Virus record (IMG/VR): IMGVR_UViG_3300019926_000010
Span: 873 to 64,872 of that record
Direction: 5' to 3' (one strand)
DNA length: 64,000 nucleotides
Source: a virus
In this document: positions 1 through 64,000 of the stretch, one piece after another
Layout of the letters: the number at the start of each line of letters is the position of its first letter
Numbering within the stretch: the stretch's first letter is position 1
Notes under the pieces: model-generated
Told to the model about the DNA's origin: nothing
The model's input: the letters and a program-made list of their open reading frames with translations, nothing else
The model's database searches: none
Translations under genes and position numbers: made by a program

Positions 1-26
1 CCAATCTGTCGCACGGGTACTACGCT

Positions 27-482
27 ATGCAGGAACATCTACTTGAAGACTTGAGTGACGAGGAGGAGGAAGCGTATGAAGAGATCATGGAGCGTGGTGC
101 CGAAAAGGGCATTACACGCGAGAACGATTTCTTCTCTTGGGAGTCACTTCAGTCGCTTGCCCTCAACATTGTAACCGACCGACGGTTGCGAAAGACGATC
201 AACGACGAGGGCGTCGTGCGAACGGTTAACGAATACTCGGCGCAGGGTGAACTCCTCGATCAGCAAGAAGAGGAACATCACCTTCTCAAGATTTCTCAGT
301 CTCAGCGGCGACTTATCGAGAAACTGAAAGAAAACCTCGGGTTGACTCGCAAGCACCAGGACGAGATGGAAGCCATCGAGGAAGGTGGCCGGATCGAGTT
401 CCTTTCCGAGGGCATGGAATCTGCCCTTGAGGATGGTGAGGAGTACGATCCCGAAGATTGGGAAGATGAGGAGTCCGGTTGA
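27..482 (+). CDS. Acidic protein, candidate terminase small subunit
   Basis: 151-aa acidic ORF three genes upstream of the large terminase; the assignment is positional only. Confidence 0.35.
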   Translation: MQEHLLEDLSDEEEEAYEEIMERGAEKGITRENDFFSWESLQSLALNIVTDRRLRKTINDEGVVRTVNEYSAQGELLDQQEEEHHLLKISQSQRRLIEKLKENLGLTRKHQDEMEAIEEGGRIEFLSEGMESALEDGEEYDPEDWEDEESG

Positions 483-795
483 CACTGCGGTTCGGGAATT
501 TTCTGCTGGCTACGCGATAACCGAGTTCAATCTTGAGCTTGGTAACCACCAGTCGGTTCAGATTTCGAGTTACCGAGCGGAAGACATCCGTGAATGGTGG
601 TTTGAACAGGGTGCGGGCGGCCCCGTTCCTGTCGTTTTGCGCGGCGATAACCGGCATCTGGTTCCCGAAGAAGACGACGATCTCGCTTACGAGACGTTGA
701 GGATTCCAACTGATATGACGGATGAACGAGGATCGGCCTCGTTTCTGATCCCAAATGAGCAACACACGCGGCTTCTGATGGGCTTCGATCAATGA
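466..795 (+). CDS. Hypothetical protein
   Basis: In-frame ATG at 466 inside track ORF 385..795; overlaps its neighbours in operon fashion; start uncertain. Confidence 0.45.
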   Translation: MRSPVDTAVREFSAGYAITEFNLELGNHQSVQISSYRAEDIREWWFEQGAGGPVPVVLRGDNRHLVPEEDDDLAYETLRIPTDMTDERGSASFLIPNEQHTRLLMGFDQ

Positions 796-980
796 GGGAC
801 CCAATTACCTCGGAAGGAGGAAAGATCGCTCAGGAGCCGCCACAGGAGCAAATCTACGTCGAGGAGTTGAACATGGGACGTGGCGAAATCGGTTGCTACG
901 TCGAGTGGAAAAATCTTCGCGACGGATGGATTCTTGCTGAAAACACGGATTCTTTCGTTTCTGTTGACAATCATAGATGA
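792..980 (+). CDS. Hypothetical protein
   Basis: 62 aa, with 4-nt start/stop overlaps to both neighbours. Confidence 0.55.
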   Translation: MRDPITSEGGKIAQEPPQEQIYVEELNMGRGEIGCYVEWKNLRDGWILAENTDSFVSVDNHR

Positions 981-2713
981 TAAATCAGGAGTTGGCCGAG
1001 AAGTTCTCCAACAGCACCGGGCACGACCTGGAAGAGTTGGTAGAACGATGGCGCGGGGCACCTGAGAAGGTCGCTGAAGACCTATTCCAGGCTCAGAACC
1101 CAGACACGGGTGAAATGGAGTCTATTGAGGTGTTTCCGTATCAGGCTCAATTCCTTCATGCGTATTTCTACAGCGATTCCACGATTCTGAACTGTTATAA
1201 GGGTCGTCGGATCGGGATGTCCTACGTTGCCTGTATTGCGATCATCATTGATGGCCTTCGGCACAAGAATATGGAGTTCCCTATTCTTGCGACGAAGAAA
1301 GAGCAGGCTCAGGACCGTATAGAGGACATTGAGACTATTTTGAAGTCCTCACCGTTGCCGTTTGACGATTTGGTAGACACGAACAACAAAGGGGAGATCA
1401 TCCTCTATAACGGGTCCACTTTCAAGGCATATACGGCAAATCCCGACAATGCGCGTGGGATCACCGCGAGAACGGTGTTTATTGACGAAATGGCCTTCGT
1501 TGAGGATCAGGAGAAGGTCATCGAGGCGTTCATGCCGACGATCTCCTTGGGTTCCAAGGGGAAGCTCCTCCAGATTTCGACGCCAAAAGTCTCTAATGAC
1601 TTGTTCATGGAGACGAATAAGCGGGGTCAGGAGGGTGCAGACGACGTTGTTGCGATTAAACAGCCGACGTTCAAGAACGCTGACGACATTGACATCGAGA
1701 TCCCATTAACGGATCAGCCCGCTGAGGTCGTCAGACCGGATATGAACGCCCGGACTTTCGAGTCTCAGCGACTTTCAGACCCGCAAGGGTTCGCACAAGA
1801 GTACCTGTGTCGTCCAATTTCGGACGAATATCGGTTCTTTTCAGGGGATTCCGTGGAAAGGGCACAGGAGCGCGGCGCAGTTGACGATTACTCATACGGA
1901 GCGTATGTTGGTGCTGAGAAGGGCGGCTTGATGGTCGCGGGGATCGACCTCGGGGCTTCAGGTGACGATACGGTCATCTCAGTGTTTGAACATACGGGGA
2001 AACGTCGTTATCTCCGGTACCACGAGGTTGTTACCAAACAGACGCTCCAGCTATCTGGTATTCGGGACCCTGACAGAGGGAACCCGAACCATTTGATTAC
2101 ACGGTTTCAGGACTTGCAGGATCAGTTGAACATTGACCACATGGTCATTGACGCAACTGGGATGGGCAAGTTCTTCGATTCTAACATTACGAACGTCCTC
2201 GGTCGTGGTGTTCACAAGTTCGATTTCAACAACCAGGAAGCCTGGTTTGACATGGCTGGTGACCTCAACGCGGCCCTTCGTGAGGATATGGTCACCCTGG
2301 TCCCTGACGATGATATGGAGGATCAGTTGAAGTCGATGGTGAAAACGCAAGACGAGGATTGGAAAAAGCCGAAACTGACCGGGAAAAACCACTCCAAAGA
2401 CGGGAAGGACGACATCGCGGTGTCGTTGATCCTCGCGGCATACCCGGTAATGCTCAACTCGCAACGATCACAGCGGATGCACGCGGCGGAGGATGACGAA
2501 TATGTCCCCGCTGAAGGTGAATTTAGGCCCGGCCCCGATGGTCGGGTGAAGTCACAGTCGGGAACGGCGGTTCACCAGCAGTCGGACAGAACAGCCAACC
2601 GAAATTACACGGGCGGGAAAAACCGTACCGGTTCGGCGTATAGCACACGAAGTGTATCGCGGACGGGCGACAGTAATCGCTCATATAAACGCCGTCATGG
2701 ACGACGGCGATGA
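977..2713 (+). CDS. terL: Terminase large subunit
   Basis: Walker A-like KGRRIGMS, Walker B VFIDEMAF, coupling motif ISTP, nuclease motif GIDLG and C-terminal DDIAVS; directly upstream of the portal. Confidence 0.93.
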   Translation: MINQELAEKFSNSTGHDLEELVERWRGAPEKVAEDLFQAQNPDTGEMESIEVFPYQAQFLHAYFYSDSTILNCYKGRRIGMSYVACIAIIIDGLRHKNMEFPILATKKEQAQDRIEDIETILKSSPLPFDDLVDTNNKGEIILYNGSTFKAYTANPDNARGITARTVFIDEMAFVEDQEKVIEAFMPTISLGSKGKLLQISTPKVSNDLFMETNKRGQEGADDVVAIKQPTFKNADDIDIEIPLTDQPAEVVRPDMNARTFESQRLSDPQGFAQEYLCRPISDEYRFFSGDSVERAQERGAVDDYSYGAYVGAEKGGLMVAGIDLGASGDDTVISVFEHTGKRRYLRYHEVVTKQTLQLSGIRDPDRGNPNHLITRFQDLQDQLNIDHMVIDATGMGKFFDSNITNVLGRGVHKFDFNNQEAWFDMAGDLNAALREDMVTLVPDDDMEDQLKSMVKTQDEDWKKPKLTGKNHSKDGKDDIAVSLILAAYPVMLNSQRSQRMHAAEDDEYVPAEGEFRPGPDGRVKSQSGTAVHQQSDRTANRNYTGGKNRTGSAYSTRSVSRTGDSNRSYKRRHGRRR

Positions 2714-2721
2714 TTTACTAA

Positions 2722-4164
2722 ATGACTGAAGGACAATCTGAGACATATAACCTACTTCGAGAGGCCGAGAACTCTGGCGCTCTCGATTTCGCTCTGGAGT
2801 CTTCTAAAGCGGTTGTTCAGACGACCGGAGCGGGTTCATCTCCCCGTCCTGAAGGTCCGCCTGAACAGCGAATTGAGGAGTTTCGGACGATCTACGACAC
2901 TGACCCGCTTGTTGGTCAGGCTGTCGATAAGATGGTCGAATACCTCGTCGGTTCCGGGTTCAACATTGAACCCCGAAATGTCCCGTTCACGGACACGGAA
3001 CAGACCGCTGAGGATATTGCAGACCTGAAACGCCTCGTTGAACTGTCGGATTTTAACGGAAAACTGATCGAATGGGTCAAACGGGCCGTCGTTGACGGTA
3101 CCGCGTTCCTTGAACTTGTCTGGAACAGCGAAACTGACGAGTTTGAGCCAAATCTTCTTCCGACCCTCGATATGGAGATTCAGCCCGACGAGTATGGGAA
3201 TGACGGTAAATATATTCTCGATACCAGCGGGCAAGACGGTGAAGTAGAATACGAATCTCACGAAGTTGCTGTTCTTCGGTTTTACCGACAGCCGAAGGAG
3301 ATGTGGGGTCATTCCTTCATCGAGCGTGCCCAGGAGCAGACGGATATGCTTCGTGACATGGAGATCGACATGGCGCGGTTCATCTCCACGAAGGCGTATC
3401 CGCCTATTCTCTGGAAGCTCGGTGACGCCGACAACAACATCCACTGGACTGACGATCAAATCGAGGGCTGGTTGGACACCGTTGAGAATATCGAGCCAGA
3501 TTCGATGCTCGCGGCAGGAGACGACGTTGATTACGATGTCGTCGGTTCCACTTCGACCAGCTCTGAATCTGGTGTGATGAACCTCGACGGGACGTTCACG
3601 CACCTTCAAACGAGGGTGGCAACCGCGTTCGGTATCCCCGCCTTCTTGCTGAATCTCGATGCAGGTACCGGGCGCAATGATTCGGTTACACAGATGCCGT
3701 CGTTTGATCGGCGGATTCAGGCCCTCCGGGTTCCGATCCAAAATGCGGTGGAACAGCAGATTTTCCGTTCCATCATGGGTCACCCGGACCCTGAGAACTT
3801 TACTGACATGGTTCCCCGGTTCGAGTTTGGGGAACATTCGTCCGAGGAAGAACGTCTTGAAACGGATGAGGCGCTAAAGCTGTTCAATAACGGATTTCTC
3901 ACTCGTGAGGCGTTCGCCCAACGGGTCGGTATTGATCCCGAGGTCGAAATGCCAACGCAGGAAGAACTAACGTCTGAAATCATCCCAGTGATCCAGCAGT
4001 TAGCCGGATCTGGTGATGATATTCAGAATCCCGAGGGTGGGGCACCAACCGATACTGGTGGCGGTGCAGATAGTTCGGGTGGTGAAGTGAAATCACGGCA
4101 GAACCCGGAAAATGACACTTCTGATGATGACAGTCGAAATCAGCAGAGTGTAGATAACGAGTAA
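2722..4164 (+). CDS. Portal protein
   Basis: 480 aa directly after TerL; portal-like segments (GTAFLELV, AFGIPAFLL, GFLTREA) and an acidic tail. Confidence 0.88.
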   Translation: MTEGQSETYNLLREAENSGALDFALESSKAVVQTTGAGSSPRPEGPPEQRIEEFRTIYDTDPLVGQAVDKMVEYLVGSGFNIEPRNVPFTDTEQTAEDIADLKRLVELSDFNGKLIEWVKRAVVDGTAFLELVWNSETDEFEPNLLPTLDMEIQPDEYGNDGKYILDTSGQDGEVEYESHEVAVLRFYRQPKEMWGHSFIERAQEQTDMLRDMEIDMARFISTKAYPPILWKLGDADNNIHWTDDQIEGWLDTVENIEPDSMLAAGDDVDYDVVGSTSTSSESGVMNLDGTFTHLQTRVATAFGIPAFLLNLDAGTGRNDSVTQMPSFDRRIQALRVPIQNAVEQQIFRSIMGHPDPENFTDMVPRFEFGEHSSEEERLETDEALKLFNNGFLTREAFAQRVGIDPEVEMPTQEELTSEIIPVIQQLAGSGDDIQNPEGGAPTDTGGGADSSGGEVKSRQNPENDTSDDDSRNQQSVDNE

Positions 4165-4167
4165 GAT

Positions 4168-4431
4168 ATGGACGACGAAGAAACTAATCAACTTGATGAT
4201 ATTCATTCTGAGGTAAAAGGTTCTCATGCTCAGTTAGGTGCAATCAACGAACGAACACTGAGTATTCAGAGACAACTGGAATCAATTTCGGAAGAAGTCT
4301 CTGAGAATGAACAGGAAATAGACAAATTACAGGGTAAAGTGAAACGCAACACCACCGTCGTCGGTGGAATTTCTGGTGGGGTTGCGATGATAACGATGTG
4401 GTTTGCGGATAAGGTCACGCGCGTACTATGA
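4168..4431 (+). CDS. Small coiled-coil protein with C-terminal transmembrane segment
   Basis: Heptad-like N-terminus and a hydrophobic VVGGISGGVAMITMWFA segment. Confidence 0.6.
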   Translation: MDDEETNQLDDIHSEVKGSHAQLGAINERTLSIQRQLESISEEVSENEQEIDKLQGKVKRNTTVVGGISGGVAMITMWFADKVTRVL

Positions 4432-5897
4432 CTACACAAACAGTTGATGGCGGCGATCTCGGGGATCTTAGCTTCTCCATTGATCTCTCTTCCCCCGGTC
4501 AGAACGCCCTTGAGGAAGGATTCAACCGATATGGTGTCAAAGACACCGAAGATCGTGTTGAGTTTGTCTTCGAGGCGATGCAACCGGGGATGCGAAATGG
4601 GTTCAAGATCACCGAAGACTTCCTGAAAACGGTCGCGTCTAACTTCGAGAAGGAGGCACCCGCCCAGGTTGACCATGATCGGTCAATGTTGATGAACGCC
4701 GGACGGATCACTGATATGTGGTTCTCAGACGGTGCCCTTCGGCTTCGGGGTTACGTTCCCAAAACGGGAGCAGACACTCATCAGGAGTTCGTTGATCGGT
4801 TCACATTCGATCCCCCGCAGGTTCAGAATGGATCTGTGGGCTTCGGGATGCAGTTCGAGCTTTCCGAAGATGATGATGGGAACCCGATGCCGGTCGATGG
4901 AACGATGCAGGAGTTCTCCTTCCTGCCGTTTCCCGGTGGATATGACGAATCGACTGGTGGCCTAAAAGCTCAGTTCGAGGAGGCATATCAGCAGTATAGA
5001 GAGGACTCTGAGCCTGACATGGAAGAACTGGATGAAGTCTACGAAATGTGGACTTCGATGGTCAACATGGATAACGACCAGATGGAGCGTTGGGACGAAC
5101 ATCCTTGCGCCGACGAAATGGTCGATAATGGCGAAAGTATTCGGGATGAAACTCTGATGTTAATGGGTAGCCCGAAAGAGAGTTGGTCGCAGGAAAATGT
5201 CGATATTGCGAATCAGGTTATCGACTTTATTGCGACTGAAACTGAAAAAGATCCAGAGAACCCCGAAGAAGGCGGACCTGGGACTTGTCCCAGCCGGTGG
5301 GCGGTTAACCTATTGAATCGGGGATATAACCCATTTCAAGATTTCCCCTCAGGGAATCCGCAGTTTAGCGAGGAGGGGGACGAAAACGATGATGACGCTC
5401 CGGATGGAGTCGAGTCCTTTGATGTCCGCCTCGACACGGAAACACTATACAACTTAGATAACATGAGTTTTCAGCGAATTGATTTTGACGAGCTTCCCGA
5501 CGACCTCCCGGAAGAGGTTGCGGAGTTCGTCTCGAATGTTGAAGAACAGCACAAGTCCAACGTCGAGTTCATCGAATCGGTGACCGAAGACAAGGAGGAA
5601 GCCGAGACGGAGCTTCAGAACTATAAGCAGGATCTCGCAGAGGATCTTGCAGAGCGCGAGGCCGTTCTTTTCGAGGCCGACGAGCTTGCTGAGTTCTCGA
5701 TGTCCCGCCTTCACAAGCTGGACGAGGATTCGGCACAGTTCGACGCTTCTGCTGGTGAAGCGGACGAAGAGGATGATGAAGAGGAAGGCGCTGACTTCGG
5801 GAAGCAGGAACGGAAGTCGGGCGACTTCACTCAGGAGCGGGTTGACAGCCGGGCCAAGGAAGGTCTGGACAGTATCCCCGGCATCGCCACGGAGTAA
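4428..5897 (+). CDS. Prohead protease / scaffold fusion with an internal DUF3140-like domain
   Basis: N-terminal protease-like part (VDH, GSVGF, EFSF) between portal and capsid genes; acidic coiled-coil C-terminus typical of scaffolds. Confidence 0.7.
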   Translation: MTTQTVDGGDLGDLSFSIDLSSPGQNALEEGFNRYGVKDTEDRVEFVFEAMQPGMRNGFKITEDFLKTVASNFEKEAPAQVDHDRSMLMNAGRITDMWFSDGALRLRGYVPKTGADTHQEFVDRFTFDPPQVQNGSVGFGMQFELSEDDDGNPMPVDGTMQEFSFLPFPGGYDESTGGLKAQFEEAYQQYREDSEPDMEELDEVYEMWTSMVNMDNDQMERWDEHPCADEMVDNGESIRDETLMLMGSPKESWSQENVDIANQVIDFIATETEKDPENPEEGGPGTCPSRWAVNLLNRGYNPFQDFPSGNPQFSEEGDENDDDAPDGVESFDVRLDTETLYNLDNMSFQRIDFDELPDDLPEEVAEFVSNVEEQHKSNVEFIESVTEDKEEAETELQNYKQDLAEDLAEREAVLFEADELAEFSMSRLHKLDEDSAQFDASAGEADEEDDEEEGADFGKQERKSGDFTQERVDSRAKEGLDSIPGIATE

Positions 5898-5917
5898 TTT
5901 TACGGAGATAATATACA

Positions 5918-6418
5918 ATGGTTGACGTTAACGTCGCAAGTAACACGGAGTACATCGAGAATCGACAGTCCAGCGGTGCTGTTCAGTACGAGTGTGATGA
6001 GGGTGACCTCGTTGCAATCGACTCGAACGGTGACGTTGTTGAGGCTGACGCCGCCAATGGCGTTTCCGGGAAGGCTCGTGGGGTCGTCACTGGTCCCGCT
6101 CGTGATCCCTCGAAGTACGGGAGCGACTTCATGGAGACGCAGTTGGTTGTCGAGAGTGAATACGATCTCGTCGGAGAGGCCCGGAAGACCTTCTTCGAGT
6201 ACGGGATTCGTGTTCGGAACGCAGATCAGGACTGGAACTTCACCCCTGGAGCAGACATCTATCTGGCCGAGGGTGGGGGTTACACTGAAACTGTCCCGTC
6301 CACGAGCGGTTCTGTCATCCAGAAGGTCGGCTACGCGAAGCCCGGCCCGACGGAGGATGGCGTTGCCAACGAGGTCGTCATCACTGTTGACCAGTTCGCA
6401 GAGGAGACGGTCGCCTAA
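5918..6418 (+). CDS. Capsid decoration/stabilising protein
   Basis: Beta-rich 166-aa protein (GDLVAIDSNG, GADIYLAEGG) immediately before the major capsid gene. Confidence 0.6.
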   Translation: MVDVNVASNTEYIENRQSSGAVQYECDEGDLVAIDSNGDVVEADAANGVSGKARGVVTGPARDPSKYGSDFMETQLVVESEYDLVGEARKTFFEYGIRVRNADQDWNFTPGADIYLAEGGGYTETVPSTSGSVIQKVGYAKPGPTEDGVANEVVITVDQFAEETVA

Positions 6419-6458
6419 ATTTTCGACCGGCATTAAACAAAGCACACTAACTTAATCA

Positions 6459-7439
6459 ATGGTTTCTGACAATCCTTACAACACTCAGCTTGAGACGAAG
6501 GACGACGTTCCTCTCGCTGATCTTTTCGACATCGCAATGCAGAAGGTGGACCTGTTCAACGAGGCGGAGCGTCCTTTCCGTTCTCTGTTCGTTCAGGAAG
6601 TTTCTGAGATGATCTTCTCGGCTGACCACGTTCCCGCTGACATGACGTGGGAGGCTGTCGGTGAAGGTGAACACCCCGTCACGGGTGACATCCCCGACGA
6701 CAAGAAGGTCGCCATGAACGTGGAGAAGTACGCTCGTGGCCTGAACTTCTCGCAGGAGTTCATCGAAGATAACCCCTCGGAGATGGTCACTCGCCGCATC
6801 AACGCTATGCTGGAGGGTGCCGTCAAGAAGGAGCAGGAGGTCATCTTCAACACGTTCAAGTCCGGTATCGCTGACGGTGGCGAAATCTGGTACGACGTTC
6901 CTGACTACGGCGAGTACACCTTCTCGAACACTCACGATCACACGTTCGCGTCCACGCAGGAACTCTTCGAGCGCAACGGTGGCTCGGATACGAACGCCCA
7001 CGCACCGAGTGAGCATCTTCGTGAAGCGAACAAAGAGATCCGACACCACGGTCGGAACCCGTCTTACGCCCTCTGTTCCAGCGAGTTCGCGGCTGAACTC
7101 GTCAATGAACTGTCGTGGGACGCGAGCTATCACATCCCGGACGCCTCGGACCTGCGCTCGACCGCGCTTCCCGAGACTCAGATCCAGCTTGACGGTACCA
7201 CGCTGTTCCAGACCCCGTGGATCAACGACGAGGGTTCCTCGGAGTACACCTTCTACATGATGGACGACTCCAAGCCGCTCTACTTCCACGAAGCCAGCCC
7301 GGTCACCCTGAACGGCCTGAACGGTGCGCCCGTTCGGTCGCCCGGTGATATTCTCGGTGCCACTGGGAGTGCCCGTTGGGGCGTCAAGATGGTTGACCCC
7401 CTCGCGGGTGTCAAGGTCACTGCGGACAACCTCGCGTAG
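6459..7439 (+). CDS. Major capsid protein (HK97 fold predicted)
   Basis: 326 aa with strongly biased codon usage, in canonical position after protease and decoration genes. Confidence 0.85.
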   Translation: MVSDNPYNTQLETKDDVPLADLFDIAMQKVDLFNEAERPFRSLFVQEVSEMIFSADHVPADMTWEAVGEGEHPVTGDIPDDKKVAMNVEKYARGLNFSQEFIEDNPSEMVTRRINAMLEGAVKKEQEVIFNTFKSGIADGGEIWYDVPDYGEYTFSNTHDHTFASTQELFERNGGSDTNAHAPSEHLREANKEIRHHGRNPSYALCSSEFAAELVNELSWDASYHIPDASDLRSTALPETQIQLDGTTLFQTPWINDEGSSEYTFYMMDDSKPLYFHEASPVTLNGLNGAPVRSPGDILGATGSARWGVKMVDPLAGVKVTADNLA

Positions 7440-7451
7440 AGGTTTTCCTGA

Positions 7452-7856
7452 ATGTTCGACTCCGACGCTGAACTAATGAGCCATGTTCGGGGGCAGGTCG
7501 GGGTCAGCCAAAATGGTGACCTCCCCGAACAAGCTCTTAAAGAAGAAGTACAACGCGGCAAGGAAGAAATTAGTCGTGAACTTCGAGAACGCCTCAACAA
7601 CGGCGAGTCTGTTAACTTTTACAAGTCTGATGAACCGCAAAAGGCTCTCGAATTTTTCGTCAAAGTCAGAGCGCGTGGACGTGTAAAAAGAAATCAAAAG
7701 AAGCGTGGCCGCCATCCGGGTAAAGGTCGCGGGCCTCCGGATCATGCTAATGCCCCTGCTTCTGTTTCTTCGATGCGACGACATGATTACGATGACCAGA
7801 CGATGAATCATTGGCGAGATCGAATGGTTCATCACCTCAACAGGGTGACTGAATAA
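7452..7856 (+). CDS. Head completion/adaptor-like protein (apparent paralogue of next gene)
   Basis: Position after capsid gene; N-terminal pattern shared with 7856..8314. Confidence 0.45.
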   Translation: MFDSDAELMSHVRGQVGVSQNGDLPEQALKEEVQRGKEEISRELRERLNNGESVNFYKSDEPQKALEFFVKVRARGRVKRNQKKRGRHPGKGRGPPDHANAPASVSSMRRHDYDDQTMNHWRDRMVHHLNRVTE

Positions 7857-8314
7857 TGGCTTCTACTGACGACGAGCTTCAAAATGAAGTCCGAGAGTTG
7901 ACTGACTACACGTCCACAAGCGTGTTCAGTGAGTCAGCTCTGGATGAAGTCTTCGAGATCGCCAAGCGAGACATCCAGGGCGAGGCAAATACGACGATCA
8001 ATTCGTGGTACGACGACCTCGACAAGGAAAACTCGCTGTTCTGGACTGCGTGTCTGTTCACGAAGATCAAAGCAGGCGAGCTTGACGGCGTTCCGATGAG
8101 CCTCGGTGACATCGACTACGATTCACTGAAGTCCAGCGGAAGTCGTGCCGATAGCAAGCCGATGATCTGGTACGAGAAGGCCAAACGGTACACTGATCGC
8201 CTTGTTTCGAGTGGTGGTCGGTTTGCGAGTACCCGGATCAACCGTGGTCAGTCTCGTAAGTACGGTAGTGAGAGCGATATCACGGACGAGATCGACTACG
8301 GCGGGGATAACTAA
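7856..8314 (+). CDS. Head-tail adaptor protein
   Basis: Position, size and helical pattern. Confidence 0.55.
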   Translation: MASTDDELQNEVRELTDYTSTSVFSESALDEVFEIAKRDIQGEANTTINSWYDDLDKENSLFWTACLFTKIKAGELDGVPMSLGDIDYDSLKSSGSRADSKPMIWYEKAKRYTDRLVSSGGRFASTRINRGQSRKYGSESDITDEIDYGGDN

Positions 8315-8658
8315 TGAACCCCTCTGGAGGTTCAATGCGTGTCAAGTCTCTTATCTCACAGATGGGAAAAGAGGCTGTCATCGAGCGCGTTCCTGATGGG
8401 AACAGCGACCGGTTGAATCATAATACAGGAGAGTACGAACCTATCGGAACGGAAATCTGCGCGTATTATAATCCGGACACGGAAGGCGGACAATCCGCTT
8501 CTGGTGAAGTGAGCATCACGCAATCGCAGTTCGCGTTTTTCCCTGATGCTTCAATCCGAGTCAACGACCACATTATCTACGATCTCGTGACGTATGAGGT
8601 TGAGAAAGTCACTCACCGACCTTCTCATACCGTTGCGGTTGCCAAGCAAGTACAATAG
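8314..8658 (+). CDS. Head closure (stopper) protein
   Basis: 114 aa, beta-rich (IRVNDHIIYDLVTYEVEKV), as in SPP1 gp16-type stoppers. Confidence 0.6.
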   Translation: MNPSGGSMRVKSLISQMGKEAVIERVPDGNSDRLNHNTGEYEPIGTEICAYYNPDTEGGQSASGEVSITQSQFAFFPDASIRVNDHIIYDLVTYEVEKVTHRPSHTVAVAKQVQ

Positions 8659-10743
8659 ATGGCAAAGCTTGAACTAAGCGTCGATAACCGCTCTCTCAAG
8701 CGCACTACCTCGAATGTTGAGGATGCGATTGAGGATGCACTCTCTGATGCCGCTGGAGATGTCATGGACAACGCCATTGACATCGGTAAACAGCACATCA
8801 AGGACAAAGAGGCGGTGTGGCGCTACGAAGTCCTCGGTAAGACGATGCACGCGGACTTCGACTATACCGAGCTTACGAAAGCCGAGAAGTACACGATCTG
8901 GAACTCGTCACGTCACGCAGGCATCGTTGATGAAGGTGCTGAGTTTGATGGTCTACCGAACTATACACGGCTGATCCCGTGGGTTCTGGACAATCTAAAC
9001 GACTGGCATCCGTTCGATTACGACGGTGATGATGGTGATGATGGAGACAGTTCTGTTGACGTTGATCCTGGTGAAGGACTCGACGCAATTGCCTCACAGA
9101 TCGGCACAGTAACCGAGGAACAGGAGGAAGAAGGTGGCTATGTTCATGGCTCGGATTTTATCATGGAAAGTTCACCGTATGATTCCTCGCTATTCGGTGT
9201 GTATACCAACGGGAAGGTGGGCAACCGCACTCCCGCCACCTACGATATAGGTCAGGCTGTCAACTATCGGAACACGAAAGATAGACAGGCACAATACCTG
9301 GAAGGCTACTGGACTCACGTTGCACTCGCTGACGGTGACAGGAAGGAGTTTCTTTCCCAGCTTCGTGATCGGTTCGGTGATGATGACGTTGATTCAGTGA
9401 TCGGGGCTATAGACGGGTGGAAGAACTCTACAGATAGCGCCGAAGCACGGTTCCTCGAAAAGTTGGCACGGGGTAACTACGATATAGAAGCTCCACTTCG
9501 GAACAGCCAACACTCAGTTGATGATCCAACTGAAGGTGAACTTGCGGTGTACCACGAGATGGTCGCCGCGTCTCAAGAGTTCATCAATATCCACTACGCC
9601 GATAACAAGGGCAAGGTCACCGCCTATCGGGGGATGGACGATGAACAGACCAACCAGTTGGCGGCGGAGATGTTCAATAATCCCGAAGCTGACCGGTGGC
9701 AGTTCCAAGATTCTGTTGCCCAGTCCTACACGTTAAGTGAGGATATTGGAGACGAGTTCAGTCAGGGGGTTGAGGTTGAGGTTTCGTTCGACGTGGACGA
9801 TCACCTTCTCGATGCGCCTGACTTCATCTTGGAAACGAACGACGAAGGAGAGATTCACCTCGTCGGCGGTGCGCGGTCCTTCTCGCGTGAACAGATCGAG
9901 TTTAACGGGATTGATCCCGACGTTCTTCTGAGCGGAGACATTTCAAAGTTCAGAACGGACGAACACAACGCGATGCACGACATCGTTGACTCGATCTACA
10001 AAGAAGAAGGACTAATCAGTGACCCCGAAATGAGTCAGCGCCTTACTGACTGGGCCGCTGAGTATAGAAGAGACATTGGTGACGATTCCGACATCGAGGA
10101 TAAGATCGACGCGATCACCGTCAACCCCTACCCCGACACTGACGATTCCGAGCTTAGTTTTTCTGATGTCACTTCCGATAACATTTATGATGTTTTGGAA
10201 GATGGCGACCTCTTAGAAACTGAGTTCGGTTACTTCAAAGTTATTGACTCCGAAGTAGTTTCTGTTGGGTGGCAGGGGGAAGAGAAATACGCCATTCAGC
10301 CCATTGGTGGGCAACTGAAGATGTTTAACCAATCTCGAACAGACGAGAACGGTGATCCGATTATCTTAGGAACGGTTACTCCAACATATGCCCGACCGAA
10401 AACGGATGATCCTGTATTCGGAATCTGGCAAGAACATCTTGACAGTGGTGGTTCCATAACTCACGTCTATCATAAATCCGACGCTCCACCAGAAATTGAG
10501 ACAAATTACACCGATAGTGATACCATCTATGATACATCTTGGATGGAGGAAATGATCGGTGGAACATTTCTGGTTCAACTCTCTGATGGAACAGTAGTTC
10601 TTGCCGATCTCCACGAAGGAAGCAACGGATGGGAGTTTGTAAAGGTTGAAGGTAGTAATGCCTACGACTGGTATCCTCCTAATTCAGACGGAACGAGCGA
10701 CAGTGACGTGATGATACTCGGCTTGCCGAACGAGGCTAACTGA
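8659..10743 (+). CDS. Neck/tail-completion protein (HK97 gp10-like N-terminus) fused to an ADP-ribosyltransferase-like domain
   Basis: N-terminus has NSSRHAGIVDEG...LIPWV; central region has AYRG / SYT / EGE (R-S-E type ART motifs). Confidence 0.6.
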   Translation: MAKLELSVDNRSLKRTTSNVEDAIEDALSDAAGDVMDNAIDIGKQHIKDKEAVWRYEVLGKTMHADFDYTELTKAEKYTIWNSSRHAGIVDEGAEFDGLPNYTRLIPWVLDNLNDWHPFDYDGDDGDDGDSSVDVDPGEGLDAIASQIGTVTEEQEEEGGYVHGSDFIMESSPYDSSLFGVYTNGKVGNRTPATYDIGQAVNYRNTKDRQAQYLEGYWTHVALADGDRKEFLSQLRDRFGDDDVDSVIGAIDGWKNSTDSAEARFLEKLARGNYDIEAPLRNSQHSVDDPTEGELAVYHEMVAASQEFINIHYADNKGKVTAYRGMDDEQTNQLAAEMFNNPEADRWQFQDSVAQSYTLSEDIGDEFSQGVEVEVSFDVDDHLLDAPDFILETNDEGEIHLVGGARSFSREQIEFNGIDPDVLLSGDISKFRTDEHNAMHDIVDSIYKEEGLISDPEMSQRLTDWAAEYRRDIGDDSDIEDKIDAITVNPYPDTDDSELSFSDVTSDNIYDVLEDGDLLETEFGYFKVIDSEVVSVGWQGEEKYAIQPIGGQLKMFNQSRTDENGDPIILGTVTPTYARPKTDDPVFGIWQEHLDSGGSITHVYHKSDAPPEIETNYTDSDTIYDTSWMEEMIGGTFLVQLSDGTVVLADLHEGSNGWEFVKVEGSNAYDWYPPNSDGTSDSDVMILGLPNEAN

Positions 10744-10744
10744 T

Positions 10745-10933
10745 ATGACTTCTTTCGATCAACTAAGTGAGGAAGAGCAGTACAAGGTGTACTGGCTGGC
10801 CCAACATCTTGCGAAAGAAGGAATTGACGGGATTCACTTCACAGACGAGATGCGTGCGTATCTGGAGAGCGGTGAAGCGGAGAACGATCTCGAAAAGAAA
10901 GCAAACGCGAAATTAAACGGACGGCAGTTCTAA
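10745..10933 (+). CDS. Small acidic protein (candidate immunity partner)
   Basis: 62 aa, tightly coupled downstream of the ART-like fusion; function is inferred. Confidence 0.5.
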   Translation: MTSFDQLSEEEQYKVYWLAQHLAKEGIDGIHFTDEMRAYLESGEAENDLEKKANAKLNGRQF

Positions 10934-11443
10934 ATGGAAAGATTAGACGTTGCGGAGACACTTCTAAATGAAGCAGAAGAGGCTGTTGACGTTACAGCAC
11001 GCACACGAGGTTCCGGTGACCACTCGACTCCTGTTGTCTTACTCTCTAAGGTTAATGCCTATCGACGGGCGAAAGGTAACTCTTCGAGAAACGGGCTTCG
11101 GGATACGGATGGAGACGGAGATCCTGAAGAAGTTCTGCTAAAACACATCTATGAAGCCTCCGCCACATTTGAGACACGTTCTGAAGACGAAGTAGAATCT
11201 TATCAGTTAGCACGCTCTCTGTACGAGCGGCTATCAGCCTACGAGGAATTTCCTGAACGGTTCCACTCGGGGCTAAATGACTTTTCGCTTGGGGAACTTA
11301 AGCAAGGCGGTTTCCAGGCACCGACGCCTGAGCCTGTCTACAAGCACACGTTCAGCATTAGCCTGGACTTCTCTGATGAAATTGCGTTTACCATCGAGAA
11401 CGGGCTGGTTGGCAGTTTCGATAACTCGATCTCTAACAACTAA
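10934..11443 (+). CDS. Tail terminator/completion protein
   Basis: Position immediately before the sheath gene and typical size. Confidence 0.55.
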   Translation: MERLDVAETLLNEAEEAVDVTARTRGSGDHSTPVVLLSKVNAYRRAKGNSSRNGLRDTDGDGDPEEVLLKHIYEASATFETRSEDEVESYQLARSLYERLSAYEEFPERFHSGLNDFSLGELKQGGFQAPTPEPVYKHTFSISLDFSDEIAFTIENGLVGSFDNSISNN

Positions 11444-11445
11444 CA

Positions 11446-12753
11446 ATGACTACTATTGGAAACGACATCATTCCGGGGATTCAGACGACGGTTGACACGG
11501 CGGACACGGTTGCCATTGCGCTTGGCTCTCCGACCGACGTAGCCCTCGTTGGTCCCGCTGATGAATCGGCTACTGATTATCCTGGTGCAAACGAGGTTCA
11601 GCGCCTCACCACGCCCAGTGACGCTCGAAATACGTTCGGTGAACCGGACAACTCGATGCTCACTCGGGCAATCTTCCAGGCGTTCGGTGAGGGTGCAAGC
11701 CCTGTCTACGCCGTCGCCGTCGAAAGTGCCGAGATTACCGGCGAAGATATTTCTGGAATCGGTTCGACTTCCGGAACTCTCGCTGAAGCACCTATCGCGG
11801 AAGACTCTACTGAAATTTCGATCAACGTTGATGGGACCGAGAAGTCGGTTACTATCACTGTTGACGACCCTTCGACCAAGACTCCCGGAGCAGACGAAGC
11901 GTTCGTCAATCCGGTCACTGGTGACTTTGAACTGGATGCGGCTCCGTCCACGTCCGGTGACGTGATCTACACGCACTACAACGAGATGAAGTACGCTTCC
12001 GCGTTCAAGGCAGTCGCGGAGCAGTACGGTGAGACGGTTGACTTCTTGGCTCCGGTTCAGGAAAACCTCGATGTCACCGCAAAGGCGCTCGCTGAAGTGA
12101 ATGACATGGAAGGCTTCTACGAGCTTGCGGTGGCTCTGTGTGGCCTTCCCGCTGACACCACCATCGAGGCTGACATGGCCGACGTGACGTGGGACGACTC
12201 CCGGCTTCAGGTTATCATGCCTGCGCGAGACGAAGATGGGAATAGCGCAATTGGTTCCTACGCTGGCCGTCGTTCCTCGCTTGGTATCGACGCTTCTGCG
12301 ATGGGTAAAGAACTCAACACGCAGGGTCGGATGTACCAGCGGATCTCGCTTCAGAACGAGCGCGATCTCGTTAACAACAACGTGGTCCCGATTCGGTCTT
12401 CGACTGACGGTGCCCGGATCGTTGACGACCCCACGACGGTCAACGACGATAACGCCGAGGAAGCCGGGATGCGCCAGGGCTTCGCTCGACTCGTCATGGA
12501 TCGTGTTATCAACATCGTCCAGACTGTCGAAACGCCGTTCATTGGCCGACTGAACGAAAAGGAAACCCGGAACGGCCTGGAGAACCTGCTTAACGAGGAA
12601 CTTACTGATCTCCTCAAATCGAGCGCCATCGAGGGATACAGTGTTTCCATCGAGGAAAAAGACGCCATGTCCGCTCGGGTTGACGTGAGTGCCGATACCA
12701 CGGACCCCCTCCGGAACATCTACAACAACGTCCTGGCTGGCGAGGCCAACTAA
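11446..12753 (+). CDS. Tail sheath protein
   Basis: IIPGIQT N-terminus, VALVG, and C-terminal RLVMDRVI...RNGLENLLNEEL...VDVS pattern typical of sheath proteins. Confidence 0.9.
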   Translation: MTTIGNDIIPGIQTTVDTADTVAIALGSPTDVALVGPADESATDYPGANEVQRLTTPSDARNTFGEPDNSMLTRAIFQAFGEGASPVYAVAVESAEITGEDISGIGSTSGTLAEAPIAEDSTEISINVDGTEKSVTITVDDPSTKTPGADEAFVNPVTGDFELDAAPSTSGDVIYTHYNEMKYASAFKAVAEQYGETVDFLAPVQENLDVTAKALAEVNDMEGFYELAVALCGLPADTTIEADMADVTWDDSRLQVIMPARDEDGNSAIGSYAGRRSSLGIDASAMGKELNTQGRMYQRISLQNERDLVNNNVVPIRSSTDGARIVDDPTTVNDDNAEEAGMRQGFARLVMDRVINIVQTVETPFIGRLNEKETRNGLENLLNEELTDLLKSSAIEGYSVSIEEKDAMSARVDVSADTTDPLRNIYNNVLAGEAN

Positions 12754-12785
12754 CGGGCATTAAACAACTCTACTATTGATTTACA

Positions 12786-13217
12786 ATGACTGAAACTGAA
12801 GACCGCGGAAGTGTCGCAGGTGACGCTGAGGTTACTGGCAACATCACTCTTGAAGTCTCTTGGGAGACGAGCGATGGTGCCAAGCAGTCTGCAACCTATA
12901 CGATCAAGTCGCTGGACACCAGCAAGGAGATCGAGCTTGCGGAGATCCGTGGCAACAACATCAAACTCGAATCGAGCGCGACTACGGCAATCGACTATTC
13001 CGGGTCGCTGACTTTCCACGGTGACAAGAAGTCGTACTTTGACGACAAGCTGTTCAACGACGACGACACGCCTCGTGAGTGTACGCTGACTATCACCCAC
13101 AGTAACGGTGAAAACTCCGGTTACACTGGAGTGAAGATGACCTCTCAGGGTTACACCGCCGACGAAGGAGAGGCAACCGAGACATCCTACGACTGGATGG
13201 CTCACGACGAGCTGTAG
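12786..13217 (+). CDS. Tail tube protein
   Basis: 143-aa beta-rich protein directly after the sheath gene. Confidence 0.75.
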   Translation: MTETEDRGSVAGDAEVTGNITLEVSWETSDGAKQSATYTIKSLDTSKEIELAEIRGNNIKLESSATTAIDYSGSLTFHGDKKSYFDDKLFNDDDTPRECTLTITHSNGENSGYTGVKMTSQGYTADEGEATETSYDWMAHDEL

Positions 13218-13320
13218 AGAGGATTTCCCTCCCTTCTCGTTGATTTCGACATTTTAGTACAGACAGATAATCGCGTTGCTCTACTCGCTACCCTAATTTC
13301 GCTTACCTTTACCTACAACA

Positions 13321-13797
13321 ATGAGTGACGCAGTTGACAACGAGAGTACGGACAGTAACGAAATCGAAAGTATCCCGAAGTTCAAGCGCATGGTCCTCCG
13401 TGGAACCGATTACCGTGAGGAGTATGAGTTCGAGATTTTCGATGATGCCATGACCATCGAGATCAAGCCTCTTTCCGACGATCAGTACACGACGCTTCTG
13501 GAGCAGATGGAAGAGGACATTGACGATGCGAAGTTCCAGCGGATCATGGCCGAGGCCGACGGGAAGTCTGCTGACGAAGCAGAAGAAGAGTTCGACGTTG
13601 GCTTCGTGAAGGCAATGCAGACTGCGGCCAAGCTCGGCATCGACCCCGAGTCCGTGGGCCTCGAACAGTCCGAGGTTGCGAACATGGTGGACAAGATGGT
13701 CGGCGGACAGTCCATCCAAATTGGTCGAGAGGTGATGGAAATTACCTCGAACGTCTCCGCGGCAAAAGAATTTCCGGGAGCGCGGGGCGGCGACTGA
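13321..13797 (+). CDS. Tail assembly chaperone
   Basis: Lies between tube and tape-measure genes and is followed by an overlapping +1 frame. Confidence 0.75.
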   Translation: MSDAVDNESTDSNEIESIPKFKRMVLRGTDYREEYEFEIFDDAMTIEIKPLSDDQYTTLLEQMEEDIDDAKFQRIMAEADGKSADEAEEEFDVGFVKAMQTAAKLGIDPESVGLEQSEVANMVDKMVGGQSIQIGREVMEITSNVSAAKEFPGARGGD

Positions 13798-14089
13798 AGT
13801 TTGGATTCTGAGTAAGGCCGGTTCGGTTCTCGCTGAGAATCAACTTGACCTAACACCGCTACAGAAGCAGGTTCTCGTTCAGGGCTTTCAGGAGATCAAG
13901 AAGCAGGAGATGGAGTCCCAGCAGAGTATGCTTGGAGGCGGTTCTGGTGGCGGTGGTCCGACCTCTGGTTCCGTCAAGAACGGGGCGGCCCGTGGTGGAA
14001 AGTCAGGAGTTGAACGCAAAGTCGAAGAAGAGTCCTTCGTCAATCCCGGCGCGACGGACCCTCTCGAACACGTAGATGAGGAAGCATGA
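13772..14089 (+). CDS. +1 frameshift extension of the tail chaperone
   Basis: Open +1 frame from about 13736 to TGA at 14089 with no ATG in its first half; candidate shift site GAA TTT CCG at 13768-13776; the stop overlaps the tape-measure ATG. Confidence 0.7.
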   Translation, partial: FRERGAATEVWILSKAGSVLAENQLDLTPLQKQVLVQGFQEIKKQEMESQQSMLGGGSGGGGPTSGSVKNGAARGGKSGVERKVEEESFVNPGATDPLEHVDEEA

Positions 14090-17000
14090 CAGTCCAAATT
14101 GACGTAGAACTTAACGAGCAGTGGCGCGACGATCTGGCTGAACTCAAGACTGAGTTTCAGTCGATGGACGGTGACGAGGTTGACCTCGACGCCAACATTC
14201 GACCTGCCCAGCGCGAGATCGCTGAACTTCGCACTGACCTTTCTGCTCTCACAGATAAAGAACACAAGGTCAAAGTTGATGTTGATAAATCTCAGTTTGA
14301 TGAGAAGATCAAGTCGATTAAAAATCTTCAATTAGATGATCCTGATATTGACCTTGGTGACGTTGGTGACGTTGATGGTTCAATCAGTATCACCAGCGAC
14401 ATTGACGAAGACGATCCTCTAATTTCCGCCCTTCTTGACGATGAAAGCGAACTTTCTACCGATGGTACAGTTCGGTGGACTTCTCGTGGTGGCTATGGTC
14501 CCTCAAGCGGATCGGGTGTAATTCACTGGGATTCCGATGTCGATACAACTGATCTAATCCAGGAACTTGAAAAGGCTAAGAAGGAAGCCAAAGCCGCTGG
14601 TGCAACCGAAATAGACTATAAACTCACTCCCGAAGATGGAAAGTCATCTAAGTTTCTTGACGCTATAACGGATGATCGTAAATCTTCAACGACTAATCGA
14701 ACCCACAATTACGAAGAATACACTAATTACACCAGTCGGGTTGACCACGCCGCCTTTGAAGATGCTAAAGAGGAAGTTGAAAAGCTCAAACAGGGCTTCA
14801 AAAAGAACGGCCTAAACAAGATCACCACGGAGTTCTGTGTTGAGCGGTGTGACAACTGGAAGGAAAACCTCCAGAACATCTACAAGGATCTTGATGCCCT
14901 CCAAGAGTGGCAGGACGAGAACGGAGAGATCAAGATTTCGCTCGCCGGTAACCTCGATGAAATCGAAGATACTCTTGACCAGCTTGAAGAAAGCGGCTTC
15001 GAGCCTCGCGCTGGGGGAGACGAAACCGAAGTAGAGCGGATGAACCGGAGGGCAAACTCCGGTGGAACCGAGTCGCAATGGGAGATGGTCAAGGAACACC
15101 TCGGGATCGAGGATGATGATGGTTCCGGTGGTGGAGACTCAGACGGTCCCAGTAAACCCGGTTGGACTCGTGAAGACCGGAAGTGGATGGGTGGCGGAAT
15201 TAGTAACGCTATCGTCACCGAGGCCAGCGGTCAGTTAGATCGACTGGATAACACTCTCGATTCGCTTGGTATTGAGGGTTCAGTAGAGGGTGATCGGTTC
15301 ACTCCACAGGACATCTCTGTTACAACCGCGATGGAAGATAGGGCGATCCACTCCCTTCACGGCGAATCCGTTGCTAATTCCCCTGCGGCAAATCTCCATC
15401 GAAAAAGCGACGAAGTTCAGGAAACCGCCCAACGGCAGGCGTTTTCTGACATCGTTCGTGAGTACGACAAAAACGTTGGTAACTCCTATAGTGGTCGAGA
15501 TTACAGTGACCACGGAGAATTTGATCCGTTCAGAAATCAGGGGATCACCAAGGGAAGCTCGGGGAAGATGTGGGCAACCCCGGATGCCATTGGAAATACG
15601 TTAGACAAAGAACACGGAACGAATCCCTTCACTTCTCGTGAGAGGGCATTTCTTAGCAGGTTCGGTGTTGACATGAAGTCGTCGGGATTCTTTGGTTCTG
15701 ATGATGATTCTTCGATGGCTGATTGGTTTAGGTCAGTCAGCATCCGGAGAACTGGTCCCGGTGGATTAGGTCAGTTCTCTGCTAACGCCAATCGGTTTAA
15801 AAGAAGTGGCACGTCGAACTGGGGAAGTATCCTCGGTTTCAGTGGCTTACCTGGATTCGATAGTGACACTGGCAAGCAGAAAGCCAGCGGTATGGGTGCA
15901 TTGAAGAAGCTGATGCCGACGATGGCTAAATACTGGCAGTTCCTTGCTCTGCTGTCCCCGATGCTGATTACTCTGGCCGCGAACGCGGCTGGGGTTGCGG
16001 CGGCTATGGGTTCCATTGCTGTCGCAGGCGGTGCAGTTGTGGGTCTTGGCCTTCTCGGGTTTGGGAGTAATCTCAATGACTCTCTTGCGAAGGCACAGAA
16101 GAAACTCAAGACCTTCAAGAAAGAGATGTTCGGTGCGTTCCAGTCCACCTTCCAAGCGTTTTCACCGTTCACTGAAGGCTTCCTGACAACGGCACCCATG
16201 CGCGTGGGTCCACTCGCTGAGTCTTTGAAAGGACTCACTGAGTTCATGCCAACGTTCAACAACGCCTTTGATGGCGTCATTAGCTGGGCGGCTGAGTTCA
16301 TTGATCTCGTCGTCAAGATGCAACCGATGCTATCCCAGCTTGGGATGCGGTTCGGGAAGATCATCGGTGACATCATGCTGAAAGCGTTCCAGTGGCTCAC
16401 CGAGACGGCTTATAAAAATCAGGACGTGATGATTGCTGTCGGTGAGGCGATCTACAACATCATCACTGTCCTTTATCAGGTCGCTCAGGTGATGACGTAC
16501 CTCGTTGCGATCTTCTCTCCGTTGATCTGGATGTTCAAGACGTTCGCGTCGTTCATCTCGGAAAGATGGGTTGCCGCAATGATTGCAGGCGCGATGGCCG
16601 TTTACGGAATTGCGACCGCGGTTGGTGTCTTGTCGGGCGCGTTCTCGACTATGATGGCAACCAGCTTCTCCTCGATGGCCTCTTCGATTGCCTCCTTCGC
16701 GGCGACCGCAATCACGTCGTTCCTTGCGGCGGCTGAGGCGCTTGCTGTGCTGATTGCTGGTGAGGCTACCCTCATGGCGATGACCGGTGCTGGACTCGCT
16801 CTCGTCGCCGCTGGCGTCACCGCAGGGTACATGGCATACAACGCTATCGCTCCCTCCGGAATGTCGTCCAGCCTCGGGGGTGGCAGTGGTGCCGCTCCTG
16901 GTATCGGTGGTGGCGTCGGTGGTGGTGGCGGCAGTAGCGGTTACGAACCCGGAAACGGGATGGCTGGCGGAAAGACGGTTATCAACGTCAAGGGAGACAT

Positions 17001-17094
17001 CACGAAGGCGACGATCTCGGACGTTGAGGATGCTGTGAGCAAGGAGTACCAGAGTGAAACGACTATCGAATCAGAACGAAATTCCGGTGAATAA
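14086..17094 (+). CDS. Tape measure protein
   Basis: 1002 aa after the chaperone; Ala/Gly-rich hydrophobic C-terminal half. Confidence 0.85.
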   Translation: MTVQIDVELNEQWRDDLAELKTEFQSMDGDEVDLDANIRPAQREIAELRTDLSALTDKEHKVKVDVDKSQFDEKIKSIKNLQLDDPDIDLGDVGDVDGSISITSDIDEDDPLISALLDDESELSTDGTVRWTSRGGYGPSSGSGVIHWDSDVDTTDLIQELEKAKKEAKAAGATEIDYKLTPEDGKSSKFLDAITDDRKSSTTNRTHNYEEYTNYTSRVDHAAFEDAKEEVEKLKQGFKKNGLNKITTEFCVERCDNWKENLQNIYKDLDALQEWQDENGEIKISLAGNLDEIEDTLDQLEESGFEPRAGGDETEVERMNRRANSGGTESQWEMVKEHLGIEDDDGSGGGDSDGPSKPGWTREDRKWMGGGISNAIVTEASGQLDRLDNTLDSLGIEGSVEGDRFTPQDISVTTAMEDRAIHSLHGESVANSPAANLHRKSDEVQETAQRQAFSDIVREYDKNVGNSYSGRDYSDHGEFDPFRNQGITKGSSGKMWATPDAIGNTLDKEHGTNPFTSRERAFLSRFGVDMKSSGFFGSDDDSSMADWFRSVSIRRTGPGGLGQFSANANRFKRSGTSNWGSILGFSGLPGFDSDTGKQKASGMGALKKLMPTMAKYWQFLALLSPMLITLAANAAGVAAAMGSIAVAGGAVVGLGLLGFGSNLNDSLAKAQKKLKTFKKEMFGAFQSTFQAFSPFTEGFLTTAPMRVGPLAESLKGLTEFMPTFNNAFDGVISWAAEFIDLVVKMQPMLSQLGMRFGKIIGDIMLKAFQWLTETAYKNQDVMIAVGEAIYNIITVLYQVAQVMTYLVAIFSPLIWMFKTFASFISERWVAAMIAGAMAVYGIATAVGVLSGAFSTMMATSFSSMASSIASFAATAITSFLAAAEALAVLIAGEATLMAMTGAGLALVAAGVTAGYMAYNAIAPSGMSSSLGGGSGAAPGIGGGVGGGGGSSGYEPGNGMAGGKTVINVKGDITKATISDVEDAVSKEYQSETTIESERNSGE

Positions 17095-17519
17095 TGGCTG
17101 AATCTCCACTAAACGAACTACCTGACTTTTCTCTTACTTCAGATAAGGTCGATTTCGAGCCTGAGTATTACCCTGAACGGGTGAAACCAAGTAAGGAGCG
17201 GAATATTAATCGAGAAGACGAAATCTGTGAAGGAGAGCAGGTAACCGATAACGGCGGAAAGAATCACGATCTACACGTTCGTGGGTATCTTCTTCAGTCC
17301 GAAAAATCAACGTTTTGGGAAACTCTTGATGCCGGTGTTGAGTTTCAGCTTGTTGCAATGCCCTGGTCCGGCTATGTCTACGTGAAGTCCGGAAAACTCG
17401 AAGGACCAATTGGAGTCGATAACGTCGAACGGCAGTGGGTCTACGAATATACCATCAAGTTCGTTGCATCGGGTAGTGAAACCGGAAACAACAATGGCAT
17501 TGTCCAGGCCGCAGAATGA
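17094..17519 (+). CDS. Baseplate/tail-tube initiator-like protein
   Basis: Position between tape measure and hub genes. Confidence 0.5.
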   Translation: MAESPLNELPDFSLTSDKVDFEPEYYPERVKPSKERNINREDEICEGEQVTDNGGKNHDLHVRGYLLQSEKSTFWETLDAGVEFQLVAMPWSGYVYVKSGKLEGPIGVDNVERQWVYEYTIKFVASGSETGNNNGIVQAAE

Positions 17520-18826
17520 GTTGCGATCTCTCTAATATTATCGTCCACTTTATCGAGTCTGGAATAAAAGTTCGGCCTCTCTCACTGGATATTCGGAAAT
17601 CTCGAAGGACCGATAATGACTTCGATCACGTTCAAGCGACTCTGAAGAAAATCTCCGGTCAACACGTTCGGGATAACAATATCCACAAGGAACCGGTGGA
17701 GATTATCGGTGACGAAGACGGGAACAATATCTATCGAGGATATTATAAAACGGATGGAGTAACTGTCGCAGAGAATGAGGCTATACTGAAAATAAACGAC
17801 CCCAGGAAGATCCTCCAAGAAGGGACAATTGATAAAGAGTGGGGCAGGATCTCTCTGAAAAACGTTGTTGACTATATCTTCAAACGAAGAAACGATCCCC
17901 ACAACGTCCTTCGCTCTTTCAAGCTCGCAGAATCGAGCCTGGACACTACGAAGCTACAACACACCGACGATCTCGCTTCCGGGGCTGGGAATAAGAGAAC
18001 ACCTGAAACAACTTCAAAACTCAGTGACGCTTTCGTTGATTTCCGGGCTGATATATCTCCGTTCGGTGACGGTGACGGAAATTTCGACTTCCGAGAAGAA
18101 TCTCCATATTCCGCCCTTGCTGAAGTAGCAGATATTTGGGAAACCCAGTTTTGGGTCGATCAAGATGGAACTCTGATTATCGGCCATCCCGACGTTACAG
18201 CAACGGTCTACGGTGCTGGTCAGGGTCCAGATAACTGGCATATTAGTGAATGGAACCTCCCCAAGAATCCAACCCCACTGAAAGGTGTTGTTGTGAAGGG
18301 AAAGATGGACCAGAAAGGTGGCAAGGATAACGCACTCGAAGAATTGTGGAACGTCGTCACCAATAAGAAAAAGTTCCAAACTCGGGCGGCGGCTGGCTTT
18401 CTTGACGATGACAGTCTCGAAGAAACGATTGTTCTTGATGGGAAGAAAAACACAACTGATCCCAAAGTTCTGAAACGAATGGCTCGATCAGCCTTTATGG
18501 AACACCACACCAAACAAAATAGAGGTTCAGTTATCATCAATACGATGGTTGACAACAAAATCCCCCAATCGCAGTACGCTGGTGTAGATATTGGGGATAA
18601 ATTGTTAGTCAACAACTTCCAGGCTGATTGTAACAAACTCCAATCCGGAGTGTACGACATCCATGAAATTCAGCACGACATTACTGGTTCAGATGGGTGG
18701 ACGATTACACTTAATGTAAGCCAAGCAATCACTAATGCTAATGCTGTAAAAAGTCGGTTCTGGTACTTCGATCCGACCGATTCTGATATGAACCAGGATT
18801 CGCCCTTCATTGGGCTACAAGTATAA
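17516..18826 (+). CDS. Baseplate hub protein (P2 gpD / Mu gp44-like)
   Basis: ESPYSALAEVADIWETQFWVDQDGTLIIG motif and the late ...YDIHEIQHDI...GWTITLNV segment. Confidence 0.75.
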   Translation: MSCDLSNIIVHFIESGIKVRPLSLDIRKSRRTDNDFDHVQATLKKISGQHVRDNNIHKEPVEIIGDEDGNNIYRGYYKTDGVTVAENEAILKINDPRKILQEGTIDKEWGRISLKNVVDYIFKRRNDPHNVLRSFKLAESSLDTTKLQHTDDLASGAGNKRTPETTSKLSDAFVDFRADISPFGDGDGNFDFREESPYSALAEVADIWETQFWVDQDGTLIIGHPDVTATVYGAGQGPDNWHISEWNLPKNPTPLKGVVVKGKMDQKGGKDNALEELWNVVTNKKKFQTRAAAGFLDDDSLEETIVLDGKKNTTDPKVLKRMARSAFMEHHTKQNRGSVIINTMVDNKIPQSQYAGVDIGDKLLVNNFQADCNKLQSGVYDIHEIQHDITGSDGWTITLNVSQAITNANAVKSRFWYFDPTDSDMNQDSPFIGLQV

Positions 18827-19383
18827 TGGTTACAGGAAATAAACCCCAGCAGATGGGTCGAATTGTCTCCGTTACACAGACCCCGAACGGGATGGTGCAA
18901 TGTTCGGTACAGCTACCTCACTCGGGTGGGGCTGTGAATGACGTTCCCGTCGGGAAGCCCGCATCGGGCGTTATGTGGAAGCCGGAATCTGGAGAAACTG
19001 CGGTCATCGACTACACGGACGACGGAAATCCGTATATCGCTGAAATTTTATCGGTTCCGTCGAAGGAATACCAAGCCCCTGAACTCGCTGAAGGCTCGAT
19101 GACCTTTCGCTTTGACGACACGACGGCCATCACAGTGGATAAGGACGACAATGGCAATTACGCCGTTGAGATCGAGGCATCTGGAAAGGTGTCTGTGTCC
19201 GCCGCTGACGCCGTTGAAGTAGATGGGAGTACCATCGACCTCGATTCGACTGGGAACGCCTCAGCGGTCAATCTCGGCCCGAATGGAAACACTGTGGTCA
19301 CGGACGCATCTCTGGAGACAGACGCGGACGGAAACGTGACCGGACTCAACCTAACGAAGACCGAGAAGACGAAAGCAGAGTAG
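18826..19383 (+). CDS. Baseplate spike (gpV-like)
   Basis: N-terminal OB-like segment (PESGETAVIDY) followed by beta-helix-like repeats. Confidence 0.75.
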   Translation: MVTGNKPQQMGRIVSVTQTPNGMVQCSVQLPHSGGAVNDVPVGKPASGVMWKPESGETAVIDYTDDGNPYIAEILSVPSKEYQAPELAEGSMTFRFDDTTAITVDKDDNGNYAVEIEASGKVSVSAADAVEVDGSTIDLDSTGNASAVNLGPNGNTVVTDASLETDADGNVTGLNLTKTEKTKAE

Positions 19384-19446
19384 TCTACAGTAGTTGTTAT
19401 ACGTTGCTGTAAAAAGATGCTGTAGCGGGGCTTCTCGAAGATACCG

Positions 19447-19509
19447 ACTACAATATACAGCAACGTATTACAGTACCTATTAACTATATTGTTACAATGG
19501 CGTGAGCGG
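19447..19509. repeat. 63-bp intergenic repeat, copy 1
   Basis: 58 of 63 positions identical to 46755..46817 in the same orientation. Confidence 0.9.
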
Positions 19510-19577
19510 CCCCAAGTCGCTTCACCCTAAAGGTAACCGAAGCTCTTCTGACGCCCTATATAAAGTGTTGTTTATTG

Positions 19578-19583
19578 TTTATA
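19578..19583 (+). promoter_or_regulatory. Putative TATA box
   Basis: TTTATA about 23 nt upstream of ATG 19606 in an AT-rich gap. Confidence 0.35.
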
Positions 19584-19605
19584 GTGAACAGCGGCGGCTA
19601 CGATT

Positions 19606-19932
19606 ATGGATATTTTTGTGAACGATAGAGGAGATGTGGAATTGGACGATAGGAAGGATCTTTCTACGGTTGAAGGTCGCCGCGAAGTTCAGCAGTCCAT
19701 CAAGGTGATGGTTACCTCGTATTTCTATTCGAGGATCGGCTCTGTGACAGCAATTAACGCAGTGAACAAACTTGAGCTACAGGCCGAGCGGGTAGCTGAA
19801 AATAACGATCATATCGAGAATTTGCAGAGCGTCACTGCTGAACGAGTGGAAGACGGTTCTGGTGGAACTGGAGGTATTAAAATATCAATTATCTACGATA
19901 CTGGAAGTGTCAATTTTACGGTTGGTGATTAA
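19606..19932 (+). CDS. Baseplate wedge protein (gp25/gpW-like)
   Basis: MDIFVNDRGDVELD...VQQSIKV pattern; precedes baseplate J. Confidence 0.7.
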   Translation: MDIFVNDRGDVELDDRKDLSTVEGRREVQQSIKVMVTSYFYSRIGSVTAINAVNKLELQAERVAENNDHIENLQSVTAERVEDGSGGTGGIKISIIYDTGSVNFTVGD

Positions 19933-21222
19933 ATGGGAGAAATAATTGATGGGCGGTTTGTGTCGGATCAAGAGCTTGCGATCCTCGATGCGTTGATGGA
20001 GGACGCAAAGAATCAGTTCGGAGAAGACCTGAACGATAGCGACGAGGCGGTTATTCGTCTGTTCTATCTTCCTGTCGCCAGACGGTTCGCTGAGGCACAA
20101 AACAACATTGGTCTGGTCCTCGACTCGGCTCAGATTGAACACGCCACAGGAACCGCTCTCGACTTTCTGACGGCTCTCATTGGCGTCCCTCGTGAAGACG
20201 CCGATAAAGCAACTGGAGAAGTTGAGGTCAGCATCGACTCTGCTGATAGCGTGGATCATATCGTTCCGAAGGGGACTACCGTTTCCACAAACTCTTCTGA
20301 TCCAGTTGTCTTCGAGACGACTGACTCTCGGACACTGAGTGCGGGTAACACATCAGTGACTGCACCTATTCGAGCTGTTACCGGGGGTTCCGATTCTAAC
20401 GTTGGGCAGAACACGTTGGTCAATTTCCCTGACGGGGTTCCGTTCCCTGGTGCATCGGTGACTAACCCAACCGGAACTGATGGTGGAAGTGATACCGAGA
20501 CTGACGAAGACCTTCGTGATCGCGCCCAGGACGAGCTTGCGAACGGCGCTCGGGCAACTGGTCCGGCGCTTATTAGCCGAACGCAAGCCCTTGATGGTGT
20601 CTTTGATGTTACAATCTTCATTAACGATACTCCAGAACAGAACGGTCGCGGATATGGGCTTCCGGCTCACTCGTTCGAGCTTGTCCTCGCTACAGATGGT
20701 GAAGATGATACCCTTCAGCGTGTTGCCCAGCGACTTATCGAGACGAAGGCTGTCGGTGACGTTTCGGTAACCGGAAATAACGGTGACCAACTCGATACAA
20801 GCAAATCATTTGTCACCGCAAACGGGGAGATCGAGACGACACTTCCGAACGATCAGACTCATCCAGTCGGATTCTCGTTGTCTTCCTCAGTTTATACCTG
20901 GGTCAATGTTGACATCAAGGTTGACGACGAGTACGAAGGCGACGATGTAGTTCGTAATTCAATCGTTGAGTATATCGGCGGCCTGAAAACGACTGGCTTA
21001 GAGCAGGACGGTGAACTTTCGGTCAGCGATGATGTCATCCACGCCGAAGTCGAAGCGGCTGTGATGGAGGTTGATGGGGTCTACGACATCAATGCGGTTA
21101 CCATCGGGAAGGACTCCTCCAGCACTGATGAAAGTAATATTTCCCTGGCAACTCACGAGCAGGCGGTAACTGACGCGACTTCAGGGAATCAGCATATCTC
21201 TCTGACGACCACTTCGGTGTAG
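19933..21222 (+). CDS. Baseplate J-like protein
   Basis: ATGTALD, VFETT, GGSDTETDEDLRDR and GARATG motifs. Confidence 0.92.
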   Translation: MGEIIDGRFVSDQELAILDALMEDAKNQFGEDLNDSDEAVIRLFYLPVARRFAEAQNNIGLVLDSAQIEHATGTALDFLTALIGVPREDADKATGEVEVSIDSADSVDHIVPKGTTVSTNSSDPVVFETTDSRTLSAGNTSVTAPIRAVTGGSDSNVGQNTLVNFPDGVPFPGASVTNPTGTDGGSDTETDEDLRDRAQDELANGARATGPALISRTQALDGVFDVTIFINDTPEQNGRGYGLPAHSFELVLATDGEDDTLQRVAQRLIETKAVGDVSVTGNNGDQLDTSKSFVTANGEIETTLPNDQTHPVGFSLSSSVYTWVNVDIKVDDEYEGDDVVRNSIVEYIGGLKTTGLEQDGELSVSDDVIHAEVEAAVMEVDGVYDINAVTIGKDSSSTDESNISLATHEQAVTDATSGNQHISLTTTSV

Positions 21223-21226
21223 GTGA

Positions 21227-21892
21227 TTGACAATGGCAATTGATACTGGACCCCCCAACGATAGTTACGATAACAACATCGAGTATCTAATCGACACCCT
21301 CCCCGAGTTCATGGCGAATGACGAGAGTTCGGGGAATTGGAAACTTCTCGCTCCGATTGGGTATCAGATTGATGCTTTCGAAAACGATCTTGTTTCAGTT
21401 AGTCGAGCAACGTCAGTCCAAGAAGCTGACTCGATTGCACAACTGAACAAGCTCGCCAAAATGGTCGGTGCATCTCACCGAACTGGTGAAGAAAAAGAGC
21501 ATTTCCGATCTCGGTTGTTTGCTCGATTTCAACTAAATACGGCAGAGGGAACCATCGGTGACGTTATCCATTCTGTCTCTACGATTCTCGACGTTGATCC
21601 TGAAGCAATCGGGTATCAGGATTTGGATACTGAAGCGACGGTTGGGGTTGTAATGCCTCGATCTGCGATCAGATCACTGAATTTATCGAGTGACGAAGTA
21701 GCTGATATTCTGAATGATCTCGTACCGGCGGGGTATGAGGTTGCAGGGCAGACGCGCGGGACGTTCGTGTATGTGTCACCGACGACCTACAACAACGTCA
21801 CCGACTGGGCCGAGTATAACGGATACGATGGACTCGACGCAAATGATGATCCGAAAGGTAACGGCGGCACGTATGCAGGAATTGTAAATTAA
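21227..21892 (+). CDS. Baseplate protein (gpI-like)
   Basis: Follows baseplate J; LNKLAKMVG...FRSRL...GTIGDV...VPAG pattern. Confidence 0.65.
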   Translation: MTMAIDTGPPNDSYDNNIEYLIDTLPEFMANDESSGNWKLLAPIGYQIDAFENDLVSVSRATSVQEADSIAQLNKLAKMVGASHRTGEEKEHFRSRLFARFQLNTAEGTIGDVIHSVSTILDVDPEAIGYQDLDTEATVGVVMPRSAIRSLNLSSDEVADILNDLVPAGYEVAGQTRGTFVYVSPTTYNNVTDWAEYNGYDGLDANDDPKGNGGTYAGIVN

Positions 21893-21896
21893 TCTA

Positions 21897-23474
21897 ATGG
21901 CAGACTACACTACTAATCTAAAGGTTTGGGGATCGACTGGTCAGGAACATCCTGACAATTATTCCTATCTCGAAGATGAGGCTCCGGTTGACGCTTGGGA
22001 CAACTTCGTCACTTACAACCTTATCTCCGATGTTAAAAGTCACCTCATTCCCCTGACGAACTCTCGTATCGAAAGCGACTACGGCAGTACCCGGCCCACT
22101 TCCCCCGAAGACGGGCATCTGTTTTACGACAGCGATTCCCCAGCCCTGGAACAGTACCGTGCATCTGACTCGTCTTGGCACTCCCTTGCATTGGGTGAAG
22201 ACCTTTCGGCTCACGAATCTGATACCGGAAATCCGCATAGTGTCACCCTCGAACAGGCACGTACAAGCAACAGCACCCTCAGTGGGTCTGTTGATCTTGG
22301 AGGAAACAATCTGAACGGGGTTGGAATCTCAGAGTTTCAGTCCGGTGACGTTCGGGTTTCCCATGCGGCTCGCGCCCTTCTTGTCGATGAACACAACGGA
22401 ACTTCGTGGACGACTCGACTGGAGGTTGACGAAACTGGAGCTTCGGTTACCGGTTCTCTTTCTGCATCTGGTAATCTTACGGTAACTGGGTCCTCGACGT
22501 TTAACTCAGACGCGAGTTTCGCGGGAAGTCAAGTCGGAGATGTGGGCACTCTTAAATTCACCGATTCTGATAGTTCCGCAAACAATTGGACTGTTACAGA
22601 AAACGGAACCAGTGGAAATCTGGAAGCTGTTCACGGCGGAACTAAGATTCTCGATCTTGGAGACTCGGCGGTTAATATTCTGAACGCACTTCGTGAAAAT
22701 GGAGATCGAGTTGCTACTCGTCCCTGGATTCAAGACGGGTTCTCGATGTCCGGCCTTCTTGAGGTCAATAGCGATATTCGCCTCGCCACGGGCCAGTCTA
22801 TTGAAGATGGGAATTCCGGAAAAAGATTCGAGATATTTGATAGTAATTACACTATTATTCGTGGCGGGGGCGGAGACACTGGATTACAAATATCCCCATC
22901 AGAAACACGACTTGACGCACTTAGTGGTCGTCCTATTAAATTTGAGGATCTTGAAGGAAATTACACCGCCGTCCAGTACGACTCGGACGCCTCGGCTGGC
23001 GTGCTTCGGACGCCTGGGGCGGCATTCAGAGTCGAGGGCGACGGAAATCCATCATCAGGTGCTGGTGTAGAGAATATATGGACTGGTTCATCTGGTGCAG
23101 TATATGCCTACGACCGTGATGGTGGAGGATATCAGACTATGGAGGTCAGGGGCAGCGAACTGAAATTACAGCGAGATGGTAATACCTATATTCAGACTGG
23201 TGCTTCTCTTGTTGACCTCTCAGCAACAGCAGTTGACCTCCGCCTCGCCACAGGGCAGGCTATCGAGGATGGATCGGGAACAGACCGATTTGTTGTCGAG
23301 AGTGGAACAACTCGGCTAAACACAGAAAGCGGAAATAAAGCCTTCCGAGTCTATGAAAGTTCGGGATATACTCACTCGGATGCATCTTCCAGCGACCTAT
23401 TCAAACTGCCTCGCGTAACTTCCGATACCGGTCAAGCCGCTGGAGATATGTGGTACCGCTCGGATCTCGACTAA
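21897..23474 (+). CDS. Tail fibre protein
   Basis: Ser/Thr/Gly-rich and modular, with an internal repeated RLATGQ.IEDG module. Confidence 0.8.
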   Translation: MADYTTNLKVWGSTGQEHPDNYSYLEDEAPVDAWDNFVTYNLISDVKSHLIPLTNSRIESDYGSTRPTSPEDGHLFYDSDSPALEQYRASDSSWHSLALGEDLSAHESDTGNPHSVTLEQARTSNSTLSGSVDLGGNNLNGVGISEFQSGDVRVSHAARALLVDEHNGTSWTTRLEVDETGASVTGSLSASGNLTVTGSSTFNSDASFAGSQVGDVGTLKFTDSDSSANNWTVTENGTSGNLEAVHGGTKILDLGDSAVNILNALRENGDRVATRPWIQDGFSMSGLLEVNSDIRLATGQSIEDGNSGKRFEIFDSNYTIIRGGGGDTGLQISPSETRLDALSGRPIKFEDLEGNYTAVQYDSDASAGVLRTPGAAFRVEGDGNPSSGAGVENIWTGSSGAVYAYDRDGGGYQTMEVRGSELKLQRDGNTYIQTGASLVDLSATAVDLRLATGQAIEDGSGTDRFVVESGTTRLNTESGNKAFRVYESSGYTHSDASSSDLFKLPRVTSDTGQAAGDMWYRSDLD

Positions 23475-23508
23475 GCTCGCTTCGCTCGCTTAATACTTAA
23501 AATAATTT

Positions 23509-24357
23509 ATGGGACAAATAGGAACAATCGGACTTGAGACGCAGAACAACGGCACTGTCAAAGTACCCGTTTTCGCTACTGGTGATAGCGGAAGCTCGGT
23601 TCACGAGATGATCCGCGTTCAGACTGGTAGTGGTACTGGATTCATCCCGGTGATCTCGGATACTGGAAGTGCGAGCTTCCCGTATCTGCGCGTGCAAACG
23701 CAGAATCATGGGGTGTGTGCTGTTCATAATGAATCTTCGTTAGGACCTCAGGTTCAATATGCGTATAATTTTGAAGATGGTACTACTGAAGGGTTTAATT
23801 TTTACAACTCTCCAGATAGAGGAGAAATTTCTTCTACTTCAAATTCAATCAGTGGGAATTATAGTCTTAAAGTAAATTTCTATGCAAGTCAATATCAAGA
23901 TAATATATATGCATATCAAAACACAAAAATAAATAAATATCAGCCTGATATGATAAAATTTAAATTTAAAATTCCCACTTTTCCACCTGATCCAGGTCCA
24001 GATTACTTTTCTATTAATGTAGCTAACTGGAGCGATTCATATATGACTACCGGAAGTCTTATAACAAATATAAATATTTCCTTTAGAGATAATGAATTGC
24101 GGATGGGCGATTCTGATTATAATACTAAAGTTTTAGGTAAATTATACTCAGGGGATCTTATAGAATTGGAACTTTCTAATATTAATTGGACTACTGGATC
24201 ATGTGACTATCTTTTTAAAAATGGAACTACGGAAAATCAAGGAAGTCATGGATTGCGTGATCCAAGTTATAAAGTTGAAGGTTGGCATTTGAAAACTCAA
24301 ACAAATAACACAAATGTAGATTGGGAAGTCCATCTTGATGATTTAGAGACTTACTAA
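23509..24357 (+). CDS. Tail adhesin / receptor-binding protein
   Basis: Follows the fibre gene; GC-normal N-terminal adaptor and very AT-rich, Asn/Tyr-rich beta-sandwich-like C-terminus. Confidence 0.7.
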   Translation: MGQIGTIGLETQNNGTVKVPVFATGDSGSSVHEMIRVQTGSGTGFIPVISDTGSASFPYLRVQTQNHGVCAVHNESSLGPQVQYAYNFEDGTTEGFNFYNSPDRGEISSTSNSISGNYSLKVNFYASQYQDNIYAYQNTKINKYQPDMIKFKFKIPTFPPDPGPDYFSINVANWSDSYMTTGSLITNINISFRDNELRMGDSDYNTKVLGKLYSGDLIELELSNINWTTGSCDYLFKNGTTENQGSHGLRDPSYKVEGWHLKTQTNNTNVDWEVHLDDLETY

Positions 24358-24359
24358 TT

Positions 24360-24890
24360 ATGTCTATCGCAAATAAATTCATCCACCGAGTAGCATCGCC
24401 TCTCTCAAAAACAATTGGTTATATTCGTACAGGAACTTCGTACTTGACACCGAAAGACGACTGGGTAGAAGGTCTGAAGCGCCGCCTCACCCTTCTCGGT
24501 GATCCCATCTTTCGTCCACTCGGACGGCCACTGGTATTCGAGTGTCACGACGAGGATTATTTCACGACAGCGGAGGTTAACGGCGATAAGGTCGAAGCCG
24601 CACTCCACACCCGCTACCAACGCAACCTCACTTCTACACGGAAGTACCGAGTGATCGACGGGGAGCGTGACTGGGCCAATGGGTCTTACGTTGTAGATCC
24701 CGACGACACGGAATGGCAACACCATGTTTATATCTTCGACAATGGTGACGGAACCACTGACGTGTACGGCCACAAGGAGACTTCCGCTGAGAAAGATCCC
24801 TACGGTCACGTCACCGATAAGCAGTATCACGGCGATCCTCTCGGAATCGCTCGTGGAACCCTGGACGAGGCTCACATCAAATATGCTTGA
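24360..24890 (+). CDS. Hypothetical protein
   Basis: Coupled to the adhesin gene; His-rich (HHVYIF, YGHKE). Confidence 0.7.
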   Translation: MSIANKFIHRVASPLSKTIGYIRTGTSYLTPKDDWVEGLKRRLTLLGDPIFRPLGRPLVFECHDEDYFTTAEVNGDKVEAALHTRYQRNLTSTRKYRVIDGERDWANGSYVVDPDDTEWQHHVYIFDNGDGTTDVYGHKETSAEKDPYGHVTDKQYHGDPLGIARGTLDEAHIKYA

Positions 24891-25026
24891 GTCTCCACCT
24901 GTAGCGTGGTTGTTCGAGCAGAGAGTTCCACTTATCTTTTTCATCATCGCCCTTCTGACGAGGCCGGTTACATGGTCTAAAAGAGCAACAACTCTTATCG
25001 AATCCTACTTCGGGGGTGATGAATAG
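24883..25026 (+). CDS. Small membrane protein (holin-like candidate)
   Basis: ATG at 24883 overlaps the upstream stop; 47 aa with one hydrophobic segment. Confidence 0.45.
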   Translation: MLESPPVAWLFEQRVPLIFFIIALLTRPVTWSKRATTLIESYFGGDE

Positions 25027-25140
25027 ATGGGAGAATACGTTCAGTGTCCAAACCCGGATAATCCGGACTGTCCTGGTCAGGTATTCATGGGTGGCGGGTG
25101 TCCGACTTGCGCCGAATGTGGCTGGTCGAAGTGCGGTTAA
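25027..25140 (+). CDS. 37-aa zinc-ribbon microprotein
   Basis: Manually translated as MGEYVQCPNPDNPDCPGQVFMGGGCPTCAECGWSKCG. Confidence 0.6.
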   Translation: MGEYVQCPNPDNPDCPGQVFMGGGCPTCAECGWSKCG

Positions 25141-25280
25141 GAGTCAACGTAGCTGTTGAGTTGCGATTGAAAGTCGCGTAGCTCCTCTTCTTCAAACTGT
25201 TCGTACTTTCCTTTCTCAGTTGCACCCCCTATCAATTCTTCGAGGAGCGCAACTTGGACGGGAGATGGCTTGAGTGCCAT
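25137..25280 (-). CDS. Small hypothetical protein
   Basis: Manually translated 47-aa acidic ORF (MALKPSPVQ...), convergent with the late operon. Confidence 0.4.
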   Translation of the reverse strand: MALKPSPVQVALLEELIGGATEKGKYEQFEEEELRDFQSQLNSYVDS

Positions 25281-25459
25281 ATTCACTTATATTTCTCCAT
25301 CATTATAAACGTTTAGTGACATCTACGGGTAATTCTATCACGCAAGCCCTTTATGTAGAACAAGTCGAACTTACGTAATGCCACCAAGAGATTTGCTCCG
25401 GAAGTCGATAAAAGAAAGAGGAGCGACAGTCTATGACTTGAATTTACTTTTTAGAAGAG

Positions 25460-25681
25460 ATGGATTTTTATGATGCAATAAGAGTTGCGTGTGCCGATCT
25501 TCTCGATATTCCCGATCAGATGATACCGATGGATGCTGGAGAATATGGCGAGGCAACAACAAAAATTCTATCAGATGATATACCTGACCGATTTAATAAT
25601 CAATTCATTGGCCTTGAATATATGGGAAAATACTGCCTCAAAATACACAGTGACGGGGTTATGGTTGTAACTGATCTTTAG
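25460..25681 (+). CDS. Hypothetical protein (AT-rich)
   Basis: 73-aa track ORF convergent with the integrase. Confidence 0.4.
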   Translation: MDFYDAIRVACADLLDIPDQMIPMDAGEYGEATTKILSDDIPDRFNNQFIGLEYMGKYCLKIHSDGVMVVTDL

Positions 25682-26685
25682 ATGTCTTTTAAGTGATCGC
25701 GCCTCCTTTCTGCTTTTTCACTTTCCGTGCCGTGATCGTAGTGCTTATCGAGAATATTCCCACTCATGTTGACACGTTCGCCAGTGACATCTTTCGCTTG
25801 ACCCGCGTTCCGTGCCGCAGTTACGTATCCTCTCCGAAGGGCGTGTGGACTGACTGATCCGGGACACTGTGATGCTTTGTTCCATTCCGTGGCGTCACAC
25901 GTATCAGGATCTTCCTCGAACGGACAGGAGCCGCCATTGTAGAAGCAGGGTCGAGTCGCCGTGTAGACGTGTCGCGTGATCGTAGTTCGTGCAGGGCGAC
26001 CGTACTGGGTGGCTATCAGTGGCTCTCTCCCGTAGTCGTCTTGAACGTCGGGCCGCCCGTTCTTGACGTAATCAGCCACGACTTCCGCTGTATCAGCCGA
26101 GATTATTACGTCGCGTTCACTCTTTTCTTTCCGCTTCAACGGCGTTCTCTGTTCGGGTCGGTGGCGTATTTCGATGGCTGGTCTACCTTCGTCAAAATCT
26201 CCTACGTCAAGAGCGCGAAGGCCGCCAATCCGCATACCACACTTCCACAGCAACAGCACTGTAACGTGGCGCGTGCTTGCGTAGTCGAACTTCGAGAGGT
26301 GTTCGAGGATCGCGGTCGCTTCTTCTCGGTGAAGGATTGTGTCGCAAATTTCGTCCTCCTCTTTGACCTTCGGGATTCGGATTAGCTCGTGCAAGCCAAC
26401 AGGCACGGCCTGGATCGACTCGCAAAATTCGATGAAGTTCCGAACCGTTCGGAGATCGTTGCGTGCCGTGATCGGCTTCACGTTTTCGAGACGATGCTCT
26501 TTGAACTGGTTGATTACGTCTGAGTCCACGTCTCTCAGATCCGTGTAGCCGTTGTCGGTCAACCATTCCACGAATCTATCAAGCGCGGTCGTGTAGTTGG
26601 CTATCGTTTTTCGGGAGACGTGTGCTTTCTTTTCTTTCAGGTATCGTTGCTCGGCATCGCGTGGCGGCGTTTGTTTGAGTTCCAT
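25678..26685 (-). CDS. int: Tyrosine recombinase/integrase
   Basis: Catalytic R (GMRIG), K (LKRK), HxxR (HALRR) and Y (KHYDH); N-terminal SAM-like core-binding domain. Confidence 0.95.
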   Translation of the reverse strand: MELKQTPPRDAEQRYLKEKKAHVSRKTIANYTTALDRFVEWLTDNGYTDLRDVDSDVINQFKEHRLENVKPITARNDLRTVRNFIEFCESIQAVPVGLHELIRIPKVKEEDEICDTILHREEATAILEHLSKFDYASTRHVTVLLLWKCGMRIGGLRALDVGDFDEGRPAIEIRHRPEQRTPLKRKEKSERDVIISADTAEVVADYVKNGRPDVQDDYGREPLIATQYGRPARTTITRHVYTATRPCFYNGGSCPFEEDPDTCDATEWNKASQCPGSVSPHALRRGYVTAARNAGQAKDVTGERVNMSGNILDKHYDHGTESEKAERRRDHLKDI

Positions 26686-26813
26686 TGTTGCCTACAACGG
26701 TAACCCGTTTGGGGTAACTCCAGTGGCAACGCCAATCCTTCGTCGCGGTGAATAGGGTCTTGCGTTGCGGTACGCGAGCGAGGGCGGCGCGTTGCGAAAC
26801 CGCCCGAGGGAGC

Positions 26814-26841
26814 GCCGAGGGTTCAAATCCCTCCACCGGCT
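26814..26841 (+). other. attP-like core identical in form to a tRNA 3' end
   Basis: GCCGAGGGTTCAAATCCCTCCACCGGCT is a T-arm plus acceptor 3' strand with no matching 5' half; it lies about 130 nt upstream of the integrase start. Confidence 0.75.
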
Positions 26842-27073
26842 TACCCCTTCGGGGTCAACCGTATCCGCACCACGGCGGCGCGGCAAATTAAAGGTTGTCC
26901 CCAATTTTCCACACATTTGAACCCGAGTAGTCGAAGGTTTTGCCGCTTTTTCTCTCTCGAAATTGAACCCGTTACGGTAAGGATGTACTCTCGTCTTGCG
27001 ATTATGAAAAATGAGTAGTCTTGCCAGTGTTCATAAACTATCTGGTACTATTAAGTAACTCCCGAGCGTCTAC

Positions 27074-27418
27074 TTGATGATGAAAGACTACTCTCTCCTC
27101 GGGATCGCGCTCGTCATTCTCGGCGTCGTTCTGATCGTCCTCGGCGCGGGATCTGCATTAGCCGGTGCGAACAAAATGGACGCTGAAGCTGAATGGAAAG
27201 AATCTCAAACAGAAACGACGTGTCACGAAAGCTACGACGTTGACGTTAAGAACGACTCAGTTGAGGACGTACAAAAAGCGGTCAACAACAACACTCGGGA
27301 GTGTGTAACGACTGTACCGGATACGAACCCGTATTCGGGTGGTCAGTCTGATATAGCTCTTGGAGCCGTTCTAATGGTTATAGGCGGCACTTCAACCTAC
27401 TTCGGTAATAAGCAGTAA
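27074..27418 (+). CDS. Membrane protein with two TM segments
   Basis: Hydrophobic N- and C-terminal segments around an acidic loop with two Cys. Confidence 0.75.
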   Translation: MMMKDYSLLGIALVILGVVLIVLGAGSALAGANKMDAEAEWKESQTETTCHESYDVDVKNDSVEDVQKAVNNNTRECVTTVPDTNPYSGGQSDIALGAVLMVIGGTSTYFGNKQ

Positions 27419-27749
27419 AACCTCAGTGACCCGCGAAGGGCCACTTGGAACAAATCCTCGCATGATAGTGCAGGCAGGCGAGGGACGGTCCTTAATAACG
27501 GGTAGTTCCTAACCCTATCGGACCAGCACTAAAAAGAACGCGACCGCTCCGGATAACCGTTTCGGCTACTGATCGTCCTGCCAGCCGCCAATAATGCCAG
27601 CAGTCTGATTGGGGTGCCTCTCCGCGAGTTTCGACCGTTTCTCCATTGAGAGTGACTTCGAGTTTTCAGCTACTTGCTCGTCTCCGAGACTCATTCTAAG
27701 TCCGAAGATAGCTGTCGCTTCGGAAACGCGGCGAGCAAAGCGGAACACC

Positions 27750-28085
27750 TCAGATGCCCTCAGAAGTCAGCACACCGCCGTGAGAATAGAGCCAACCAAG
27801 ACCTCCCGGAGATCCTGTCGTCTTATCTTCTTCGCCCATACAGAGCTTGTCTGCGCCGTCTGTAATCACTGGATGATTGAACCCCAACCTCATTCGTGCG
27901 TCATACGGCTCGTCACAGACAGGACAGAGGGCATTGCATCCGTGGGTGTCTTTCACGCCAGGAAGGGCCGCCACCTCGCTTTCAAGGTCGCCGTCATGCG
28001 CTTTCGCTGGGATCTCAACGATAACTTCCATTTTCTTCGTCGGTACATCGTGATCGAGCGCGTCTTGAACAGAATTTTCCGTCAT
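27750..28085 (-). CDS. Hypothetical protein (CPxC)
   Basis: 111-aa acidic ORF in the minus-strand operon. Confidence 0.6.
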   Translation of the reverse strand: MTENSVQDALDHDVPTKKMEVIVEIPAKAHDGDLESEVAALPGVKDTHGCNALCPVCDEPYDARMRLGFNHPVITDGADKLCMGEEDKTTGSPGGLGWLYSHGGVLTSEGI

Positions 28086-28106
28086 TTTAGTATAGCGTTA
28101 TATGGT

Positions 28107-28259
28107 TTACTCGTCGGGGTACCAACCGGGACAGGTGACACTGACAGTCTTGAACCGTTTCTCACGTTCTGTTTGCTCTCGTTCCTCAGCATCACAGAAT
28201 GGGCACGTTTCCGGTGGATTATCGCCCTCCTCGTAGTTACCGCAGGTGTAGACGACCAT
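28107..28259 (-). CDS. Rubredoxin-like microprotein
   Basis: Manually translated as MVVYTCGNYEEGDNPPETCPFCDAEE...; the start overlaps the thyX stop. Confidence 0.5.
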   Translation of the reverse strand: MVVYTCGNYEEGDNPPETCPFCDAEEREQTEREKRFKTVSVTCPGWYPDE

Positions 28260-28948
28260 CAGGGCGCTCGCAGGCTGTTGTTGTTTGTCTTCTCGTCGTA
28301 AGCCTGGAAGGACTTTGGTGCCCAGTCCGAGGCCACGTCACCGATCTTCTTGGCGAACTGCTGTGCTTCCCACTGGGCTTTCCCGTTGTCTCGGAGATCG
28401 AGGAAGTGGAACAGCGCCCGAGGATTAGCCGAGAGCGTCATGTTGACCGGTGCGGCCAACGGCAAGAAGAACCGAGCATCCTCTTTCGGAATACCCTGTT
28501 CAACTGCTTCTTTGTAATGATCGAGAGAATTTCTCCAATGAATTTCAAGAAGCTGTTCCCATGTAGCTTCTTTCCCTTTTCCGAAGTACGTATTAGATGG
28601 TTCATCAACGAAACTCGGAGGAATTACTGGATTTTTGTCACCGAAGTCAACGTAACGTTGGCTCTGTACGTCGAAGCTCATGTGACGGTGCCGGGTCACC
28701 TGAGCCATAGCCGAGCGGCTGAGTCCTTCGATGAAAAAGCTGGCCTGGGGATGCTCGAACACGCCGAAATGTCCCGAGTACGCCTTCTCGTTCAGGAACT
28801 CCTGTAGATCGCGGTCACCCATCGCTTCGTCATAGCCAGTTCCAACGAGGCTGTCACTCATGTAGTCGCCACGGGCCGACATTGCCGCAAGTTCGTCGGG
28901 GTTCGGGGTGCTGTACTCGTCTCGAAGTTCTACTTTCATGTCAGTCAT
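28259..28948 (-). CDS. thyX: FAD-dependent thymidylate synthase
   Basis: Signature RHRHMSFDVQSQR, plus HFGVFEH, EDARFFLP and QWE. Confidence 0.96.
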   Translation of the reverse strand: MTDMKVELRDEYSTPNPDELAAMSARGDYMSDSLVGTGYDEAMGDRDLQEFLNEKAYSGHFGVFEHPQASFFIEGLSRSAMAQVTRHRHMSFDVQSQRYVDFGDKNPVIPPSFVDEPSNTYFGKGKEATWEQLLEIHWRNSLDHYKEAVEQGIPKEDARFFLPLAAPVNMTLSANPRALFHFLDLRDNGKAQWEAQQFAKKIGDVASDWAPKSFQAYDEKTNNNSLRAP

Positions 28949-28950
28949 TG

Positions 28951-29493
28951 TTAGAAGTCCTCGTGAAGCCGCGACGGGGTTGCCCCCATCTGTCCGTTGT
29001 ACTTGTTGCTGTTCCCCCGACTGTAGGCCACGTCGGGTGGGTTCTCGTGGGAGTGAAGCGTCATCTGGCAGATCCGCATATCCTCCTTCAACACGATGTC
29101 GTAATCCATCGGGTTGTAGAGTTCGAGCGTGATCTGACCGTTGAACCCAGCGTCTACCAGTCCAGCGTTCTCGATGAATAGTCCGAGCCTCCCTACCGAA
29201 GAACGCCCGTGAATCACGCCGACGTATTCGTCAGGAAGGGCCAGCACCTCGTCGGTGTGGGCTAATCGGAACTCACCCGAGGGAACTTCCATCGTCCCCG
29301 TCGGCCAGTGTTCAGGATAGGTACTTTCGTCGTCAACAACAACTCGGTCTGTCCCTGTCATCCGGAGGAGTTCGTCTCCGAGATGCAGGTCAATCGAACT
29401 GGGTTCAACCGCAAGGTCGCCGCCGTTCGTTCTCTCGATCTGTACGTCACCGTCGTCTAACTTGTCGTTGATAGTTTTGCTTGAAGCAATCAA
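28951..29493 (-). CDS. dcd: dCTP deaminase (trimeric dUTPase superfamily)
   Basis: PSSIDLHL, GRSSVGRLGL, AGLVDAGFNG, RICQM and KYNGQ motifs. Confidence 0.92.
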   Translation of the reverse strand: MIASSKTINDKLDDGDVQIERTNGGDLAVEPSSIDLHLGDELLRMTGTDRVVVDDESTYPEHWPTGTMEVPSGEFRLAHTDEVLALPDEYVGVIHGRSSVGRLGLFIENAGLVDAGFNGQITLELYNPMDYDIVLKEDMRICQMTLHSHENPPDVAYSRGNSNKYNGQMGATPSRLHEDF

Positions 29494-29702
29494 ACGAAAT
29501 CACCAAGTCCGGCCTGCCGTGGCCCGGAATCTTCTTCCTTCTCGTCGCCGTCTTCACTTCCCGAGTCTACCCTTGCTCGGATATACGGATACCGACAATC
29601 CCAACAGAGAGTTTCTTTACCGGACGAATCTTCATGCCCGTAGAAAGTGAACCGTGTGACGTTCTCTTCTTCACCGCACCGTTCGCAGGTCAGGTACCCC
29701 AT
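29490..29702 (-). CDS. Zinc-finger microprotein
   Basis: CERC...CWDC. Confidence 0.6.
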   Translation of the reverse strand: MGYLTCERCGEEENVTRFTFYGHEDSSGKETLCWDCRYPYIRARVDSGSEDGDEKEEDSGPRQAGLGDFV

Positions 29703-32351
29703 TTACATGAAGGCTTTCAGGCCACTCTGCATCTGACCCTTCACTGCGGCGTTTACGTCAATGTCAACTGCGGCGAGAACCTTCTTCATCGGACGGATCA
29801 CCGCGCCCTCGGTCATGCGACCAACGTTCACATCGAACGTCTGATCGTAGTTGTCCAGGTCCTCCGTTGTCTCGAACCCGATCACGTCGATCTCGCGGTC
29901 CATCTCCTCGCAGTAGAGATCGTCCACGTAGACCCGCATCGGCTTCGATCCCTGCCCGATGTTGGTTCCGAGCAGGTGATTCGCGTTCCATGCCGCCCGT
30001 GGGTGAGCGTCTTGTGGGTGATCTCCGCTACTCGACCAGTTGTAGTAGTCATCGTTGTCCGCGTGTTCCCTACTGATTTTCTTCCCGAGGCCACCCGGAA
30101 TACCGATCCGTTGCCATTCAGAGTAGTCCATACCGGGGTGGATCTCGTCGGCGGCGGCCTTCACGATGTTACCGATGGTCGCGTCATCTTTGCCCTTGAG
30201 AATGGCCTTGATAACTGCCTTCTGCGTTTCCTGGGTCAGCTCCGAGAAGTCAGATCTCTTGGAACCGTATCCCGTGATCTTCAACTCGGGGTCGTCGCTT
30301 ATGTCGTCGCCTTCGTCCCAGTAACACAGGTAGGCGTATCGCTTCTTCTTGTTAGACTGGAAGAATCTTTTTAGGTAGTTCTCCGGCTCGATTAGCCACT
30401 CACAGTCTTCTCGGGGAACCCCGAATCGTTGGTTCGCGTAATCGGGGTACACCTGATTGTTCAGGGCGTGACATACCTTCTCGGCTTCCTCGATGCACCG
30501 ATCCATTCCCCACTCCTCGGGCCACTGAATGTAGTTGGAGTCGGTGTCACCGTAGATTACTTCACCTTCGGTGTGATCCTCGACGTACTGAGCGGAACGT
30601 TTGATGCACGCCTGACCGAGGGCTGTAACGGCGAGAGCCACGTCCTTGTCGTAGAGGAAGAAGTGTTCCCATCCCAACACTCCGAATATCGAGTTGGTTA
30701 CAGTTTTTGCCACAGCGTACCTCTCGCCCCACATTTCGACGGCTTCGCGGTCACCACGTTCACCAGCTTCGTGCCGCTTCGTGCGGTAACCCTCCTTCAG
30801 GTCAATCGCGTCGTCAATCAACTCACGGAAGATGCCGTCCTCCTGGCGCGAGAACCAGATACCGTTCGGGGCTTTATTCGCCGGGAAGCCCTCGGGCGGC
30901 TCAGATGTCAACTTCGTCTCCGGTGAGATGTTGAACATCTTCATCGTCATCGGGTAGAGAGACTTCACGTCGATCCCGGTGACATTCTCGAAGACGCCGT
31001 TGGATGGATCGAAGACGTGACCGCCACCGAAATCTTCCTTGTCCGGGTGCCGGGCAGTTGGGCCGTGAAGATCCTTCTCGTGGAGCTTCCGGCGAACGAA
31101 CATCTCGATGAAGTCGTTGTTCTCCCGAGTCTGCTCGAAGTCAACCCCAACCTCCTCGCGGAGTGCGTTCTTGAACGCGAGAACCCCGGCCTCCTCGTTA
31201 ATCCTGACTGTCAGGAGCGTGTCTTTCGCGTTGTAGTTGAGGAACTTCACCGGATCTTCCTTCCACATCTCGTGGAACCCCATGTCCGTGTGGGGAATCT
31301 TCGTGTCTTCCAGTTCCTCTCGGGCGACGTTGTTCAGTCGGTAGGACTGAAGCTCCGACCGCTTCGTGTCCTTGTACGCCTTCATCAGGTCGTAGACAGT
31401 CCGGCCACCGAAGTCCTGAACGTCAGCCCAGCCTCCACCGGAGAGATTAACTTCACCCTCCATCCGAGCCATGCGATCCGGATTGACTCCGACCTCTTCC
31501 ATCCGAGCGACGAGGTACGGTGCGTCATAGCCCTCGAAATTCCAACCTGTCATAAGATCAGGGTCGATGTCCTGAATCCAGCAGGCGAACTCCGTGAGCA
31601 TCTGCTTCTCTTTCGGACGGGCCTTCACCTCGTCAATCTCTTCGGAAAGTCCGGCCTCGTGGAGATCGTCAATACCCTCTGGTTCAGAATCCATCCCGAA
31701 CATGGACTCGAACGACCGACCCCCGGTGTAGAAGAACACGACCGTCTTGTCGGTCAATGAATCGTGTGCCGCTATACTCAATATCGCTGAGTCGCGGTGC
31801 TGAAGTCGTCCGTCGTCAATCGTGAAGTCCTGGCGGTCGTCGTTCTCGATGTCGAACGTGACGACTCGGGGATCGTGTTCACCGGCCAGATCAATCGCTT
31901 CCGATTCGCTGTAGTGACACCGCTTCGATGGAACCCGGATACCAGTTTTGAGGCCCAACTGAATCCGAGCGAAGTTGGTGTACCAGATGTCAGCCTCGTA
32001 GGTCGTCTCGAACTGATCTTCAATCTCAGACCGAGGACCAACCGACCGGAACTGAAGCCGAGTAAGCTCGTCACCGAACAGGCTTTCATGTCCGTGGTCG
32101 ATGTTGGCAATCTTGGAGTGCGTCTCCAACGACTGCGCTCGATCTTCGTAGTCTCCCTTCTCGATGAAAAGCTCAGGCGGAAGTCCGGTCAGTTCAACGT
32201 AATCCTGTTCACCGCCAGTGTTCCATCCGTAGAACCGAACCCCGATGTGACCATCATCGGTCCAGAATACCGCTGAGTTTGTGACGTACAGTTCTATTTC
32301 TTCGTTTGCCGATACTTGTTGCTGGTCGGTCGATTTGGTTTGAGCGATCAT
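29703..32351 (-). CDS. polB: Family B DNA polymerase
   Basis: Exonuclease motifs FDIE and GWNFEGYD; polymerase motifs DVKSLYP, K-x3-N-x2-G and YGDTDS; KKRYA. Confidence 0.97.
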   Translation of the reverse strand: MIAQTKSTDQQQVSANEEIELYVTNSAVFWTDDGHIGVRFYGWNTGGEQDYVELTGLPPELFIEKGDYEDRAQSLETHSKIANIDHGHESLFGDELTRLQFRSVGPRSEIEDQFETTYEADIWYTNFARIQLGLKTGIRVPSKRCHYSESEAIDLAGEHDPRVVTFDIENDDRQDFTIDDGRLQHRDSAILSIAAHDSLTDKTVVFFYTGGRSFESMFGMDSEPEGIDDLHEAGLSEEIDEVKARPKEKQMLTEFACWIQDIDPDLMTGWNFEGYDAPYLVARMEEVGVNPDRMARMEGEVNLSGGGWADVQDFGGRTVYDLMKAYKDTKRSELQSYRLNNVAREELEDTKIPHTDMGFHEMWKEDPVKFLNYNAKDTLLTVRINEEAGVLAFKNALREEVGVDFEQTRENNDFIEMFVRRKLHEKDLHGPTARHPDKEDFGGGHVFDPSNGVFENVTGIDVKSLYPMTMKMFNISPETKLTSEPPEGFPANKAPNGIWFSRQEDGIFRELIDDAIDLKEGYRTKRHEAGERGDREAVEMWGERYAVAKTVTNSIFGVLGWEHFFLYDKDVALAVTALGQACIKRSAQYVEDHTEGEVIYGDTDSNYIQWPEEWGMDRCIEEAEKVCHALNNQVYPDYANQRFGVPREDCEWLIEPENYLKRFFQSNKKKRYAYLCYWDEGDDISDDPELKITGYGSKRSDFSELTQETQKAVIKAILKGKDDATIGNIVKAAADEIHPGMDYSEWQRIGIPGGLGKKISREHADNDDYYNWSSSGDHPQDAHPRAAWNANHLLGTNIGQGSKPMRVYVDDLYCEEMDREIDVIGFETTEDLDNYDQTFDVNVGRMTEGAVIRPMKKVLAAVDIDVNAAVKGQMQSGLKAFM

Positions 32352-32435
32352 AATGTAACCTATTTGCAGGCCAACTTTCCGGCCTCAACCCCCAGGGTCC
32401 ACGGGTCCAGAACCGGTCCGTAGAATGGGTTATTA

Positions 32436-32696
32436 TCAGACTGATTGACTATCCAGTGTCTCTTGCATTTTCTCTTCGTAGCGACCAAGATCAGCCGACT
32501 CTTCGTCGCACCCACTGTTTCTCTGCGTCTCTATCTGTTCGAGAATATAGTCGAGATCGTCAGCCCGACCAGTTTGTCCGTTTCGTGACAATGTTGTGGC
32601 CGAGTATTCTAACTCCTCGATCACCGTCTCCCAAGCACGACCGTGGAGTGCTACTTTTTCCATTGGGTCAGTTGTTCGCCATGTCGTAGATGCCAC
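32436..32696 (-). CDS. Hypothetical protein
   Basis: Acidic ORF between the Cas4-like and polB genes. Confidence 0.55.
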   Translation of the reverse strand: MASTTWRTTDPMEKVALHGRAWETVIEELEYSATTLSRNGQTGRADDLDYILEQIETQRNSGCDEESADLGRYEEKMQETLDSQSV

Positions 32697-33684
32697 CGAC
32701 TTCCTTCACCTCCGATTCCTGCTCGAAGAAGTCGTCAGGTTTCGCGTCGATAGCGTGCTGGTACGTCGGACCACCGAAGTGCTTCAGACCCCACTCGGAT
32801 TCACAGTCAGCGTAGTGGTCACAGAGTCCGTCACCCTTCTCGTTCGACCACGCACAGAGTGGCTGTTCGTCAATGGGGAACCACTCTTTCTCGGCGTGGA
32901 ACGAGAGGGCGACCATCTCGTGTAACTTCTGATCCATGAAATCTCTGCGAGATTTCGACAGCTCTGCTCCGATGGTGGTGTCGGACTTGGGGTAGTAGGC
33001 CGCGACCCCGGTGACCTCGTGATCCATCGTCTGCTCGAAGATCGTCGCGTAGAACTCCTGCTCCAGATAGATACCTTCCTCGCGGTACTGGGGATCAGGA
33101 ACCGAGCCGGTCTTGAAGTCGAGGATCGTGACTCCGTGGTTCGCCTTGACTTTATTGTCGGGAAGGGAGGCCGACCGCACTACAAGGTCAGCGAACCCCA
33201 TCAGCGGGACGTTCCACCGTGGGTCGTTCCACTCGTAGTCGAGCCAGCCTTCCTCTTCGATCCCAACGGGGTTCCACTGACGTTCATCGGCGTGTTTCTG
33301 ACACCGATTCTGACGCCGTTTCTCGAACTTGAGGAAGTTCGTAATGAAAGGCATCATGTGGTCGGCCCAGTCAGCGGCCTCACTCCGTCCGTGACCGGTT
33401 TCTTTGCCGGGGAGGTACTGCGAGAGTCGCGCCGAGTTGAACGCCGTCAGCAGATCCTCCTGCACGTTCTCGTAGAAGTTCTCGAACGCCCGGTGAACCT
33501 GCGTCCCCCGAGCCGTGTAGAACGTCGCGTCACCACGGTGCCCGAGAATGTAGGTGAAGTAGAACTTCATCGGGCAGGTGACGTACTCTTTCAAGCGAGA
33601 CTTCGAGATGTACGGAAGCGGTCGCATCGGATCACCTTCGGCTTCTTCCCGAGCCTGTGTGATCCGTTCAGTCTCACTCGGCAT
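32668..33684 (-). CDS. Cas4/AddB-like PD-(D/E)xK exonuclease with Fe-S cysteines
   Basis: CPMKF, RGTQVH, GFADLV, ILDFKTG and Q-x2-Y, with C-terminal C-x9-C-x5-C; start refined to MPSE. Confidence 0.88.
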   Translation of the reverse strand: MPSETERITQAREEAEGDPMRPLPYISKSRLKEYVTCPMKFYFTYILGHRGDATFYTARGTQVHRAFENFYENVQEDLLTAFNSARLSQYLPGKETGHGRSEAADWADHMMPFITNFLKFEKRRQNRCQKHADERQWNPVGIEEEGWLDYEWNDPRWNVPLMGFADLVVRSASLPDNKVKANHGVTILDFKTGSVPDPQYREEGIYLEQEFYATIFEQTMDHEVTGVAAYYPKSDTTIGAELSKSRRDFMDQKLHEMVALSFHAEKEWFPIDEQPLCAWSNEKGDGLCDHYADCESEWGLKHFGGPTYQHAIDAKPDDFFEQESEVKEVGGIYDMANN

Positions 33685-33830
33685 TTTGTTCATCCTCCAG
33701 AATCCGAACGTGATCGGTGATGTCCATTGCGTGGACACTGCCGTCTGACTTCTTCTGGAACTCAACTACCATCCGATCTCGCTGGCTGGCCTCCTTCAGA
33801 AGGTCAACCATGTTGTCGTGGTCAGCGAAC

Positions 33831-34136
33831 TCAGGCATCACGCACCTCGTTCATCTCCTCTGCTGTTTCCATGCACCCACCACCGTCGTCCAAGTCTTCG
33901 AGATGTTCGTTGTGGTGGTTACCTTCTTCGACCTCCTCAACATTCACAACTACTTCCAGAAGTTCGAGCGAGTCGTCAAAGGACTGCCCGATTGCACGTC
34001 GGGTAGCCGCTTCGGACTGCTCTTTGAACTCCTCGATGCCGTCGAGATCCTGAGATTCGATGATTTCTGCAAGCTCTTCGTCGCTTACCGTGTTGACCGT
34101 GATCCCGTGAATCGTGGCCGTGAGTCTCTTTGTCAT
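33831..34136 (-). CDS. Hypothetical protein
   Basis: Acidic ORF coupled to its neighbours. Confidence 0.55.
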   Translation of the reverse strand: MTKRLTATIHGITVNTVSDEELAEIIESQDLDGIEEFKEQSEAATRRAIGQSFDDSLELLEVVVNVEEVEEGNHHNEHLEDLDDGGGCMETAEEMNEVRDA

Positions 34137-34459
34137 TGTTTACCTCGGAGTCGGGCGTAGTTCTCGGCGTATCCGGCGATGTCTTCGGGGTTATCCTCGT
34201 GGTACACTCCCTCACTGTTCCGTGCGACCTTCATCAGGATGAATAGGTCACAGACTTCGTGAGGCTCGATCTCGATACCGAGGTAGTTCGACCAAAAGTC
34301 AGCGATGATTGCGAACGAATCCTCGGGTTCACCGTGCTGGTCGGGTCGGTCGTAAACAGTCTGTTTAGCCGAATCGAGGATGTACGTGTCTTCAACGTCA
34401 GGAACGGAGGGGCCGCCCTTGTCTTCGCTTTCTTCAACTTGTGTTGTTTTATGATCCAT
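34133..34459 (-). CDS. DUF6378-like all-alpha protein
   Basis: HGEPEDSFAIIADFWSNYL...MKVAR...DIAGYA matches my recollection of this phage family. Confidence 0.7.
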   Translation of the reverse strand: MDHKTTQVEESEDKGGPSVPDVEDTYILDSAKQTVYDRPDQHGEPEDSFAIIADFWSNYLGIEIEPHEVCDLFILMKVARNSEGVYHEDNPEDIAGYAENYARLRGKQ

Positions 34460-34722
34460 CAGTCAACCCTCTCGAAAATCGTTTCTTCGTGGCAACCGCC
34501 GTGTTCTTCTCGGGGACAGATCCCGCGCCATTCCTCTCGGTCTTTCGAGTCACCGACGAGGTGATTACAACGAACGCATCTGTAAGCCGTGAACCCAGGC
34601 TTGAGGTTATTGAGCGGTGCTACTTCTTGCTGGTTTTGGGGTGGAGTCAATTTATGATTCGAGTATACTGGTTTGCTTCGCCCGACGAATGGAAGTTCCA
34701 ACAAAGCGACTTCCCCCATCAA
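34459..34722 (-). CDS. Hypothetical Cys-containing protein
   Basis: CVRC and CP..HGGCH. Confidence 0.45.
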   Translation of the reverse strand: MMGEVALLELPFVGRSKPVYSNHKLTPPQNQQEVAPLNNLKPGFTAYRCVRCNHLVGDSKDREEWRGICPREEHGGCHEETIFERVD

Positions 34723-35059
34723 CGAGAACTACTTCGCCGTTGGGGTTCTGCTGAACGTGAGTCACATCATCGTGTCTCGTCGTCTCGTCGCCTCGCTTTG
34801 TCCATGCCGACCACGACTCTCCGTTAACCACAGTGATGTCACCAGGAATCGGATCGTGACGATCTCCGGCCATGTCGATGGCTTGCACCATCCCACCTGG
34901 AAGGGTGATAACCTCCGCGATTTCATCACTACGGTATTCTATCCAGTCCCCGTCAGAGGATCGAATAGCAACAAGAGCTTCGCGGTCGTCGGTCGGGGTG
35001 TCGTCGCCTTCCTGACGATTTTCGCTTAGTTGTGCTATCATGGTACCGCTCTCCGGCAA
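34652..35059 (-). CDS. Hypothetical protein
   Basis: Acidic track ORF in the operon. Confidence 0.55.
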   Translation of the reverse strand: MPESGTMIAQLSENRQEGDDTPTDDREALVAIRSSDGDWIEYRSDEIAEVITLPGGMVQAIDMAGDRHDPIPGDITVVNGESWSAWTKRGDETTRHDDVTHVQQNPNGEVVLVDGGSRFVGTSIRRAKQTSILES

Positions 35060-35102
35060 CTCGCCGTTTCATGCGCCTTTTCAATGAGCTAAGAGCGAAG
35101 AT

Positions 35103-35312
35103 TTAGACTTCCGCCGCCGCGTTGTCGTTCTGCTGAAGTTCAACCCGACTGGTTGCTCCAGTGTGCGTGTTGAAGACCTCGATTAGATCCTCCTCGTGGT
35201 TCGGGTTGTCGATCACCTGGGCATCAGTGTTCTTTCCTTCGACCTCGACGGTGAGGGTCACACCGTCTTGGATCTCTTTCGTGTACGTAGTTGACTTTTC
35301 CACGTCAGTCAC
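35103..35312 (-). CDS. Hypothetical protein
   Basis: Track ORF in the operon. Confidence 0.55.
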   Translation of the reverse strand: MTDVEKSTTYTKEIQDGVTLTVEVEGKNTDAQVIDNPNHEEDLIEVFNTHTGATSRVELQQNDNAAAEV

Positions 35313-35568
35313 CTCCGTAAATCTCGACCGAATGACCTTCTTCCTTGAATCCCGTCAGAAGTGCCGATTCAAGGATGCTGAGTCCGATACAGGCACCAAA
35401 CCCAACCTTTGGATTTAGGTACCCGGTGAACGTTGCGACGATGATCGCAACGACCATCAGGAACATCACGATCAGTGCTTTCTGAACGCCGCTCGTCAAC
35501 TCGTAGACGTAATATTTCGTTCTCATGCGTGTTTCTCGACCATCCGTTTTTCTGCGTTCTCCAGCCAC
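35305..35568 (-). CDS. Small membrane protein
   Basis: Two hydrophobic segments; the start is probably internal. Confidence 0.55.
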   Translation of the reverse strand: MAGERRKTDGRETRMRTKYYVYELTSGVQKALIVMFLMVVAIIVATFTGYLNPKVGFGACIGLSILESALLTGFKEEGHSVEIYGGD

Positions 35569-35676
35569 GCTTCCTCGTGGTTGTTGAGATCCACCAGATA
35601 CGCGATTAGATCGTTCCGAACTTTGGTGGGTGTGTCTTCCTCAAGCCGTTCACTGATTGCGTCTTGGATTGGGTGT

Positions 35677-35961
35677 TCACTCATCGTCTTCCTCCGGATG
35701 TTGCCAGCACCGATCTCCTTCTTTGTCTACAGTTCGGGAACACTCGCCGTCCTTGCCTGAGCAAGTCGGTTCATCTACTCCTTCGGGTGTCTCAGCGACG
35801 GACTCCATTTCGTAGTTTTCCGCCGATTCTTCAACCAGAACCGTAATCCGCCGAGAAGAACGCGAACTACTGAGTACACTAACAACGCGACCCTCCACGC
35901 CAAGAGGCTCATTGTCATTGTACTCAACTACCCTCGGGACGTAGACCACATCGTCACTCAT
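35677..35961 (-). CDS. Hypothetical protein with C-terminal C-C-C-H motif
   Basis: CSGKDGECSRTVDKEGDRCWQH. Confidence 0.6.
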   Translation of the reverse strand: MSDDVVYVPRVVEYNDNEPLGVEGRVVSVLSSSRSSRRITVLVEESAENYEMESVAETPEGVDEPTCSGKDGECSRTVDKEGDRCWQHPEEDDE

Positions 35962-36313
35962 TTAACTCATCCCGCATTTTAGCGAGCATTTCACCACCGT
36001 CGATCCGTTCGACAAGCTCGTTCACTTTGTCGTGGGTTCCCTGAAGTGCCGCTTTCTTCTCTGTTTCTCCGAGCTGTTCAGCCGCTTCGATTTGTTCTTC
36101 CAGAACGAGCGTGGCCTGTGCCCAGTAACCAGCCGTCTGATCCAGATTATCGTTGACCTCCGTTAGATCCTCACGCATTTCGAGGAGTTCGTTGAAGTCG
36201 AGAAGGGCCGGCAGTTCCGCAGGATCAGCCTCCTTTTCCTCAATTGATTCGATCCGCTCGTCAAATTCGGCCTTGTCGATGCTCTCTTTCTCGTCGTTGT
36301 TGTTGTCAGTCAT
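35954..36313 (-). CDS. Acidic coiled-coil protein
   Basis: Track ORF with a heptad-like pattern. Confidence 0.6.
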   Translation of the reverse strand: MTDNNNDEKESIDKAEFDERIESIEEKEADPAELPALLDFNELLEMREDLTEVNDNLDQTAGYWAQATLVLEEQIEAAEQLGETEKKAALQGTHDKVNELVERIDGGEMLAKMRDELNE

Positions 36314-36321
36314 TGTAGAAT

Positions 36322-36708
36322 TTAGTTGCTAACGCTTTTGCCAGTCGAGAATCCGTCATATCGACCCGAGTGCTGATGGTCGTTCACGGTTTCCGACGTG
36401 TCCTGATTTCGGATGTACCCGCAGTTGGTACAGATTTGATCTCCTCGCTCGTCGTACCGGAAGATTGCACCCTGATCGCCACCGTCTGCGGCGACCTTCT
36501 CCTCGGTTACTTCGATCTCGTCTTCCGTTGCCCAGTCCGGGCAGTCGTGTCGTGGTTGGGTAACTTCTATCCGTTTACCCATGATCTGCGAAGCGTGCGT
36601 TCCCTGTCTCACCGTCAGAAGAACCGGAACACCACTGTCGTAGAATTTTTCTTCCGGGTGATCTGAGAACGCTTTTACTACGTCAACACGCTTTCCTGTT
36701 TTTTCCAT
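36322..36708 (-). CDS. Protein with TFIIB-type zinc-ribbon-like motif
   Basis: YDERGDQICTNCGYI resembles the second half of the TFB ribbon. Confidence 0.55.
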   Translation of the reverse strand: MEKTGKRVDVVKAFSDHPEEKFYDSGVPVLLTVRQGTHASQIMGKRIEVTQPRHDCPDWATEDEIEVTEEKVAADGGDQGAIFRYDERGDQICTNCGYIRNQDTSETVNDHQHSGRYDGFSTGKSVSN

Positions 36709-36977
36709 TGAGAATTTGGGGGGATTTGTTTAATGCAGGTGTTAAACCGAGTTACACAAGAGACACTTCATCTCTCGGGAAGCCCAACCGTTTAGCCGCG
36801 ATTACGAGTTGTCGTTTCGCATCCGACTTGTTGTCTGATTTAATTATCAGACCTGTCGGTTTTTTGTCTATCACAACACGAAAGCTCTCATAATCCTGCT
36901 TGGTCTTCTGGCTCACTGCTACTGCCTACTCGGAACACCTTGATTAATGCTTTGTTCAATGCCTACTGGTTACCAGA

Positions 36978-38225
36978 CTATGCAGACATGACTGACGTTT
37001 CCCCATTTTGGTTACCAGATGTATCAGTACGACTGTCATCGAAGTCAATCGGATACATCCAGGTCATGGGACGTTCATCAGAGACGCCATGCACCGTCGC
37101 CGCCGGTTCAGACCATGCGGCCAACGATTCCTCGAAGTCAGATGGGGGACACACAGACCCACTCATTACAACCGGTCGAGAGTCGATATTCTCGATCCGG
37201 AACTCGTGGAAGTGACCCCGATACGCGATGTCGAAGTCGTGCATATTCTGCCATCCCCGCCACCGATTCTTCCCGCTGGAAGTACCGATGTGGAACAGAG
37301 ACTTTTGGCCGTGTCGTAGGTGACCTTTGTGACCACGCATCGTGAAGTTCGTGAAGTACGATCCGGAAGAACGAACGATGGTCACATCGTCCCATCCACG
37401 GTCTTCTGCCGTCTTTTCGAGCATCAGGTACACCACGTCGTCGGCATTTGCATCGTCGCTCATCCCGTCACCACGAAGTTCACCGTGATTACCGTTCTGG
37501 CAGACGACCTGCACTGTATCGAACATCTCCCGAAGGCGTTCGATCTGATCGACGTACAGTTCGTGTGCTTCGTCAACCTGTTCAACCAGGGTGAGAGCCG
37601 ATTCCCACGGCTGTTTCGCGTGGATTCCTTCTCCGTGAACCGTGTCACCACCGAGAAGGAGATGGGCATTGTCGTAAGTGACACCGGCTTTCTTCTGACG
37701 TTTGACGAGTTCCATCACCTTGTCGGTGATCGTTCTGACCCTCCGCTTGGCGATCTTGGGATCGAACACGTTGTTTCCGAACTCGTCTTCGTACTCGGCT
37801 CCCATGTGGTCATCTGCTCGATGGATAACCACGTCTTCGTTCGAGGGTTCAGTAGTGACACCACCATCAGCAACCACAGGCCCGGTACCTTTGAGATCCT
37901 TGGCGAGTGCCCGCTTCATTTCGAGCAGGACTTCTTTCTTTTTAATCGTGTGTTGTGCCAGTGACGACCGCTCCTCGGGTGGGGATTCCGGAGAGGCCGT
38001 CGCGTTCACCGACTCAGTAGCCTGTTCTCGGTCGTAGTAGATGCCGTGTTCATCACGAGAAATCCGGACACCGCACTCGTTCCGAAGCTGGCTGATGTAG
38101 TCCCGTGCCGTGGACTTCGTTACATCCAGCGCCGTTGCGATGTCTCCGGCGGTACCCGGTAGGGCATCGTAGGCTTCTTTTTGTCGGTCGTTGAACGCTT
38201 TGTTGTTGTCTTCAGATGCAGACAT
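36978..38225 (-). CDS. HTH + calcineurin-like metallophosphoesterase
   Basis: N-terminal HTH (AGDIATALDVTKSTARDYISQL); motifs DxH, GD, GNHG, HG and GHFH. Confidence 0.88.
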   Translation of the reverse strand: MSASEDNNKAFNDRQKEAYDALPGTAGDIATALDVTKSTARDYISQLRNECGVRISRDEHGIYYDREQATESVNATASPESPPEERSSLAQHTIKKKEVLLEMKRALAKDLKGTGPVVADGGVTTEPSNEDVVIHRADDHMGAEYEDEFGNNVFDPKIAKRRVRTITDKVMELVKRQKKAGVTYDNAHLLLGGDTVHGEGIHAKQPWESALTLVEQVDEAHELYVDQIERLREMFDTVQVVCQNGNHGELRGDGMSDDANADDVVYLMLEKTAEDRGWDDVTIVRSSGSYFTNFTMRGHKGHLRHGQKSLFHIGTSSGKNRWRGWQNMHDFDIAYRGHFHEFRIENIDSRPVVMSGSVCPPSDFEESLAAWSEPAATVHGVSDERPMTWMYPIDFDDSRTDTSGNQNGETSVMSA

Positions 38226-38269
38226 TAAGTGATTATGTGGGGTGGCCGGTTACCTCCGGCCAGAGGAAA

Positions 38270-39493
38270 TTAATGCTCGTTCTGGTAGATCGCGCACCGA
38301 TCTTCTAAGCAGAACCGTGGTGCGTCTTGCCAGACCTTCTCGCAGTTGAACTCGTTATAGTTCCGGGCTATAACCTCGTTCAACTGTGCCTTCGTCCGAT
38401 CAGGGTCAAACCCATCAGGCTCCATCGTCTCGAAAAACTGGACGATAAGAGCGTAGGGAACACCCATGTTCACGAGCCGGGACATGACGAATAGCTCCAT
38501 CGTGTGGGAAGAATCCCCGTAATGGAACTGGTCACCGTCTCGTTCGTAGTACGCCTTGATGCACGGCCTGTCTTCTAAGAAAAGCCACAGGTCGTCCACC
38601 GAGGTGTACCCATCGTTCGCGTTTTCTTTGTACTCGTCAACTCGGTCGGAATTATATGACGCATTATACGTCACATCCGACGAGGACGACGTAGCGTACT
38701 TGATATGGCGAGTGATCGCCTCTCCTGCACGCTCTGATTCTACTCTGCTGATACCGTCGGGAAGGGGGCGCGGCGCTGAAGTGAGCGCCCAGTAATCCGC
38801 GACTGTGAGATCACGGAGTTCGTTCGCGGTTACCGGAACACAGTACCGATTCGACGGGAACACCTCAGATGCACCCGGATGGCGTGTGTTCGGAAGCCGT
38901 GTCAACCGACCCATATCAGAACTGTCCACGTCGAGCCACGGTTCCAGGTTGACTCCTATATCATCTTCCAGATAGGTAATCAACTCACTTGTGTAAGCCG
39001 AGAGGCCCGACTTGAACTGTTTCAGATCACCGGTCTTGTGGTGAACTTTCGGAAAGTCCAGATACAGGTGAACGCCTTTGTGTCCCGAGAGTGAGAATCG
39101 CCAGTGCTTCGCCTTGCCCTCATCAGCGAGGTATTCGACCACAAGACGAACCCGAGCGAGGAGATCGTACATCTCACTCGTCCAATCCTCCATGTCACCG
39201 TCTCCGTCGTACCGATCACCCGGTACGTCGAAGTCAAGCATGAGAGTGTCTACGTCCGGGACTTCCCCATTTTTCGTGTGACCACGGGGAAATCCGTAGA
39301 CCGAAACGTAGCCATGATCGTGAACCTGAGACGCGATCCGGTTCACCAGCGCGTTGATCGTCGGCTTCGACTCTTGCTTTCGACCAACCTGACGTGGGTA
39401 CGTTCCTTCGGGACACCACACTTCAGCCGCTTGTCGAATACGGCGTACTTCGTCGGTGAAGCTCCGTTCGACGTTCTTGCCTGCCCTGCTCAC
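38270..39493 (-). CDS. Archaeo-eukaryotic primase, PriS catalytic domain fused to a PriL-CTD-like domain
   Basis: LDFD (DxD), SGHKGVHLY and RLTRLPNTRH; C-terminal RPCIK...FNCE...FC...C. Confidence 0.85.
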   Translation of the reverse strand: MSRAGKNVERSFTDEVRRIRQAAEVWCPEGTYPRQVGRKQESKPTINALVNRIASQVHDHGYVSVYGFPRGHTKNGEVPDVDTLMLDFDVPGDRYDGDGDMEDWTSEMYDLLARVRLVVEYLADEGKAKHWRFSLSGHKGVHLYLDFPKVHHKTGDLKQFKSGLSAYTSELITYLEDDIGVNLEPWLDVDSSDMGRLTRLPNTRHPGASEVFPSNRYCVPVTANELRDLTVADYWALTSAPRPLPDGISRVESERAGEAITRHIKYATSSSSDVTYNASYNSDRVDEYKENANDGYTSVDDLWLFLEDRPCIKAYYERDGDQFHYGDSSHTMELFVMSRLVNMGVPYALIVQFFETMEPDGFDPDRTKAQLNEVIARNYNEFNCEKVWQDAPRFCLEDRCAIYQNEH

Positions 39494-40995
39494 GAGAAGT
39501 CACCACCTCCATCAGCATAGGCTTGGAGTCCGGTGTCGCCCTTCTCGACGGTTTCCTCGTCTTCAGTGTCCTCTGCTTCCTCGTCGTTAGACGAGCCACC
39601 GTAGACACCTTCATCGTTGATAGCGTCAACCTCCTCCATCGCCTCCTCGACTTGCGTGGAGAAGCCTTCCCAGTCTTTGATGTTGATTACTTCTCCCGCT
39701 CGGTCACCGAACGGCATGACGGCCTCTTGTGGACCTTCGAGGAAGCGGGAAGAGTAGTTTTCAACCACGTCGTGGGGCCAACGTGAATCGTCGTACAGAC
39801 GCTCTTTGGCGTCGTTGCAGATTTTCTCCCAGTCGAACGTCTTGTGGGGCTTGGCGACCGTTGCGAAGGCCGTAGCGTGCCACTCATGGGGTGTCGCAGA
39901 CTGATCCACGTCCACGTACCCCTTCGTCTTCATGTTCTTGAGCGCGTTCCGAACGTCACGGTCGGTGACGTGATAACCGCGAGAACGCATCTCTGACTGG
40001 ATCTCCGAGACAGTGAACGTCTCGTTGGCATCCCGAAGTTCTTGGACGATCTCCAAGTCAAGTTCCTCCAGATTGAGGGAACTCATTATCATCTTCTCAC
40101 CGAACACCCGCATGGTCAACCACCCGTCAATGGGAGTGACCAGGAGTGTCGGAGCGCCATTTACCATCGGGTCCATCCGATCCTGATGGTGGAAGATCGA
40201 CATGATCTTCATGAACTTCATCAGGCGCTTGTAGTCCATCCGAACCTCGGGGAAGTGAGACGGAAGTGGTTCCTGCTGACGGAACTCCCACGAGAAGGGG
40301 ACCTTCATCTGCCCGATTCCCCCTTCCATGTGTTCCGCTACGTTGTAGCGGTGAGTGGGAATCTCGTCCAGGTATCTCCGGATCTCGTTCGCTCTATCCA
40401 TCCCGACAGTCGGCTCGATGAACGTGGACTCTTCCCGAGCCTGTCGGTCCAGAACACGGTCGTTCTGTTCCTTCGAGGCGTCGGTGTAGATAATCAACGC
40501 CCGGTTCCGAACCTCCGGGTAATCGTTGAGGTCCATATCCTCGTTGTCGGTGGCGATGAACATGACAAATCCATCAGGGGGATGGATCGTCTGTTCAACC
40601 GTTTGCCGAGTACCACCGGAAACATCAGTGTACTCGTGCGTGATCGAGCGTCCTTCGCCGTGACGCTTGATCTGCATGAGAAGATGTTCCGGGAACTCGG
40701 ACCCCATGTCCGGATAGATGTGAACCGACGCCGAGTTCAGCTTGTCCTTCTTCTCGAACAACGCAGTCGGTGACGACGACTCGGGGATGGAAGCCGTGTT
40801 ACTGTCTAACTCACAGTAGTTCGTCGCCGCCACGATGTAGTCTTTACCGGAGCGAGACGGTCCTTTCATCACAAGGAATCCGCCGCCCTTCTTTGCGAGT
40901 AGGGTCGTGAGGAAGGTGTCAGGCTCGCCTTCAAGCCCGAAATCTTCCTTCATTTTTACCAACTCGTGGAGAGTCGGTGTTTTTGTTACTGTCAT
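39490..40995 (-). CDS. AAA+ (MCM-like) ATPase/helicase with C-terminal winged helix
   Basis: Walker A GPSRSGKD, Arg-finger-like EVRNRALI, and wHTH (FTVSEIQSEM...VRNALKNMKTKGYV); adjacent to the primase. Confidence 0.7.
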   Translation of the reverse strand: MTVTKTPTLHELVKMKEDFGLEGEPDTFLTTLLAKKGGGFLVMKGPSRSGKDYIVAATNYCELDSNTASIPESSSPTALFEKKDKLNSASVHIYPDMGSEFPEHLLMQIKRHGEGRSITHEYTDVSGGTRQTVEQTIHPPDGFVMFIATDNEDMDLNDYPEVRNRALIIYTDASKEQNDRVLDRQAREESTFIEPTVGMDRANEIRRYLDEIPTHRYNVAEHMEGGIGQMKVPFSWEFRQQEPLPSHFPEVRMDYKRLMKFMKIMSIFHHQDRMDPMVNGAPTLLVTPIDGWLTMRVFGEKMIMSSLNLEELDLEIVQELRDANETFTVSEIQSEMRSRGYHVTDRDVRNALKNMKTKGYVDVDQSATPHEWHATAFATVAKPHKTFDWEKICNDAKERLYDDSRWPHDVVENYSSRFLEGPQEAVMPFGDRAGEVINIKDWEGFSTQVEEAMEEVDAINDEGVYGGSSNDEEAEDTEDEETVEKGDTGLQAYADGGGDFS

Positions 40996-41094
40996 TTGAG
41001 AATTAACAGCGGTGGTCATTACCTGCGGTTCTCGTCGGGAAGCCCGACTACCGACCCGACCGCAGGTTCCCACCGCAACGGGGCCGCTGTTACT

Positions 41095-41259
41095 TCACTC
41101 GTACACAGCTTCTACGCGCCGTGTATGGGACTTACGGTCAAGGCCCCGAGCGGCCAGAAGTTGACCAACAGCTCCAGAAACTTCATCCTCGATGTTGGCG
41201 ATCTCCTGCCATTCCAGGGTTTCTGGAACTTCTACAGAGACTTCGATTGTCTTTGTCAT
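41095..41259 (-). CDS. Small hypothetical protein
   Basis: Manually translated as MTKTIEVSVEVPE...; the start overlaps the upstream stop. Confidence 0.5.
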   Translation of the reverse strand: MTKTIEVSVEVPETLEWQEIANIEDEVSGAVGQLLAARGLDRKSHTRRVEAVYE

Positions 41260-41516
41260 TATCCCTCAAGCTCGTTCTTCATGTCGCGTTCTTCAACGCG
41301 CTTCACGATGTCCCGCTGGACGTGTTCTTTCGCTGTGTCGTGAAGTTCCTCGGTGACCTCCTCGATGTCGGCCCGAGGCATCACTTCCGCTGTGATCGTC
41401 TCGGACGCCTCGAAGGGTTCGTACTCCTCGATCTGCTTTCGTCGGAGGACTGTCACCGAGACTTCTGTGACGGTGTAATCCGTTTCCACGTCGTCCGGGT
41501 CAGAGACGCCGACCAT
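41259..41516 (-). CDS. Hypothetical protein
   Basis: Track ORF coupled to its neighbours. Confidence 0.6.
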   Translation of the reverse strand: MVGVSDPDDVETDYTVTEVSVTVLRRKQIEEYEPFEASETITAEVMPRADIEEVTEELHDTAKEHVQRDIVKRVEERDMKNELEG

Positions 41517-41517
41517 C

Positions 41518-42513
41518 TTACTCGGAGCGGGCCTCGATCTCCTCGATGATGCTGTCTTCGCCCACGTCTTCCATCATCTCAATCGAGATCGAGGACTCGG
41601 GGTTGTTCGCCATGACCTGGAACGTGCCCATCACGTCCTCCTTGTCGGTGATGTCCTGCTCCACGCAGTAGTCGATGCAGTCGTCAATCGCATCGGGGAA
41701 GTCCGACGAGGCACCGGCTTCTTTCGCGGCTTCGGCCATCGCCTGCTTGCTCGCTCCGCCGTCCGTGGCGGCTTCCTGTCCACTGTCGCCGGAGCTTGTA
41801 GACGCCGCTTCCTCGGTGTCGTTCGGGATACCGATGCGGTTCTCCGTCGCCACGTCGAGGTAGACCGGGGTGTAGAAGTTGAACTTCTCACCTTCGCGCT
41901 CGATCTTGAACCGACGGAGCCGCTTCCCGACGAGAGCGTCACGAGCTTCCGAGGAACTGTCGAACCAGTTGAAGATGTCATCCTCGTCCACAACCGCTTC
42001 CCGACCGAGTGTCGTCAGGGTTCGGGCCGCCGTCTTGGACGTGGAACTGGGTCCGTTCTCCTTGGAACCACCGTTCCAGATGATGACGTTCCCGAGAACC
42101 GGATACTCCTGATCGTTGAGATCCATGACCGGTTCCCCATTCTCTCCTTCTGCGAGCCACACTTCACCCGTCTCGTCAATGCGAGCCGCGATGAGTGTGA
42201 AGTTGTAGGTGTTGCTCCCGTGAGTCTCGTTCTTCCGTTTGAACTCAGCGGGCTTGAACTCCTCTTCCGAGGGATCGAAGCCCTGACTCTCCCACGAGAA
42301 CATCTTCACCTTCGACTCGTCGTCGTCGCGCTGGTAGAGTGCGCCGTCCACCAGAGCGGCGTTCTCGTACCGTTCTGCGATGGACTGTCCGAAGTCACTG
42401 TTACCCTCTCGGATGCCCTCGAAGTCGCCGTCGATTGCCGCGTAGGGCATCATCGTGAGCTTGAGGTCGTCGTTACCACTGAAGTCGCCTGCGTGATTGT
42501 CGTAATCAACCAT
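41518..42513 (-). CDS. Acidic protein in the replication module (possible ssDNA-binding/annealing protein)
   Basis: Strong codon bias; the function guess is positional only. Confidence 0.6.
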   Translation of the reverse strand: MVDYDNHAGDFSGNDDLKLTMMPYAAIDGDFEGIREGNSDFGQSIAERYENAALVDGALYQRDDDESKVKMFSWESQGFDPSEEEFKPAEFKRKNETHGSNTYNFTLIAARIDETGEVWLAEGENGEPVMDLNDQEYPVLGNVIIWNGGSKENGPSSTSKTAARTLTTLGREAVVDEDDIFNWFDSSSEARDALVGKRLRRFKIEREGEKFNFYTPVYLDVATENRIGIPNDTEEAASTSSGDSGQEAATDGGASKQAMAEAAKEAGASSDFPDAIDDCIDYCVEQDITDKEDVMGTFQVMANNPESSISIEMMEDVGEDSIIEEIEARSE

Positions 42514-42599
42514 TTTAGAATCTCGTATCGCGTGCTGGTTTAGTCAGAAATCTGTTCACTGTGGGTAGCGGGGTTCTCTATTCTATGTTGGTCACCCGA

Positions 42600-42643
42600 G
42601 GTCGCTGGACGGAATCGAACCGTCTCAGAAGGCCATTAGCGAC
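42600..42643 (-). ncRNA. Mini-tRNA element
   Basis: GTCGCT-AATGGCCTTCTGA-GACGG-TTCGATT-CCGTC-C-AGCGAC. Confidence 0.7.
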
Positions 42644-42652
42644 AGCCGCAGA

Positions 42653-42841
42653 TTAGATGTACGGGATCAGCGGGATGAAGTCCAGAGGCGGAACAAGGCC
42701 CGCCGCCGCAACGAAGAAGTAGATAATGAAGCCGATTAATGCGAGCTTCCCGACGATCAGCAAAAAGCCGAGAAGAATGAAGAGAAGTCCACCGATTACT
42801 GTGCCCACGATACCAAGAAGAAGTCTAACCAGAGCCGTCAT
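42653..42841 (-). CDS. Small membrane protein
   Basis: Almost entirely hydrophobic; ends VPPLDFIPLIPYI. Confidence 0.65.
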   Translation of the reverse strand: MTALVRLLLGIVGTVIGGLLFILLGFLLIVGKLALIGFIIYFFVAAAGLVPPLDFIPLIPYI

Positions 42842-43092
42842 ACGAACGGAATCACCGGAACCACGTCAACCGGGGGAACCACACCGAGAGCCGCGAGGAA
42901 GAAGTAGATGATCCCGACAGTGAGAACGAGTCCCACAACACCGAAGATGATGTTGAGAAGAATCACCAGAACCGCAAACTTTCCGAAGCTCCGTTTCATG
43001 TCACTGCTCATCTCACCGAAGTCGTCGTCAGTATTGATGTCCATGTCCATGCTCATCAGTTGTACCGCTCCTGGCAGAAGTGACACTTGCAC
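42838..43092 (-). CDS. Small membrane protein (paralogue of 42653..42841)
   Basis: Ends IYFFLAALGVVPPVDVVPVIPFV; the start is probably an internal Met. Confidence 0.65.
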   Translation of the reverse strand: MQVSLLPGAVQLMSMDMDINTDDDFGEMSSDMKRSFGKFAVLVILLNIIFGVVGLVLTVGIIYFFLAALGVVPPVDVVPVIPFV

Positions 43093-43218
43093 ATGGGTCC
43101 GTGACCCGGTTTATTCGGAATCCCCATGATTAGTCGCTCGTCTCCTCGTCGGTCGTCTGTTTGGTTACGCTCTCGAAGCCGCCGTTCTCGCTGTTTTCGT
43201 TGGTTTCTGTCATGGTTT

Positions 43219-44163
43219 TCACGCGCCTGCTTGTTTGCCGCCTTGTTCCATCCCACGTCGTCGTATCTTGTCACGGAGTTCATTGGCACACCGTCTGTTG
43301 ATCTGCTTCCGGAACTGGTGTAAGTCCAGTACCGCGTCTTCGTCCAGTAGAAGAGACGCGCCCTCTTCCTCACCGATGTCTCGGAGAACGCGCTGTGGTA
43401 GATCCTCCATGAGGGGCATTTCGAGTTTGCGGCCCTCGTCATTGACCATCTTCTCGATGGTTTTTTCAATGCGACGGTTAGATCCGGTGTACTTGTCAGC
43501 GAGTCTCGATTCGTCGCTGGGTCCACCGTTATCCGTACCGGCCTTGGCCGATTCGTGCTTCTCAGCGAACGCTTCGGTAATGAGTTTCGCCCGTGTGTCA
43601 CACGAAGCGTTCTTCATCACGACGCCTTCAGCAATTCCATCGCGGAACTGACTCTCGATCTCCTCGTAGTCGCTGGGGTTGATGTTTTCAGCGTCGTCAA
43701 CGTCGAGAACGGGGGCAACCGGCAGGTTACCGGCCTGGAACACGTCCATAGCTTCGCCGTGACGAAGCCATCCGCTCATGTCGTTTGGCCCGTCTTCGAT
43801 GAACACGTCGAAACCGAGGAACCGTGGCATCTCTTCCCACGGATAATCCAGCGTGTGAGAGTGCATCGACTCCCCGAACAGAGTCATGTCACCCAGGTTG
43901 TCAGCCAGATTGTAGAGCGTGTGCGCGTCGATCTCCCGAGACACCCACTCGATAGTGGGCCGGAAGTTCTTCGGCACATCCTCGTTCGGAACCGTCGAGT
44001 AGTCCAGATTTCGGGACCCGAAGGTGATCTCACGCGCGTCCGAGTCTACATGGATACGGAAGTTCGCTCCGTCCATCTTCTCGTGAACAACGACCTCTCC
44101 GTCGGAGAATAGTCCGTCTGTGTCCGGATGACCGAGCCGACGGATCTTCGGGTATTTCTTCAC
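43219..44163 (-). CDS. ATP-dependent RNA ligase (Rnl2-like)
   Basis: Motif I EKMDGAN, FGE, FDV, EGVVMK and RAK; the GTG start overlaps the upstream TGA. Confidence 0.88.
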   Translation of the reverse strand: MKKYPKIRRLGHPDTDGLFSDGEVVVHEKMDGANFRIHVDSDAREITFGSRNLDYSTVPNEDVPKNFRPTIEWVSREIDAHTLYNLADNLGDMTLFGESMHSHTLDYPWEEMPRFLGFDVFIEDGPNDMSGWLRHGEAMDVFQAGNLPVAPVLDVDDAENINPSDYEEIESQFRDGIAEGVVMKNASCDTRAKLITEAFAEKHESAKAGTDNGGPSDESRLADKYTGSNRRIEKTIEKMVNDEGRKLEMPLMEDLPQRVLRDIGEEEGASLLLDEDAVLDLHQFRKQINRRCANELRDKIRRRGMEQGGKQAGA

Positions 44164-44561
44164 TGCCACGTCGGGACCGGCGTTCCACCAGTCCACTTGA
44201 CACCGATCTCGTAGTCGATCACGTCTTCGATGTCTTCGATGTTCTCGATTCCGAACGAATCGAGGAAGTCGTAGAGCTGTGCATCCTCATCCTCCAGCCC
44301 GTCCGGAAGATCGAACTCCAGGTTGGGGATGTCGTAATCATCAGCACCGCCCACGTTGACGGGGATGACGACCTTGTATTCGCCCGAGAACTCACCACCC
44401 CGGCCAACCATCCGCGGTTCACCGAGCCACGCCTTCTCAGGGAACTGCTTCCCGGATAGCTCGTACACCGCTTCCGTGATCGCGGCGGGGCCGAGGCTCG
44501 TTTGTTCATCGCTCGATCCTCCGAAGCCGAAGAACTGACGGAGTTTGGATAGCAGAGACAT
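44160..44561 (-). CDS. Hypothetical protein
   Basis: ATG at 44561 (MSLLSKLRQFFGF...) inside the track ORF. Confidence 0.6.
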   Translation of the reverse strand: MSLLSKLRQFFGFGGSSDEQTSLGPAAITEAVYELSGKQFPEKAWLGEPRMVGRGGEFSGEYKVVIPVNVGGADDYDIPNLEFDLPDGLEDEDAQLYDFLDSFGIENIEDIEDVIDYEIGVKWTGGTPVPTWQ

Positions 44562-44606
44562 TGTACTACAGAGGGTCAACGACGGTGTGAGCCAGCCGTT
44601 GACTGA

Positions 44607-44675
44607 CACGGACTCCGGGATTTGAACCCGAGCAACCCCGTTCAGGGGCACTCTCCCAGGCTGAGTTAAGTCCGT
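44607..44675 (-). tRNA. Atypical tRNA, Phe(GAA)-like
   Basis: 7-bp acceptor ACGGACT/AGTCCGT, D-arm TAACTCAGCCTGGGAGAGT and T-loop TTCAAAT; short anticodon stem around CTGAACG. Confidence 0.5.
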
Positions 44676-44791
44676 CAATTTATTGAGCGCCAACGTTTCC
44701 TTCCCTATTCAGGGCGTGTCACACGGCGCTGATCTCACCTATTGCAATTGAGTCCCAAGAACTCTCGTTCAAGGTCTGAGGCCTAAGGTGA

Positions 44792-44867
44792 AGCCGGAAG
44801 CGGGACTTAGCACCCGCGTCTGTAACATCACAAGCTACCAATCTTATCTGTATTAGACTATTCCGGC
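44792..44867 (-). tRNA. Atypical tRNA, His(GTG)-like
   Basis: Acceptor GCCGGAA/TTCCGGC, anticodon stem GTAGC/GTTAC with loop TTGTGAT, T-stem GCGGG/CCCGC with a non-canonical 8-nt loop. Confidence 0.5.
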
Positions 44868-44868
44868 A

Positions 44869-44954
44869 TGGGAACGGGAGGATTTGAACGCTCCAAGGGC
44901 TTACGCCCAGTTTTTCTCACCCGTGCGTTCCAAGGTCCACGGGACGACGTTCCC
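44869..44954 (-). tRNA. Degenerate long-variable-arm tRNA-like element
   Basis: Acceptor GGGAACG/CGTTCCC, T-loop TTCAAAT and variable hairpin GGGC-GTAA-GCCC; anticodon arm unclear. Confidence 0.35.
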
Positions 44955-45149
44955 TCAAGTGAGGCTCACCACACCCCACAGTTACTTGTTGGTTGATTGG
45001 CGACCGAATGAACTTCGGAGAAATGGAGCTAAGTCTTGCTCATCTCCAATTTCATATAACCCGTACACCGACCAACCACTCCGGCCAACACACAATACGG
45101 TGAATTTCTATGACAGGTAACGTAGTTGTTTCCCCTATGACCGAGGGGA

Positions 45150-45194
45150 CGCCTCAACGAGGACTCGAACCCCGATTAATCAACCTGATGAGAC
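45150..45194 (-). ncRNA. Mini-tRNA element overlapping the endonuclease stop
   Basis: GTCTCA-TCAGGTTGATTAAT-CGGGG-TTCGAGT-CCTCG-T-TGAGGC. Confidence 0.6.
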
Positions 45195-45637
45195 AATCTA
45201 TTTTCAATTAACAATTCTTCAGAAATATTTGCTCGTTCTTTATTTCGAGGGTCAATTTGAGATTTAGGATTCATATTTATACTCATTTGACTTTTTGGGG
45301 CTTCATCGAATGGAATCCAGTATATCTCACTACTATATGGATTTCTTATCGCGTAAACGTCTATTTCATTTTCTGAATATTCTTTTCTATTAACTTCTCC
45401 ATCAGGTCCGTAATTTTGATTTCGTAACTCTACCCTTACAGAACCTTCAACTGTTGACTTAGGTTTGAAAGCAGTTTTACATTGTACCTTTAATAATTCA
45501 TTGCTTAAATCTGCAATTAAATCATATCGTTCATTATCTCCTACGGGTTCAGAGACGCTATATCCAAGTTTAAGAAGTTTTACCACTATTTTGTTTTCTG
45601 TTATAGTTCCTTGTCTAAGAGAACTTTCTCCCGACAT
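45176..45637 (-). CDS. PD-(D/E)xK endonuclease (homing-endonuclease-like, I-Ssp6803I type)
   Basis: G-x3-E...GYSVSEP...RYDLIAD...KVQCKT; AT-rich relative to the genome. Confidence 0.8.
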   Translation of the reverse strand: MSGESSLRQGTITENKIVVKLLKLGYSVSEPVGDNERYDLIADLSNELLKVQCKTAFKPKSTVEGSVRVELRNQNYGPDGEVNRKEYSENEIDVYAIRNPYSSEIYWIPFDEAPKSQMSINMNPKSQIDPRNKERANISEELLIENRLSHQVD

Positions 45638-45639
45638 TA

Positions 45640-45713
45640 CGTCTGGTCAAGGAGTCGAACCTCGCACAACACCGTTAACAGCGGCGTGCCCCCACCAAGG
45701 GGGCCTACCAGAC
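45640..45713 (-). tRNA. tRNA-Asn(GTT)
   Basis: Full cloverleaf: acceptor GTCTGGT/ACCAGAC, anticodon stem CGCCG/CGGTG with loop CTGTTAA, T-arm CGAGG-TTCGACT-CCTTG. Confidence 0.85.
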
Positions 45714-45979
45714 ACGATGCCGGGATGAAAACACCCGGCGATTATGACCGCTACCCAAACCAGCACGCCTCTTTCGAGGCAATAGAGGCCGCCAGGCCCC
45801 GTACTGGGGAATCTGTCGCTGGCAGATCCCCCTCAAATTGCCCTACTCGCTGAAGGGATGCTATCAGGCATCCACTCCACACGAGTAAACGTGCCCCGAC
45901 ACCATAAAGGTGCCGATTGAACAATGTGGTATGCTTTGATTAATGCGATGAACTATACAGACTGTTTATATAAGGGGGA

Positions 45980-45985
45980 TTTATA
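45980..45985 (+). promoter_or_regulatory. Putative TATA box of a leaderless transcript
   Basis: TTTATA about 26 nt upstream of ATG 46011; a second TTTATATAA lies at 45965. Confidence 0.45.
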
Positions 45986-46010
45986 CTCCTATACACGGGT
46001 AAGATTGAGC

Positions 46011-46613
46011 ATGGTAGATAAGGGATATGAAACTCACAGTAATGATGAGCCGATCCGAAAATGTCCTTACTGCGAGTGGGAAGGGGCGTCTCGTGGATTA
46101 ACGTTCCACGTATTGAACAAAAGCGACGAAAAGCATGATGAGAAATATGAACTGCCTGACGATTTTGAAGCATCTGAAGCCGAGATCGTCGGCTACGAGA
46201 ACGTTGATGTGGAGATGCCTGACTCCTACAACGTCGAACATAAAACCAGATATGTTTGCGATTATTGTGGGAAGATTTGTCGGGGGTCCGGTGGGCTGAA
46301 AGTCCACCTGCAACGTCTCGCTGGAGACGAAGTACATCCCGACGACGCAGAAGATCGAGAACCCGACTCCTTCCCACAATTCAAGGTCGGAGAAGACGGC
46401 CAACTCGTCCCACAAGACGATGCCTCGCTGGAGGTAGCCACAGGAGGCGCTGTTGGCGACGAGAGCGGATCTTTGGAAGAACAGGATGTCGTGCCCGTGG
46501 AGGAACTGGAACAGCTTAGAGACAGCTTCGTGGAGGAGGGAGACAACTATGACACTATCTCTCCCGGACAAGCCGCCCAACGTGTCCAGCAGATCATCAA
46601 CAAGTATCAGTAA
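46011..46613 (+). CDS. Tandem C2H2-like zinc-finger protein
   Basis: CPYC...GLTFHV...H and CDYC...GLKVHL...H. Confidence 0.75.
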   Translation: MVDKGYETHSNDEPIRKCPYCEWEGASRGLTFHVLNKSDEKHDEKYELPDDFEASEAEIVGYENVDVEMPDSYNVEHKTRYVCDYCGKICRGSGGLKVHLQRLAGDEVHPDDAEDREPDSFPQFKVGEDGQLVPQDDASLEVATGGAVGDESGSLEEQDVVPVEELEQLRDSFVEEGDNYDTISPGQAAQRVQQIINKYQ

Positions 46614-46754
46614 TCGAGTTTTATCGGAAGTCTTATAGTGCTGGATCACGTCTACTTGGTAGAGCGGTTATTCTCTCTTTCCGTCGTTGTAATACAGTGC
46701 TGTAATGCTGTGCTGTAGTGGGTACCTTCCTGACGTTAACAGCACCGCACTCCA

Positions 46755-46817
46755 ACTACAATATACAGCAACACAATACAGTACCTATTACGTATATTGT
46801 TACAATGGCGTGAGCGG
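46755..46817. repeat. 63-bp intergenic repeat, copy 2
   Basis: 58 of 63 positions identical to 19447..19509. Confidence 0.9.
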
Positions 46818-46864
46818 ATGAAGTCGGTTTGCTAACAGGATAACTGCTTTGACTTACTCTAACT

Positions 46865-47368
46865 ATGTCTTTTGACGAAGACCAAGGAACGAATGTTTCC
46901 TCTGGTACCGACAACGCGACTACCTTTCACGCACAGGATGCACCAAACACCAAACGACTCGATGGTCCCGCTGAAACGAAGCGAGAGCAGATGAAACGCC
47001 TGTTCACCGAGTATCAAACTGGTACTCGTAACGGGAAGTGGCGCGAAGAGAAGAAGATCCGGAAGCAGGATAACTCTGCCATGTTCGGTGCGGTTGCGGG
47101 TCAGCTCGAACTGCCTCGGATTCTCCGCGAAGAAGGGCAGAAATTCCTGGATGACATGAACCTCCGGGAGTACGGTCACCCGACTCGGCTTGTTGTGTTC
47201 TGTCTTTGCGCTCAGTTATACAACAAGAAGGCCGCCGACGAGTACCGCTACCACCCGAACCGCAACGACGACAAGAACCCTGATCGGTTCCTCGACCTCG
47301 CTGACGATCTCGGACTACGGTACAGTCAAATCATCTCGGTATACAACAAAGTGGGTCAGGATCTTTAA
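46865..47368 (+). CDS. Truncated TFB-like protein (linker + one cyclin-fold repeat)
   Basis: TTF...KREQMKRL...VAGQLELPRILREEG parallels the TFB pattern TTI...QREKMQRL...MASALGLP..VRETA (from memory). Confidence 0.55.
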   Translation: MSFDEDQGTNVSSGTDNATTFHAQDAPNTKRLDGPAETKREQMKRLFTEYQTGTRNGKWREEKKIRKQDNSAMFGAVAGQLELPRILREEGQKFLDDMNLREYGHPTRLVVFCLCAQLYNKKAADEYRYHPNRNDDKNPDRFLDLADDLGLRYSQIISVYNKVGQDL

Positions 47369-47493
47369 TGGGTAAAATGTCACCCAAGATTCCGTGCAGT
47401 GAGTGCGGTGATCGAGCGCGAAAACGATTCAACGGGAAGCTATACTGCTCGGATTGCTTCGATGACCTCGTTCCACTTGACTTCAAAGGATAA
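47368..47493 (+). CDS. Zinc-finger microprotein
   Basis: Manually translated as MGKMSPKIPCSECGDRARKRFNGKLYCSDCFDDLVPLDFKG; TAATG overlaps on both sides. Confidence 0.6.
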   Translation: MGKMSPKIPCSECGDRARKRFNGKLYCSDCFDDLVPLDFKG

Positions 47494-47732
47494 TGCCTCT
47501 CTGTAAATGCTGTCGTGATTCGTGTGATTGTTGTAAAAGGTGTGATCGGTGTGGTCAATCAATGGATGATAGGCCAGATCGTACCGAAAGTGTAGCAAAT
47601 TCTCAAGAACTTCTTGGTATTCTTATGGAAGTTCTCGGTAACGACCTCCAAAATGGAAAGTCGATACTTCATATCGACATGGATAACGACATTTCTAATA
47701 GTCAGAAAAAAATTGAGTTGGTTCTTTCGTGA
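47493..47732 (+). CDS. Cys-rich small protein
   Basis: N-terminal CKCCRDSCDCCKRCDRC. Confidence 0.55.
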   Translation: MPLCKCCRDSCDCCKRCDRCGQSMDDRPDRTESVANSQELLGILMEVLGNDLQNGKSILHIDMDNDISNSQKKIELVLS

Positions 47733-48202
47733 GTCAGTTCACGATAGTCGTAGATGGTAGAGAGCAGAAGGGTCACGGTTACACCTTCGACTCATGGCCC
47801 GTCGATACCGTCCGAAAGAACCTCTCTGACATGGGTTCTGAAGGTGATTACTCAATTGAAGGATACGAAGATCAGTTCGCAGTAGAACGAAAATCGCTCG
47901 GTGATCTCGCTACCTGTGTCGGGGCGAAGCGGGACGAACACTTCGAGCCGCAGGTTCAACGTGGCGTTGACCGACTTGACCGATATGCAATTGTCGTTGA
48001 AGCACCACGCTGGGAGATCGAGAAGGGGAACTACTTCTCTCACGTTCATCCGAACTCGGTCCTCGGAACGATTGACTCCTGGTCGAGGCCGAGTCATTAC
48101 GGAGTTGACTTCCACCTCTGCGACGACAAGTATAAGGCTGAGGTTAAAACTTATACACTGCTCGCAAAATGGAAGGATGAAGCTGATCGAGGTGTTCTCT
48201 GA
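47729..48202 (+). CDS. ERCC4/XPF-type structure-specific nuclease
   Basis: IVVDGREQ, GDYSI and VERKSLGDL (ERKx3D signature). Confidence 0.92.
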   Translation: MSQFTIVVDGREQKGHGYTFDSWPVDTVRKNLSDMGSEGDYSIEGYEDQFAVERKSLGDLATCVGAKRDEHFEPQVQRGVDRLDRYAIVVEAPRWEIEKGNYFSHVHPNSVLGTIDSWSRPSHYGVDFHLCDDKYKAEVKTYTLLAKWKDEADRGVL

Positions 48203-48203
48203 G

Positions 48204-48695
48204 TCACTCGGTTAACTCATTGAGCGGCGGTTTCACTGGATGGTTCCGGTCCTTTTCGCATACTGATTCTCGGTAATCCATGAACTCCGACATGAATTGA
48301 TCGTGGTGTTGGTCGAGAACGAAGTCTTCGAGGAGTTCAGTGTAATCTGTCTCCGGATCTCGACCACGTTTTCCGATGCACTTGTGGAAGAGCATGGAGT
48401 CGAACCACACTGCTTCCTCGAATTTTCCATCTTCCACGAGTTCCCACCCTTCATAGCCCGGTGATTCTAACCTCGGATAGCGACTGCTACCGGGCCTCAT
48501 GGTGAGATATACCTGATCGGCTACCTCGAATCGCATTGTGAAGTCCCAATCAGTACCGACTGAAAGTTCGTCGTCAACGTCGAGAAGGGCGGCGGCCTCG
48601 TCCAAGATGTCTTCGGTGATGTGGACGTACCGTTTATTTAGACCACTCGTCGTGGTGTAGAAGTGATACTCGTCGTGGGTGAATTTGTCATTCAT
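48204..48695 (-). CDS. Hypothetical protein
   Basis: ATG at 48695 (MNDKFTH) inside the track ORF. Confidence 0.6.
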   Translation of the reverse strand: MNDKFTHDEYHFYTTTSGLNKRYVHITEDILDEAAALLDVDDELSVGTDWDFTMRFEVADQVYLTMRPGSSRYPRLESPGYEGWELVEDGKFEEAVWFDSMLFHKCIGKRGRDPETDYTELLEDFVLDQHHDQFMSEFMDYRESVCEKDRNHPVKPPLNELTE

Positions 48696-48912
48696 TTTTA
48701 TTTTCGTACTCAATTTCTCTAATAGCGTCGAGTATGCTTCCAAGACACTTGATACCACTATCGGGGATGTTTTCCGTGCTACCTTCAATCGACCAAGGCC
48801 CGAAGGTTGCTACTTTATCCGTTTCTTTTTCTGGATTATAGGTAACTGTATAATTGTCAATCGTAAATCTCCCTTCTCCAGTTTCTTTCAATAGTTTTAG
48901 TTGATCTTTCAT
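48688..48912 (-). CDS. Hypothetical protein (AT-rich)
   Basis: Track ORF coupled to its neighbour. Confidence 0.55.
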   Translation of the reverse strand: MKDQLKLLKETGEGRFTIDNYTVTYNPEKETDKVATFGPWSIEGSTENIPDSGIKCLGSILDAIREIEYENKNE

Positions 48913-49201
48913 AATTAGTTTCTTTCACTCCTCATTTATAGCGAGAGCGGCGTCAAGGACTCGCTTTCGATATGAGGAATCTTCTTCTCCGTTCATCCGT
49001 AATACACCGTGCAGTTCACCAAGTCTTGTTAGTTCGTCTCCGGTTGCCGGTTCTATTTTAGGCACGTCAGTCATATTCATCAGAGAATGGACAGTCGTTC
49101 TTGGGGGTCGTATTCCAACATATACAACGTACACCTCGTACAAACGAGAAATCCGCAGTATATACACTTCCGTTCGTTGGTGTTAGTTTCACTCATTGGA
49201 A

Positions 49202-49588
49202 TTAATATTCTCCAGGCGGTGGACACCCATCGTCGTTTTTCTGCATGAAGCGATTAGCGGCAACGACGGCTTTCGTCATGCCTGATTCGCCCTTCCCGCA
49301 GTTTCCCTGAATGAGGTAACTCTCGGGTCCGAACGTCGAAGTAAACAACGCTCGCCAGTGACCACGATCCTCTTGAAAGTCAGCGATAACCCGGTATGGA
49401 GTTCCTTTGTACTGCCACTTCAGGAATTGCGGTACGTTCGTCAGTTGATGCCAGCCGTCGGGTGGTAGCTCTTCTAATTCACGTCCCGGTCGTGGTCCGG
49501 GTGGCCGGAACGGGATCTGTACGTAAGTCTCCCCGCCGCCCTTGTGTAAGGCCGCGGAGGGTTCGTCTCCGACTGATGGTAAGGCCAT
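49202..49588 (-). CDS. Hypothetical protein
   Basis: Track ORF in the operon. Confidence 0.6.
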   Translation of the reverse strand: MALPSVGDEPSAALHKGGGETYVQIPFRPPGPRPGRELEELPPDGWHQLTNVPQFLKWQYKGTPYRVIADFQEDRGHWRALFTSTFGPESYLIQGNCGKGESGMTKAVVAANRFMQKNDDGCPPPGEY

Positions 49589-49591
49589 TTG

Positions 49592-49792
49592 TCATACTTT
49601 TTCGACTCCCTGACCACACTCAGGACAGATCAACGGATCTTCCTTCGGTGTATCGAGGAGTGTTCCCCGCCAGTCACAACTTCGACACAGCACGTCGATG
49701 TCAGATGGATCGGGGTGATCTTGGTTCCACGGTGCATCTGAGTCGCTGATCGAAACTCCAGGTGGTAGGTTGTCTCCCATGTTTATCTCCAC
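49592..49792 (-). CDS. CPxCG zinc-finger microprotein
   Basis: CRSC...CPECG. Confidence 0.65.
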   Translation of the reverse strand: MEINMGDNLPPGVSISDSDAPWNQDHPDPSDIDVLCRSCDWRGTLLDTPKEDPLICPECGQGVEKV

Positions 49793-51579
49793 GGAGCCGC
49801 TTGAGGGATCGCCCAGTGTCGCGGCGCTCGGCCAGTGATCGCGTTGAGGATGTACTGTGGCGGGTTCACTCGCTCGATCACATCCCGGAACTTGTTGTCG
49901 ATCACGTAGAAGCTCGCCGCCTCCTCCGGTTCAGGGCCACGCACGGCTCGGCCTACCGATTGAATGACGTGGATCGCCGTTTCTTCGTAGTACCACTGCC
50001 ACTCTTTTTCTTCTTGGAGGAGGTAGGAGACTCGGTTGTCACCGACGTTGGCGAACGGCGCTTTCAGAAGTACCTGCCACCGACACAGATCGCCGTGCAG
50101 GTCAACGCCTTCCGTCATCGTCGGGGACACCAGGATGTCTTTATCGCTGTTCTGCCACTTGGCGATAACCGCGTCCTGTTCCTGGTCGCGTTGATGGACG
50201 ATGCAGTTGTCACCCAACGATTCTCCGACCCTCGTAGCTCGGGGATAGGAGACTGAGTGAATCAACCCCTTCTCTCCATCGTGGTGGGAAGCGATCTCCT
50301 TGATCTGTTCCATTGCGTCGTCCCAGTTTTCGTCTTCTTCGTCGCCGCTCATCTTCCCGACCATCGTGTTGATGTGGATTTTCCGATGCTCGACGGGGAA
50401 GGGGGTCGGCTTGTCGATGAACTTCACTTCACCTTCGAGGCCGATCCGTTCAGCCCACTTGTCCACGTTTCCACGGAACGGGATAGTGGCCGACGTGATT
50501 AGCCGACGGCGACCACGGGACCATACGAAATCAGCGAGGAAGTCGTCAACACGAACCGGCTTGAGGTGGATCTTCTTCGTGGTTCGTTCTCCACCAGAGC
50601 CAGGGATACCAACCTCGTTGATATTGACGACCCAACCTCGACCCTGAGCCACTGTTTGTTGGCAGTAGCGGATCTTTCGGAGGATATTCTGACAATCTTC
50701 AACTTCAGACTGCTTGTCCTCGATGTCCTCGTACTGTTCGATGAACTCCCTGATTCGGCGCTCGATCTCGATGACGACTTCCTCAACGTCCTCGTACCGA
50801 TCATCCTCCCAGTCCACTTTCTGCCCGGCATCACCGTAGATACCTTCCGGGAGGACCCACGGCGACAGGTCGAACCCGGCGAACATACTGGCCGACTGTC
50901 CCTCGGAGTTATGTCCCTCGTCAATCGTCACGAGGTCGCGGTCACCGAACGAGAGCTTCCCTGCTTCGTCCTCTTCAGGAAGGTAGTGATCCACGATCAG
51001 CATGGCGAAGGTGATGACTGCTGTGTCGTCTTCCACAGCTCGCATCTTTTCCGTCCAGTAGGTACAGTCAGGCTGTTGCCGACAGGATTCGTCGGATGAA
51101 GCCCGAACTGAACACTCGCTACAGTTATTACCGGTCACTCCGCAGGTGTAGTCAGCCCGAGATTTGAGCATCGAGACGTACTCCCGAAGATCGTCGTCCT
51201 CGGCCAACTGGTTCCGAAGCGACTTCTGCGGCGTCGTGTAGAACGATTTGCCGTTGTGAAGACCACTTATCTCGACACCGAAGTGATCTCCAACTTTTCT
51301 CTGGACCTTATTCAGGACCTTGATAACCCGACCGACGGTGACGTTGACTGGAGACTTCCCGATTCCAGTCGGGCCTTCGATGATGACGTTCCGGTAGCCA
51401 TCAATAAACATCGCTTCAAGCGTCTCGTAGAGAATTTCGTCCTGATATTCGCGGTAACCAGGGAAGGGAAAAAGAAAGTCAGCGAGATCGTGTAGGAAAT
51501 TTCGGAAGCCGTCTTCTGTTTCGTCGTACTGTTCTATCTTGGGTTTAGATGTAGCTTCTTGTTGGCTCTGACTTATCAT
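49783..51579 (-). CDS. Rad3/XPD/DinG-family SF2 helicase
   Basis: Q motif YREYQ, GPTGIGKS, Cys cluster, DEGHN, SAT, EGVD and QSVGRAVR. Confidence 0.92.
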   Translation of the reverse strand: MISQSQQEATSKPKIEQYDETEDGFRNFLHDLADFLFPFPGYREYQDEILYETLEAMFIDGYRNVIIEGPTGIGKSPVNVTVGRVIKVLNKVQRKVGDHFGVEISGLHNGKSFYTTPQKSLRNQLAEDDDLREYVSMLKSRADYTCGVTGNNCSECSVRASSDESCRQQPDCTYWTEKMRAVEDDTAVITFAMLIVDHYLPEEDEAGKLSFGDRDLVTIDEGHNSEGQSASMFAGFDLSPWVLPEGIYGDAGQKVDWEDDRYEDVEEVVIEIERRIREFIEQYEDIEDKQSEVEDCQNILRKIRYCQQTVAQGRGWVVNINEVGIPGSGGERTTKKIHLKPVRVDDFLADFVWSRGRRRLITSATIPFRGNVDKWAERIGLEGEVKFIDKPTPFPVEHRKIHINTMVGKMSGDEEDENWDDAMEQIKEIASHHDGEKGLIHSVSYPRATRVGESLGDNCIVHQRDQEQDAVIAKWQNSDKDILVSPTMTEGVDLHGDLCRWQVLLKAPFANVGDNRVSYLLQEEKEWQWYYEETAIHVIQSVGRAVRGPEPEEAASFYVIDNKFRDVIERVNPPQYILNAITGRAPRHWAIPQAAPWR

Positions 51580-51588
51580 TTTACTAAG

Positions 51589-52023
51589 TTATTGAGGTTC
51601 GTACTTCAGCGTCCAGCCGTCCCACTCGATACTCACGACACCGCAGTCCGGGTCAGGATCTACGTTCCACTTTGTGTCGCCGTCGTGGAACGCTTCTTCG
51701 ATGCACTGGATCGTTTCCCGAACGTCGTCACAGTTCTTCTCCCAGTCTTCGATGCTATGAAGATCGGAAGTGATGCCGCTCGGAGATTCGAGCGTGCTGT
51801 ACTCGAACCGATAAGTTCGAGTTTCTTCACACTCCCAACCATCACCGTACCGTCCTTCTGCATACTGACACCGTTCGTGGAAGATAGCCGCGCCGTCTTC
51901 GATGACTGGATTGTCCATGTCACCGGGACGCCACTCGTGTTCGTGACTCCGATCTGGCTGGTTGTACGGAGCGTTTGGATCTTTTGCGGCTCCCGGCGGG
52001 TAGTGCCAACCGAAGTCAGTCAT
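51589..52023 (-). CDS. Hypothetical protein
   Basis: Acidic track ORF. Confidence 0.6.
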   Translation of the reverse strand: MTDFGWHYPPGAAKDPNAPYNQPDRSHEHEWRPGDMDNPVIEDGAAIFHERCQYAEGRYGDGWECEETRTYRFEYSTLESPSGITSDLHSIEDWEKNCDDVRETIQCIEEAFHDGDTKWNVDPDPDCGVVSIEWDGWTLKYEPQ

Positions 52024-52447
52024 CGTTTTCCTCCACCTCAGATCTGCGTACAGCGAACCCGGACCAGCCGCTTCCGTCCGGTATTAGTTCATCATCCTTT
52101 ACTATCTCCACATCGTCCATATCGAGCGGCTCAACTATCTTGTTGACAAGCTCACGGATGGACTCGTTAGTGCGGGTGTCGGCCAGTACGCCGTCTTCGT
52201 CGATGTTGAAGAATCCCGGCGAATTTTCTCGGATGAGGTAGTTGGCGAAAATCCACGGTTGAACGGTTCCATCTTCACGGCTGAAGGAAACCATGATCTC
52301 GCCGTAGTGCTTTAGTCCCAGTTCATCTTCCTGTCCATCTTGGACTTTCCTCGCGTTCTCTTGATGCTCTCCGATGCTGTCGTACATGGCGTTCAGCACG
52401 TCCATGTCGTACTTGTCTGAGTCGGGTTCTTGTCTCCGATTGAACAT
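52016..52447 (-). CDS. Hypothetical protein
   Basis: Acidic track ORF. Confidence 0.6.
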   Translation of the reverse strand: MFNRRQEPDSDKYDMDVLNAMYDSIGEHQENARKVQDGQEDELGLKHYGEIMVSFSREDGTVQPWIFANYLIRENSPGFFNIDEDGVLADTRTNESIRELVNKIVEPLDMDDVEIVKDDELIPDGSGWSGFAVRRSEVEENDD

Positions 52448-52449
52448 GA

Positions 52450-52665
52450 TTATTTATCCGCCTCCTCCAGTTCTACCGCAAACTCCATGCCGATGAGCTT
52501 CGACAGAATCTCTTTCCGTTCCGAAAGGTTCAGGTCTTGATCGCTTTTGATGGAGAGGCTGAACCGCGCTTCGTCGGTATTTCTGTCTCGGGTTTGACTC
52601 CCTCCGTTGACTCTCAGTCCGATCTCGTTGTCGTTAGGACCGACTTCCCAGATTCCGTCACTCAT
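52450..52665 (-). CDS. Hypothetical protein
   Basis: Track ORF in the operon. Confidence 0.55.
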   Translation of the reverse strand: MSDGIWEVGPNDNEIGLRVNGGSQTRDRNTDEARFSLSIKSDQDLNLSERKEILSKLIGMEFAVELEEADK

Positions 52666-52806
52666 TGTTCAGCCTCGTGTCAGATTCGTGCATGATTTCT
52701 TCGCCGCTGTGCCACTTGAGCTTCACCCGATTGCTGTCGAACCGAGCGACTACCTCTGCTTCAACAGGAATTTCGACCGTATCTCCGGGTCGAAGGTCGT
52801 TCACAT

Positions 52807-53073
52807 TCATTCTTCTTCTTGATCTACTTCTGTCCAGTCTGCGGTCAGAGTTACCTTCGTCTCGAAGTGTTCACTATCTGGAAGCGGTACTACCATGTCT
52901 ATCTCGTAGGGTCCTAATTCAGGATACTTGTCGCTGAGTCCATCTCTCGTGAGATAGACGTGAATGTTTGAATTGGGACACACTTCGACAGCGGTGGCTT
53001 TTGTTCGCCTGTGCAAGAACTCTACTGCCCGTTTCTGACACGGATTGACGTATGGTTCTGATTCGAGATTCAT
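52807..53073 (-). CDS. Hypothetical protein
   Basis: Track ORF in the operon. Confidence 0.55.
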   Translation of the reverse strand: MNLESEPYVNPCQKRAVEFLHRRTKATAVEVCPNSNIHVYLTRDGLSDKYPELGPYEIDMVVPLPDSEHFETKVTLTADWTEVDQEEE

Positions 53074-53219
53074 GGATTCAACCCAATTTCAAGCTGTATT
53101 TTTCGGGTCATGTTCCCACTTTTCTTCACCGCACCGTTTGCACTCTGAGTACACGTCTAAGTAACCGTGACCTGCGATTCCACCGACGTACTTGTGACCG
53201 AGAAGTCTACAGAGCCAAC

Positions 53220-53591
53220 TCATTGTTCACCGAACTGTTCTTCGGCGGCCTCGATGAATTTCTGATCCCGGAGGTTTTCGTTCCAGTCACCAGCGAACTG
53301 TTTTACCTCGGGGAGTCCATCCTCGTCGTACTGCATGACTGAGGGATGCTGAGTGTACCGAACAGCCCGCCAATGATCGTCCTCTATCACGAAGACGATC
53401 TCCGGGTCCGACATCAGATCCCCTCGCTGAGTGTAGTAGTGAGCAACACTGAGGCGATCTTCCTGCACCTTCTCGATACTGAGATCCATCATTCCCGATC
53501 CCAGTGATTCGACCTTGATGTGGTCGCCCAATTCCATGTCTTGTGCTGATTCGTAGCCCGCAATCTCGATGATTCTCTTTACTGTTTCCAT
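53220..53591 (-). CDS. DUF6908-like protein
   Basis: MDLSIE...SVAHYYTQRGDLMSDPEIVF, recalled as a mobile-element family motif. Confidence 0.65.
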   Translation of the reverse strand: METVKRIIEIAGYESAQDMELGDHIKVESLGSGMMDLSIEKVQEDRLSVAHYYTQRGDLMSDPEIVFVIEDDHWRAVRYTQHPSVMQYDEDGLPEVKQFAGDWNENLRDQKFIEAAEEQFGEQ

Positions 53592-53593
53592 GA

Positions 53594-53854
53594 TTACATT
53601 CGCATTGCCGCGTACTGATTTCGACAGGTCTTACAGAGGTGTGACCCGTCGAACTTCCGTACCCTCGTGTGTGATCCACACTTTTCACATCCATTCCCGG
53701 TTGGAAGGAACTCGTAGTCAAGTGTGTGATCGTCAGTTGATTCGTCCATTATGATGCTCGTCTCGATGGTTCGGCCAGTGAATCTCCTTCCCTTTCGGAA
53801 CCGACCATCCGCAACCCATGACGGGACAGTAGGCGGTTCCGTTCTGATACTCAA
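53594..53854 (-). CDS. Zinc-finger small protein
   Basis: CEKCG...CKTC. Confidence 0.55.
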   Translation of the reverse strand: MSIRTEPPTVPSWVADGRFRKGRRFTGRTIETSIIMDESTDDHTLDYEFLPTGNGCEKCGSHTRVRKFDGSHLCKTCRNQYAAMRM

Positions 53855-53866
53855 GCTCGGAGTGAG

Positions 53867-54193
53867 TCATGTGATAATGACTTGCTTCGGGGTAACCCCG
53901 CTCTCCTCGATGACACCTGCCTTTTCGAGAATGAAGTCGATACCATCCTGCTTGCTTGAAACCGTACCATAGGTTCCCGCACCAGTCTCGGTTTCATAGT
54001 CGATCTGCCAGTCTTTTTCACCAGCCTTCACTGCATGAGCCGTGAACCCATCGCCGTTGATTGATACGTGTTTGTCTGAACGTTGCTCCAATTCTAACCA
54101 CTGTGATTCTGATACCATGTTAAGCGTAGTATTTTCCAACCTCTCTGTAATAACCGAGAAGGGCGGCAACCCACCACTCCTCGGCGGTTCCAC
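53867..54193 (-). CDS. Hypothetical protein
   Basis: Track ORF; the start is probably the internal MVSE. Confidence 0.5.
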   Translation of the reverse strand: MEPPRSGGLPPFSVITERLENTTLNMVSESQWLELEQRSDKHVSINGDGFTAHAVKAGEKDWQIDYETETGAGTYGTVSSKQDGIDFILEKAGVIEESGVTPKQVIIT

Positions 54194-54344
54194 CGTCTCG
54201 GGATGCTTGGCGTCGAAGCGCCTCGACCAGGATGCCGTCGGCGTTGATGTGACCCCAATCGCTTGTGGGGTCCTCGGAAAACGATTTCATCTGTTCGAGT
54301 AGTTCCTGGTCGGTGTACTCGCTGTAATCAGGAGTTCTGCTCAT
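54120..54344 (-). CDS. Hypothetical protein
   Basis: Track ORF. Confidence 0.55.
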   Translation of the reverse strand: MSRTPDYSEYTDQELLEQMKSFSEDPTSDWGHINADGILVEALRRQASRDGGTAEEWWVAALLGYYREVGKYYA

Positions 54345-55008
54345 GCCTGACCAAGTTCTCTGTTTGGTAGTTGTACGTCACTTTACCGTGGATCGGGCAC
54401 TTTATTTCGAGAACGCTCGCGTTGACAGAACCCGGTCCTTCTTTTCCACACCCCGGAACGGGGCATGATTCGTGGTTCGTGAACTTCATGTCAGGTTGTT
54501 TTCCTCAAGCCATTCACCGTAGTCGTGCTGTGTGGCGTCCCGCTTCTCGATGAAAAACTCACGCTGTCGAGTTCGGGCTTCATCGAGACAGTCAACACAC
54601 ATCTTCCCACCTCCGGGAACGATGTTACCGCAACGGGACATATTGACACAGCCACTTTCGTCACTGTCAGTCATTAGTAAAATTGGGGGCCAAAACTCAT
54701 GCCCCGTACTAAAAGTAAACACGACCCTCATTAATCAACCTGCCGATTTGTTCAATGGTTACCCGTACTTCCACGGTCGTTCAGGGCGACCGAGGGCGGC
54801 AACCAAGACCGGCACTCCAACGTAGAGGCTGATAATGAAGGATCTAATTGCGTGAGGGAGGAGTAGCGTCAGCAGGGGACCGGAGACAATGCCGATTATC
54901 AGCCAGACCTTAGCGGCGTCGGCGTCGAACTCCACGAGTCACCGCGATCATCTGTGCAGTCAGCCAGTCTTCTTTGTTCGTCTCCGAACCACAGGTGGTG
55001 TAGTGCAT

Positions 55009-55761
55009 CTACAGCTCACCGAGGTTCTTGTTGAGAGACTGTTCCGTCTCCGAGGGGATCGGGGCGCTGTTCGCCGCACTCCGGATTCGGTCCACTCGGT
55101 TGTAGAACTGTTCCAGTTCCGACCGGATACCTTCGGGAACAGCTTCCCGATCACCGGTACGGCGGCGTTCCCACTCGACAGCTTCGTTGAGGTGGAGCTT
55201 CCGGTCGGATGAACCGGCCATGTTCGACATTCCCATCTGGACGTGGGCCTCTTCCACGGTGACCTCCTGCATGGCTCGGTAGATGTTCCGAACTACCGGG
55301 GTAGGAATCTCCAGAACGCTCTCGAACTCGTGCTGATCCTCGAACATGGCGATGCCTTCCACGTCAGGGAAGTACATCACCAGCCGGGCCAGTTCCGAAA
55401 CACCACAGTGGCAGAAGGGTGAGAACTTCATCTCTTCTGCGAACTCCGTGGTGACGTTGAAGATGTCACGGATGTCGTGCTTGTTGTCCGAGTGACTGTG
55501 GTTCAGTCCACACACCGAACACTCGAAGCCACTGACACTGAAGGTCTGCGCCGTCTCCTTGGCTTCTGAGAGTGCGTCAGCGAGGCCCGGTGCTTGGTTC
55601 TCGATGAACTCGATGTTATCCTCGACCTGACTCCAATCTCCGTCCGGTCCTTCTTGATGTTCACCGAGGCTCCACCGCTCGACGCCCCAGTCCTTCTGTT
55701 CCGTCGTCGTTTCTGCGTCGGTACTATCGTCTCCGTCGTCAAAGAAGTCGTATCCTTCCAT
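55009..55761 (-). CDS. Hypothetical metal-binding protein
   Basis: ATG 55761 (MEGYDF); CSVCGLNHSH...H and CHC motifs. Confidence 0.65.
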   Translation of the reverse strand: MEGYDFFDDGDDSTDAETTTEQKDWGVERWSLGEHQEGPDGDWSQVEDNIEFIENQAPGLADALSEAKETAQTFSVSGFECSVCGLNHSHSDNKHDIRDIFNVTTEFAEEMKFSPFCHCGVSELARLVMYFPDVEGIAMFEDQHEFESVLEIPTPVVRNIYRAMQEVTVEEAHVQMGMSNMAGSSDRKLHLNEAVEWERRRTGDREAVPEGIRSELEQFYNRVDRIRSAANSAPIPSETEQSLNKNLGEL

Positions 55762-55791
55762 TGTTCTACTGCCTTGGTCCCCGATGGACCA

Positions 55792-55835
55792 TGCCCTTCC
55801 ACGGAATCGAACCGCGGAGCCGCCACTAAGGGTCA
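55792..55835 (-). ncRNA. Mini-tRNA element
   Basis: CCCTT-AGTGGCGGCTC-CGCGG-TTCGATT-CCGTG-G-AAGGG. Confidence 0.65.
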
Positions 55836-55875
55836 GCCGGATTTGCAAATTTCCCGAAAATCGCCTCGCGTTCCT

Positions 55876-56583
55876 TTAAGAGGGGGTAGGAATCTCAGCG
55901 GCCCACAGTGCGCGAGCCATGAAGTCCATCTCCTTCGCCGTCATTCGGTAATCATCACCGTCAATGGTCACCGAATGTCGCTCGTTCGACAACCCACTGA
56001 ACGACACGTCGTAGGCCGAGTCAGCCGAATCAGGGCTGATAACCGAGCCGTTCCGTCTTCGGCTTACTGTGTTGGGATGCCGAAACTCACACTCCCAGGT
56101 TAGGAGTAGTTCTTGACTGAATAGCCACCCATTTTCGGTCACTTCGAGTTTTCCATCTGAGATATACTCCGAGAAGGGCGGCATCTCCGCCAGATAGTCA
56201 ACCACTTTCATCCGAACCCGGTTCTCCATGATCTCGTCGCGGAGATCCACGAGCGGCGTCGGGTCGGCTCCCTCACCCTCGTCCCGATCCTCGTAGATCG
56301 TAATGAGGGTGTCCACCATCCGAGGTTTCAAGTCAGGGCCGAGGTGCATCGGTTGCGCTCCCTCGACCTTGAGGGTAAACTCAGTGGAATCTTCGTTCGG
56401 TGAGATTGTTACTGAAGGATCGCCGCTAAGGTGTAGAATTTCGTCGCCTTCTTTCAATAATCCCCACAGGTTGTGATCGAACAGAAGCCTGTTTTGTCGG
56501 GAGAGGGGAACGCTCTCTATGTTTCCGTCGTCGTGTTGTACTACGATGTTCGCCGGGGTTCTTCGTTTGACTTCAGGCATCAT
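55876..56583 (-). CDS. Hypothetical protein, candidate rIIB-like partner
   Basis: Coupled downstream of the rIIA-like gene; contains LEVTENGWL. Confidence 0.4.
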   Translation of the reverse strand: MMPEVKRRTPANIVVQHDDGNIESVPLSRQNRLLFDHNLWGLLKEGDEILHLSGDPSVTISPNEDSTEFTLKVEGAQPMHLGPDLKPRMVDTLITIYEDRDEGEGADPTPLVDLRDEIMENRVRMKVVDYLAEMPPFSEYISDGKLEVTENGWLFSQELLLTWECEFRHPNTVSRRRNGSVISPDSADSAYDVSFSGLSNERHSVTIDGDDYRMTAKEMDFMARALWAAEIPTPS

Positions 56584-59389
56584 TATCACCGTATCCGAGG
56601 AGTGCCACCTTCTCCCGAACATCGTCTTCTTCCATCTTGGTGAAGTCCATGTTCAGGTCGTGGAGGGCCATCATCAACTCCTCAACGTGGCCCTTGTACC
56701 CCTTGTTGTAGGACAGACTGTCGATGACGTTGTAGATTTCAGAGTCATCGTCCCAGTTCGGGGTGTCGATAAGTCGCTGGTAGTGGCTCTCACCCTTCTT
56801 TAGTGAGTAAGAGTTGAACTTCTTGGAGTGAAGCCGACCGTACTTGAACGCGATTATGCTCTTCCGTCCAACGTATTCCTTGTCAGCGACGAACTCGATC
56901 TTGTCCATCGCCTTCCTGTCGGCAACAGCCCACAACACGTCGGGCTGTTCTCCGTCGTCAAAGTGCATCTGACCGAGTAGGTCTTCCGTGAAGTATTCCC
57001 GAATCTCGGATCGTTCGTCGGTAATCAGCTTCTTGCCTTCGATGTTCGTGACCTGAGCGAAGATTACCAGTCGATCATCCTCGATCATATCCACGAGCGT
57101 CATTGCACCGTCTTCGGTGGCGATGACCGAGTTGTAGGAACGGGCTTTGTATTCGTCAGGAAGGAACACAGCCGCACAGTCTTTCAGAGCCTCGTATTCC
57201 TCGTTGGAACAGGACGCAATTGCGGCGTTGTCAGCGAAGTCGTAGTTGTCCGAGATGTTCCTTTCACCCGACCGAGGGAAGAGAACTAACTCGTTTCGTC
57301 GGTGGATTCCGTTTCCATCTTCACCGAACCGATCTCTGACTTTCTTCACCGGATACCGAGCGTCGATCTTGTGACCGCTCTCGGTTCGGATCTTGAGGAC
57401 GTGATCTTCCACGTCGTCCGGCTTCCCCCGAGACTTCTTATCGGTCCCATCGGATCGTTTGTTTTTGCTGGCTATTGCATCCGGGATGTCCCACTCGTCG
57501 TCCTCGTCGTCATCACGACGGTACGGAACGTTCGGAAGCCGCTTGAACCCGTACAGATCCTCGTAAGTTTCGTACTTGTGGGCACCGGATACCACGATGA
57601 TCTCGCTGTCATCGTAGGTGTTCCAGAGCGTCTTTGCCCGGTCCATGAACTTCCCACCGGTCGAAGCCGCCATGTAGATATTCGATCCAGTGGAGTCAGC
57701 GAGCAGATCACCGAGCTTTTTCTCACTGCGTCCCTTCTGTCGTGATACGTTGCATCCGTTTCGGGGAGCGTGGGAAAACTCGGTGAACAGACCGTGGATC
57801 TTCTGGTAGGTTTCGGGAATATCGTAGCTCCCGATCACTTCGATGGGATCGTCGTCGGTGTACTTCTTAATACACTGACATCGGTACTCCCATTCAGAAA
57901 TAGTCATTCCTACATCATCATCGTAATTTCGGAACTCGTTGTCCTCCTTCTGAAGGAACCGAGTGAACCGTTTCAGGTTTTTGAACACTCCGTGAGGACC
58001 ATGCCTCTTGAGAACTTTCCGGAAAGTCTTCCACTCTCCGGGGTTATCCTGCGGTGCTGAGAGAACGTCTTCCGGACCGTCGATGTTTTCCAGAAACTCA
58101 GCGGCTACCTCAAGCTCGCGCTCTTTCACGACCTCCTTGATGTGCTTGAAGAACCTCGTGTTTGCAGTGTCCTTCTGGAGTCGGTCCCGGTCGGCGGTCG
58201 GCTGGGGGAGGGGAACGTCGTCCTCGTGGAGGTCAACATCCTCCTCTTTCTTCCCCCTATTCGGACCTTCAATGATAAGTCCCTGTTCGTTGTGGATCTG
58301 CACCTTGACGTTCCAGAGTGAGCGAACACTAACCCGCGTGTTCCGCTCAATGGGCATACTAACCAGGAAACAGTCCGGGTCATCGTAGCCGCTCGGAACA
58401 TCAGGTCCCGCAACGATGGTGTACTCACCGGGTCGGTTCACTACAATCGGCGGGTCGTTGTAGAGTTCTTCCAGCGTGTTTCCGCCGTACTCTTCCTCGG
58501 TGATCGTTTCACCGTCTCGGTACTCCTTATAGAGAAGCGGAACCCGGAGAGCCTGACTGTATTTCGCCAGCCAACCTTGGAACTTGTTCAAGTCGATCCC
58601 ACCCTCAGATTCTTCGAGGACCGGGATCTCAAATCGGGTTCCACGGAAGTTCTCAGGAATGTCGTTCGGAATCTCTTCAAGTCCTGAGAGATCCGTCAGG
58701 AAGGCGATGCCCTCCTTGTCAATGTCCGGAGCGTCAACCTTCCGGGTCTTTGTCCATCCCGTGATGTCACCGTACTTCCCGGCGGGCTTCACGAACGTCA
58801 GGGCACCGAGGCCCATCTTCCCACCGGTATCAGCATCGTAGGACACACCCGACATTCCCGTCGTGTTGAACGCTTTGTCCAACTCGTGGGCAGTCATCCC
58901 GATGCCGGGGTCCTGGTAGACGATCTTCCGTTCGTCTCTGTGAAGCTCGACCTCGATGGTCGGGTTGTAACCGAGAGAACTGGCGGCCTCCATGATTTCA
59001 CTCAGCGGTCGAGGAAGCTCGATAATTCGACCATCCTCGGTCATCACGTCCCGAGTGAGCCACTCCTCACCGTAATCCGGGTGGTGTGAAATGAGCAACT
59101 TCGCCGCTCGAATAACCGCAGTCTCGGCGTTCTGGTTGTACTCTCGGGGGAACGCCTCGTCACTGCTGTAGATCAGCTCTGATAGATGCTCGTGAATGGC
59201 ATCCTCAGCGATGTCTCGCTTACTTTTGCCCGTCGAACCCGTTTCTTGGGCCAACGCGCTGTTTTCGTCTATGACGTTTAATTCGTCCTTTTCAACTGCC
59301 GATGCCGACGACGTGATCTCACCGAACTCCTGACTGCTCGGCGTAGTCGGCACTTTTCCGTTCTGGTTTTGGGTGTCCTGTTGGGACAT
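56573..59389 (-). CDS. GHKL (Hsp90-like) ATPase-domain protein, rIIA-like
   Basis: REYNQNA (N box), QDPGIGM (G1), GKMGLG (G2) and GTRFEIPV (G3), followed by a long C-terminal region. Confidence 0.75.
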   Translation of the reverse strand: MSQQDTQNQNGKVPTTPSSQEFGEITSSASAVEKDELNVIDENSALAQETGSTGKSKRDIAEDAIHEHLSELIYSSDEAFPREYNQNAETAVIRAAKLLISHHPDYGEEWLTRDVMTEDGRIIELPRPLSEIMEAASSLGYNPTIEVELHRDERKIVYQDPGIGMTAHELDKAFNTTGMSGVSYDADTGGKMGLGALTFVKPAGKYGDITGWTKTRKVDAPDIDKEGIAFLTDLSGLEEIPNDIPENFRGTRFEIPVLEESEGGIDLNKFQGWLAKYSQALRVPLLYKEYRDGETITEEEYGGNTLEELYNDPPIVVNRPGEYTIVAGPDVPSGYDDPDCFLVSMPIERNTRVSVRSLWNVKVQIHNEQGLIIEGPNRGKKEEDVDLHEDDVPLPQPTADRDRLQKDTANTRFFKHIKEVVKERELEVAAEFLENIDGPEDVLSAPQDNPGEWKTFRKVLKRHGPHGVFKNLKRFTRFLQKEDNEFRNYDDDVGMTISEWEYRCQCIKKYTDDDPIEVIGSYDIPETYQKIHGLFTEFSHAPRNGCNVSRQKGRSEKKLGDLLADSTGSNIYMAASTGGKFMDRAKTLWNTYDDSEIIVVSGAHKYETYEDLYGFKRLPNVPYRRDDDEDDEWDIPDAIASKNKRSDGTDKKSRGKPDDVEDHVLKIRTESGHKIDARYPVKKVRDRFGEDGNGIHRRNELVLFPRSGERNISDNYDFADNAAIASCSNEEYEALKDCAAVFLPDEYKARSYNSVIATEDGAMTLVDMIEDDRLVIFAQVTNIEGKKLITDERSEIREYFTEDLLGQMHFDDGEQPDVLWAVADRKAMDKIEFVADKEYVGRKSIIAFKYGRLHSKKFNSYSLKKGESHYQRLIDTPNWDDDSEIYNVIDSLSYNKGYKGHVEELMMALHDLNMDFTKMEEDDVREKVALLGYGDNDA

Positions 59390-59414
59390 AATGTCTCCTC
59401 CCCACAGCGGGGAA

Positions 59415-59463
59415 AACGTCACCGGGGAGTCGAACCCCGAACTTCCGCCTATCGGGTGACGTT
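59415..59463 (-). ncRNA. Mini-tRNA element
   Basis: AACGTCAC-CCGATAGGCGGAAGTT-CGGGG-TTCGACT-CCCCG-GTGACGTT. Confidence 0.7.
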
Positions 59464-59829
59464 AATCATCTCCGTTTTGTCCTCTCGGACTCGCTCTTCA
59501 ACGGATTCGATTTGGGTTTGGGTCCAGCGGTTGGATTTGATGGCCTCCATCCGGTCGAACTTGATCGGATATGCGGTGACCACCTCCTCCCTGATCGTAT
59601 CGACAGCGACTTTGAACGTGATACCACCTTCTGTATAAATAATCGCGGTATCAGAATCTCCTCCGGGGTTCTCTCCTCGATCACCCTCTTGAATTGCATC
59701 GGAGATGAGCCGCTTGTCGATGCACCGTTTCTCGTTTTCGTAGTACAACCGTTGCCGAACGTGGATAGTCAGACAGAAAGTAGATACCAAGTCCCGTCGC
59801 TCCTCAACGGGCCGTTGGTTGGTAGACAT
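59449..59829 (-). CDS. DUF4258-like protein
   Basis: HVRQRL...I...LISDAIQEG...KVAVD....VVTAYP pattern. Confidence 0.5.
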   Translation of the reverse strand: MSTNQRPVEERRDLVSTFCLTIHVRQRLYYENEKRCIDKRLISDAIQEGDRGENPGGDSDTAIIYTEGGITFKVAVDTIREEVVTAYPIKFDRMEAIKSNRWTQTQIESVEERVREDKTEMINVTR

Positions 59830-60014
59830 CAGACTGGGCTAAAAATCGCCCGTAGCGGGTGCCACTCTCCCGGAACTACTGGTTGTCGTTCCGGTTCTTC
59901 AGAAATACCTGCCCCAACACCACCTGCCCCTCCTGGTGGATCGTCGTCGTTGTTGTTATCGAACGTTACACTGTCTTCCTTTCCGCTACTTGGGTTGTGA
60001 TAGTTTCTCTTCAT
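59829..60014 (-). CDS. Small hypothetical protein
   Basis: Track ORF whose stop overlaps the next start. Confidence 0.45.
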   Translation of the reverse strand: MKRNYHNPSSGKEDSVTFDNNNDDDPPGGAGGVGAGISEEPERQPVVPGEWHPLRAIFSPV

Positions 60015-60060
60015 AGGTTAACTCCTCAAGTTAAAGGAGGCGGGGGCCTTCCCGACGGTA

Positions 60061-60120
60061 ACCGCACTACATAATACCGCACCTAATACAGTGCTGTATT
60101 ACTGTAGTGAGCGGCCCCAA
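60061..60120. repeat. Partial third copy of the intergenic repeat family
   Basis: GTGAGCGGCCCCAA is shared with 19502-19515; AATACAGTGCTGTA and ACCGCACT are shared with the 46690-46750 region. Confidence 0.65.
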
Positions 60121-60162
60121 CCGACCTCCTGTACTAAAAATCAACAGCAGAGGGAAGGGACG

Positions 60163-61161
60163 TTAGAGCTTCTGGAGCGCATCCATGTTGAACGCCGATT
60201 CCAGGCGCTCAACCCGTGCCTCTAACTCCTCGATCCGACTGGTTTCGGCTTCGGGTTCCTCTGATGTTTCTTCCTCGGTCACTTCACCGCCATCAGTTGT
60301 GGCGGTCATCTGTTCCTCGTAGTCACCTGAACGAAGCTGACGGCCTCGGTTCTTCAGATCCTCGTAGCCGTCTTCACCGACGAACTTCTGAATCCCGTTC
60401 CGGACTGTGTTCTTCGAGCAGTCCACTTCCTCAGCGATGTCAGTGTTTGTCCGACTCGGATCACGGAGCTTGAGCAGTGCCGACTGCATCTGCATTGTAT
60501 GCTCCACGGCAGGCTGTTCTTCCAGGTACTCCTGGGCCGCCTTCGGTTCCATCGGTAGATCCGGTTCGGCCTCGGACTCCTCGCCCTCACCGGTATCAGC
60601 ATCCGCCTCTGTCTCCTCGGGTTCACTGCCCTGTGTCTCGTCGGAATCGTAGAAGTCCACCGGGCTGTAGATGACTTCCTCGCCGTCCTCTGTTTCGAGG
60701 ATCGGGACGAAGATCGGGTCCACCTCGTCCTTGGAATAGTCCACATTGAACTCCTCAGCGGCCACATCAGCCTGAATCTCGTGAACTCCGACGATTGTGA
60801 TGCCGAAGTGTTCGCTTCCGGCTTCCTTCCACATCTCCTCGTCGGGGGTCGAGAAGTCCTCTCGGTACTTCCGAAGGCCGTACATATCCTTCTCCCCGGT
60901 GATCTCCTCGATCAGCTCTTGTTTCTGATCGTTGAAGAACCGATAGTCGTCCACTGCACCGGACACTCCGGCATCGGTTCCCTTCACCGTGAGGTCGTCG
61001 TTCTGGAGGATCTGCGGCCCGTTGCGTCGGTTGGCGTCACAGGCGATCCAGTACACCTCGTGGATCTCTGAACGCTCATCGAAATACTGGTTTCCACCAG
61101 TAGCGTCGTTTTCTTGGTCGTTTTCGGTACTTCCGTCTTCCGCGGTCTGGTCTGCGAACAT
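60163..61161 (-). CDS. Very acidic protein with HTH and C-terminal coiled coil
   Basis: TNTDIAEEVDCSKNTVRNGIQK (HTH) and RIEELEARVERLE. Confidence 0.75.
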   Translation of the reverse strand: MFADQTAEDGSTENDQENDATGGNQYFDERSEIHEVYWIACDANRRNGPQILQNDDLTVKGTDAGVSGAVDDYRFFNDQKQELIEEITGEKDMYGLRKYREDFSTPDEEMWKEAGSEHFGITIVGVHEIQADVAAEEFNVDYSKDEVDPIFVPILETEDGEEVIYSPVDFYDSDETQGSEPEETEADADTGEGEESEAEPDLPMEPKAAQEYLEEQPAVEHTMQMQSALLKLRDPSRTNTDIAEEVDCSKNTVRNGIQKFVGEDGYEDLKNRGRQLRSGDYEEQMTATTDGGEVTEEETSEEPEAETSRIEELEARVERLESAFNMDALQKL

Positions 61162-61241
61162 TTTAGTTTGGGTAGCAACTGCATGGTCATCTGCCAATAC
61201 GTCGATCAGAAAGGAAGTGGGTTAGAGCTTCATCACCCAAG

Positions 61242-61307
61242 TGGAGTCCACGGGACTCGAACCCGCTCGCGTCTCGCTTACCTGATTCGGTCGGCCAACC
61301 GGACTCC
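61242..61307 (-). ncRNA. tRNA-like element with intact top half
   Basis: 7-bp acceptor GGAGTCC/GGACTCC+A and T-arm GCGGG-TTCGAGT-CCCGT; the 34-nt middle has no valid anticodon arm. Confidence 0.65.
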
Positions 61308-61434
61308 GATTGTTAACACGGTGAGGTGGCGAAATCTCACCGCGGCCAGCGGCCAAGGTTGCCAGCCTTGTTTAACCGCCAACTCGGTCCTTTTGTACCC
61401 CGTCGGGGGCTGTCGTTTTTCAGACCAGACCTAA

Positions 61435-61475
61435 TACTACGCCGAGGAATCGAACCTCGAAATACCATTCGTAGC
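61435..61475 (-). ncRNA. Mini-tRNA element
   Basis: GCTACG-AATGGTATTT-CGAGG-TTCGATT-CCTCG-G-CGTAGT. Confidence 0.7.
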
Positions 61476-61540
61476 ACGGGACCGGGAACCACCCAGTCCC
61501 ACGAAAGGGGGTCGGAGAGTGTGACGGGGGCACGGTGCCC

Positions 61541-61593
61541 CCAGCACCTCGAAAGGAATCGAACCTACCGAGGCTAAACCGCGTTGACGCTGG
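61541..61593 (-). ncRNA. Mini-tRNA variant with extended T-arm
   Basis: CCAGCG-TCAACGCGGTTTAG-CCTCG-GT-AGG-TTCGATT-CCT-TT-CGAGG-TGCTGG. Confidence 0.5.
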
Positions 61594-61846
61594 TGTTCAC
61601 GGTGGTTTCACAGTTTGGGCACTTTTGGATCTTCTCGAAAATGTTGAACTTTTGATCGCAGTTCCAACACTTCGCAACTCCACGGAGTGTCATGTTACCG
61701 CCAGCTATACACTGCACGCCGATACCGAGCGGGCCACGCTTCCGTTTTGTCCGAGCAGTACATCTCTCGCTGACGGTCGGCGTAGGACTTTTCAGCCTTT
61801 TTCTTCACCGCGTCGGAGGCCGTCGGTCGGGTAGCTGACTTCGCCA

Positions 61847-62026
61847 TTACGCCTCGACCTCCGGAATCTCGATCTCCTCGATCTCGGTGACCTCCTCACC
61901 TTCGTGGTATACCGTCGCCTCGGGGTCTTCGAGGGCTTCTTCCACGAAGTATCGGATGCTGGTGTCTCGCTCTGTGCCATTCTCGAACGCAATCGTGACT
62001 TCTCGGATTAGGAGTTTATCTTCCAT
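61847..62026 (-). CDS. Small acidic protein
   Basis: Manually translated as MEDKLLIREVTIAFENG...; fits composition better than the track frame. Confidence 0.55.
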   Translation of the reverse strand: MEDKLLIREVTIAFENGTERDTSIRYFVEEALEDPEATVYHEGEEVTEIEEIEIPEVEA

Positions 62027-62067
62027 CGAAAGGTGCCCTCCGGGTATGTTAGCCCTTCATTGAGCAG

Positions 62068-62113
62068 TAACTCACGGAGAATCGAACTCCGAAAACGTCA
62101 CCAGACTGAGTTA
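62068..62113 (-). ncRNA. Mini-tRNA element
   Basis: TAACTCA-GTCTGGTGACGTTTT-CGGAG-TTCGATT-CTCCG-TGAGTTA. Confidence 0.7.
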
Positions 62114-62250
62114 AATATTGAGGTGTTCTATTGCTTCAGTTGCACCGTCACGACCGAGGATTTCGATGAGTGCCCGAACTCTGTGGGCGGCGAGATTGGT
62201 ACCCGTGTCCATCTTCACCACGTCGGCCTCGGTCTGAAACTCACCGAAGT

Positions 62251-62661
62251 TCATCTGTAATGGTGAATCGCGTCCCGAAGAACCGCCTCGTCGTAGTGAT
62301 CTCGGTGAAGGTAGTGGGCCAGTTCGTAGTCATGGTACCCCTCCGGGTTCTCGATGGTGTCAGTCTTCACGAGAACCATGTTGTAGTCGTGCTGTAGGCC
62401 GAGGTGGGTGTCGTGCTGGGCGATCTTCGCTTCCCGCGGATACCCGACACTCACTAACGCATGACCGATAGGACTCATTTTGAAGTCCGACTTGTGAGGT
62501 GCCTGATCTGCCATTGCATGGGCCATCTCAGCCATCTCAGTCGGTGATAAGTCGTCACGGACTCGATCTCGATGCGGCTTGATGGACCGACCCGTAGCCA
62601 TCTTGATGATTTCGTTGAACGTTACCTGCGGCTCGTCGTCGGTGGGTTCTTCTGCGAACAT
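62251..62661 (-). CDS. Hypothetical His-rich protein
   Basis: ATG 62661 (MFAEEP) inside the track ORF. Confidence 0.55.
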   Translation of the reverse strand: MFAEEPTDDEPQVTFNEIIKMATGRSIKPHRDRVRDDLSPTEMAEMAHAMADQAPHKSDFKMSPIGHALVSVGYPREAKIAQHDTHLGLQHDYNMVLVKTDTIENPEGYHDYELAHYLHRDHYDEAVLRDAIHHYR

Positions 62662-62663
62662 TG

Positions 62664-62975
62664 TTACGCTTTGACTGAAACTTCGTTGATTGCATCGGCC
62701 TTCGACTCGGGCCGAGCGTCGATCTCCGTGATAGTTGCACCAGTGAAAGTACCCATCTGCTGGGTGGTGGACTGACTGTAACCCTCCCACCCAGTGAATT
62801 TGAACACTTTCCCGTTCGGGGTACGGAAGCCGTACACAGCCCATCCGTAGCCCCACAGAATGGCCGATCCATCCGAGAACGTCTCTATTTCCATGTTATT
62901 CGCCTGTCCTGACCCACCGCCGTTGTAGAAACGGCTGGTGAGATCGTTGTTACTTAGCGTCATAGGACTCTCCAA
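62664..62975 (-). CDS. Hypothetical protein
   Basis: Track ORF; LWGYGWAVYGFR...GWEGYSQSTTQQM. Confidence 0.6.
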   Translation of the reverse strand: MESPMTLSNNDLTSRFYNGGGSGQANNMEIETFSDGSAILWGYGWAVYGFRTPNGKVFKFTGWEGYSQSTTQQMGTFTGATITEIDARPESKADAINEVSVKA

Positions 62976-63007
62976 CCCCTCAAACCACTGCGGTTATCAT
63001 CGGGAAG

Positions 63008-63048
63008 GCCGAGGGAGGGAATCGAACCCTCACTTAATCCAACTCGGG
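63008..63048 (-). ncRNA. Mini-tRNA element
   Basis: CCGAG-TTGGATTAAGT-GAGGG-TTCGATT-CCCTC-C-CTCGG. Confidence 0.65.
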
Positions 63049-63335
63049 GGTTACTCTGATGATTTTCTAATAGCCTCAGCCAAATCTCGGGCTTCTTCGA
63101 TGGTATCAGAGGCCATTAGAGCCTTTGTAGCGGCACAAGCGTTGTTCATACCGTTTTCATTAGGGTGGTCCATTAGAAAGCGTAGGGTTCGTCGTGATCG
63201 ACACTGTTGTCCTCCGGTTCTACCGGGTGACCACAGTTTTCGCAGGTGTTCGTCTCACTATCTCCCTCAAGCTGATCTTGAGCGGCACCGCAATTCTGAC
63301 AGAAACCAGTCTGTGCTGAAGGTGATTTTTTCATG

Positions 63336-63536
63336 TTAGTAAGGGTTCATGCCGACTGCACAGGCGAAACAGGGAACCGCCGAGTGCTTACTATACCACG
63401 TTCCACACTGGGGACACTCCTGAACCTCGCCTTCTCCGTAGATTTCTTCCGCTTCCTCTTTCGACCGGGGCGGAGACTTCCTGCGGGTCATATCCGCTTC
63501 ACCGCGCTTGCCCAAATTGCGATTCCGAAGTCGCAA
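63336..63536 (-). CDS. CPxCG zinc-finger microprotein
   Basis: CPQCG...CFAC. Confidence 0.55.
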   Translation of the reverse strand: MRLRNRNLGKRGEADMTRRKSPPRSKEEAEEIYGEGEVQECPQCGTWYSKHSAVPCFACAVGMNPY

Positions 63537-63779
63537 TGTCGGCAGTTTTTAGCGTCTTCTTGTACCTCTCGGTAACAGTTGGGACACTTTTTCACAGGTC
63601 GATCCTCGTTCGTTCCAGGTCGATCTTTTCAACCGACTGGGGGTGGAGTTCTGAGTTGATCTCACTGATCTCCTCGTCGGTGCAGTGACCGGCGACAAAC
63701 AGACTTGCACCGACTACCCGAACTTCGTTTGTGTTGACGATACCTTTCACCGTAACCATCGCCTCAGGGATCTTGAGAC

Positions 63780-63977
63780 TCATTGATCTCGGAGATGTTG
63801 CGAGGCTTCTTCGAGGCTGTAGAACGTTTTTCCACATTCACATTTGTACTCAACCTCGGAGTTCCAGCCACCATGAATGTCAGTTGAGACACATTCTACG
63901 TCACCAGTTTCCTCGTTGAGAACGTGCGTTTCGTCGTACTTCACCGGATACTCTGATCGTGTTACCTCGTGTTCCAT
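63780..63977 (-). CDS. C2H2-like microprotein
   Basis: YKCECGKTFYSLEEASQHL. Confidence 0.55.
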   Translation of the reverse strand: MEHEVTRSEYPVKYDETHVLNEETGDVECVSTDIHGGWNSEVEYKCECGKTFYSLEEASQHLRDQ

Positions 63978-64000
63978 TGTCAGTCGTCCTCCCTCGGTTC

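Follow-up and report, generated by a model that had tools for sequence, protein, structure and literature searches.

The 64,000-nt window analysed here derives from a halovirus (a haloarchaeal tailed virus) and carries nine anticodon-less mini-tRNAs, E1 to E9, among its early and middle genes (Table 1). These probably serve as cis-acting t-elements, at which tRNase Z of the host, possibly together with RNase P, would cut to punctuate polycistronic viral RNA. Within the literature that could be searched, such elements are undescribed for archaeal viruses, and the novelty claimed in an earlier note on this DNA holds up to that extent.

Table 1 Mini-tRNAs, tRNAs and tRNA-like genes of the window
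Feature	Position	Strand	Evidence
E1 mini-tRNA	42601..42643	-	R3 40.8 bits, E 8e-9; MFE fold acceptor + T arm
tRNA-like element, shortened anticodon loop	44607..44675	-	Rfam tRNA 41.9 bits
tRNA-His-like gene, tRNA island	44792..44867	-	ARAGORN; Rfam tRNA 39.4 bits
E2 mini-tRNA	45150..45195	-	R3 31.9 bits
tRNA-Asn	45639..45714	-	ARAGORN
E3 mini-tRNA	55793..55833	-	R3 51.9 bits
E4 mini-tRNA	59416..59462	-	R3 28.9 bits out-of-sample, E 2e-5
E5 variant	61243..61307	-	Descriptor match; models match T arm only
E6 mini-tRNA, AAUGG linker	61434..61477	-	R3 41.3 bits; R2 31.9 bits (non-seed)
E7 variant	61541..61593	-	Fold; R2 14.7 bits; R3 T loop only
E8 mini-tRNA	62068..62113	-	R3 19.2 bits out-of-sample, E 0.015
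E9 mini-tRNA	63008..63050	-	R3 35.2 bits; folds

Number and placement of the elements

All nine elements are present where the earlier note had placed them, each on the coding (minus) strand. That strand contains 11 copies of the T-arm core GGTTCRANTCC and the plus strand a single one; chance would give roughly 0.12 per strand. A broader descriptor, combining the T loop TTCRANN with a 5-bp T stem, an acceptor of at least 5 bp and a linker of 4–45 nt, finds 12 matches on the minus and 2 on the plus strand, well above the 1.16 expected for both strands from 200 dinucleotide shuffles; with linkers of at most 20 nt there are 7 matches versus 0.43 expected from such shuffles. Such numbers lie well outside what chance would give.

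Between 54 and 64 kb, elements occupy five of the ten gaps of at least 55 nt, and AT-rich promoter-like repeats are found in other gaps. The next ATG lies 26 nt beyond E4, 31 nt beyond E3, 41 nt beyond E8, 44 nt beyond E9 (ATG 62963), 81 nt beyond E5 and 87 nt beyond E1 (ATG 42513). Three elements, not two as first reported, overlap the upstream stop: E2 overlaps the 3' end of an AT-rich PD-(D/E)XK ORF, whose TAA (45176–45178) falls in its linker, the E4 linker contains a TAG (59449–59451), and the first three bases of E8 are themselves a stop. E9 abuts a TAA (63051–63053), while E1 starts 9 nt past the stop of ORF 42653–42841. Hairpins follow E2 directly (45131–45149), E3 (55775–55791, then ATG 55761) and E7 (GC-rich, 61526–61542), and a CCCC/GGGG hairpin (59397–59415) separates E4 from ATG 59389 of an HSP90/GHKL-like gene immediately downstream. 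E3 is flanked by orthologues of HSTV-2 genes 91 and 90, and E7, E6 and E5 form three tandem copies in a 412-nt ORF-free stretch.

A common fold

Seven copies share a fold that consists of a 5–8 bp acceptor, an A-N-U-G-G linker, a 5-bp T stem and a canonical T loop, without an anticodon arm. For instance, E1 combines a 6-bp acceptor and A.C junction with an AAUGG linker, a 5-bp T stem and a UUCGAUU loop, while E8 has a perfect 7-bp acceptor and a 3-bp mini-D hairpin with a UGGU loop. E3 and E9 have only five acceptor pairs each; an alternative 8-bp long-range acceptor for E9 would span 63007–63081. The two copies already singled out as deviant, E5 for its longer middle and E7 for its extended T arm, are matched by the models through the T arm only. 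E5 has a 7-bp acceptor, an intact T arm and a 34-nt middle, giving it a size between tRNA and mini-tRNA, and E7 has a 5-bp acceptor and a T arm of 3 bp, an internal loop and 5–7 bp. Acceptor and T arm appear in the minimum free energy (MFE) fold of seven of the nine elements, including E6 (z -2.45); E5 prefers an alternative long hairpin, and thermodynamic z-scores are modest throughout (-0.4 to -2.5).

Covariance models recover copies on which they were not built. Model R2, seeded with E3, E9 and one element each from HF2, HRTV-7 and HSTV-2, picks up six copies outside its seed: E6 and E1, both at 31.9 bits (E 1e-5), E2 (22.5 bits), E4 (22.2), E8 (16.7) and E7 (14.7). The final model, R3, built without 5S-leader seeds, finds E4 and E8 out of sample. 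Stem sequences vary freely across the family; the T loop and the A-N-U-G-G, which is unpaired, do not vary.

Relationship to the host 5S t-element and other systems

R3 also matches, at 44–48 bits, a 38–39 nt mini-tRNA that several Haloferacaceae carry in the spacer between 23S and 5S rRNA and that ends 3 nt before the latter, and R2 matches the spacer mini-tRNA in Halorubrum and Halobellus as well. In H. volcanii, tRNase Z cleaves the 5S-leader t-element (Hoelzle et al. 2008, as related in PMC4326828), and in engineered constructs flanking t-elements free exact-ended RNA in vivo via RNase P and tRNase Z (PMC4326828, PMC4946936). Our in silico comparison supports the viral and haloarchaeal elements as one structural family, sharing a 5–6 bp acceptor, an A.G junction, an ANYGG linker, a 5-bp T stem, GGTTCGAYTCC, the lack of an anticodon arm and the same host clade. 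They differ in that the viral elements sit between protein genes, 26–88 nt before start codons rather than 3 nt before a mature RNA, and at nine per 21 kb rather than one per rRNA operon; cleavage is known for the 5S t-element and predicted for the viral ones. TafA/TafE-like (fimbrial) genes of the hosts are also preceded by this arrangement, an element followed by a CCCC/GGGG hairpin and then the ATG. Hoelzle et al. 2012 (Biochimie) reportedly found that tRNase Z did not cut further tRNA-like elements predicted computationally in H. volcanii when assayed in vitro.

More distant likenesses exist. In mitochondria, tRNAs or tRNA-like structures such as the plant t-elements set mRNA ends within polycistronic RNA via RNase P and RNase Z (PMC1920247, PMC3790967), but these belong to another domain of life and the plant elements are nearer tRNA size. 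RNase P and RNase Z also cut the mascRNA and MEN-beta RNAs (Rfam RF01684), which mimic acceptor and T arm around a reduced middle; the Rfam mascRNA-menRNA model aligns with E4 end to end at 27.6 bits, under the gathering cut-off of 42.5, although mascRNA derives from a vertebrate nuclear lncRNA and is not homologous to the viral elements. Closer to hand, HF2 shows other intergenic signals in the early and middle operons of hafunaviruses. Its class I/II intergenic repeats (PMC8707807) are AT-rich promoters lacking a tRNA-like fold, and its hammerhead ribozyme, annotated in AF222060.2, gives the same operon a second device that cuts RNA.

Conservation and transcripts in related viruses

The search of related halovirus genomes suggested earlier finds the family in other Hafunaviridae, namely HF2, HSTV-2, HRTV-7, HCTV-6 and IMG/VR relatives, where all significant matches fall in the early region and on its coding strand. 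Copy number is 7–9 here, 5 in the half-complete contig L028 and 2–3 in other hafunaviruses. Among 25 distinct copies, 95.6% of cells are paired, a figure inflated because the set was picked by a structure-aware model, versus 62% in shuffles and 42–55% in slid controls; both-side changes number 91 cells, versus 26 (shuffled) and 12–17 (slid). Orthologues defined by synteny, independently of the covariance model, also bear compensatory changes, bearing out the claim that stems differ while pairing is kept. The E8 orthologue (L028 2933–2979) is 94% identical amid flanks of 66–76% and replaces A-U by G-C at acceptor pair 7. E3 orthologues (L028 8561–8598, HF2 2906–2944) show compensatory T-stem changes between unalignable flanks, and the E4 syntenic site (L028 4926–4963) holds a mini-tRNA with different stems.

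HF2 has two such mini-tRNAs, 2906–2944 and 4375–4414, both unannotated in its record AF222060.2. In published RT-PCR, transcript F1 comprises CDS 005 only, with its cDNA primer (2937–2924) inside the first element, and attempts to extend F2 in the 5' direction beyond 3073 failed, which together point to a break in continuity at the 3' side of that element. F2 passes through the second element. Primer extension places a 5' end at 4384, inside the second element and at neither predicted cut site, which its authors read as a transcription start.

A model of cis-acting punctuation and its alternatives

The elements would be transcribed within long minus-strand early and middle RNAs. The acceptor stem would stack on the T arm, and the D-loop-like A-N-U-G-G could form a tRNA elbow with the T loop; host tRNase Z would recognise this stack and cut just 3' of each element. 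The upstream cistron would then retain a compact mini-tRNA as its 3' end and the downstream cistron would begin with a short leader, often with a GC hairpin first, both of which may be stabilising. The likeness to the host 5S element makes such cutting of viral mRNAs likely, and host enzymes would be needed, since the scanned ORFs include no homologue of RNase Z or RNase P. Where this would cost no stop codon, RNase P may act additionally at the 5' end of the element. At E2, E4 and E8, where stops lie inside the element, a 5' cut would leave non-stop upstream mRNAs, and a better fit is cutting by tRNase Z alone, at the 3' side. In animal mitochondria, polyadenylation completes stops truncated by a cut; we know of no report of this in haloarchaea. 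The punctuation by host nucleases proposed earlier is partly supported, by the t-element family, the conservation and the HF2 boundary, and needs changing for RNase P at these three sites. The ORF-free tandem E7-E6-E5, not needed for separating mRNAs, counts against punctuation, as do the five-pair acceptors of E3 and E9, the H. volcanii elements reportedly left uncut, the passage of F2 through the second HF2 element and the 5' end mapped at 4384.

An unlikely reading is that the conserved fold acts in cis uncut, as an exonuclease cap, a platform for proteins that bind tRNA, such as modification enzymes or the CCA-adding enzyme, or a means of coupling translation to the next cistron. Upstream ORFs are indeed read into E2, E4 and E8 up to their stops, F2 spans the second HF2 element in at least some molecules, and several elements lie 26–44 nt before starts, beside hairpins and SD-like purine runs. 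Yet the 5S-leader t-element, the closest relative to have been characterised, serves as a signal for cleavage, and F1 and F2 break at the first HF2 element. To our knowledge, acceptor/T-arm mimics have no uncut role in archaea. We think it unlikely that the elements are made for release, with stable mini-tRNAs and the structured E7/E6/E5 spacers working in trans as decoys, sponges or viral small RNAs; tRNA-directed host defences would be the target. Expanded copy number in this lineage, the tandem stretch and a tRNA island beside an RNA ligase, which would suit a setting where tRNA damage matters, speak for release, but known anticodon nucleases recognise an anticodon arm, which the elements lack, and the E5–E7 spacers are not conserved in L028. 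Stems free to vary, and so offering no conserved sequence-specific target, and hosts that employ such a module in cis ahead of 5S rRNA and of fimbrial genes leave the note's decoy alternative without specific support.

Decay offers another origin: the graded series from tRNA-Asn through the odd His-like and short-anticodon-loop tRNAs and 65-nt E5 to 40-nt minis suggests descent from tRNA genes by internal deletion. That the elements are now functionless remnants is nonetheless already disfavoured and very improbable, given compensatory maintenance of both stems, conserved islands amid diverged flanks, strict coding-strand orientation in all relatives and invariant unpaired A-N-U-G-G and T loop. 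Equally little credence goes to a role as DNA, be it in promoters, in recombination or as attachment sites for an integrase. Integrases do target tRNA genes in their 3' halves, and the HF2 5' end at T-4384, read as a transcription start, lies inside an element and has a promoter-like motif a short way upstream. However, the sole integrase (25678–26685) has its own adjacent 3'-tRNA fragment near 26815–26842 (+), a candidate attP partial tRNA. The attP partial tRNA of hafunaviruses (HF2 HrrHF2_450) is tRNA-derived and has a T arm, but comprises a 3' part only, adjoins the integrase and matches a host tRNA, whereas the nine elements are complete minihelices with both acceptor strands, far from the integrase. 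Strand bias and compensatory pairing indicate RNA, and archaeal promoters have no internal T-box-like element.

tRNAs and tRNA-like genes in the same genome

Under the punctuation model, real and degenerate tRNAs of the same strand would behave alike. The discriminator of tRNA-Asn (45640) lies 2 nt before ATG 45637 of the PD-(D/E)XK ORF, and a cut there would give that mRNA a 2-nt leader. The element with the shortened anticodon loop has 5 nt where the Rfam tRNA model has 9, and is followed by a hairpin (z -2.75) and ATG 44561. The tRNA island adjoins the RNA ligase.

Mini-tRNAs of the early region

The earlier note had placed nine mini-tRNAs on the minus strand, and all nine were found there (E1 to E9, table). 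A descriptor comprising a TTCRANN T loop, a perfect 5-bp T stem, an acceptor stem of at least 5 bp and a linker of 4-45 nt matched 12 times on the minus strand and twice on the plus strand, against 1.16 matches for dinucleotide shuffles with both strands summed; with linkers of 20 nt or less, 7 matches were observed against 0.43 expected. For the T-arm core GGTTCRANTCC, 11 minus-strand occurrences and a single plus-strand one compare with an expectation of about 0.12 per strand. Two other candidates lie within ORFs, score poorly with the covariance models and were left out of the count (table). One of these, 48384-48437, falls in an ORF of 184 aa that has no Pfam match, and combines an 8-bp acceptor with a T stem rich in G.U pairs; the models fit only its T loop (11 bits), and it is probably a chance match or a relic.

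Three covariance models of the family were built in succession. R1, from a single sequence, was over-specific to that sequence. Because MAFFT set the 5' acceptor strands wrongly when every copy was aligned, R2 was seeded gaplessly, with an explicit structure, from five elements of equal geometry (E3, E9, HF2 2906, HRTV-7 26586 and HSTV-2 26119). R3 was built from 29 matches drawn from the window, eight relatives and four host loci. With filters off, R2 recovers the non-seed window copies at the scores tabulated, matching E5 by its T arm alone; R3 gives the out-of-sample copies E4 and E8 28.9 bits (E 2e-5) and 19.2 bits (E 0.015), respectively. From the R2 and R3 scores, seven copies are therefore canonical and two, E5 and E7, are deviant, just as the sequence-only reading had it. 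A 17-nt E3 pattern found four true orthologues and six chance matches in IMG/VR.

Seven of the nine elements show the complete fold: an acceptor-like stem of 5-8 bp, coaxial with a T stem of 5 bp that carries a canonical loop of 7 nt (GGTTCRANYCC). A near-constant A faces a G at the acceptor/T junction. The anticodon arm is absent, its place being taken by a short linker (9-16 nt) with a conserved A-N-U-G-G, whose D-loop-like GG is present in 23-25 of 25 distinct copies; this motif can form a 3-bp mini-D hairpin in E3, E4 and E8, and four to eight more bases separate it from the T stem. Two invariant G-C pairs close the T stem on a UUCGAYU loop, and the 3' acceptor strand follows after one unpaired base. 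No CCA is encoded. Thermodynamic z-scores are modest, as is usual for tRNAs too, and stability by itself fails to set the elements apart from shuffles.

Neither ARAGORN nor Rfam RF00005 called any of the nine as a canonical tRNA, that is, a cloverleaf with D and anticodon arms. Against the mascRNA-menRNA family (RF01684), E4 aligns end to end at 27.6 bits, below the gathering cut-off of 42.5, and the other eight give no match. Nor are they attP-type partial tRNAs, as all nine possess both acceptor strands and lie 16-37 kb from the integrase gene. Such a partial tRNA does exist elsewhere: the 3' tRNA fragment 130 nt from the integrase gene, with a CCCC-UUCG-GGGG hairpin after it, probably serves this virus as attP and is separate from the mini-tRNAs.

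Coordinates of the mini-tRNAs and of other features discussed (elements by start position; distances from element end to the next ATG)
Feature	Position	Strand	R2 (bits)	To ATG (nt)	Remarks
E1	42601	-	31.9	87	
E2	45150	-	22.5		GC hairpin directly 3'; upstream stop codon in linker
E3	55793	-	seed	31	GC hairpin directly 3'
E4	59416	-	22.2	26	GC hairpin directly 3'; upstream stop codon in linker
E5	61243	-	T arm	81	34-nt middle
E6	61434	-	31.9		
E7	61541	-	14.7		GC hairpin directly 3'; extended T arm
E8	62068	-	16.7	41	upstream stop codon is its first three bases
E9	63008	-	seed	44	
Tyrosine integrase	25678-26685	-			Pfam Phage_integrase and SAM-like domains
3' tRNA fragment	26803-26856	+			T arm GAGGG-UUCAAAU-CCCUC, acceptor 3' strand
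RNA ligase ORF	43219-44196	-			Pfam RNA_ligase, E 1e-20; directly downstream of tRNA island
Rejected candidate	44298-44363				
Possible tRNA-like sequence	44868-44957	-			between E2 and tRNA-His
PD-(D/E)XK endonuclease ORF	45176-45637	-			AT-rich, GC3 0.18
Rejected candidate	48384-48437	-			
Gap without mini-tRNA	60015-60162				148 nt, AT-rich repeat
HF2 (L004), first element	2906-2944				
HF2 (L004), second element	4375-4414				
L028 elements compared	2933-2979; 8561-8598				
Host elements with CCCC/GGGG hairpin and ATG (examples)	L047 1501-1543; L048 1501-1540; L089 1501-1542, 2200-2240; L081-L084; L088				
tRNA cluster, L029	16800-18020	+			three full tRNAs, two shortened tRNA-like sequences (55, 61 nt)

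Conservation among relatives

The window holds 64 kb of a 65,389-bp virus record. Between about 64 and 28 kb, its genes run on the minus strand. It encodes a GHKL/HSP90-like protein of 938 aa, which shares 38% identity with homologues in HSTV-2, HRTV-7 and HCTV-6 (Hafunaviridae, Mincapvirus), and a Rad3-like helicase, which shares 53% identity with its HF2 counterpart and 73% with that of the IMG/VR contig L028, the closest relative. Megablast of the region against phage records gave no match, and the HSP90-like protein as a lone query against IMG/VR gave nothing. A helicase alignment found nothing among prokaryote genomes and only HF2-like loci among metagenomes. Since an HSP90 alignment recovered no further close relative from IMG/VR, L028 serves as the sole close syntenic comparator.

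Searching related halovirus genomes with a covariance model, as the earlier note had proposed, revealed the same elements in Hafunaviridae relatives, always on the early region's coding strand. There are two each in HF2 and in five HF2-like genomes, one to three in Mincapvirus genomes, and two each in the IMG/VR contigs L029 and L030; L028 has five in a half-complete contig. Over 25 distinct copies, 95.6% of cells are paired, a percentage inflated by selection of the set with a structure-aware model, compared with 62% in shuffled and 42-55% in slid controls; two-sided changes number 91 cells, against 26 shuffled and 12-17 slid. The claim that stems differ among copies while pairing is retained is thereby borne out, and a dispersed DNA repeat or MITE spread by recent duplication is set aside on the same grounds.

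Because structure-aware selection inflates pairing, synteny-defined orthologues were compared as well. E8 and its L028 counterpart (2933-2979) are 94% identical between flanks of 66-76% identity, and acceptor pair 7 changes from A-U to G-C. E3, L028 8561-8598 and the first HF2 element form an identity island within unalignable flanks, with compensated T-stem changes, and the hairpin that follows them changes in sequence but keeps its position. The site upstream of the HSP90-like gene is occupied by E4 here and, in L028, by a mini-tRNA with entirely different stems. Across the HF2 group, the second element has the variants GCUCCG/CGGAGC, GCCCCG/CGGGGC and GCUCUG/CAGAGC.

A host family that includes the 5S leader element

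The same class is common in hosts. R3 gave at least one match at E <=1e-3 in 49 of 61 Haloferacaceae genomes. Top-scoring matches include mini-tRNAs of 38-39 nt (44-48 bits) that follow 23S rRNA and stop 3 nt short of the position at which Rfam places 5S rRNA, although R3 contained no rRNA-leader (5S) sequences among its seeds. R2 also finds the 5S-leader mini-tRNA in Halorubrum and Halobellus (E 0.0075-0.035 in 10 kb). A single model thus picks up genuine 5S-leader elements as well as the viral copies, and by this test the viral copies fall into the structural family of the t-element. In Haloferax volcanii, the 5S-leader element directs tRNase Z to process the 5' end of 5S rRNA, and when it flanks a crRNA on both sides, RNase P and tRNase Z cut it in vivo to give exact ends (PMC4326828, PMC4946936). 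Viral and 5S-leader elements have the same oddities (an A.G junction, an ANYGG linker, no anticodon arm), and they differ in where they end: 3 nt before 5S in the host, 26-88 nt before start codons in the virus.

Further strong host matches precede TafA/TafE-like fimbrial genes whose products have SipW-type signal peptides. Their layout of element, CCCC...GGGG hairpin, about 8 nt and ATG matches that of viral E4. These host matches often occur in same-strand clusters spaced at 1.5-2 kb, as illustrated by five within 10 kb in each of the host genomes G043 and G038. Weak matches in host genomes were set aside; most of them correspond to the 3' half of a genuine tRNA. With a threshold of 29 bits, the virus has about 80-90 matches per Mb and hosts about 0.7 per Mb, the latter a lower bound under filters stricter than those used for the virus. 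Other predicted tRNA-like elements of H. volcanii, examined by Hoelzle et al. in 2012, were reportedly not cut in vitro.

Placement among genes and published transcripts

Between 54 and 64 kb, elements fill five of the ten gaps of at least 55 nt (E9, E8, E7-E6-E5, E4 and E3); other gaps contain AT-rich, promoter-looking repeats. The repeat in the gap at 60015-60162, noted also at 19447-19509 and 46755-46817, is a candidate promoter, comparable to the class I intergenic repeats of HF2. Given the stop codons inside E2, E4 and E8, RNase P cuts at the 5' borders of these elements would yield non-stop mRNAs; cleavage by tRNase Z at the 3' side would avoid this. The PD-(D/E)XK ORF, which begins 2 nt after a tRNA-Asn and stops in the E2 linker, looks like a homing-endonuclease insertion that tRNA processing would excise as an mRNA of its own: tRNase Z cuts at tRNA-Asn and E2 would free the cistron with a near-leaderless 5' end.

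A search for RNA sequencing runs of this virus or of HF2 returned none, but published HF2 work offers indirect hints at the RNA level. Each of its two mini-tRNAs is followed by a tetraloop hairpin and a conserved GUGACACCGAUG start region; neither is present in the AF222060.2 annotation, which does annotate a hammerhead ribozyme of the same operon. The published RT-PCR transcript F1, primed at 2937-2924 inside the first element, covers the first CDS only, and nothing 5' of 3073 could be added to the 12.7-kb transcript F2; together these results place a break in RNA continuity at the 3' side of the first element. However, F2 passes through the second element, which speaks against a simple cleavage picture. 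A primer-extension 5' end at T-4384, published as a transcription start, falls 9 nt inside the second element.

Proposed mechanism and alternatives

The elements are probably cis-acting t-elements that host tRNase Z cuts on the 3' side, with RNase P acting only where its cut is harmless. This would leave the upstream mRNA with a compact tRNA-like 3' end and the downstream mRNA with a short, often hairpin-capped leader; both ends may be stabilising. The viral ORFs scanned included no homologue of RNase Z or RNase P. It is unlikely, by comparison, that the elements act in cis as structures left uncleaved. Covariation contradicts the notion that they are decaying tRNA genes, which we regard as very improbable, and a role as DNA-level sites is scarcely credible for a virus with a 3'-tRNA fragment, apart from the elements, next to its integrase gene near 26820.

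That the elements are released to act in trans, as decoys or small RNAs, is favoured by the expansion of copies in this lineage and by the ORF-free E7-E6-E5 tandem, yet stems vary freely and hosts use the module in cis, making this decidedly unlikely as the function of the elements. It is a long shot, too, that the expanded array serves, besides mRNA punctuation, as a production line for trans-acting RNAs, above all at the E7-E6-E5 tandem. There, host RNase P and tRNase Z would free stable mini-tRNAs, perhaps with a CCA tail, along with two structured RNAs from the spacers (about 68 and 127 nt), which might titrate tRNA-directed host defences or serve as viral small RNAs. Were this true, the array would be an archaeal-virus counterpart of the tRNA-linked small RNAs of herpesviruses.

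As a kind of processing signal, the t-element is already known; conserved, multi-copy t-elements in Hafunaviridae were not found in the searchable literature, Rfam 15 or the HF2 annotation. Should the proposed cuts occur, no archaeal viruses before the hafunaviruses would have been shown to depend on tRNA-type punctuation for dividing long early transcripts into separate mRNAs, and the cuts would also account for discrete HF2 early transcripts that known promoters leave unexplained. The abundance of the class in Haloferacaceae, with frequent same-strand clusters ahead of fimbrial genes, raises anew the question of whether haloarchaea use t-elements as a general mRNA-processing signal. As compact natural processing cassettes of about 40 nt, the elements lend themselves to direct tests in Haloferax volcanii and in the HF2/Halorubrum system, which can be cultured.

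Other tRNA-related features

The sequence at 44868-44957 may be a further, degenerate tRNA-like sequence: the halves of its 7-bp acceptor (GGGAACG/CGUUCCC) are about 85 nt apart and its T arm is damaged near UUCAAAU. Neither ARAGORN nor Rfam called it. The shortened tRNA-like sequences of L029 retain an anticodon-arm-like hairpin and are another form intermediate between tRNA and mini-tRNA. HF2 has RtcB in place of the RNA ligase encoded here, and the presence of one or the other suggests that tRNA repair matters to these viruses.

Follow-up and report, generated by a model that had tools for sequence, protein, structure and literature searches.

The sequence analyzed here, termed the window, is a stretch of 64,000 nt that covers nearly all of a 65.4-kb IMG/VR record, estimated to be ∼88% complete. 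The virus is a Hafunaviridae-like haloarchaeal tailed virus. On the minus strand of the window, an open reading frame (ORF) lies between a complete tRNA-Asn gene and a reduced tRNA-like element, or mini-tRNA. From 5′ to 3′ on that strand, the locus comprises the following features:

45714..45985 (−): predicted untranslated leader and candidate promoter region, common to a divergent plus-strand gene
45640..45713 (−): tRNA-Asn(GTT), read by hand; the ARAGORN call is 45639-45714(−)
45638..45639 (−): spacer TA from discriminator to ATG, read directly; the equivalent in Halorubrum sodomense tailed virus 4 (HSTV-4) is CT, also 2 nt
45176..45637 (−): predicted free-standing PD-(D/E)XK homing endonuclease gene (I-Ssp6803I / PDDEXK_5), 153 aa, from Pfam and PDB matches
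45150..45194 (−): mini-tRNA, 45 nt, from motif scan, enrichment and comparison with HSTV-4
44607..44954 (−): tRNA cluster downstream of the cassette, from ARAGORN, Rfam and motif scan, with the next three features
44869-44954 (−): tRNA-like element, 86 nt, with a 7-bp acceptor stem and a weak T stem
44792-44867 (−): tRNA-His, from ARAGORN and Rfam
44607-44675 (−): tRNA-like element, 69 nt, scoring 41.9 bits with the Rfam tRNA model and having a shortened anticodon loop

The two atypical tRNA-like genes of the downstream cluster, 44869-44954(−) and 44607-44675(−), flank tRNA-His, with an RNA-ligase-like gene (43219-44196) a short distance downstream of both.

An earlier note on this DNA had described the ORF as homing-endonuclease-like, AT-rich, starting 2 nt past the tRNA-Asn discriminator and ending within the mini-tRNA, and each of these readings held up. 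The ORF matches Pfam PF11645 (PDDEXK_5) with an E value of 1.2e-28 and 100.3 bits (cut-off 26.1), over profile positions 5-129 of 138, and residues 8-111 match the I-Ssp6803I structure (PDB 2OST_A) with an E value of 6.2e-9. The active-site motif is kept, and the YDL...VQxKT core (Y38-D39-L40, V51-Q52-x-K54-T55) is invariant among seven homologues. The product is a predicted I-Ssp6803I-type PD-(D/E)XK endonuclease, belonging to a family with 8,622 cluster representatives at E ≤ 0.001. The Pfam match was confirmed at genome level, where the ORF is single-copy. Its ATG at 45637 follows the discriminator (G45640) and the dinucleotide TA, and there can be no earlier start, because an in-frame TGA (45647-45649) lies inside the tRNA. 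Its TAA (45176-45178) is contained in the mini-tRNA (45194-45150(−)). G+C content is 32.5% in the ORF, lower than in the flanks (49-52%) and the window as a whole (52.5%), and exactly 19 G+C fall in the 60 nt from 45241.

Manual reading of tRNA-Asn(GTT) identifies an acceptor stem of 7 bp (45713-45641) and G45640 as the discriminator, together with a normal D arm, a T arm and CTGTTAA as the anticodon loop. The fold is a cloverleaf of −37.3 kcal/mol (z = −3.6). With Rfam, the tRNA model was outscored at this position by a retained tRNA-Sec match (26.5 bits), and given this weak score we regard it as an atypical tRNA. The gene is the first of the minus-strand unit in the window, and its position matches that of tRNA-Asn in HSTV-4. 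We also looked for a 5′ remnant of a displaced tRNA at 45714-45800; this segment contains hairpins only; it does not fold like a tRNA and is not repeated at any other place in the window.

The mini-tRNA consists of a 6-bp acceptor stem (GTCTCA/TGAGGC), a 13-nt linker that includes the TAA, a T arm with a 5-bp stem and the canonical T loop TTCGAGT, and discriminator G73. It thus has what is looked for in a t-element, an acceptor stem with a canonical-T-loop mimic on the transcribed strand. The 5′ acceptor strand coincides with ORF codons for S-H. Homologous C-terminal codons form this strand in the two viruses, namely TTG-CCG-AGT-CAG in HSTV-4 and TTG-TCT-CAT-CAG in the window. By folding alone, the mini-tRNA was no better than shuffles (z = −1.0 for the window and −0.25 for HSTV-4), which speaks against a role that is structural only. 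As these z-scores are not significant, the case for the element rests on motif, enrichment and comparison.

Enrichment is pronounced. Elements combining an acceptor stem with a perfect T arm number 8 in the window, compared to 0.045 expected from Markov simulations, and T-loop motifs number 18, compared to 2.6 expected. Elsewhere on the minus strand there is a dispersed family of 41-74-nt elements that have an acceptor stem and a T arm and lack an anticodon arm, most of them in gene gaps:

42600-42643 (−): mini-tRNA-type element, acceptor stem and T arm
48385-48435 (−): mini-tRNA-type element, acceptor stem and T arm
55792-55835 (−): mini-tRNA-type element, acceptor stem and T arm; conserved in HSTV-4
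59415-59462 (−): mini-tRNA-type element, acceptor stem and T arm
61242-61307 (−): mini-tRNA-type element, acceptor stem and T arm
61435-61475 (−): mini-tRNA-type element, acceptor stem and T arm
62067-62113 (−): mini-tRNA-type element, acceptor stem and T arm
63007-63080 (−): mini-tRNA-type element, acceptor stem and T arm

The counterpart of 55792-55835(−) in HSTV-4 lies at ∼71998-72040(−) (L012), and the two share the linker AGYGGCGGCTC and the acceptor CCCTT/AAGGG. Further unannotated mini-tRNAs are found in HSTV-4 at ∼70895-70937 and ∼56622-56669. Unexplained "tRNA-like sequences" have been mentioned for viruses of the HF1 group (PMC7230728).

A presence/absence polymorphism at tRNA-Asn in haloferacalesviruses

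The nearest homologue of the ORF is gp71 of HSTV-4, which is equal in length and 52% identical. Copies of gp71 are also found in HRTV-15, HRTV-24 and HJTV-3 (Hafunaviridae, Haloferacalesvirus). The layout in HSTV-4 is that of the window, with tRNA-Asn, 2 nt (CT) and the ATG, and then a 48-nt mini-tRNA overlapping the end of the ORF. Here too the ORF deviates in composition (45% versus 57% G+C). The earlier note had viewed the ORF as a selfish gene. It is not fixed among relatives, as the HSTV-4 homologue shows clean presence or absence at the tRNA-Asn locus. Four haloferacalesviruses carry it, whereas at least 29 have the tRNA-Asn locus without it, including HF1, HF2, HRTV-5, HRTV-8, HRTV-21, HJTV-2 and HSTV-3. 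Presence and absence at one locus, by which a free-standing homing gene is recognized, is seen with flanks that are 98-100% identical, and an empty site with near-identical flanks occurs in HRTV-21, HJTV-2 and HSTV-3.

Alignment of HSTV-4 with HRTV-21 gave the following:

921 nt upstream: 3 differences
tRNA positions ∼15-48: 14 differences, followed by ∼500 extra nt in HSTV-4
532 nt downstream: 0 differences

This comparison places the borders of the cassette, ∼535 nt in length, in the D loop of tRNA-Asn and the T stem of the mini-tRNA. Relative to the empty allele, tRNA-Asn of HSTV-4 keeps its acceptor, D and T arms, and the anticodon stem differs in each of its five pairs (CCTGA/TCAGG to ACGAG/CTCGT), as does the variable loop. 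In the mini-tRNA of HSTV-4, the terminal 26 nt are identical to the 3′ end of the resident tRNA-Asn and are followed by the flank of the empty allele. The ORF is hence bracketed by a 26-nt direct repeat of the tRNA 3′ end. Given this identity and the shared flank, it follows that the 3′ half of the mini-tRNA corresponds to the displaced 3′ end of the invaded tRNA gene.

We interpret the mini-tRNA as a second copy of tRNA-Asn, without D and anticodon arms, whose 3′ part would be a remnant of the target gene. Two observations lead to this reading of a gutted copy. In HSTV-4, the mini-tRNA ends in the resident tRNA's own 3′ 26 nt; and in each virus, its acceptor resembles that of the virus's own tRNA-Asn (GCCGAG versus GCCGAGG in HSTV-4; GTCTCA versus GTCTGG in the window). 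In the window, the 3′ strand of the mini-tRNA matches the upstream tRNA-Asn weakly beyond the universal T loop (7/12 positions). The earlier note had taken the mini-tRNA to be a punctuation mark. An acceptor/T-arm element is indeed there, but there is more to it, since its 3′ half comes from the displaced end of the tRNA-Asn that was the target; the origin of the element as a second tRNA-Asn copy had been missed.

When the mini-tRNAs of the window and HSTV-4 are compared, 21 of 22 pair cells are standard, with four compensatory double changes, and pairing falls to 36-64% with a sliding partner. In a covariation control, weak because it draws on two sequences only, 40 of 500 shuffles reach the observed pairing value. 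A metagenome scan with the two-sequence alignment yielded homologues of 28-35% identity only, which are useful for assessing tRNA association rather than mini-tRNA covariation. The paired strands could have been inherited from real tRNA-Asn copies and not kept by selection.

These elements raise the question of whether the mini-tRNA is simply one member of a genome-wide t-element family, serving as an RNA-processing signal only, with the endonuclease gene having landed between the tRNA and a pre-existing t-element. Such a view would accommodate the eight acceptor-stem/T-arm elements on the coding strand of the window, the three or more additional ones in HSTV-4, the element conserved between the two viruses (window 55792-55835; HSTV-4 ∼72000) and the pairing kept via double changes. 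However, the HSTV-4-type empty allele has a complete tRNA-Asn where the 3′ half of the mini-tRNA now sits, and no separate t-element; nor would this view predict that each mini-tRNA acceptor resembles the tRNA-Asn acceptor of its own virus. We consider it unlikely as a full account. The two readings are compatible, in that a tRNA remnant can be kept as a t-element.

Partial duplications of tRNA genes are a hallmark of integrase-mediated integration, and the repeated tRNA 3′ end might on that basis be an att-type duplication left by an integrase-mediated element. Viruses of the HF1 group do have a partial tRNA-Thr attP (PMC7230728). The ∼500-nt insert contains the endonuclease ORF alone, and no integrase. 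Moreover, the left junction falls within a tRNA whose anticodon arm is recoded, unlike a simple att crossover. An att origin is thus extremely improbable.

The locus is probably best explained as a free-standing homing cassette of the I-Ssp6803I (PDDEXK_5) type, residing in a tRNA-Asn gene that heads a long minus-strand transcription unit. The enzyme would cut the anticodon-arm region of an insert-free tRNA-Asn gene in a co-infecting relative, and repair from the insert-carrying genome would copy the cassette, with the 5′ part of the tRNA and the tRNA 3′ remnant serving as homology arms. The donor would be immune, because one of its tRNA-Asn copies is recoded and the other has the site deleted. 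In HSTV-4, the first copy is recoded in the anticodon-arm region and the second, the mini-tRNA, is without this region entirely. Because the same segment is recoded upstream and deleted downstream, the anticodon arm is likely the recognition site, and the altered target in the carrier allele is consistent with self-immunity. The upstream tRNA-Asn is presumably the cassette-linked copy, resistant to cutting.

Another nuclease gene is present in the same part of the HSTV-4 genome. Located ∼3 kb from the tRNA-Asn cassette, gp78 (L003 473-958) encodes a LAGLIDADG endonuclease, so this region has more than one selfish nuclease.

The earlier note had looked to relatives without the ORF to define the insertion site. 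That approach succeeded for HSTV-4 versus HRTV-21; for the lineage of the window itself, DNA, protein-seeded and exact-pattern searches turned up no empty allele. A DNA search of the phage collection gave no match. Viral contigs scanned with protein seeds (the divergent Zn-finger gene, the RNA ligase and the gp74-like gene) gave distant matches or known haloferacalesviruses only, and the 3′ ends of the window's mini-tRNA and tRNA-Asn, used as exact patterns, gave none. As no close relative was found, the empty site, cassette borders, target and recoding are demonstrated for the HSTV-4 homologue only. The empty site, borders and recoding would carry over to the window by homology of layout. Proteins flanking the cassette are 36-39% identical between HSTV-4-type viruses and the window virus, and gene order differs; HSTV-4-type viruses belong to another genus or family.

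PDDEXK_5 genes and tRNA genes in other viruses

The earlier note described I-Ssp6803I-type endonucleases as associated with tRNA genes, and the association turns out to be broader than was described there. Among 17 independent contexts from bacterial and archaeal viruses, 14 have a tRNA within ∼320 nt of the PDDEXK_5 homologue. The immediate neighbor is tRNA-Asn in 6 of the 17 (the window, HSTV-4, L010, L017, L025 and Pseudoalteromonas phage J2-1). In 4 of the 17, the stop codon of the ORF falls inside the next complete tRNA:

L013/L014: ORF stop overlaps tRNA-Asp
L015: ORF stop overlaps tRNA-Ile
L017: ORF stop overlaps tRNA-Asn, and is formed by tRNA U8-A9-G10
Pectobacterium phage My1: ORF stop overlaps tRNA-Ile

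These data argue that the tRNA link is real and extends beyond a single intron-borne enzyme. They point to a general habit of PDDEXK_5 genes, which is to be nested between viral tRNA genes with the stop codon in the next tRNA.

Some members of the family depart from the single-domain form, and have two, three or four PDDEXK_5 repeats in a single chain, or tandem genes. Examples are P0006 (557 aa), P0009/P0011/P0015 (∼383-403 aa), P0007/P0008 (∼281-294 aa) and L009 168-1099. I-Ssp6803I acts as a tetramer, which makes these repeat chains notable.

Gutted or apparently split tRNA genes are seen in two of the other contexts. In L017 (541-595), a truncated tRNA-like copy adjoins the PDDEXK_5 ORF and an intact tRNA-Asn. 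This copy comprises a 5′ acceptor strand, a D arm and a partial anticodon arm fused to the 3′ acceptor strand, and has no T arm. The metagenomic contig L013 (150-730) has what looks like a tRNA, its anticodon loop containing GTT, that is split around the PDDEXK_5 ORF, the order being the tRNA 5′ half (∼150-190), the ORF, a complete tRNA-Asp, and a matching T arm and 3′ acceptor strand (∼700-728). This may be a tRNA-Asn gene broken by a cassette of the same kind.

The split tRNA of L013 would also suit a reading in which the ORF is intron-encoded, the true tRNA being joined by splicing from a 5′ part before the ORF and a 3′ stump after it, and I-Ssp6803I itself lies in a tRNA intron. In the window, though, nothing is missing from the upstream tRNA-Asn, which has a T arm, a 3′ acceptor strand and a G73 of its own. 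ARAGORN, allowing introns of up to 800 nt, called none, and no group I or other Rfam intron was found at E ≤ 1. We regard an intron at this locus as very improbable.

The distribution of these genes also bears on whether the ORF could be a domesticated viral nuclease, for example resolvase-like or directed against the host, that is vertically inherited and immobile. PD-(D/E)XK folds have many functions, I-Ssp6803I resembles Hjc resolvases (PMC3384342), and the same position in two distant viruses could mean ancestry. On the other hand, a resident gene of this sort would not be expected to show a patchy distribution within one genus between near-identical flanks, a deviant composition, or a target tRNA that is recoded or deleted in carriers, and homologues are scattered among the tRNA clusters of unrelated phages. 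Collectively, these observations make domestication quite unlikely.

Expression and RNA processing

By the earlier note, a promoter belonging to the ORF would speak against expression through tRNA processing. The layout leaves no room for one: the spacer is 2 nt, the reading frame is closed by the stop within the tRNA, and no AT-rich box is found in the spacer or within tRNA-Asn. AT-rich boxes are present upstream of tRNA-Asn, at 45965-45973, 45979-45985 and 45904-45908. Of the TATA-like boxes, those closest to tRNA-Asn precede it by 165-270 nt, in the region common to the divergent gene. In HF2, tRNA-Asn is preceded at a distance of 31 nt by the intergenic repeat IR3 (annotation of L007), whose promoter gives rise to the 18-kb transcript F52 (PMC8707807). 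Based on these data, this virus group has a long polycistronic RNA with tRNA-Asn as its first gene.

Processing of such a transcript could release the endonuclease message. In Haloferax, RNase P and tRNase Z free an RNA that has a t-element on either side, and they do so in vivo (PMC4326828). The ORF, itself promoterless, would be read through from the tRNA promoter, and cleavage by tRNase Z past G73 of tRNA-Asn would leave a 2-nt leader on its mRNA. That the ORF is co-transcribed with tRNA-Asn and its mRNA then freed by tRNase Z, with a leader of 2 nt, is a reasonable inference, and a plausible one, because space for a promoter is absent and because of the precedents of F52 in HF2 and of the t-elements in Haloferax. 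The conserved 2-nt spacing in two diverged cassettes lends it further support.

At the other end, about as probably as not, the mini-tRNA would act as a t-element, setting the endonuclease message apart from the genes that follow. One complication is that an RNase P cut at the 5′ end of the mini-tRNA would take off the last five codons of the ORF together with the stop. Loss of the stop sits awkwardly with a simple role in 3′-end formation, and the mini-tRNA could instead limit expression rather than finish the endonuclease message. More simply, the mini-tRNA may just retain, ahead of the downstream genes, the tRNase Z site of the empty allele.

We more tentatively suggest that the cassette rides host tRNA processing at both ends. 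It would gain a near-leaderless mRNA at the 5′ end and make its own t-element at the 3′ end, where the last codons of the ORF would pair with the tRNA 3′ end that the insertion had displaced. The amount of endonuclease would then be gated by which enzyme acts, RNase P or tRNase Z, because RNase P cutting would remove the stop codon. This two-ended scheme is doubtful at present. If true, the same logic would apply to PDDEXK_5 genes with the stop in the next tRNA, in bacterial and archaeal viruses.

Relation to known systems

To our knowledge, PD-(D/E)XK homing endonucleases have been known mainly from one intron-borne cyanobacterial enzyme. The family of that enzyme, I-Ssp6803I, is now seen as a free-standing gene in archaeal viruses. 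The interest of the locus comes chiefly from the cultured viruses with and without the insert, which offer a natural system for studying the spread and expression of a selfish gene. As such isolates exist, homing, target recognition and self-immunity through tRNA recoding are directly testable in an archaeal virus–host system. The layout furthermore provides a built-in test for punctuation of haloarchaeal viral polycistronic transcripts by tRNAs and tRNA-like elements.

The window ORF has in common with I-Ssp6803I of Synechocystis (PDB 2OST, PF11645) the family, the YDL...VQxK motif, a size of ∼150 aa and the link to a tRNA gene. The target of I-Ssp6803I is a 23-bp pseudo-palindrome (PMC3384342), and a tRNA anticodon stem-loop is a pseudo-palindromic target of the kind that I-Ssp6803I recognizes. 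The two differ in setting. The window ORF is free-standing (no intron was detected), comes from an archaeal virus and adjoins tRNA-Asn, sitting between a complete tRNA and a gutted copy, whereas I-Ssp6803I belongs to a cyanobacterial chromosome and is inside an anticodon loop.

In gene organization, the window cassette is akin to SegB of phage T4, a free-standing GIY-YIG homing endonuclease whose gene lies in the T4 tRNA gene cluster, and which biases inheritance in favor of the tRNA region during mixed infection (PMC2330249). Both are free-standing endonuclease genes among viral tRNA genes, and the mode of spread of SegB is the one we propose for the window cassette. SegB, however, belongs to an unrelated nuclease family and to a bacterial phage, and we found no report of a flanking partial tRNA duplication or recoded tRNA for it (PMC2330249).

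Closest to the window ORF are gp71 of HSTV-4 and its copies, which are annotated in GenBank as 'PD-(D/E)XK nuclease' and agree with it in position, spacing and mini-tRNA overlap. The tRNA-Asn sequence of HSTV-4-type viruses is very different from that of the window. In the papers on these viruses that we consulted, we found no mention of homing or of tRNA-Asn disruption.

The mini-tRNA itself finds its nearest parallel in the t-elements of Haloferax volcanii (PMC4326828) and of plant mitochondria (PMC1920247), which are cut by RNase P and tRNase Z and thereby define the ends of neighboring RNAs. Like these, it is an acceptor stem and a T arm inside a longer transcript. Unlike them, it is viral, it overlaps the stop codon of an mRNA, and it would derive from a tRNA gene disrupted by a selfish element.
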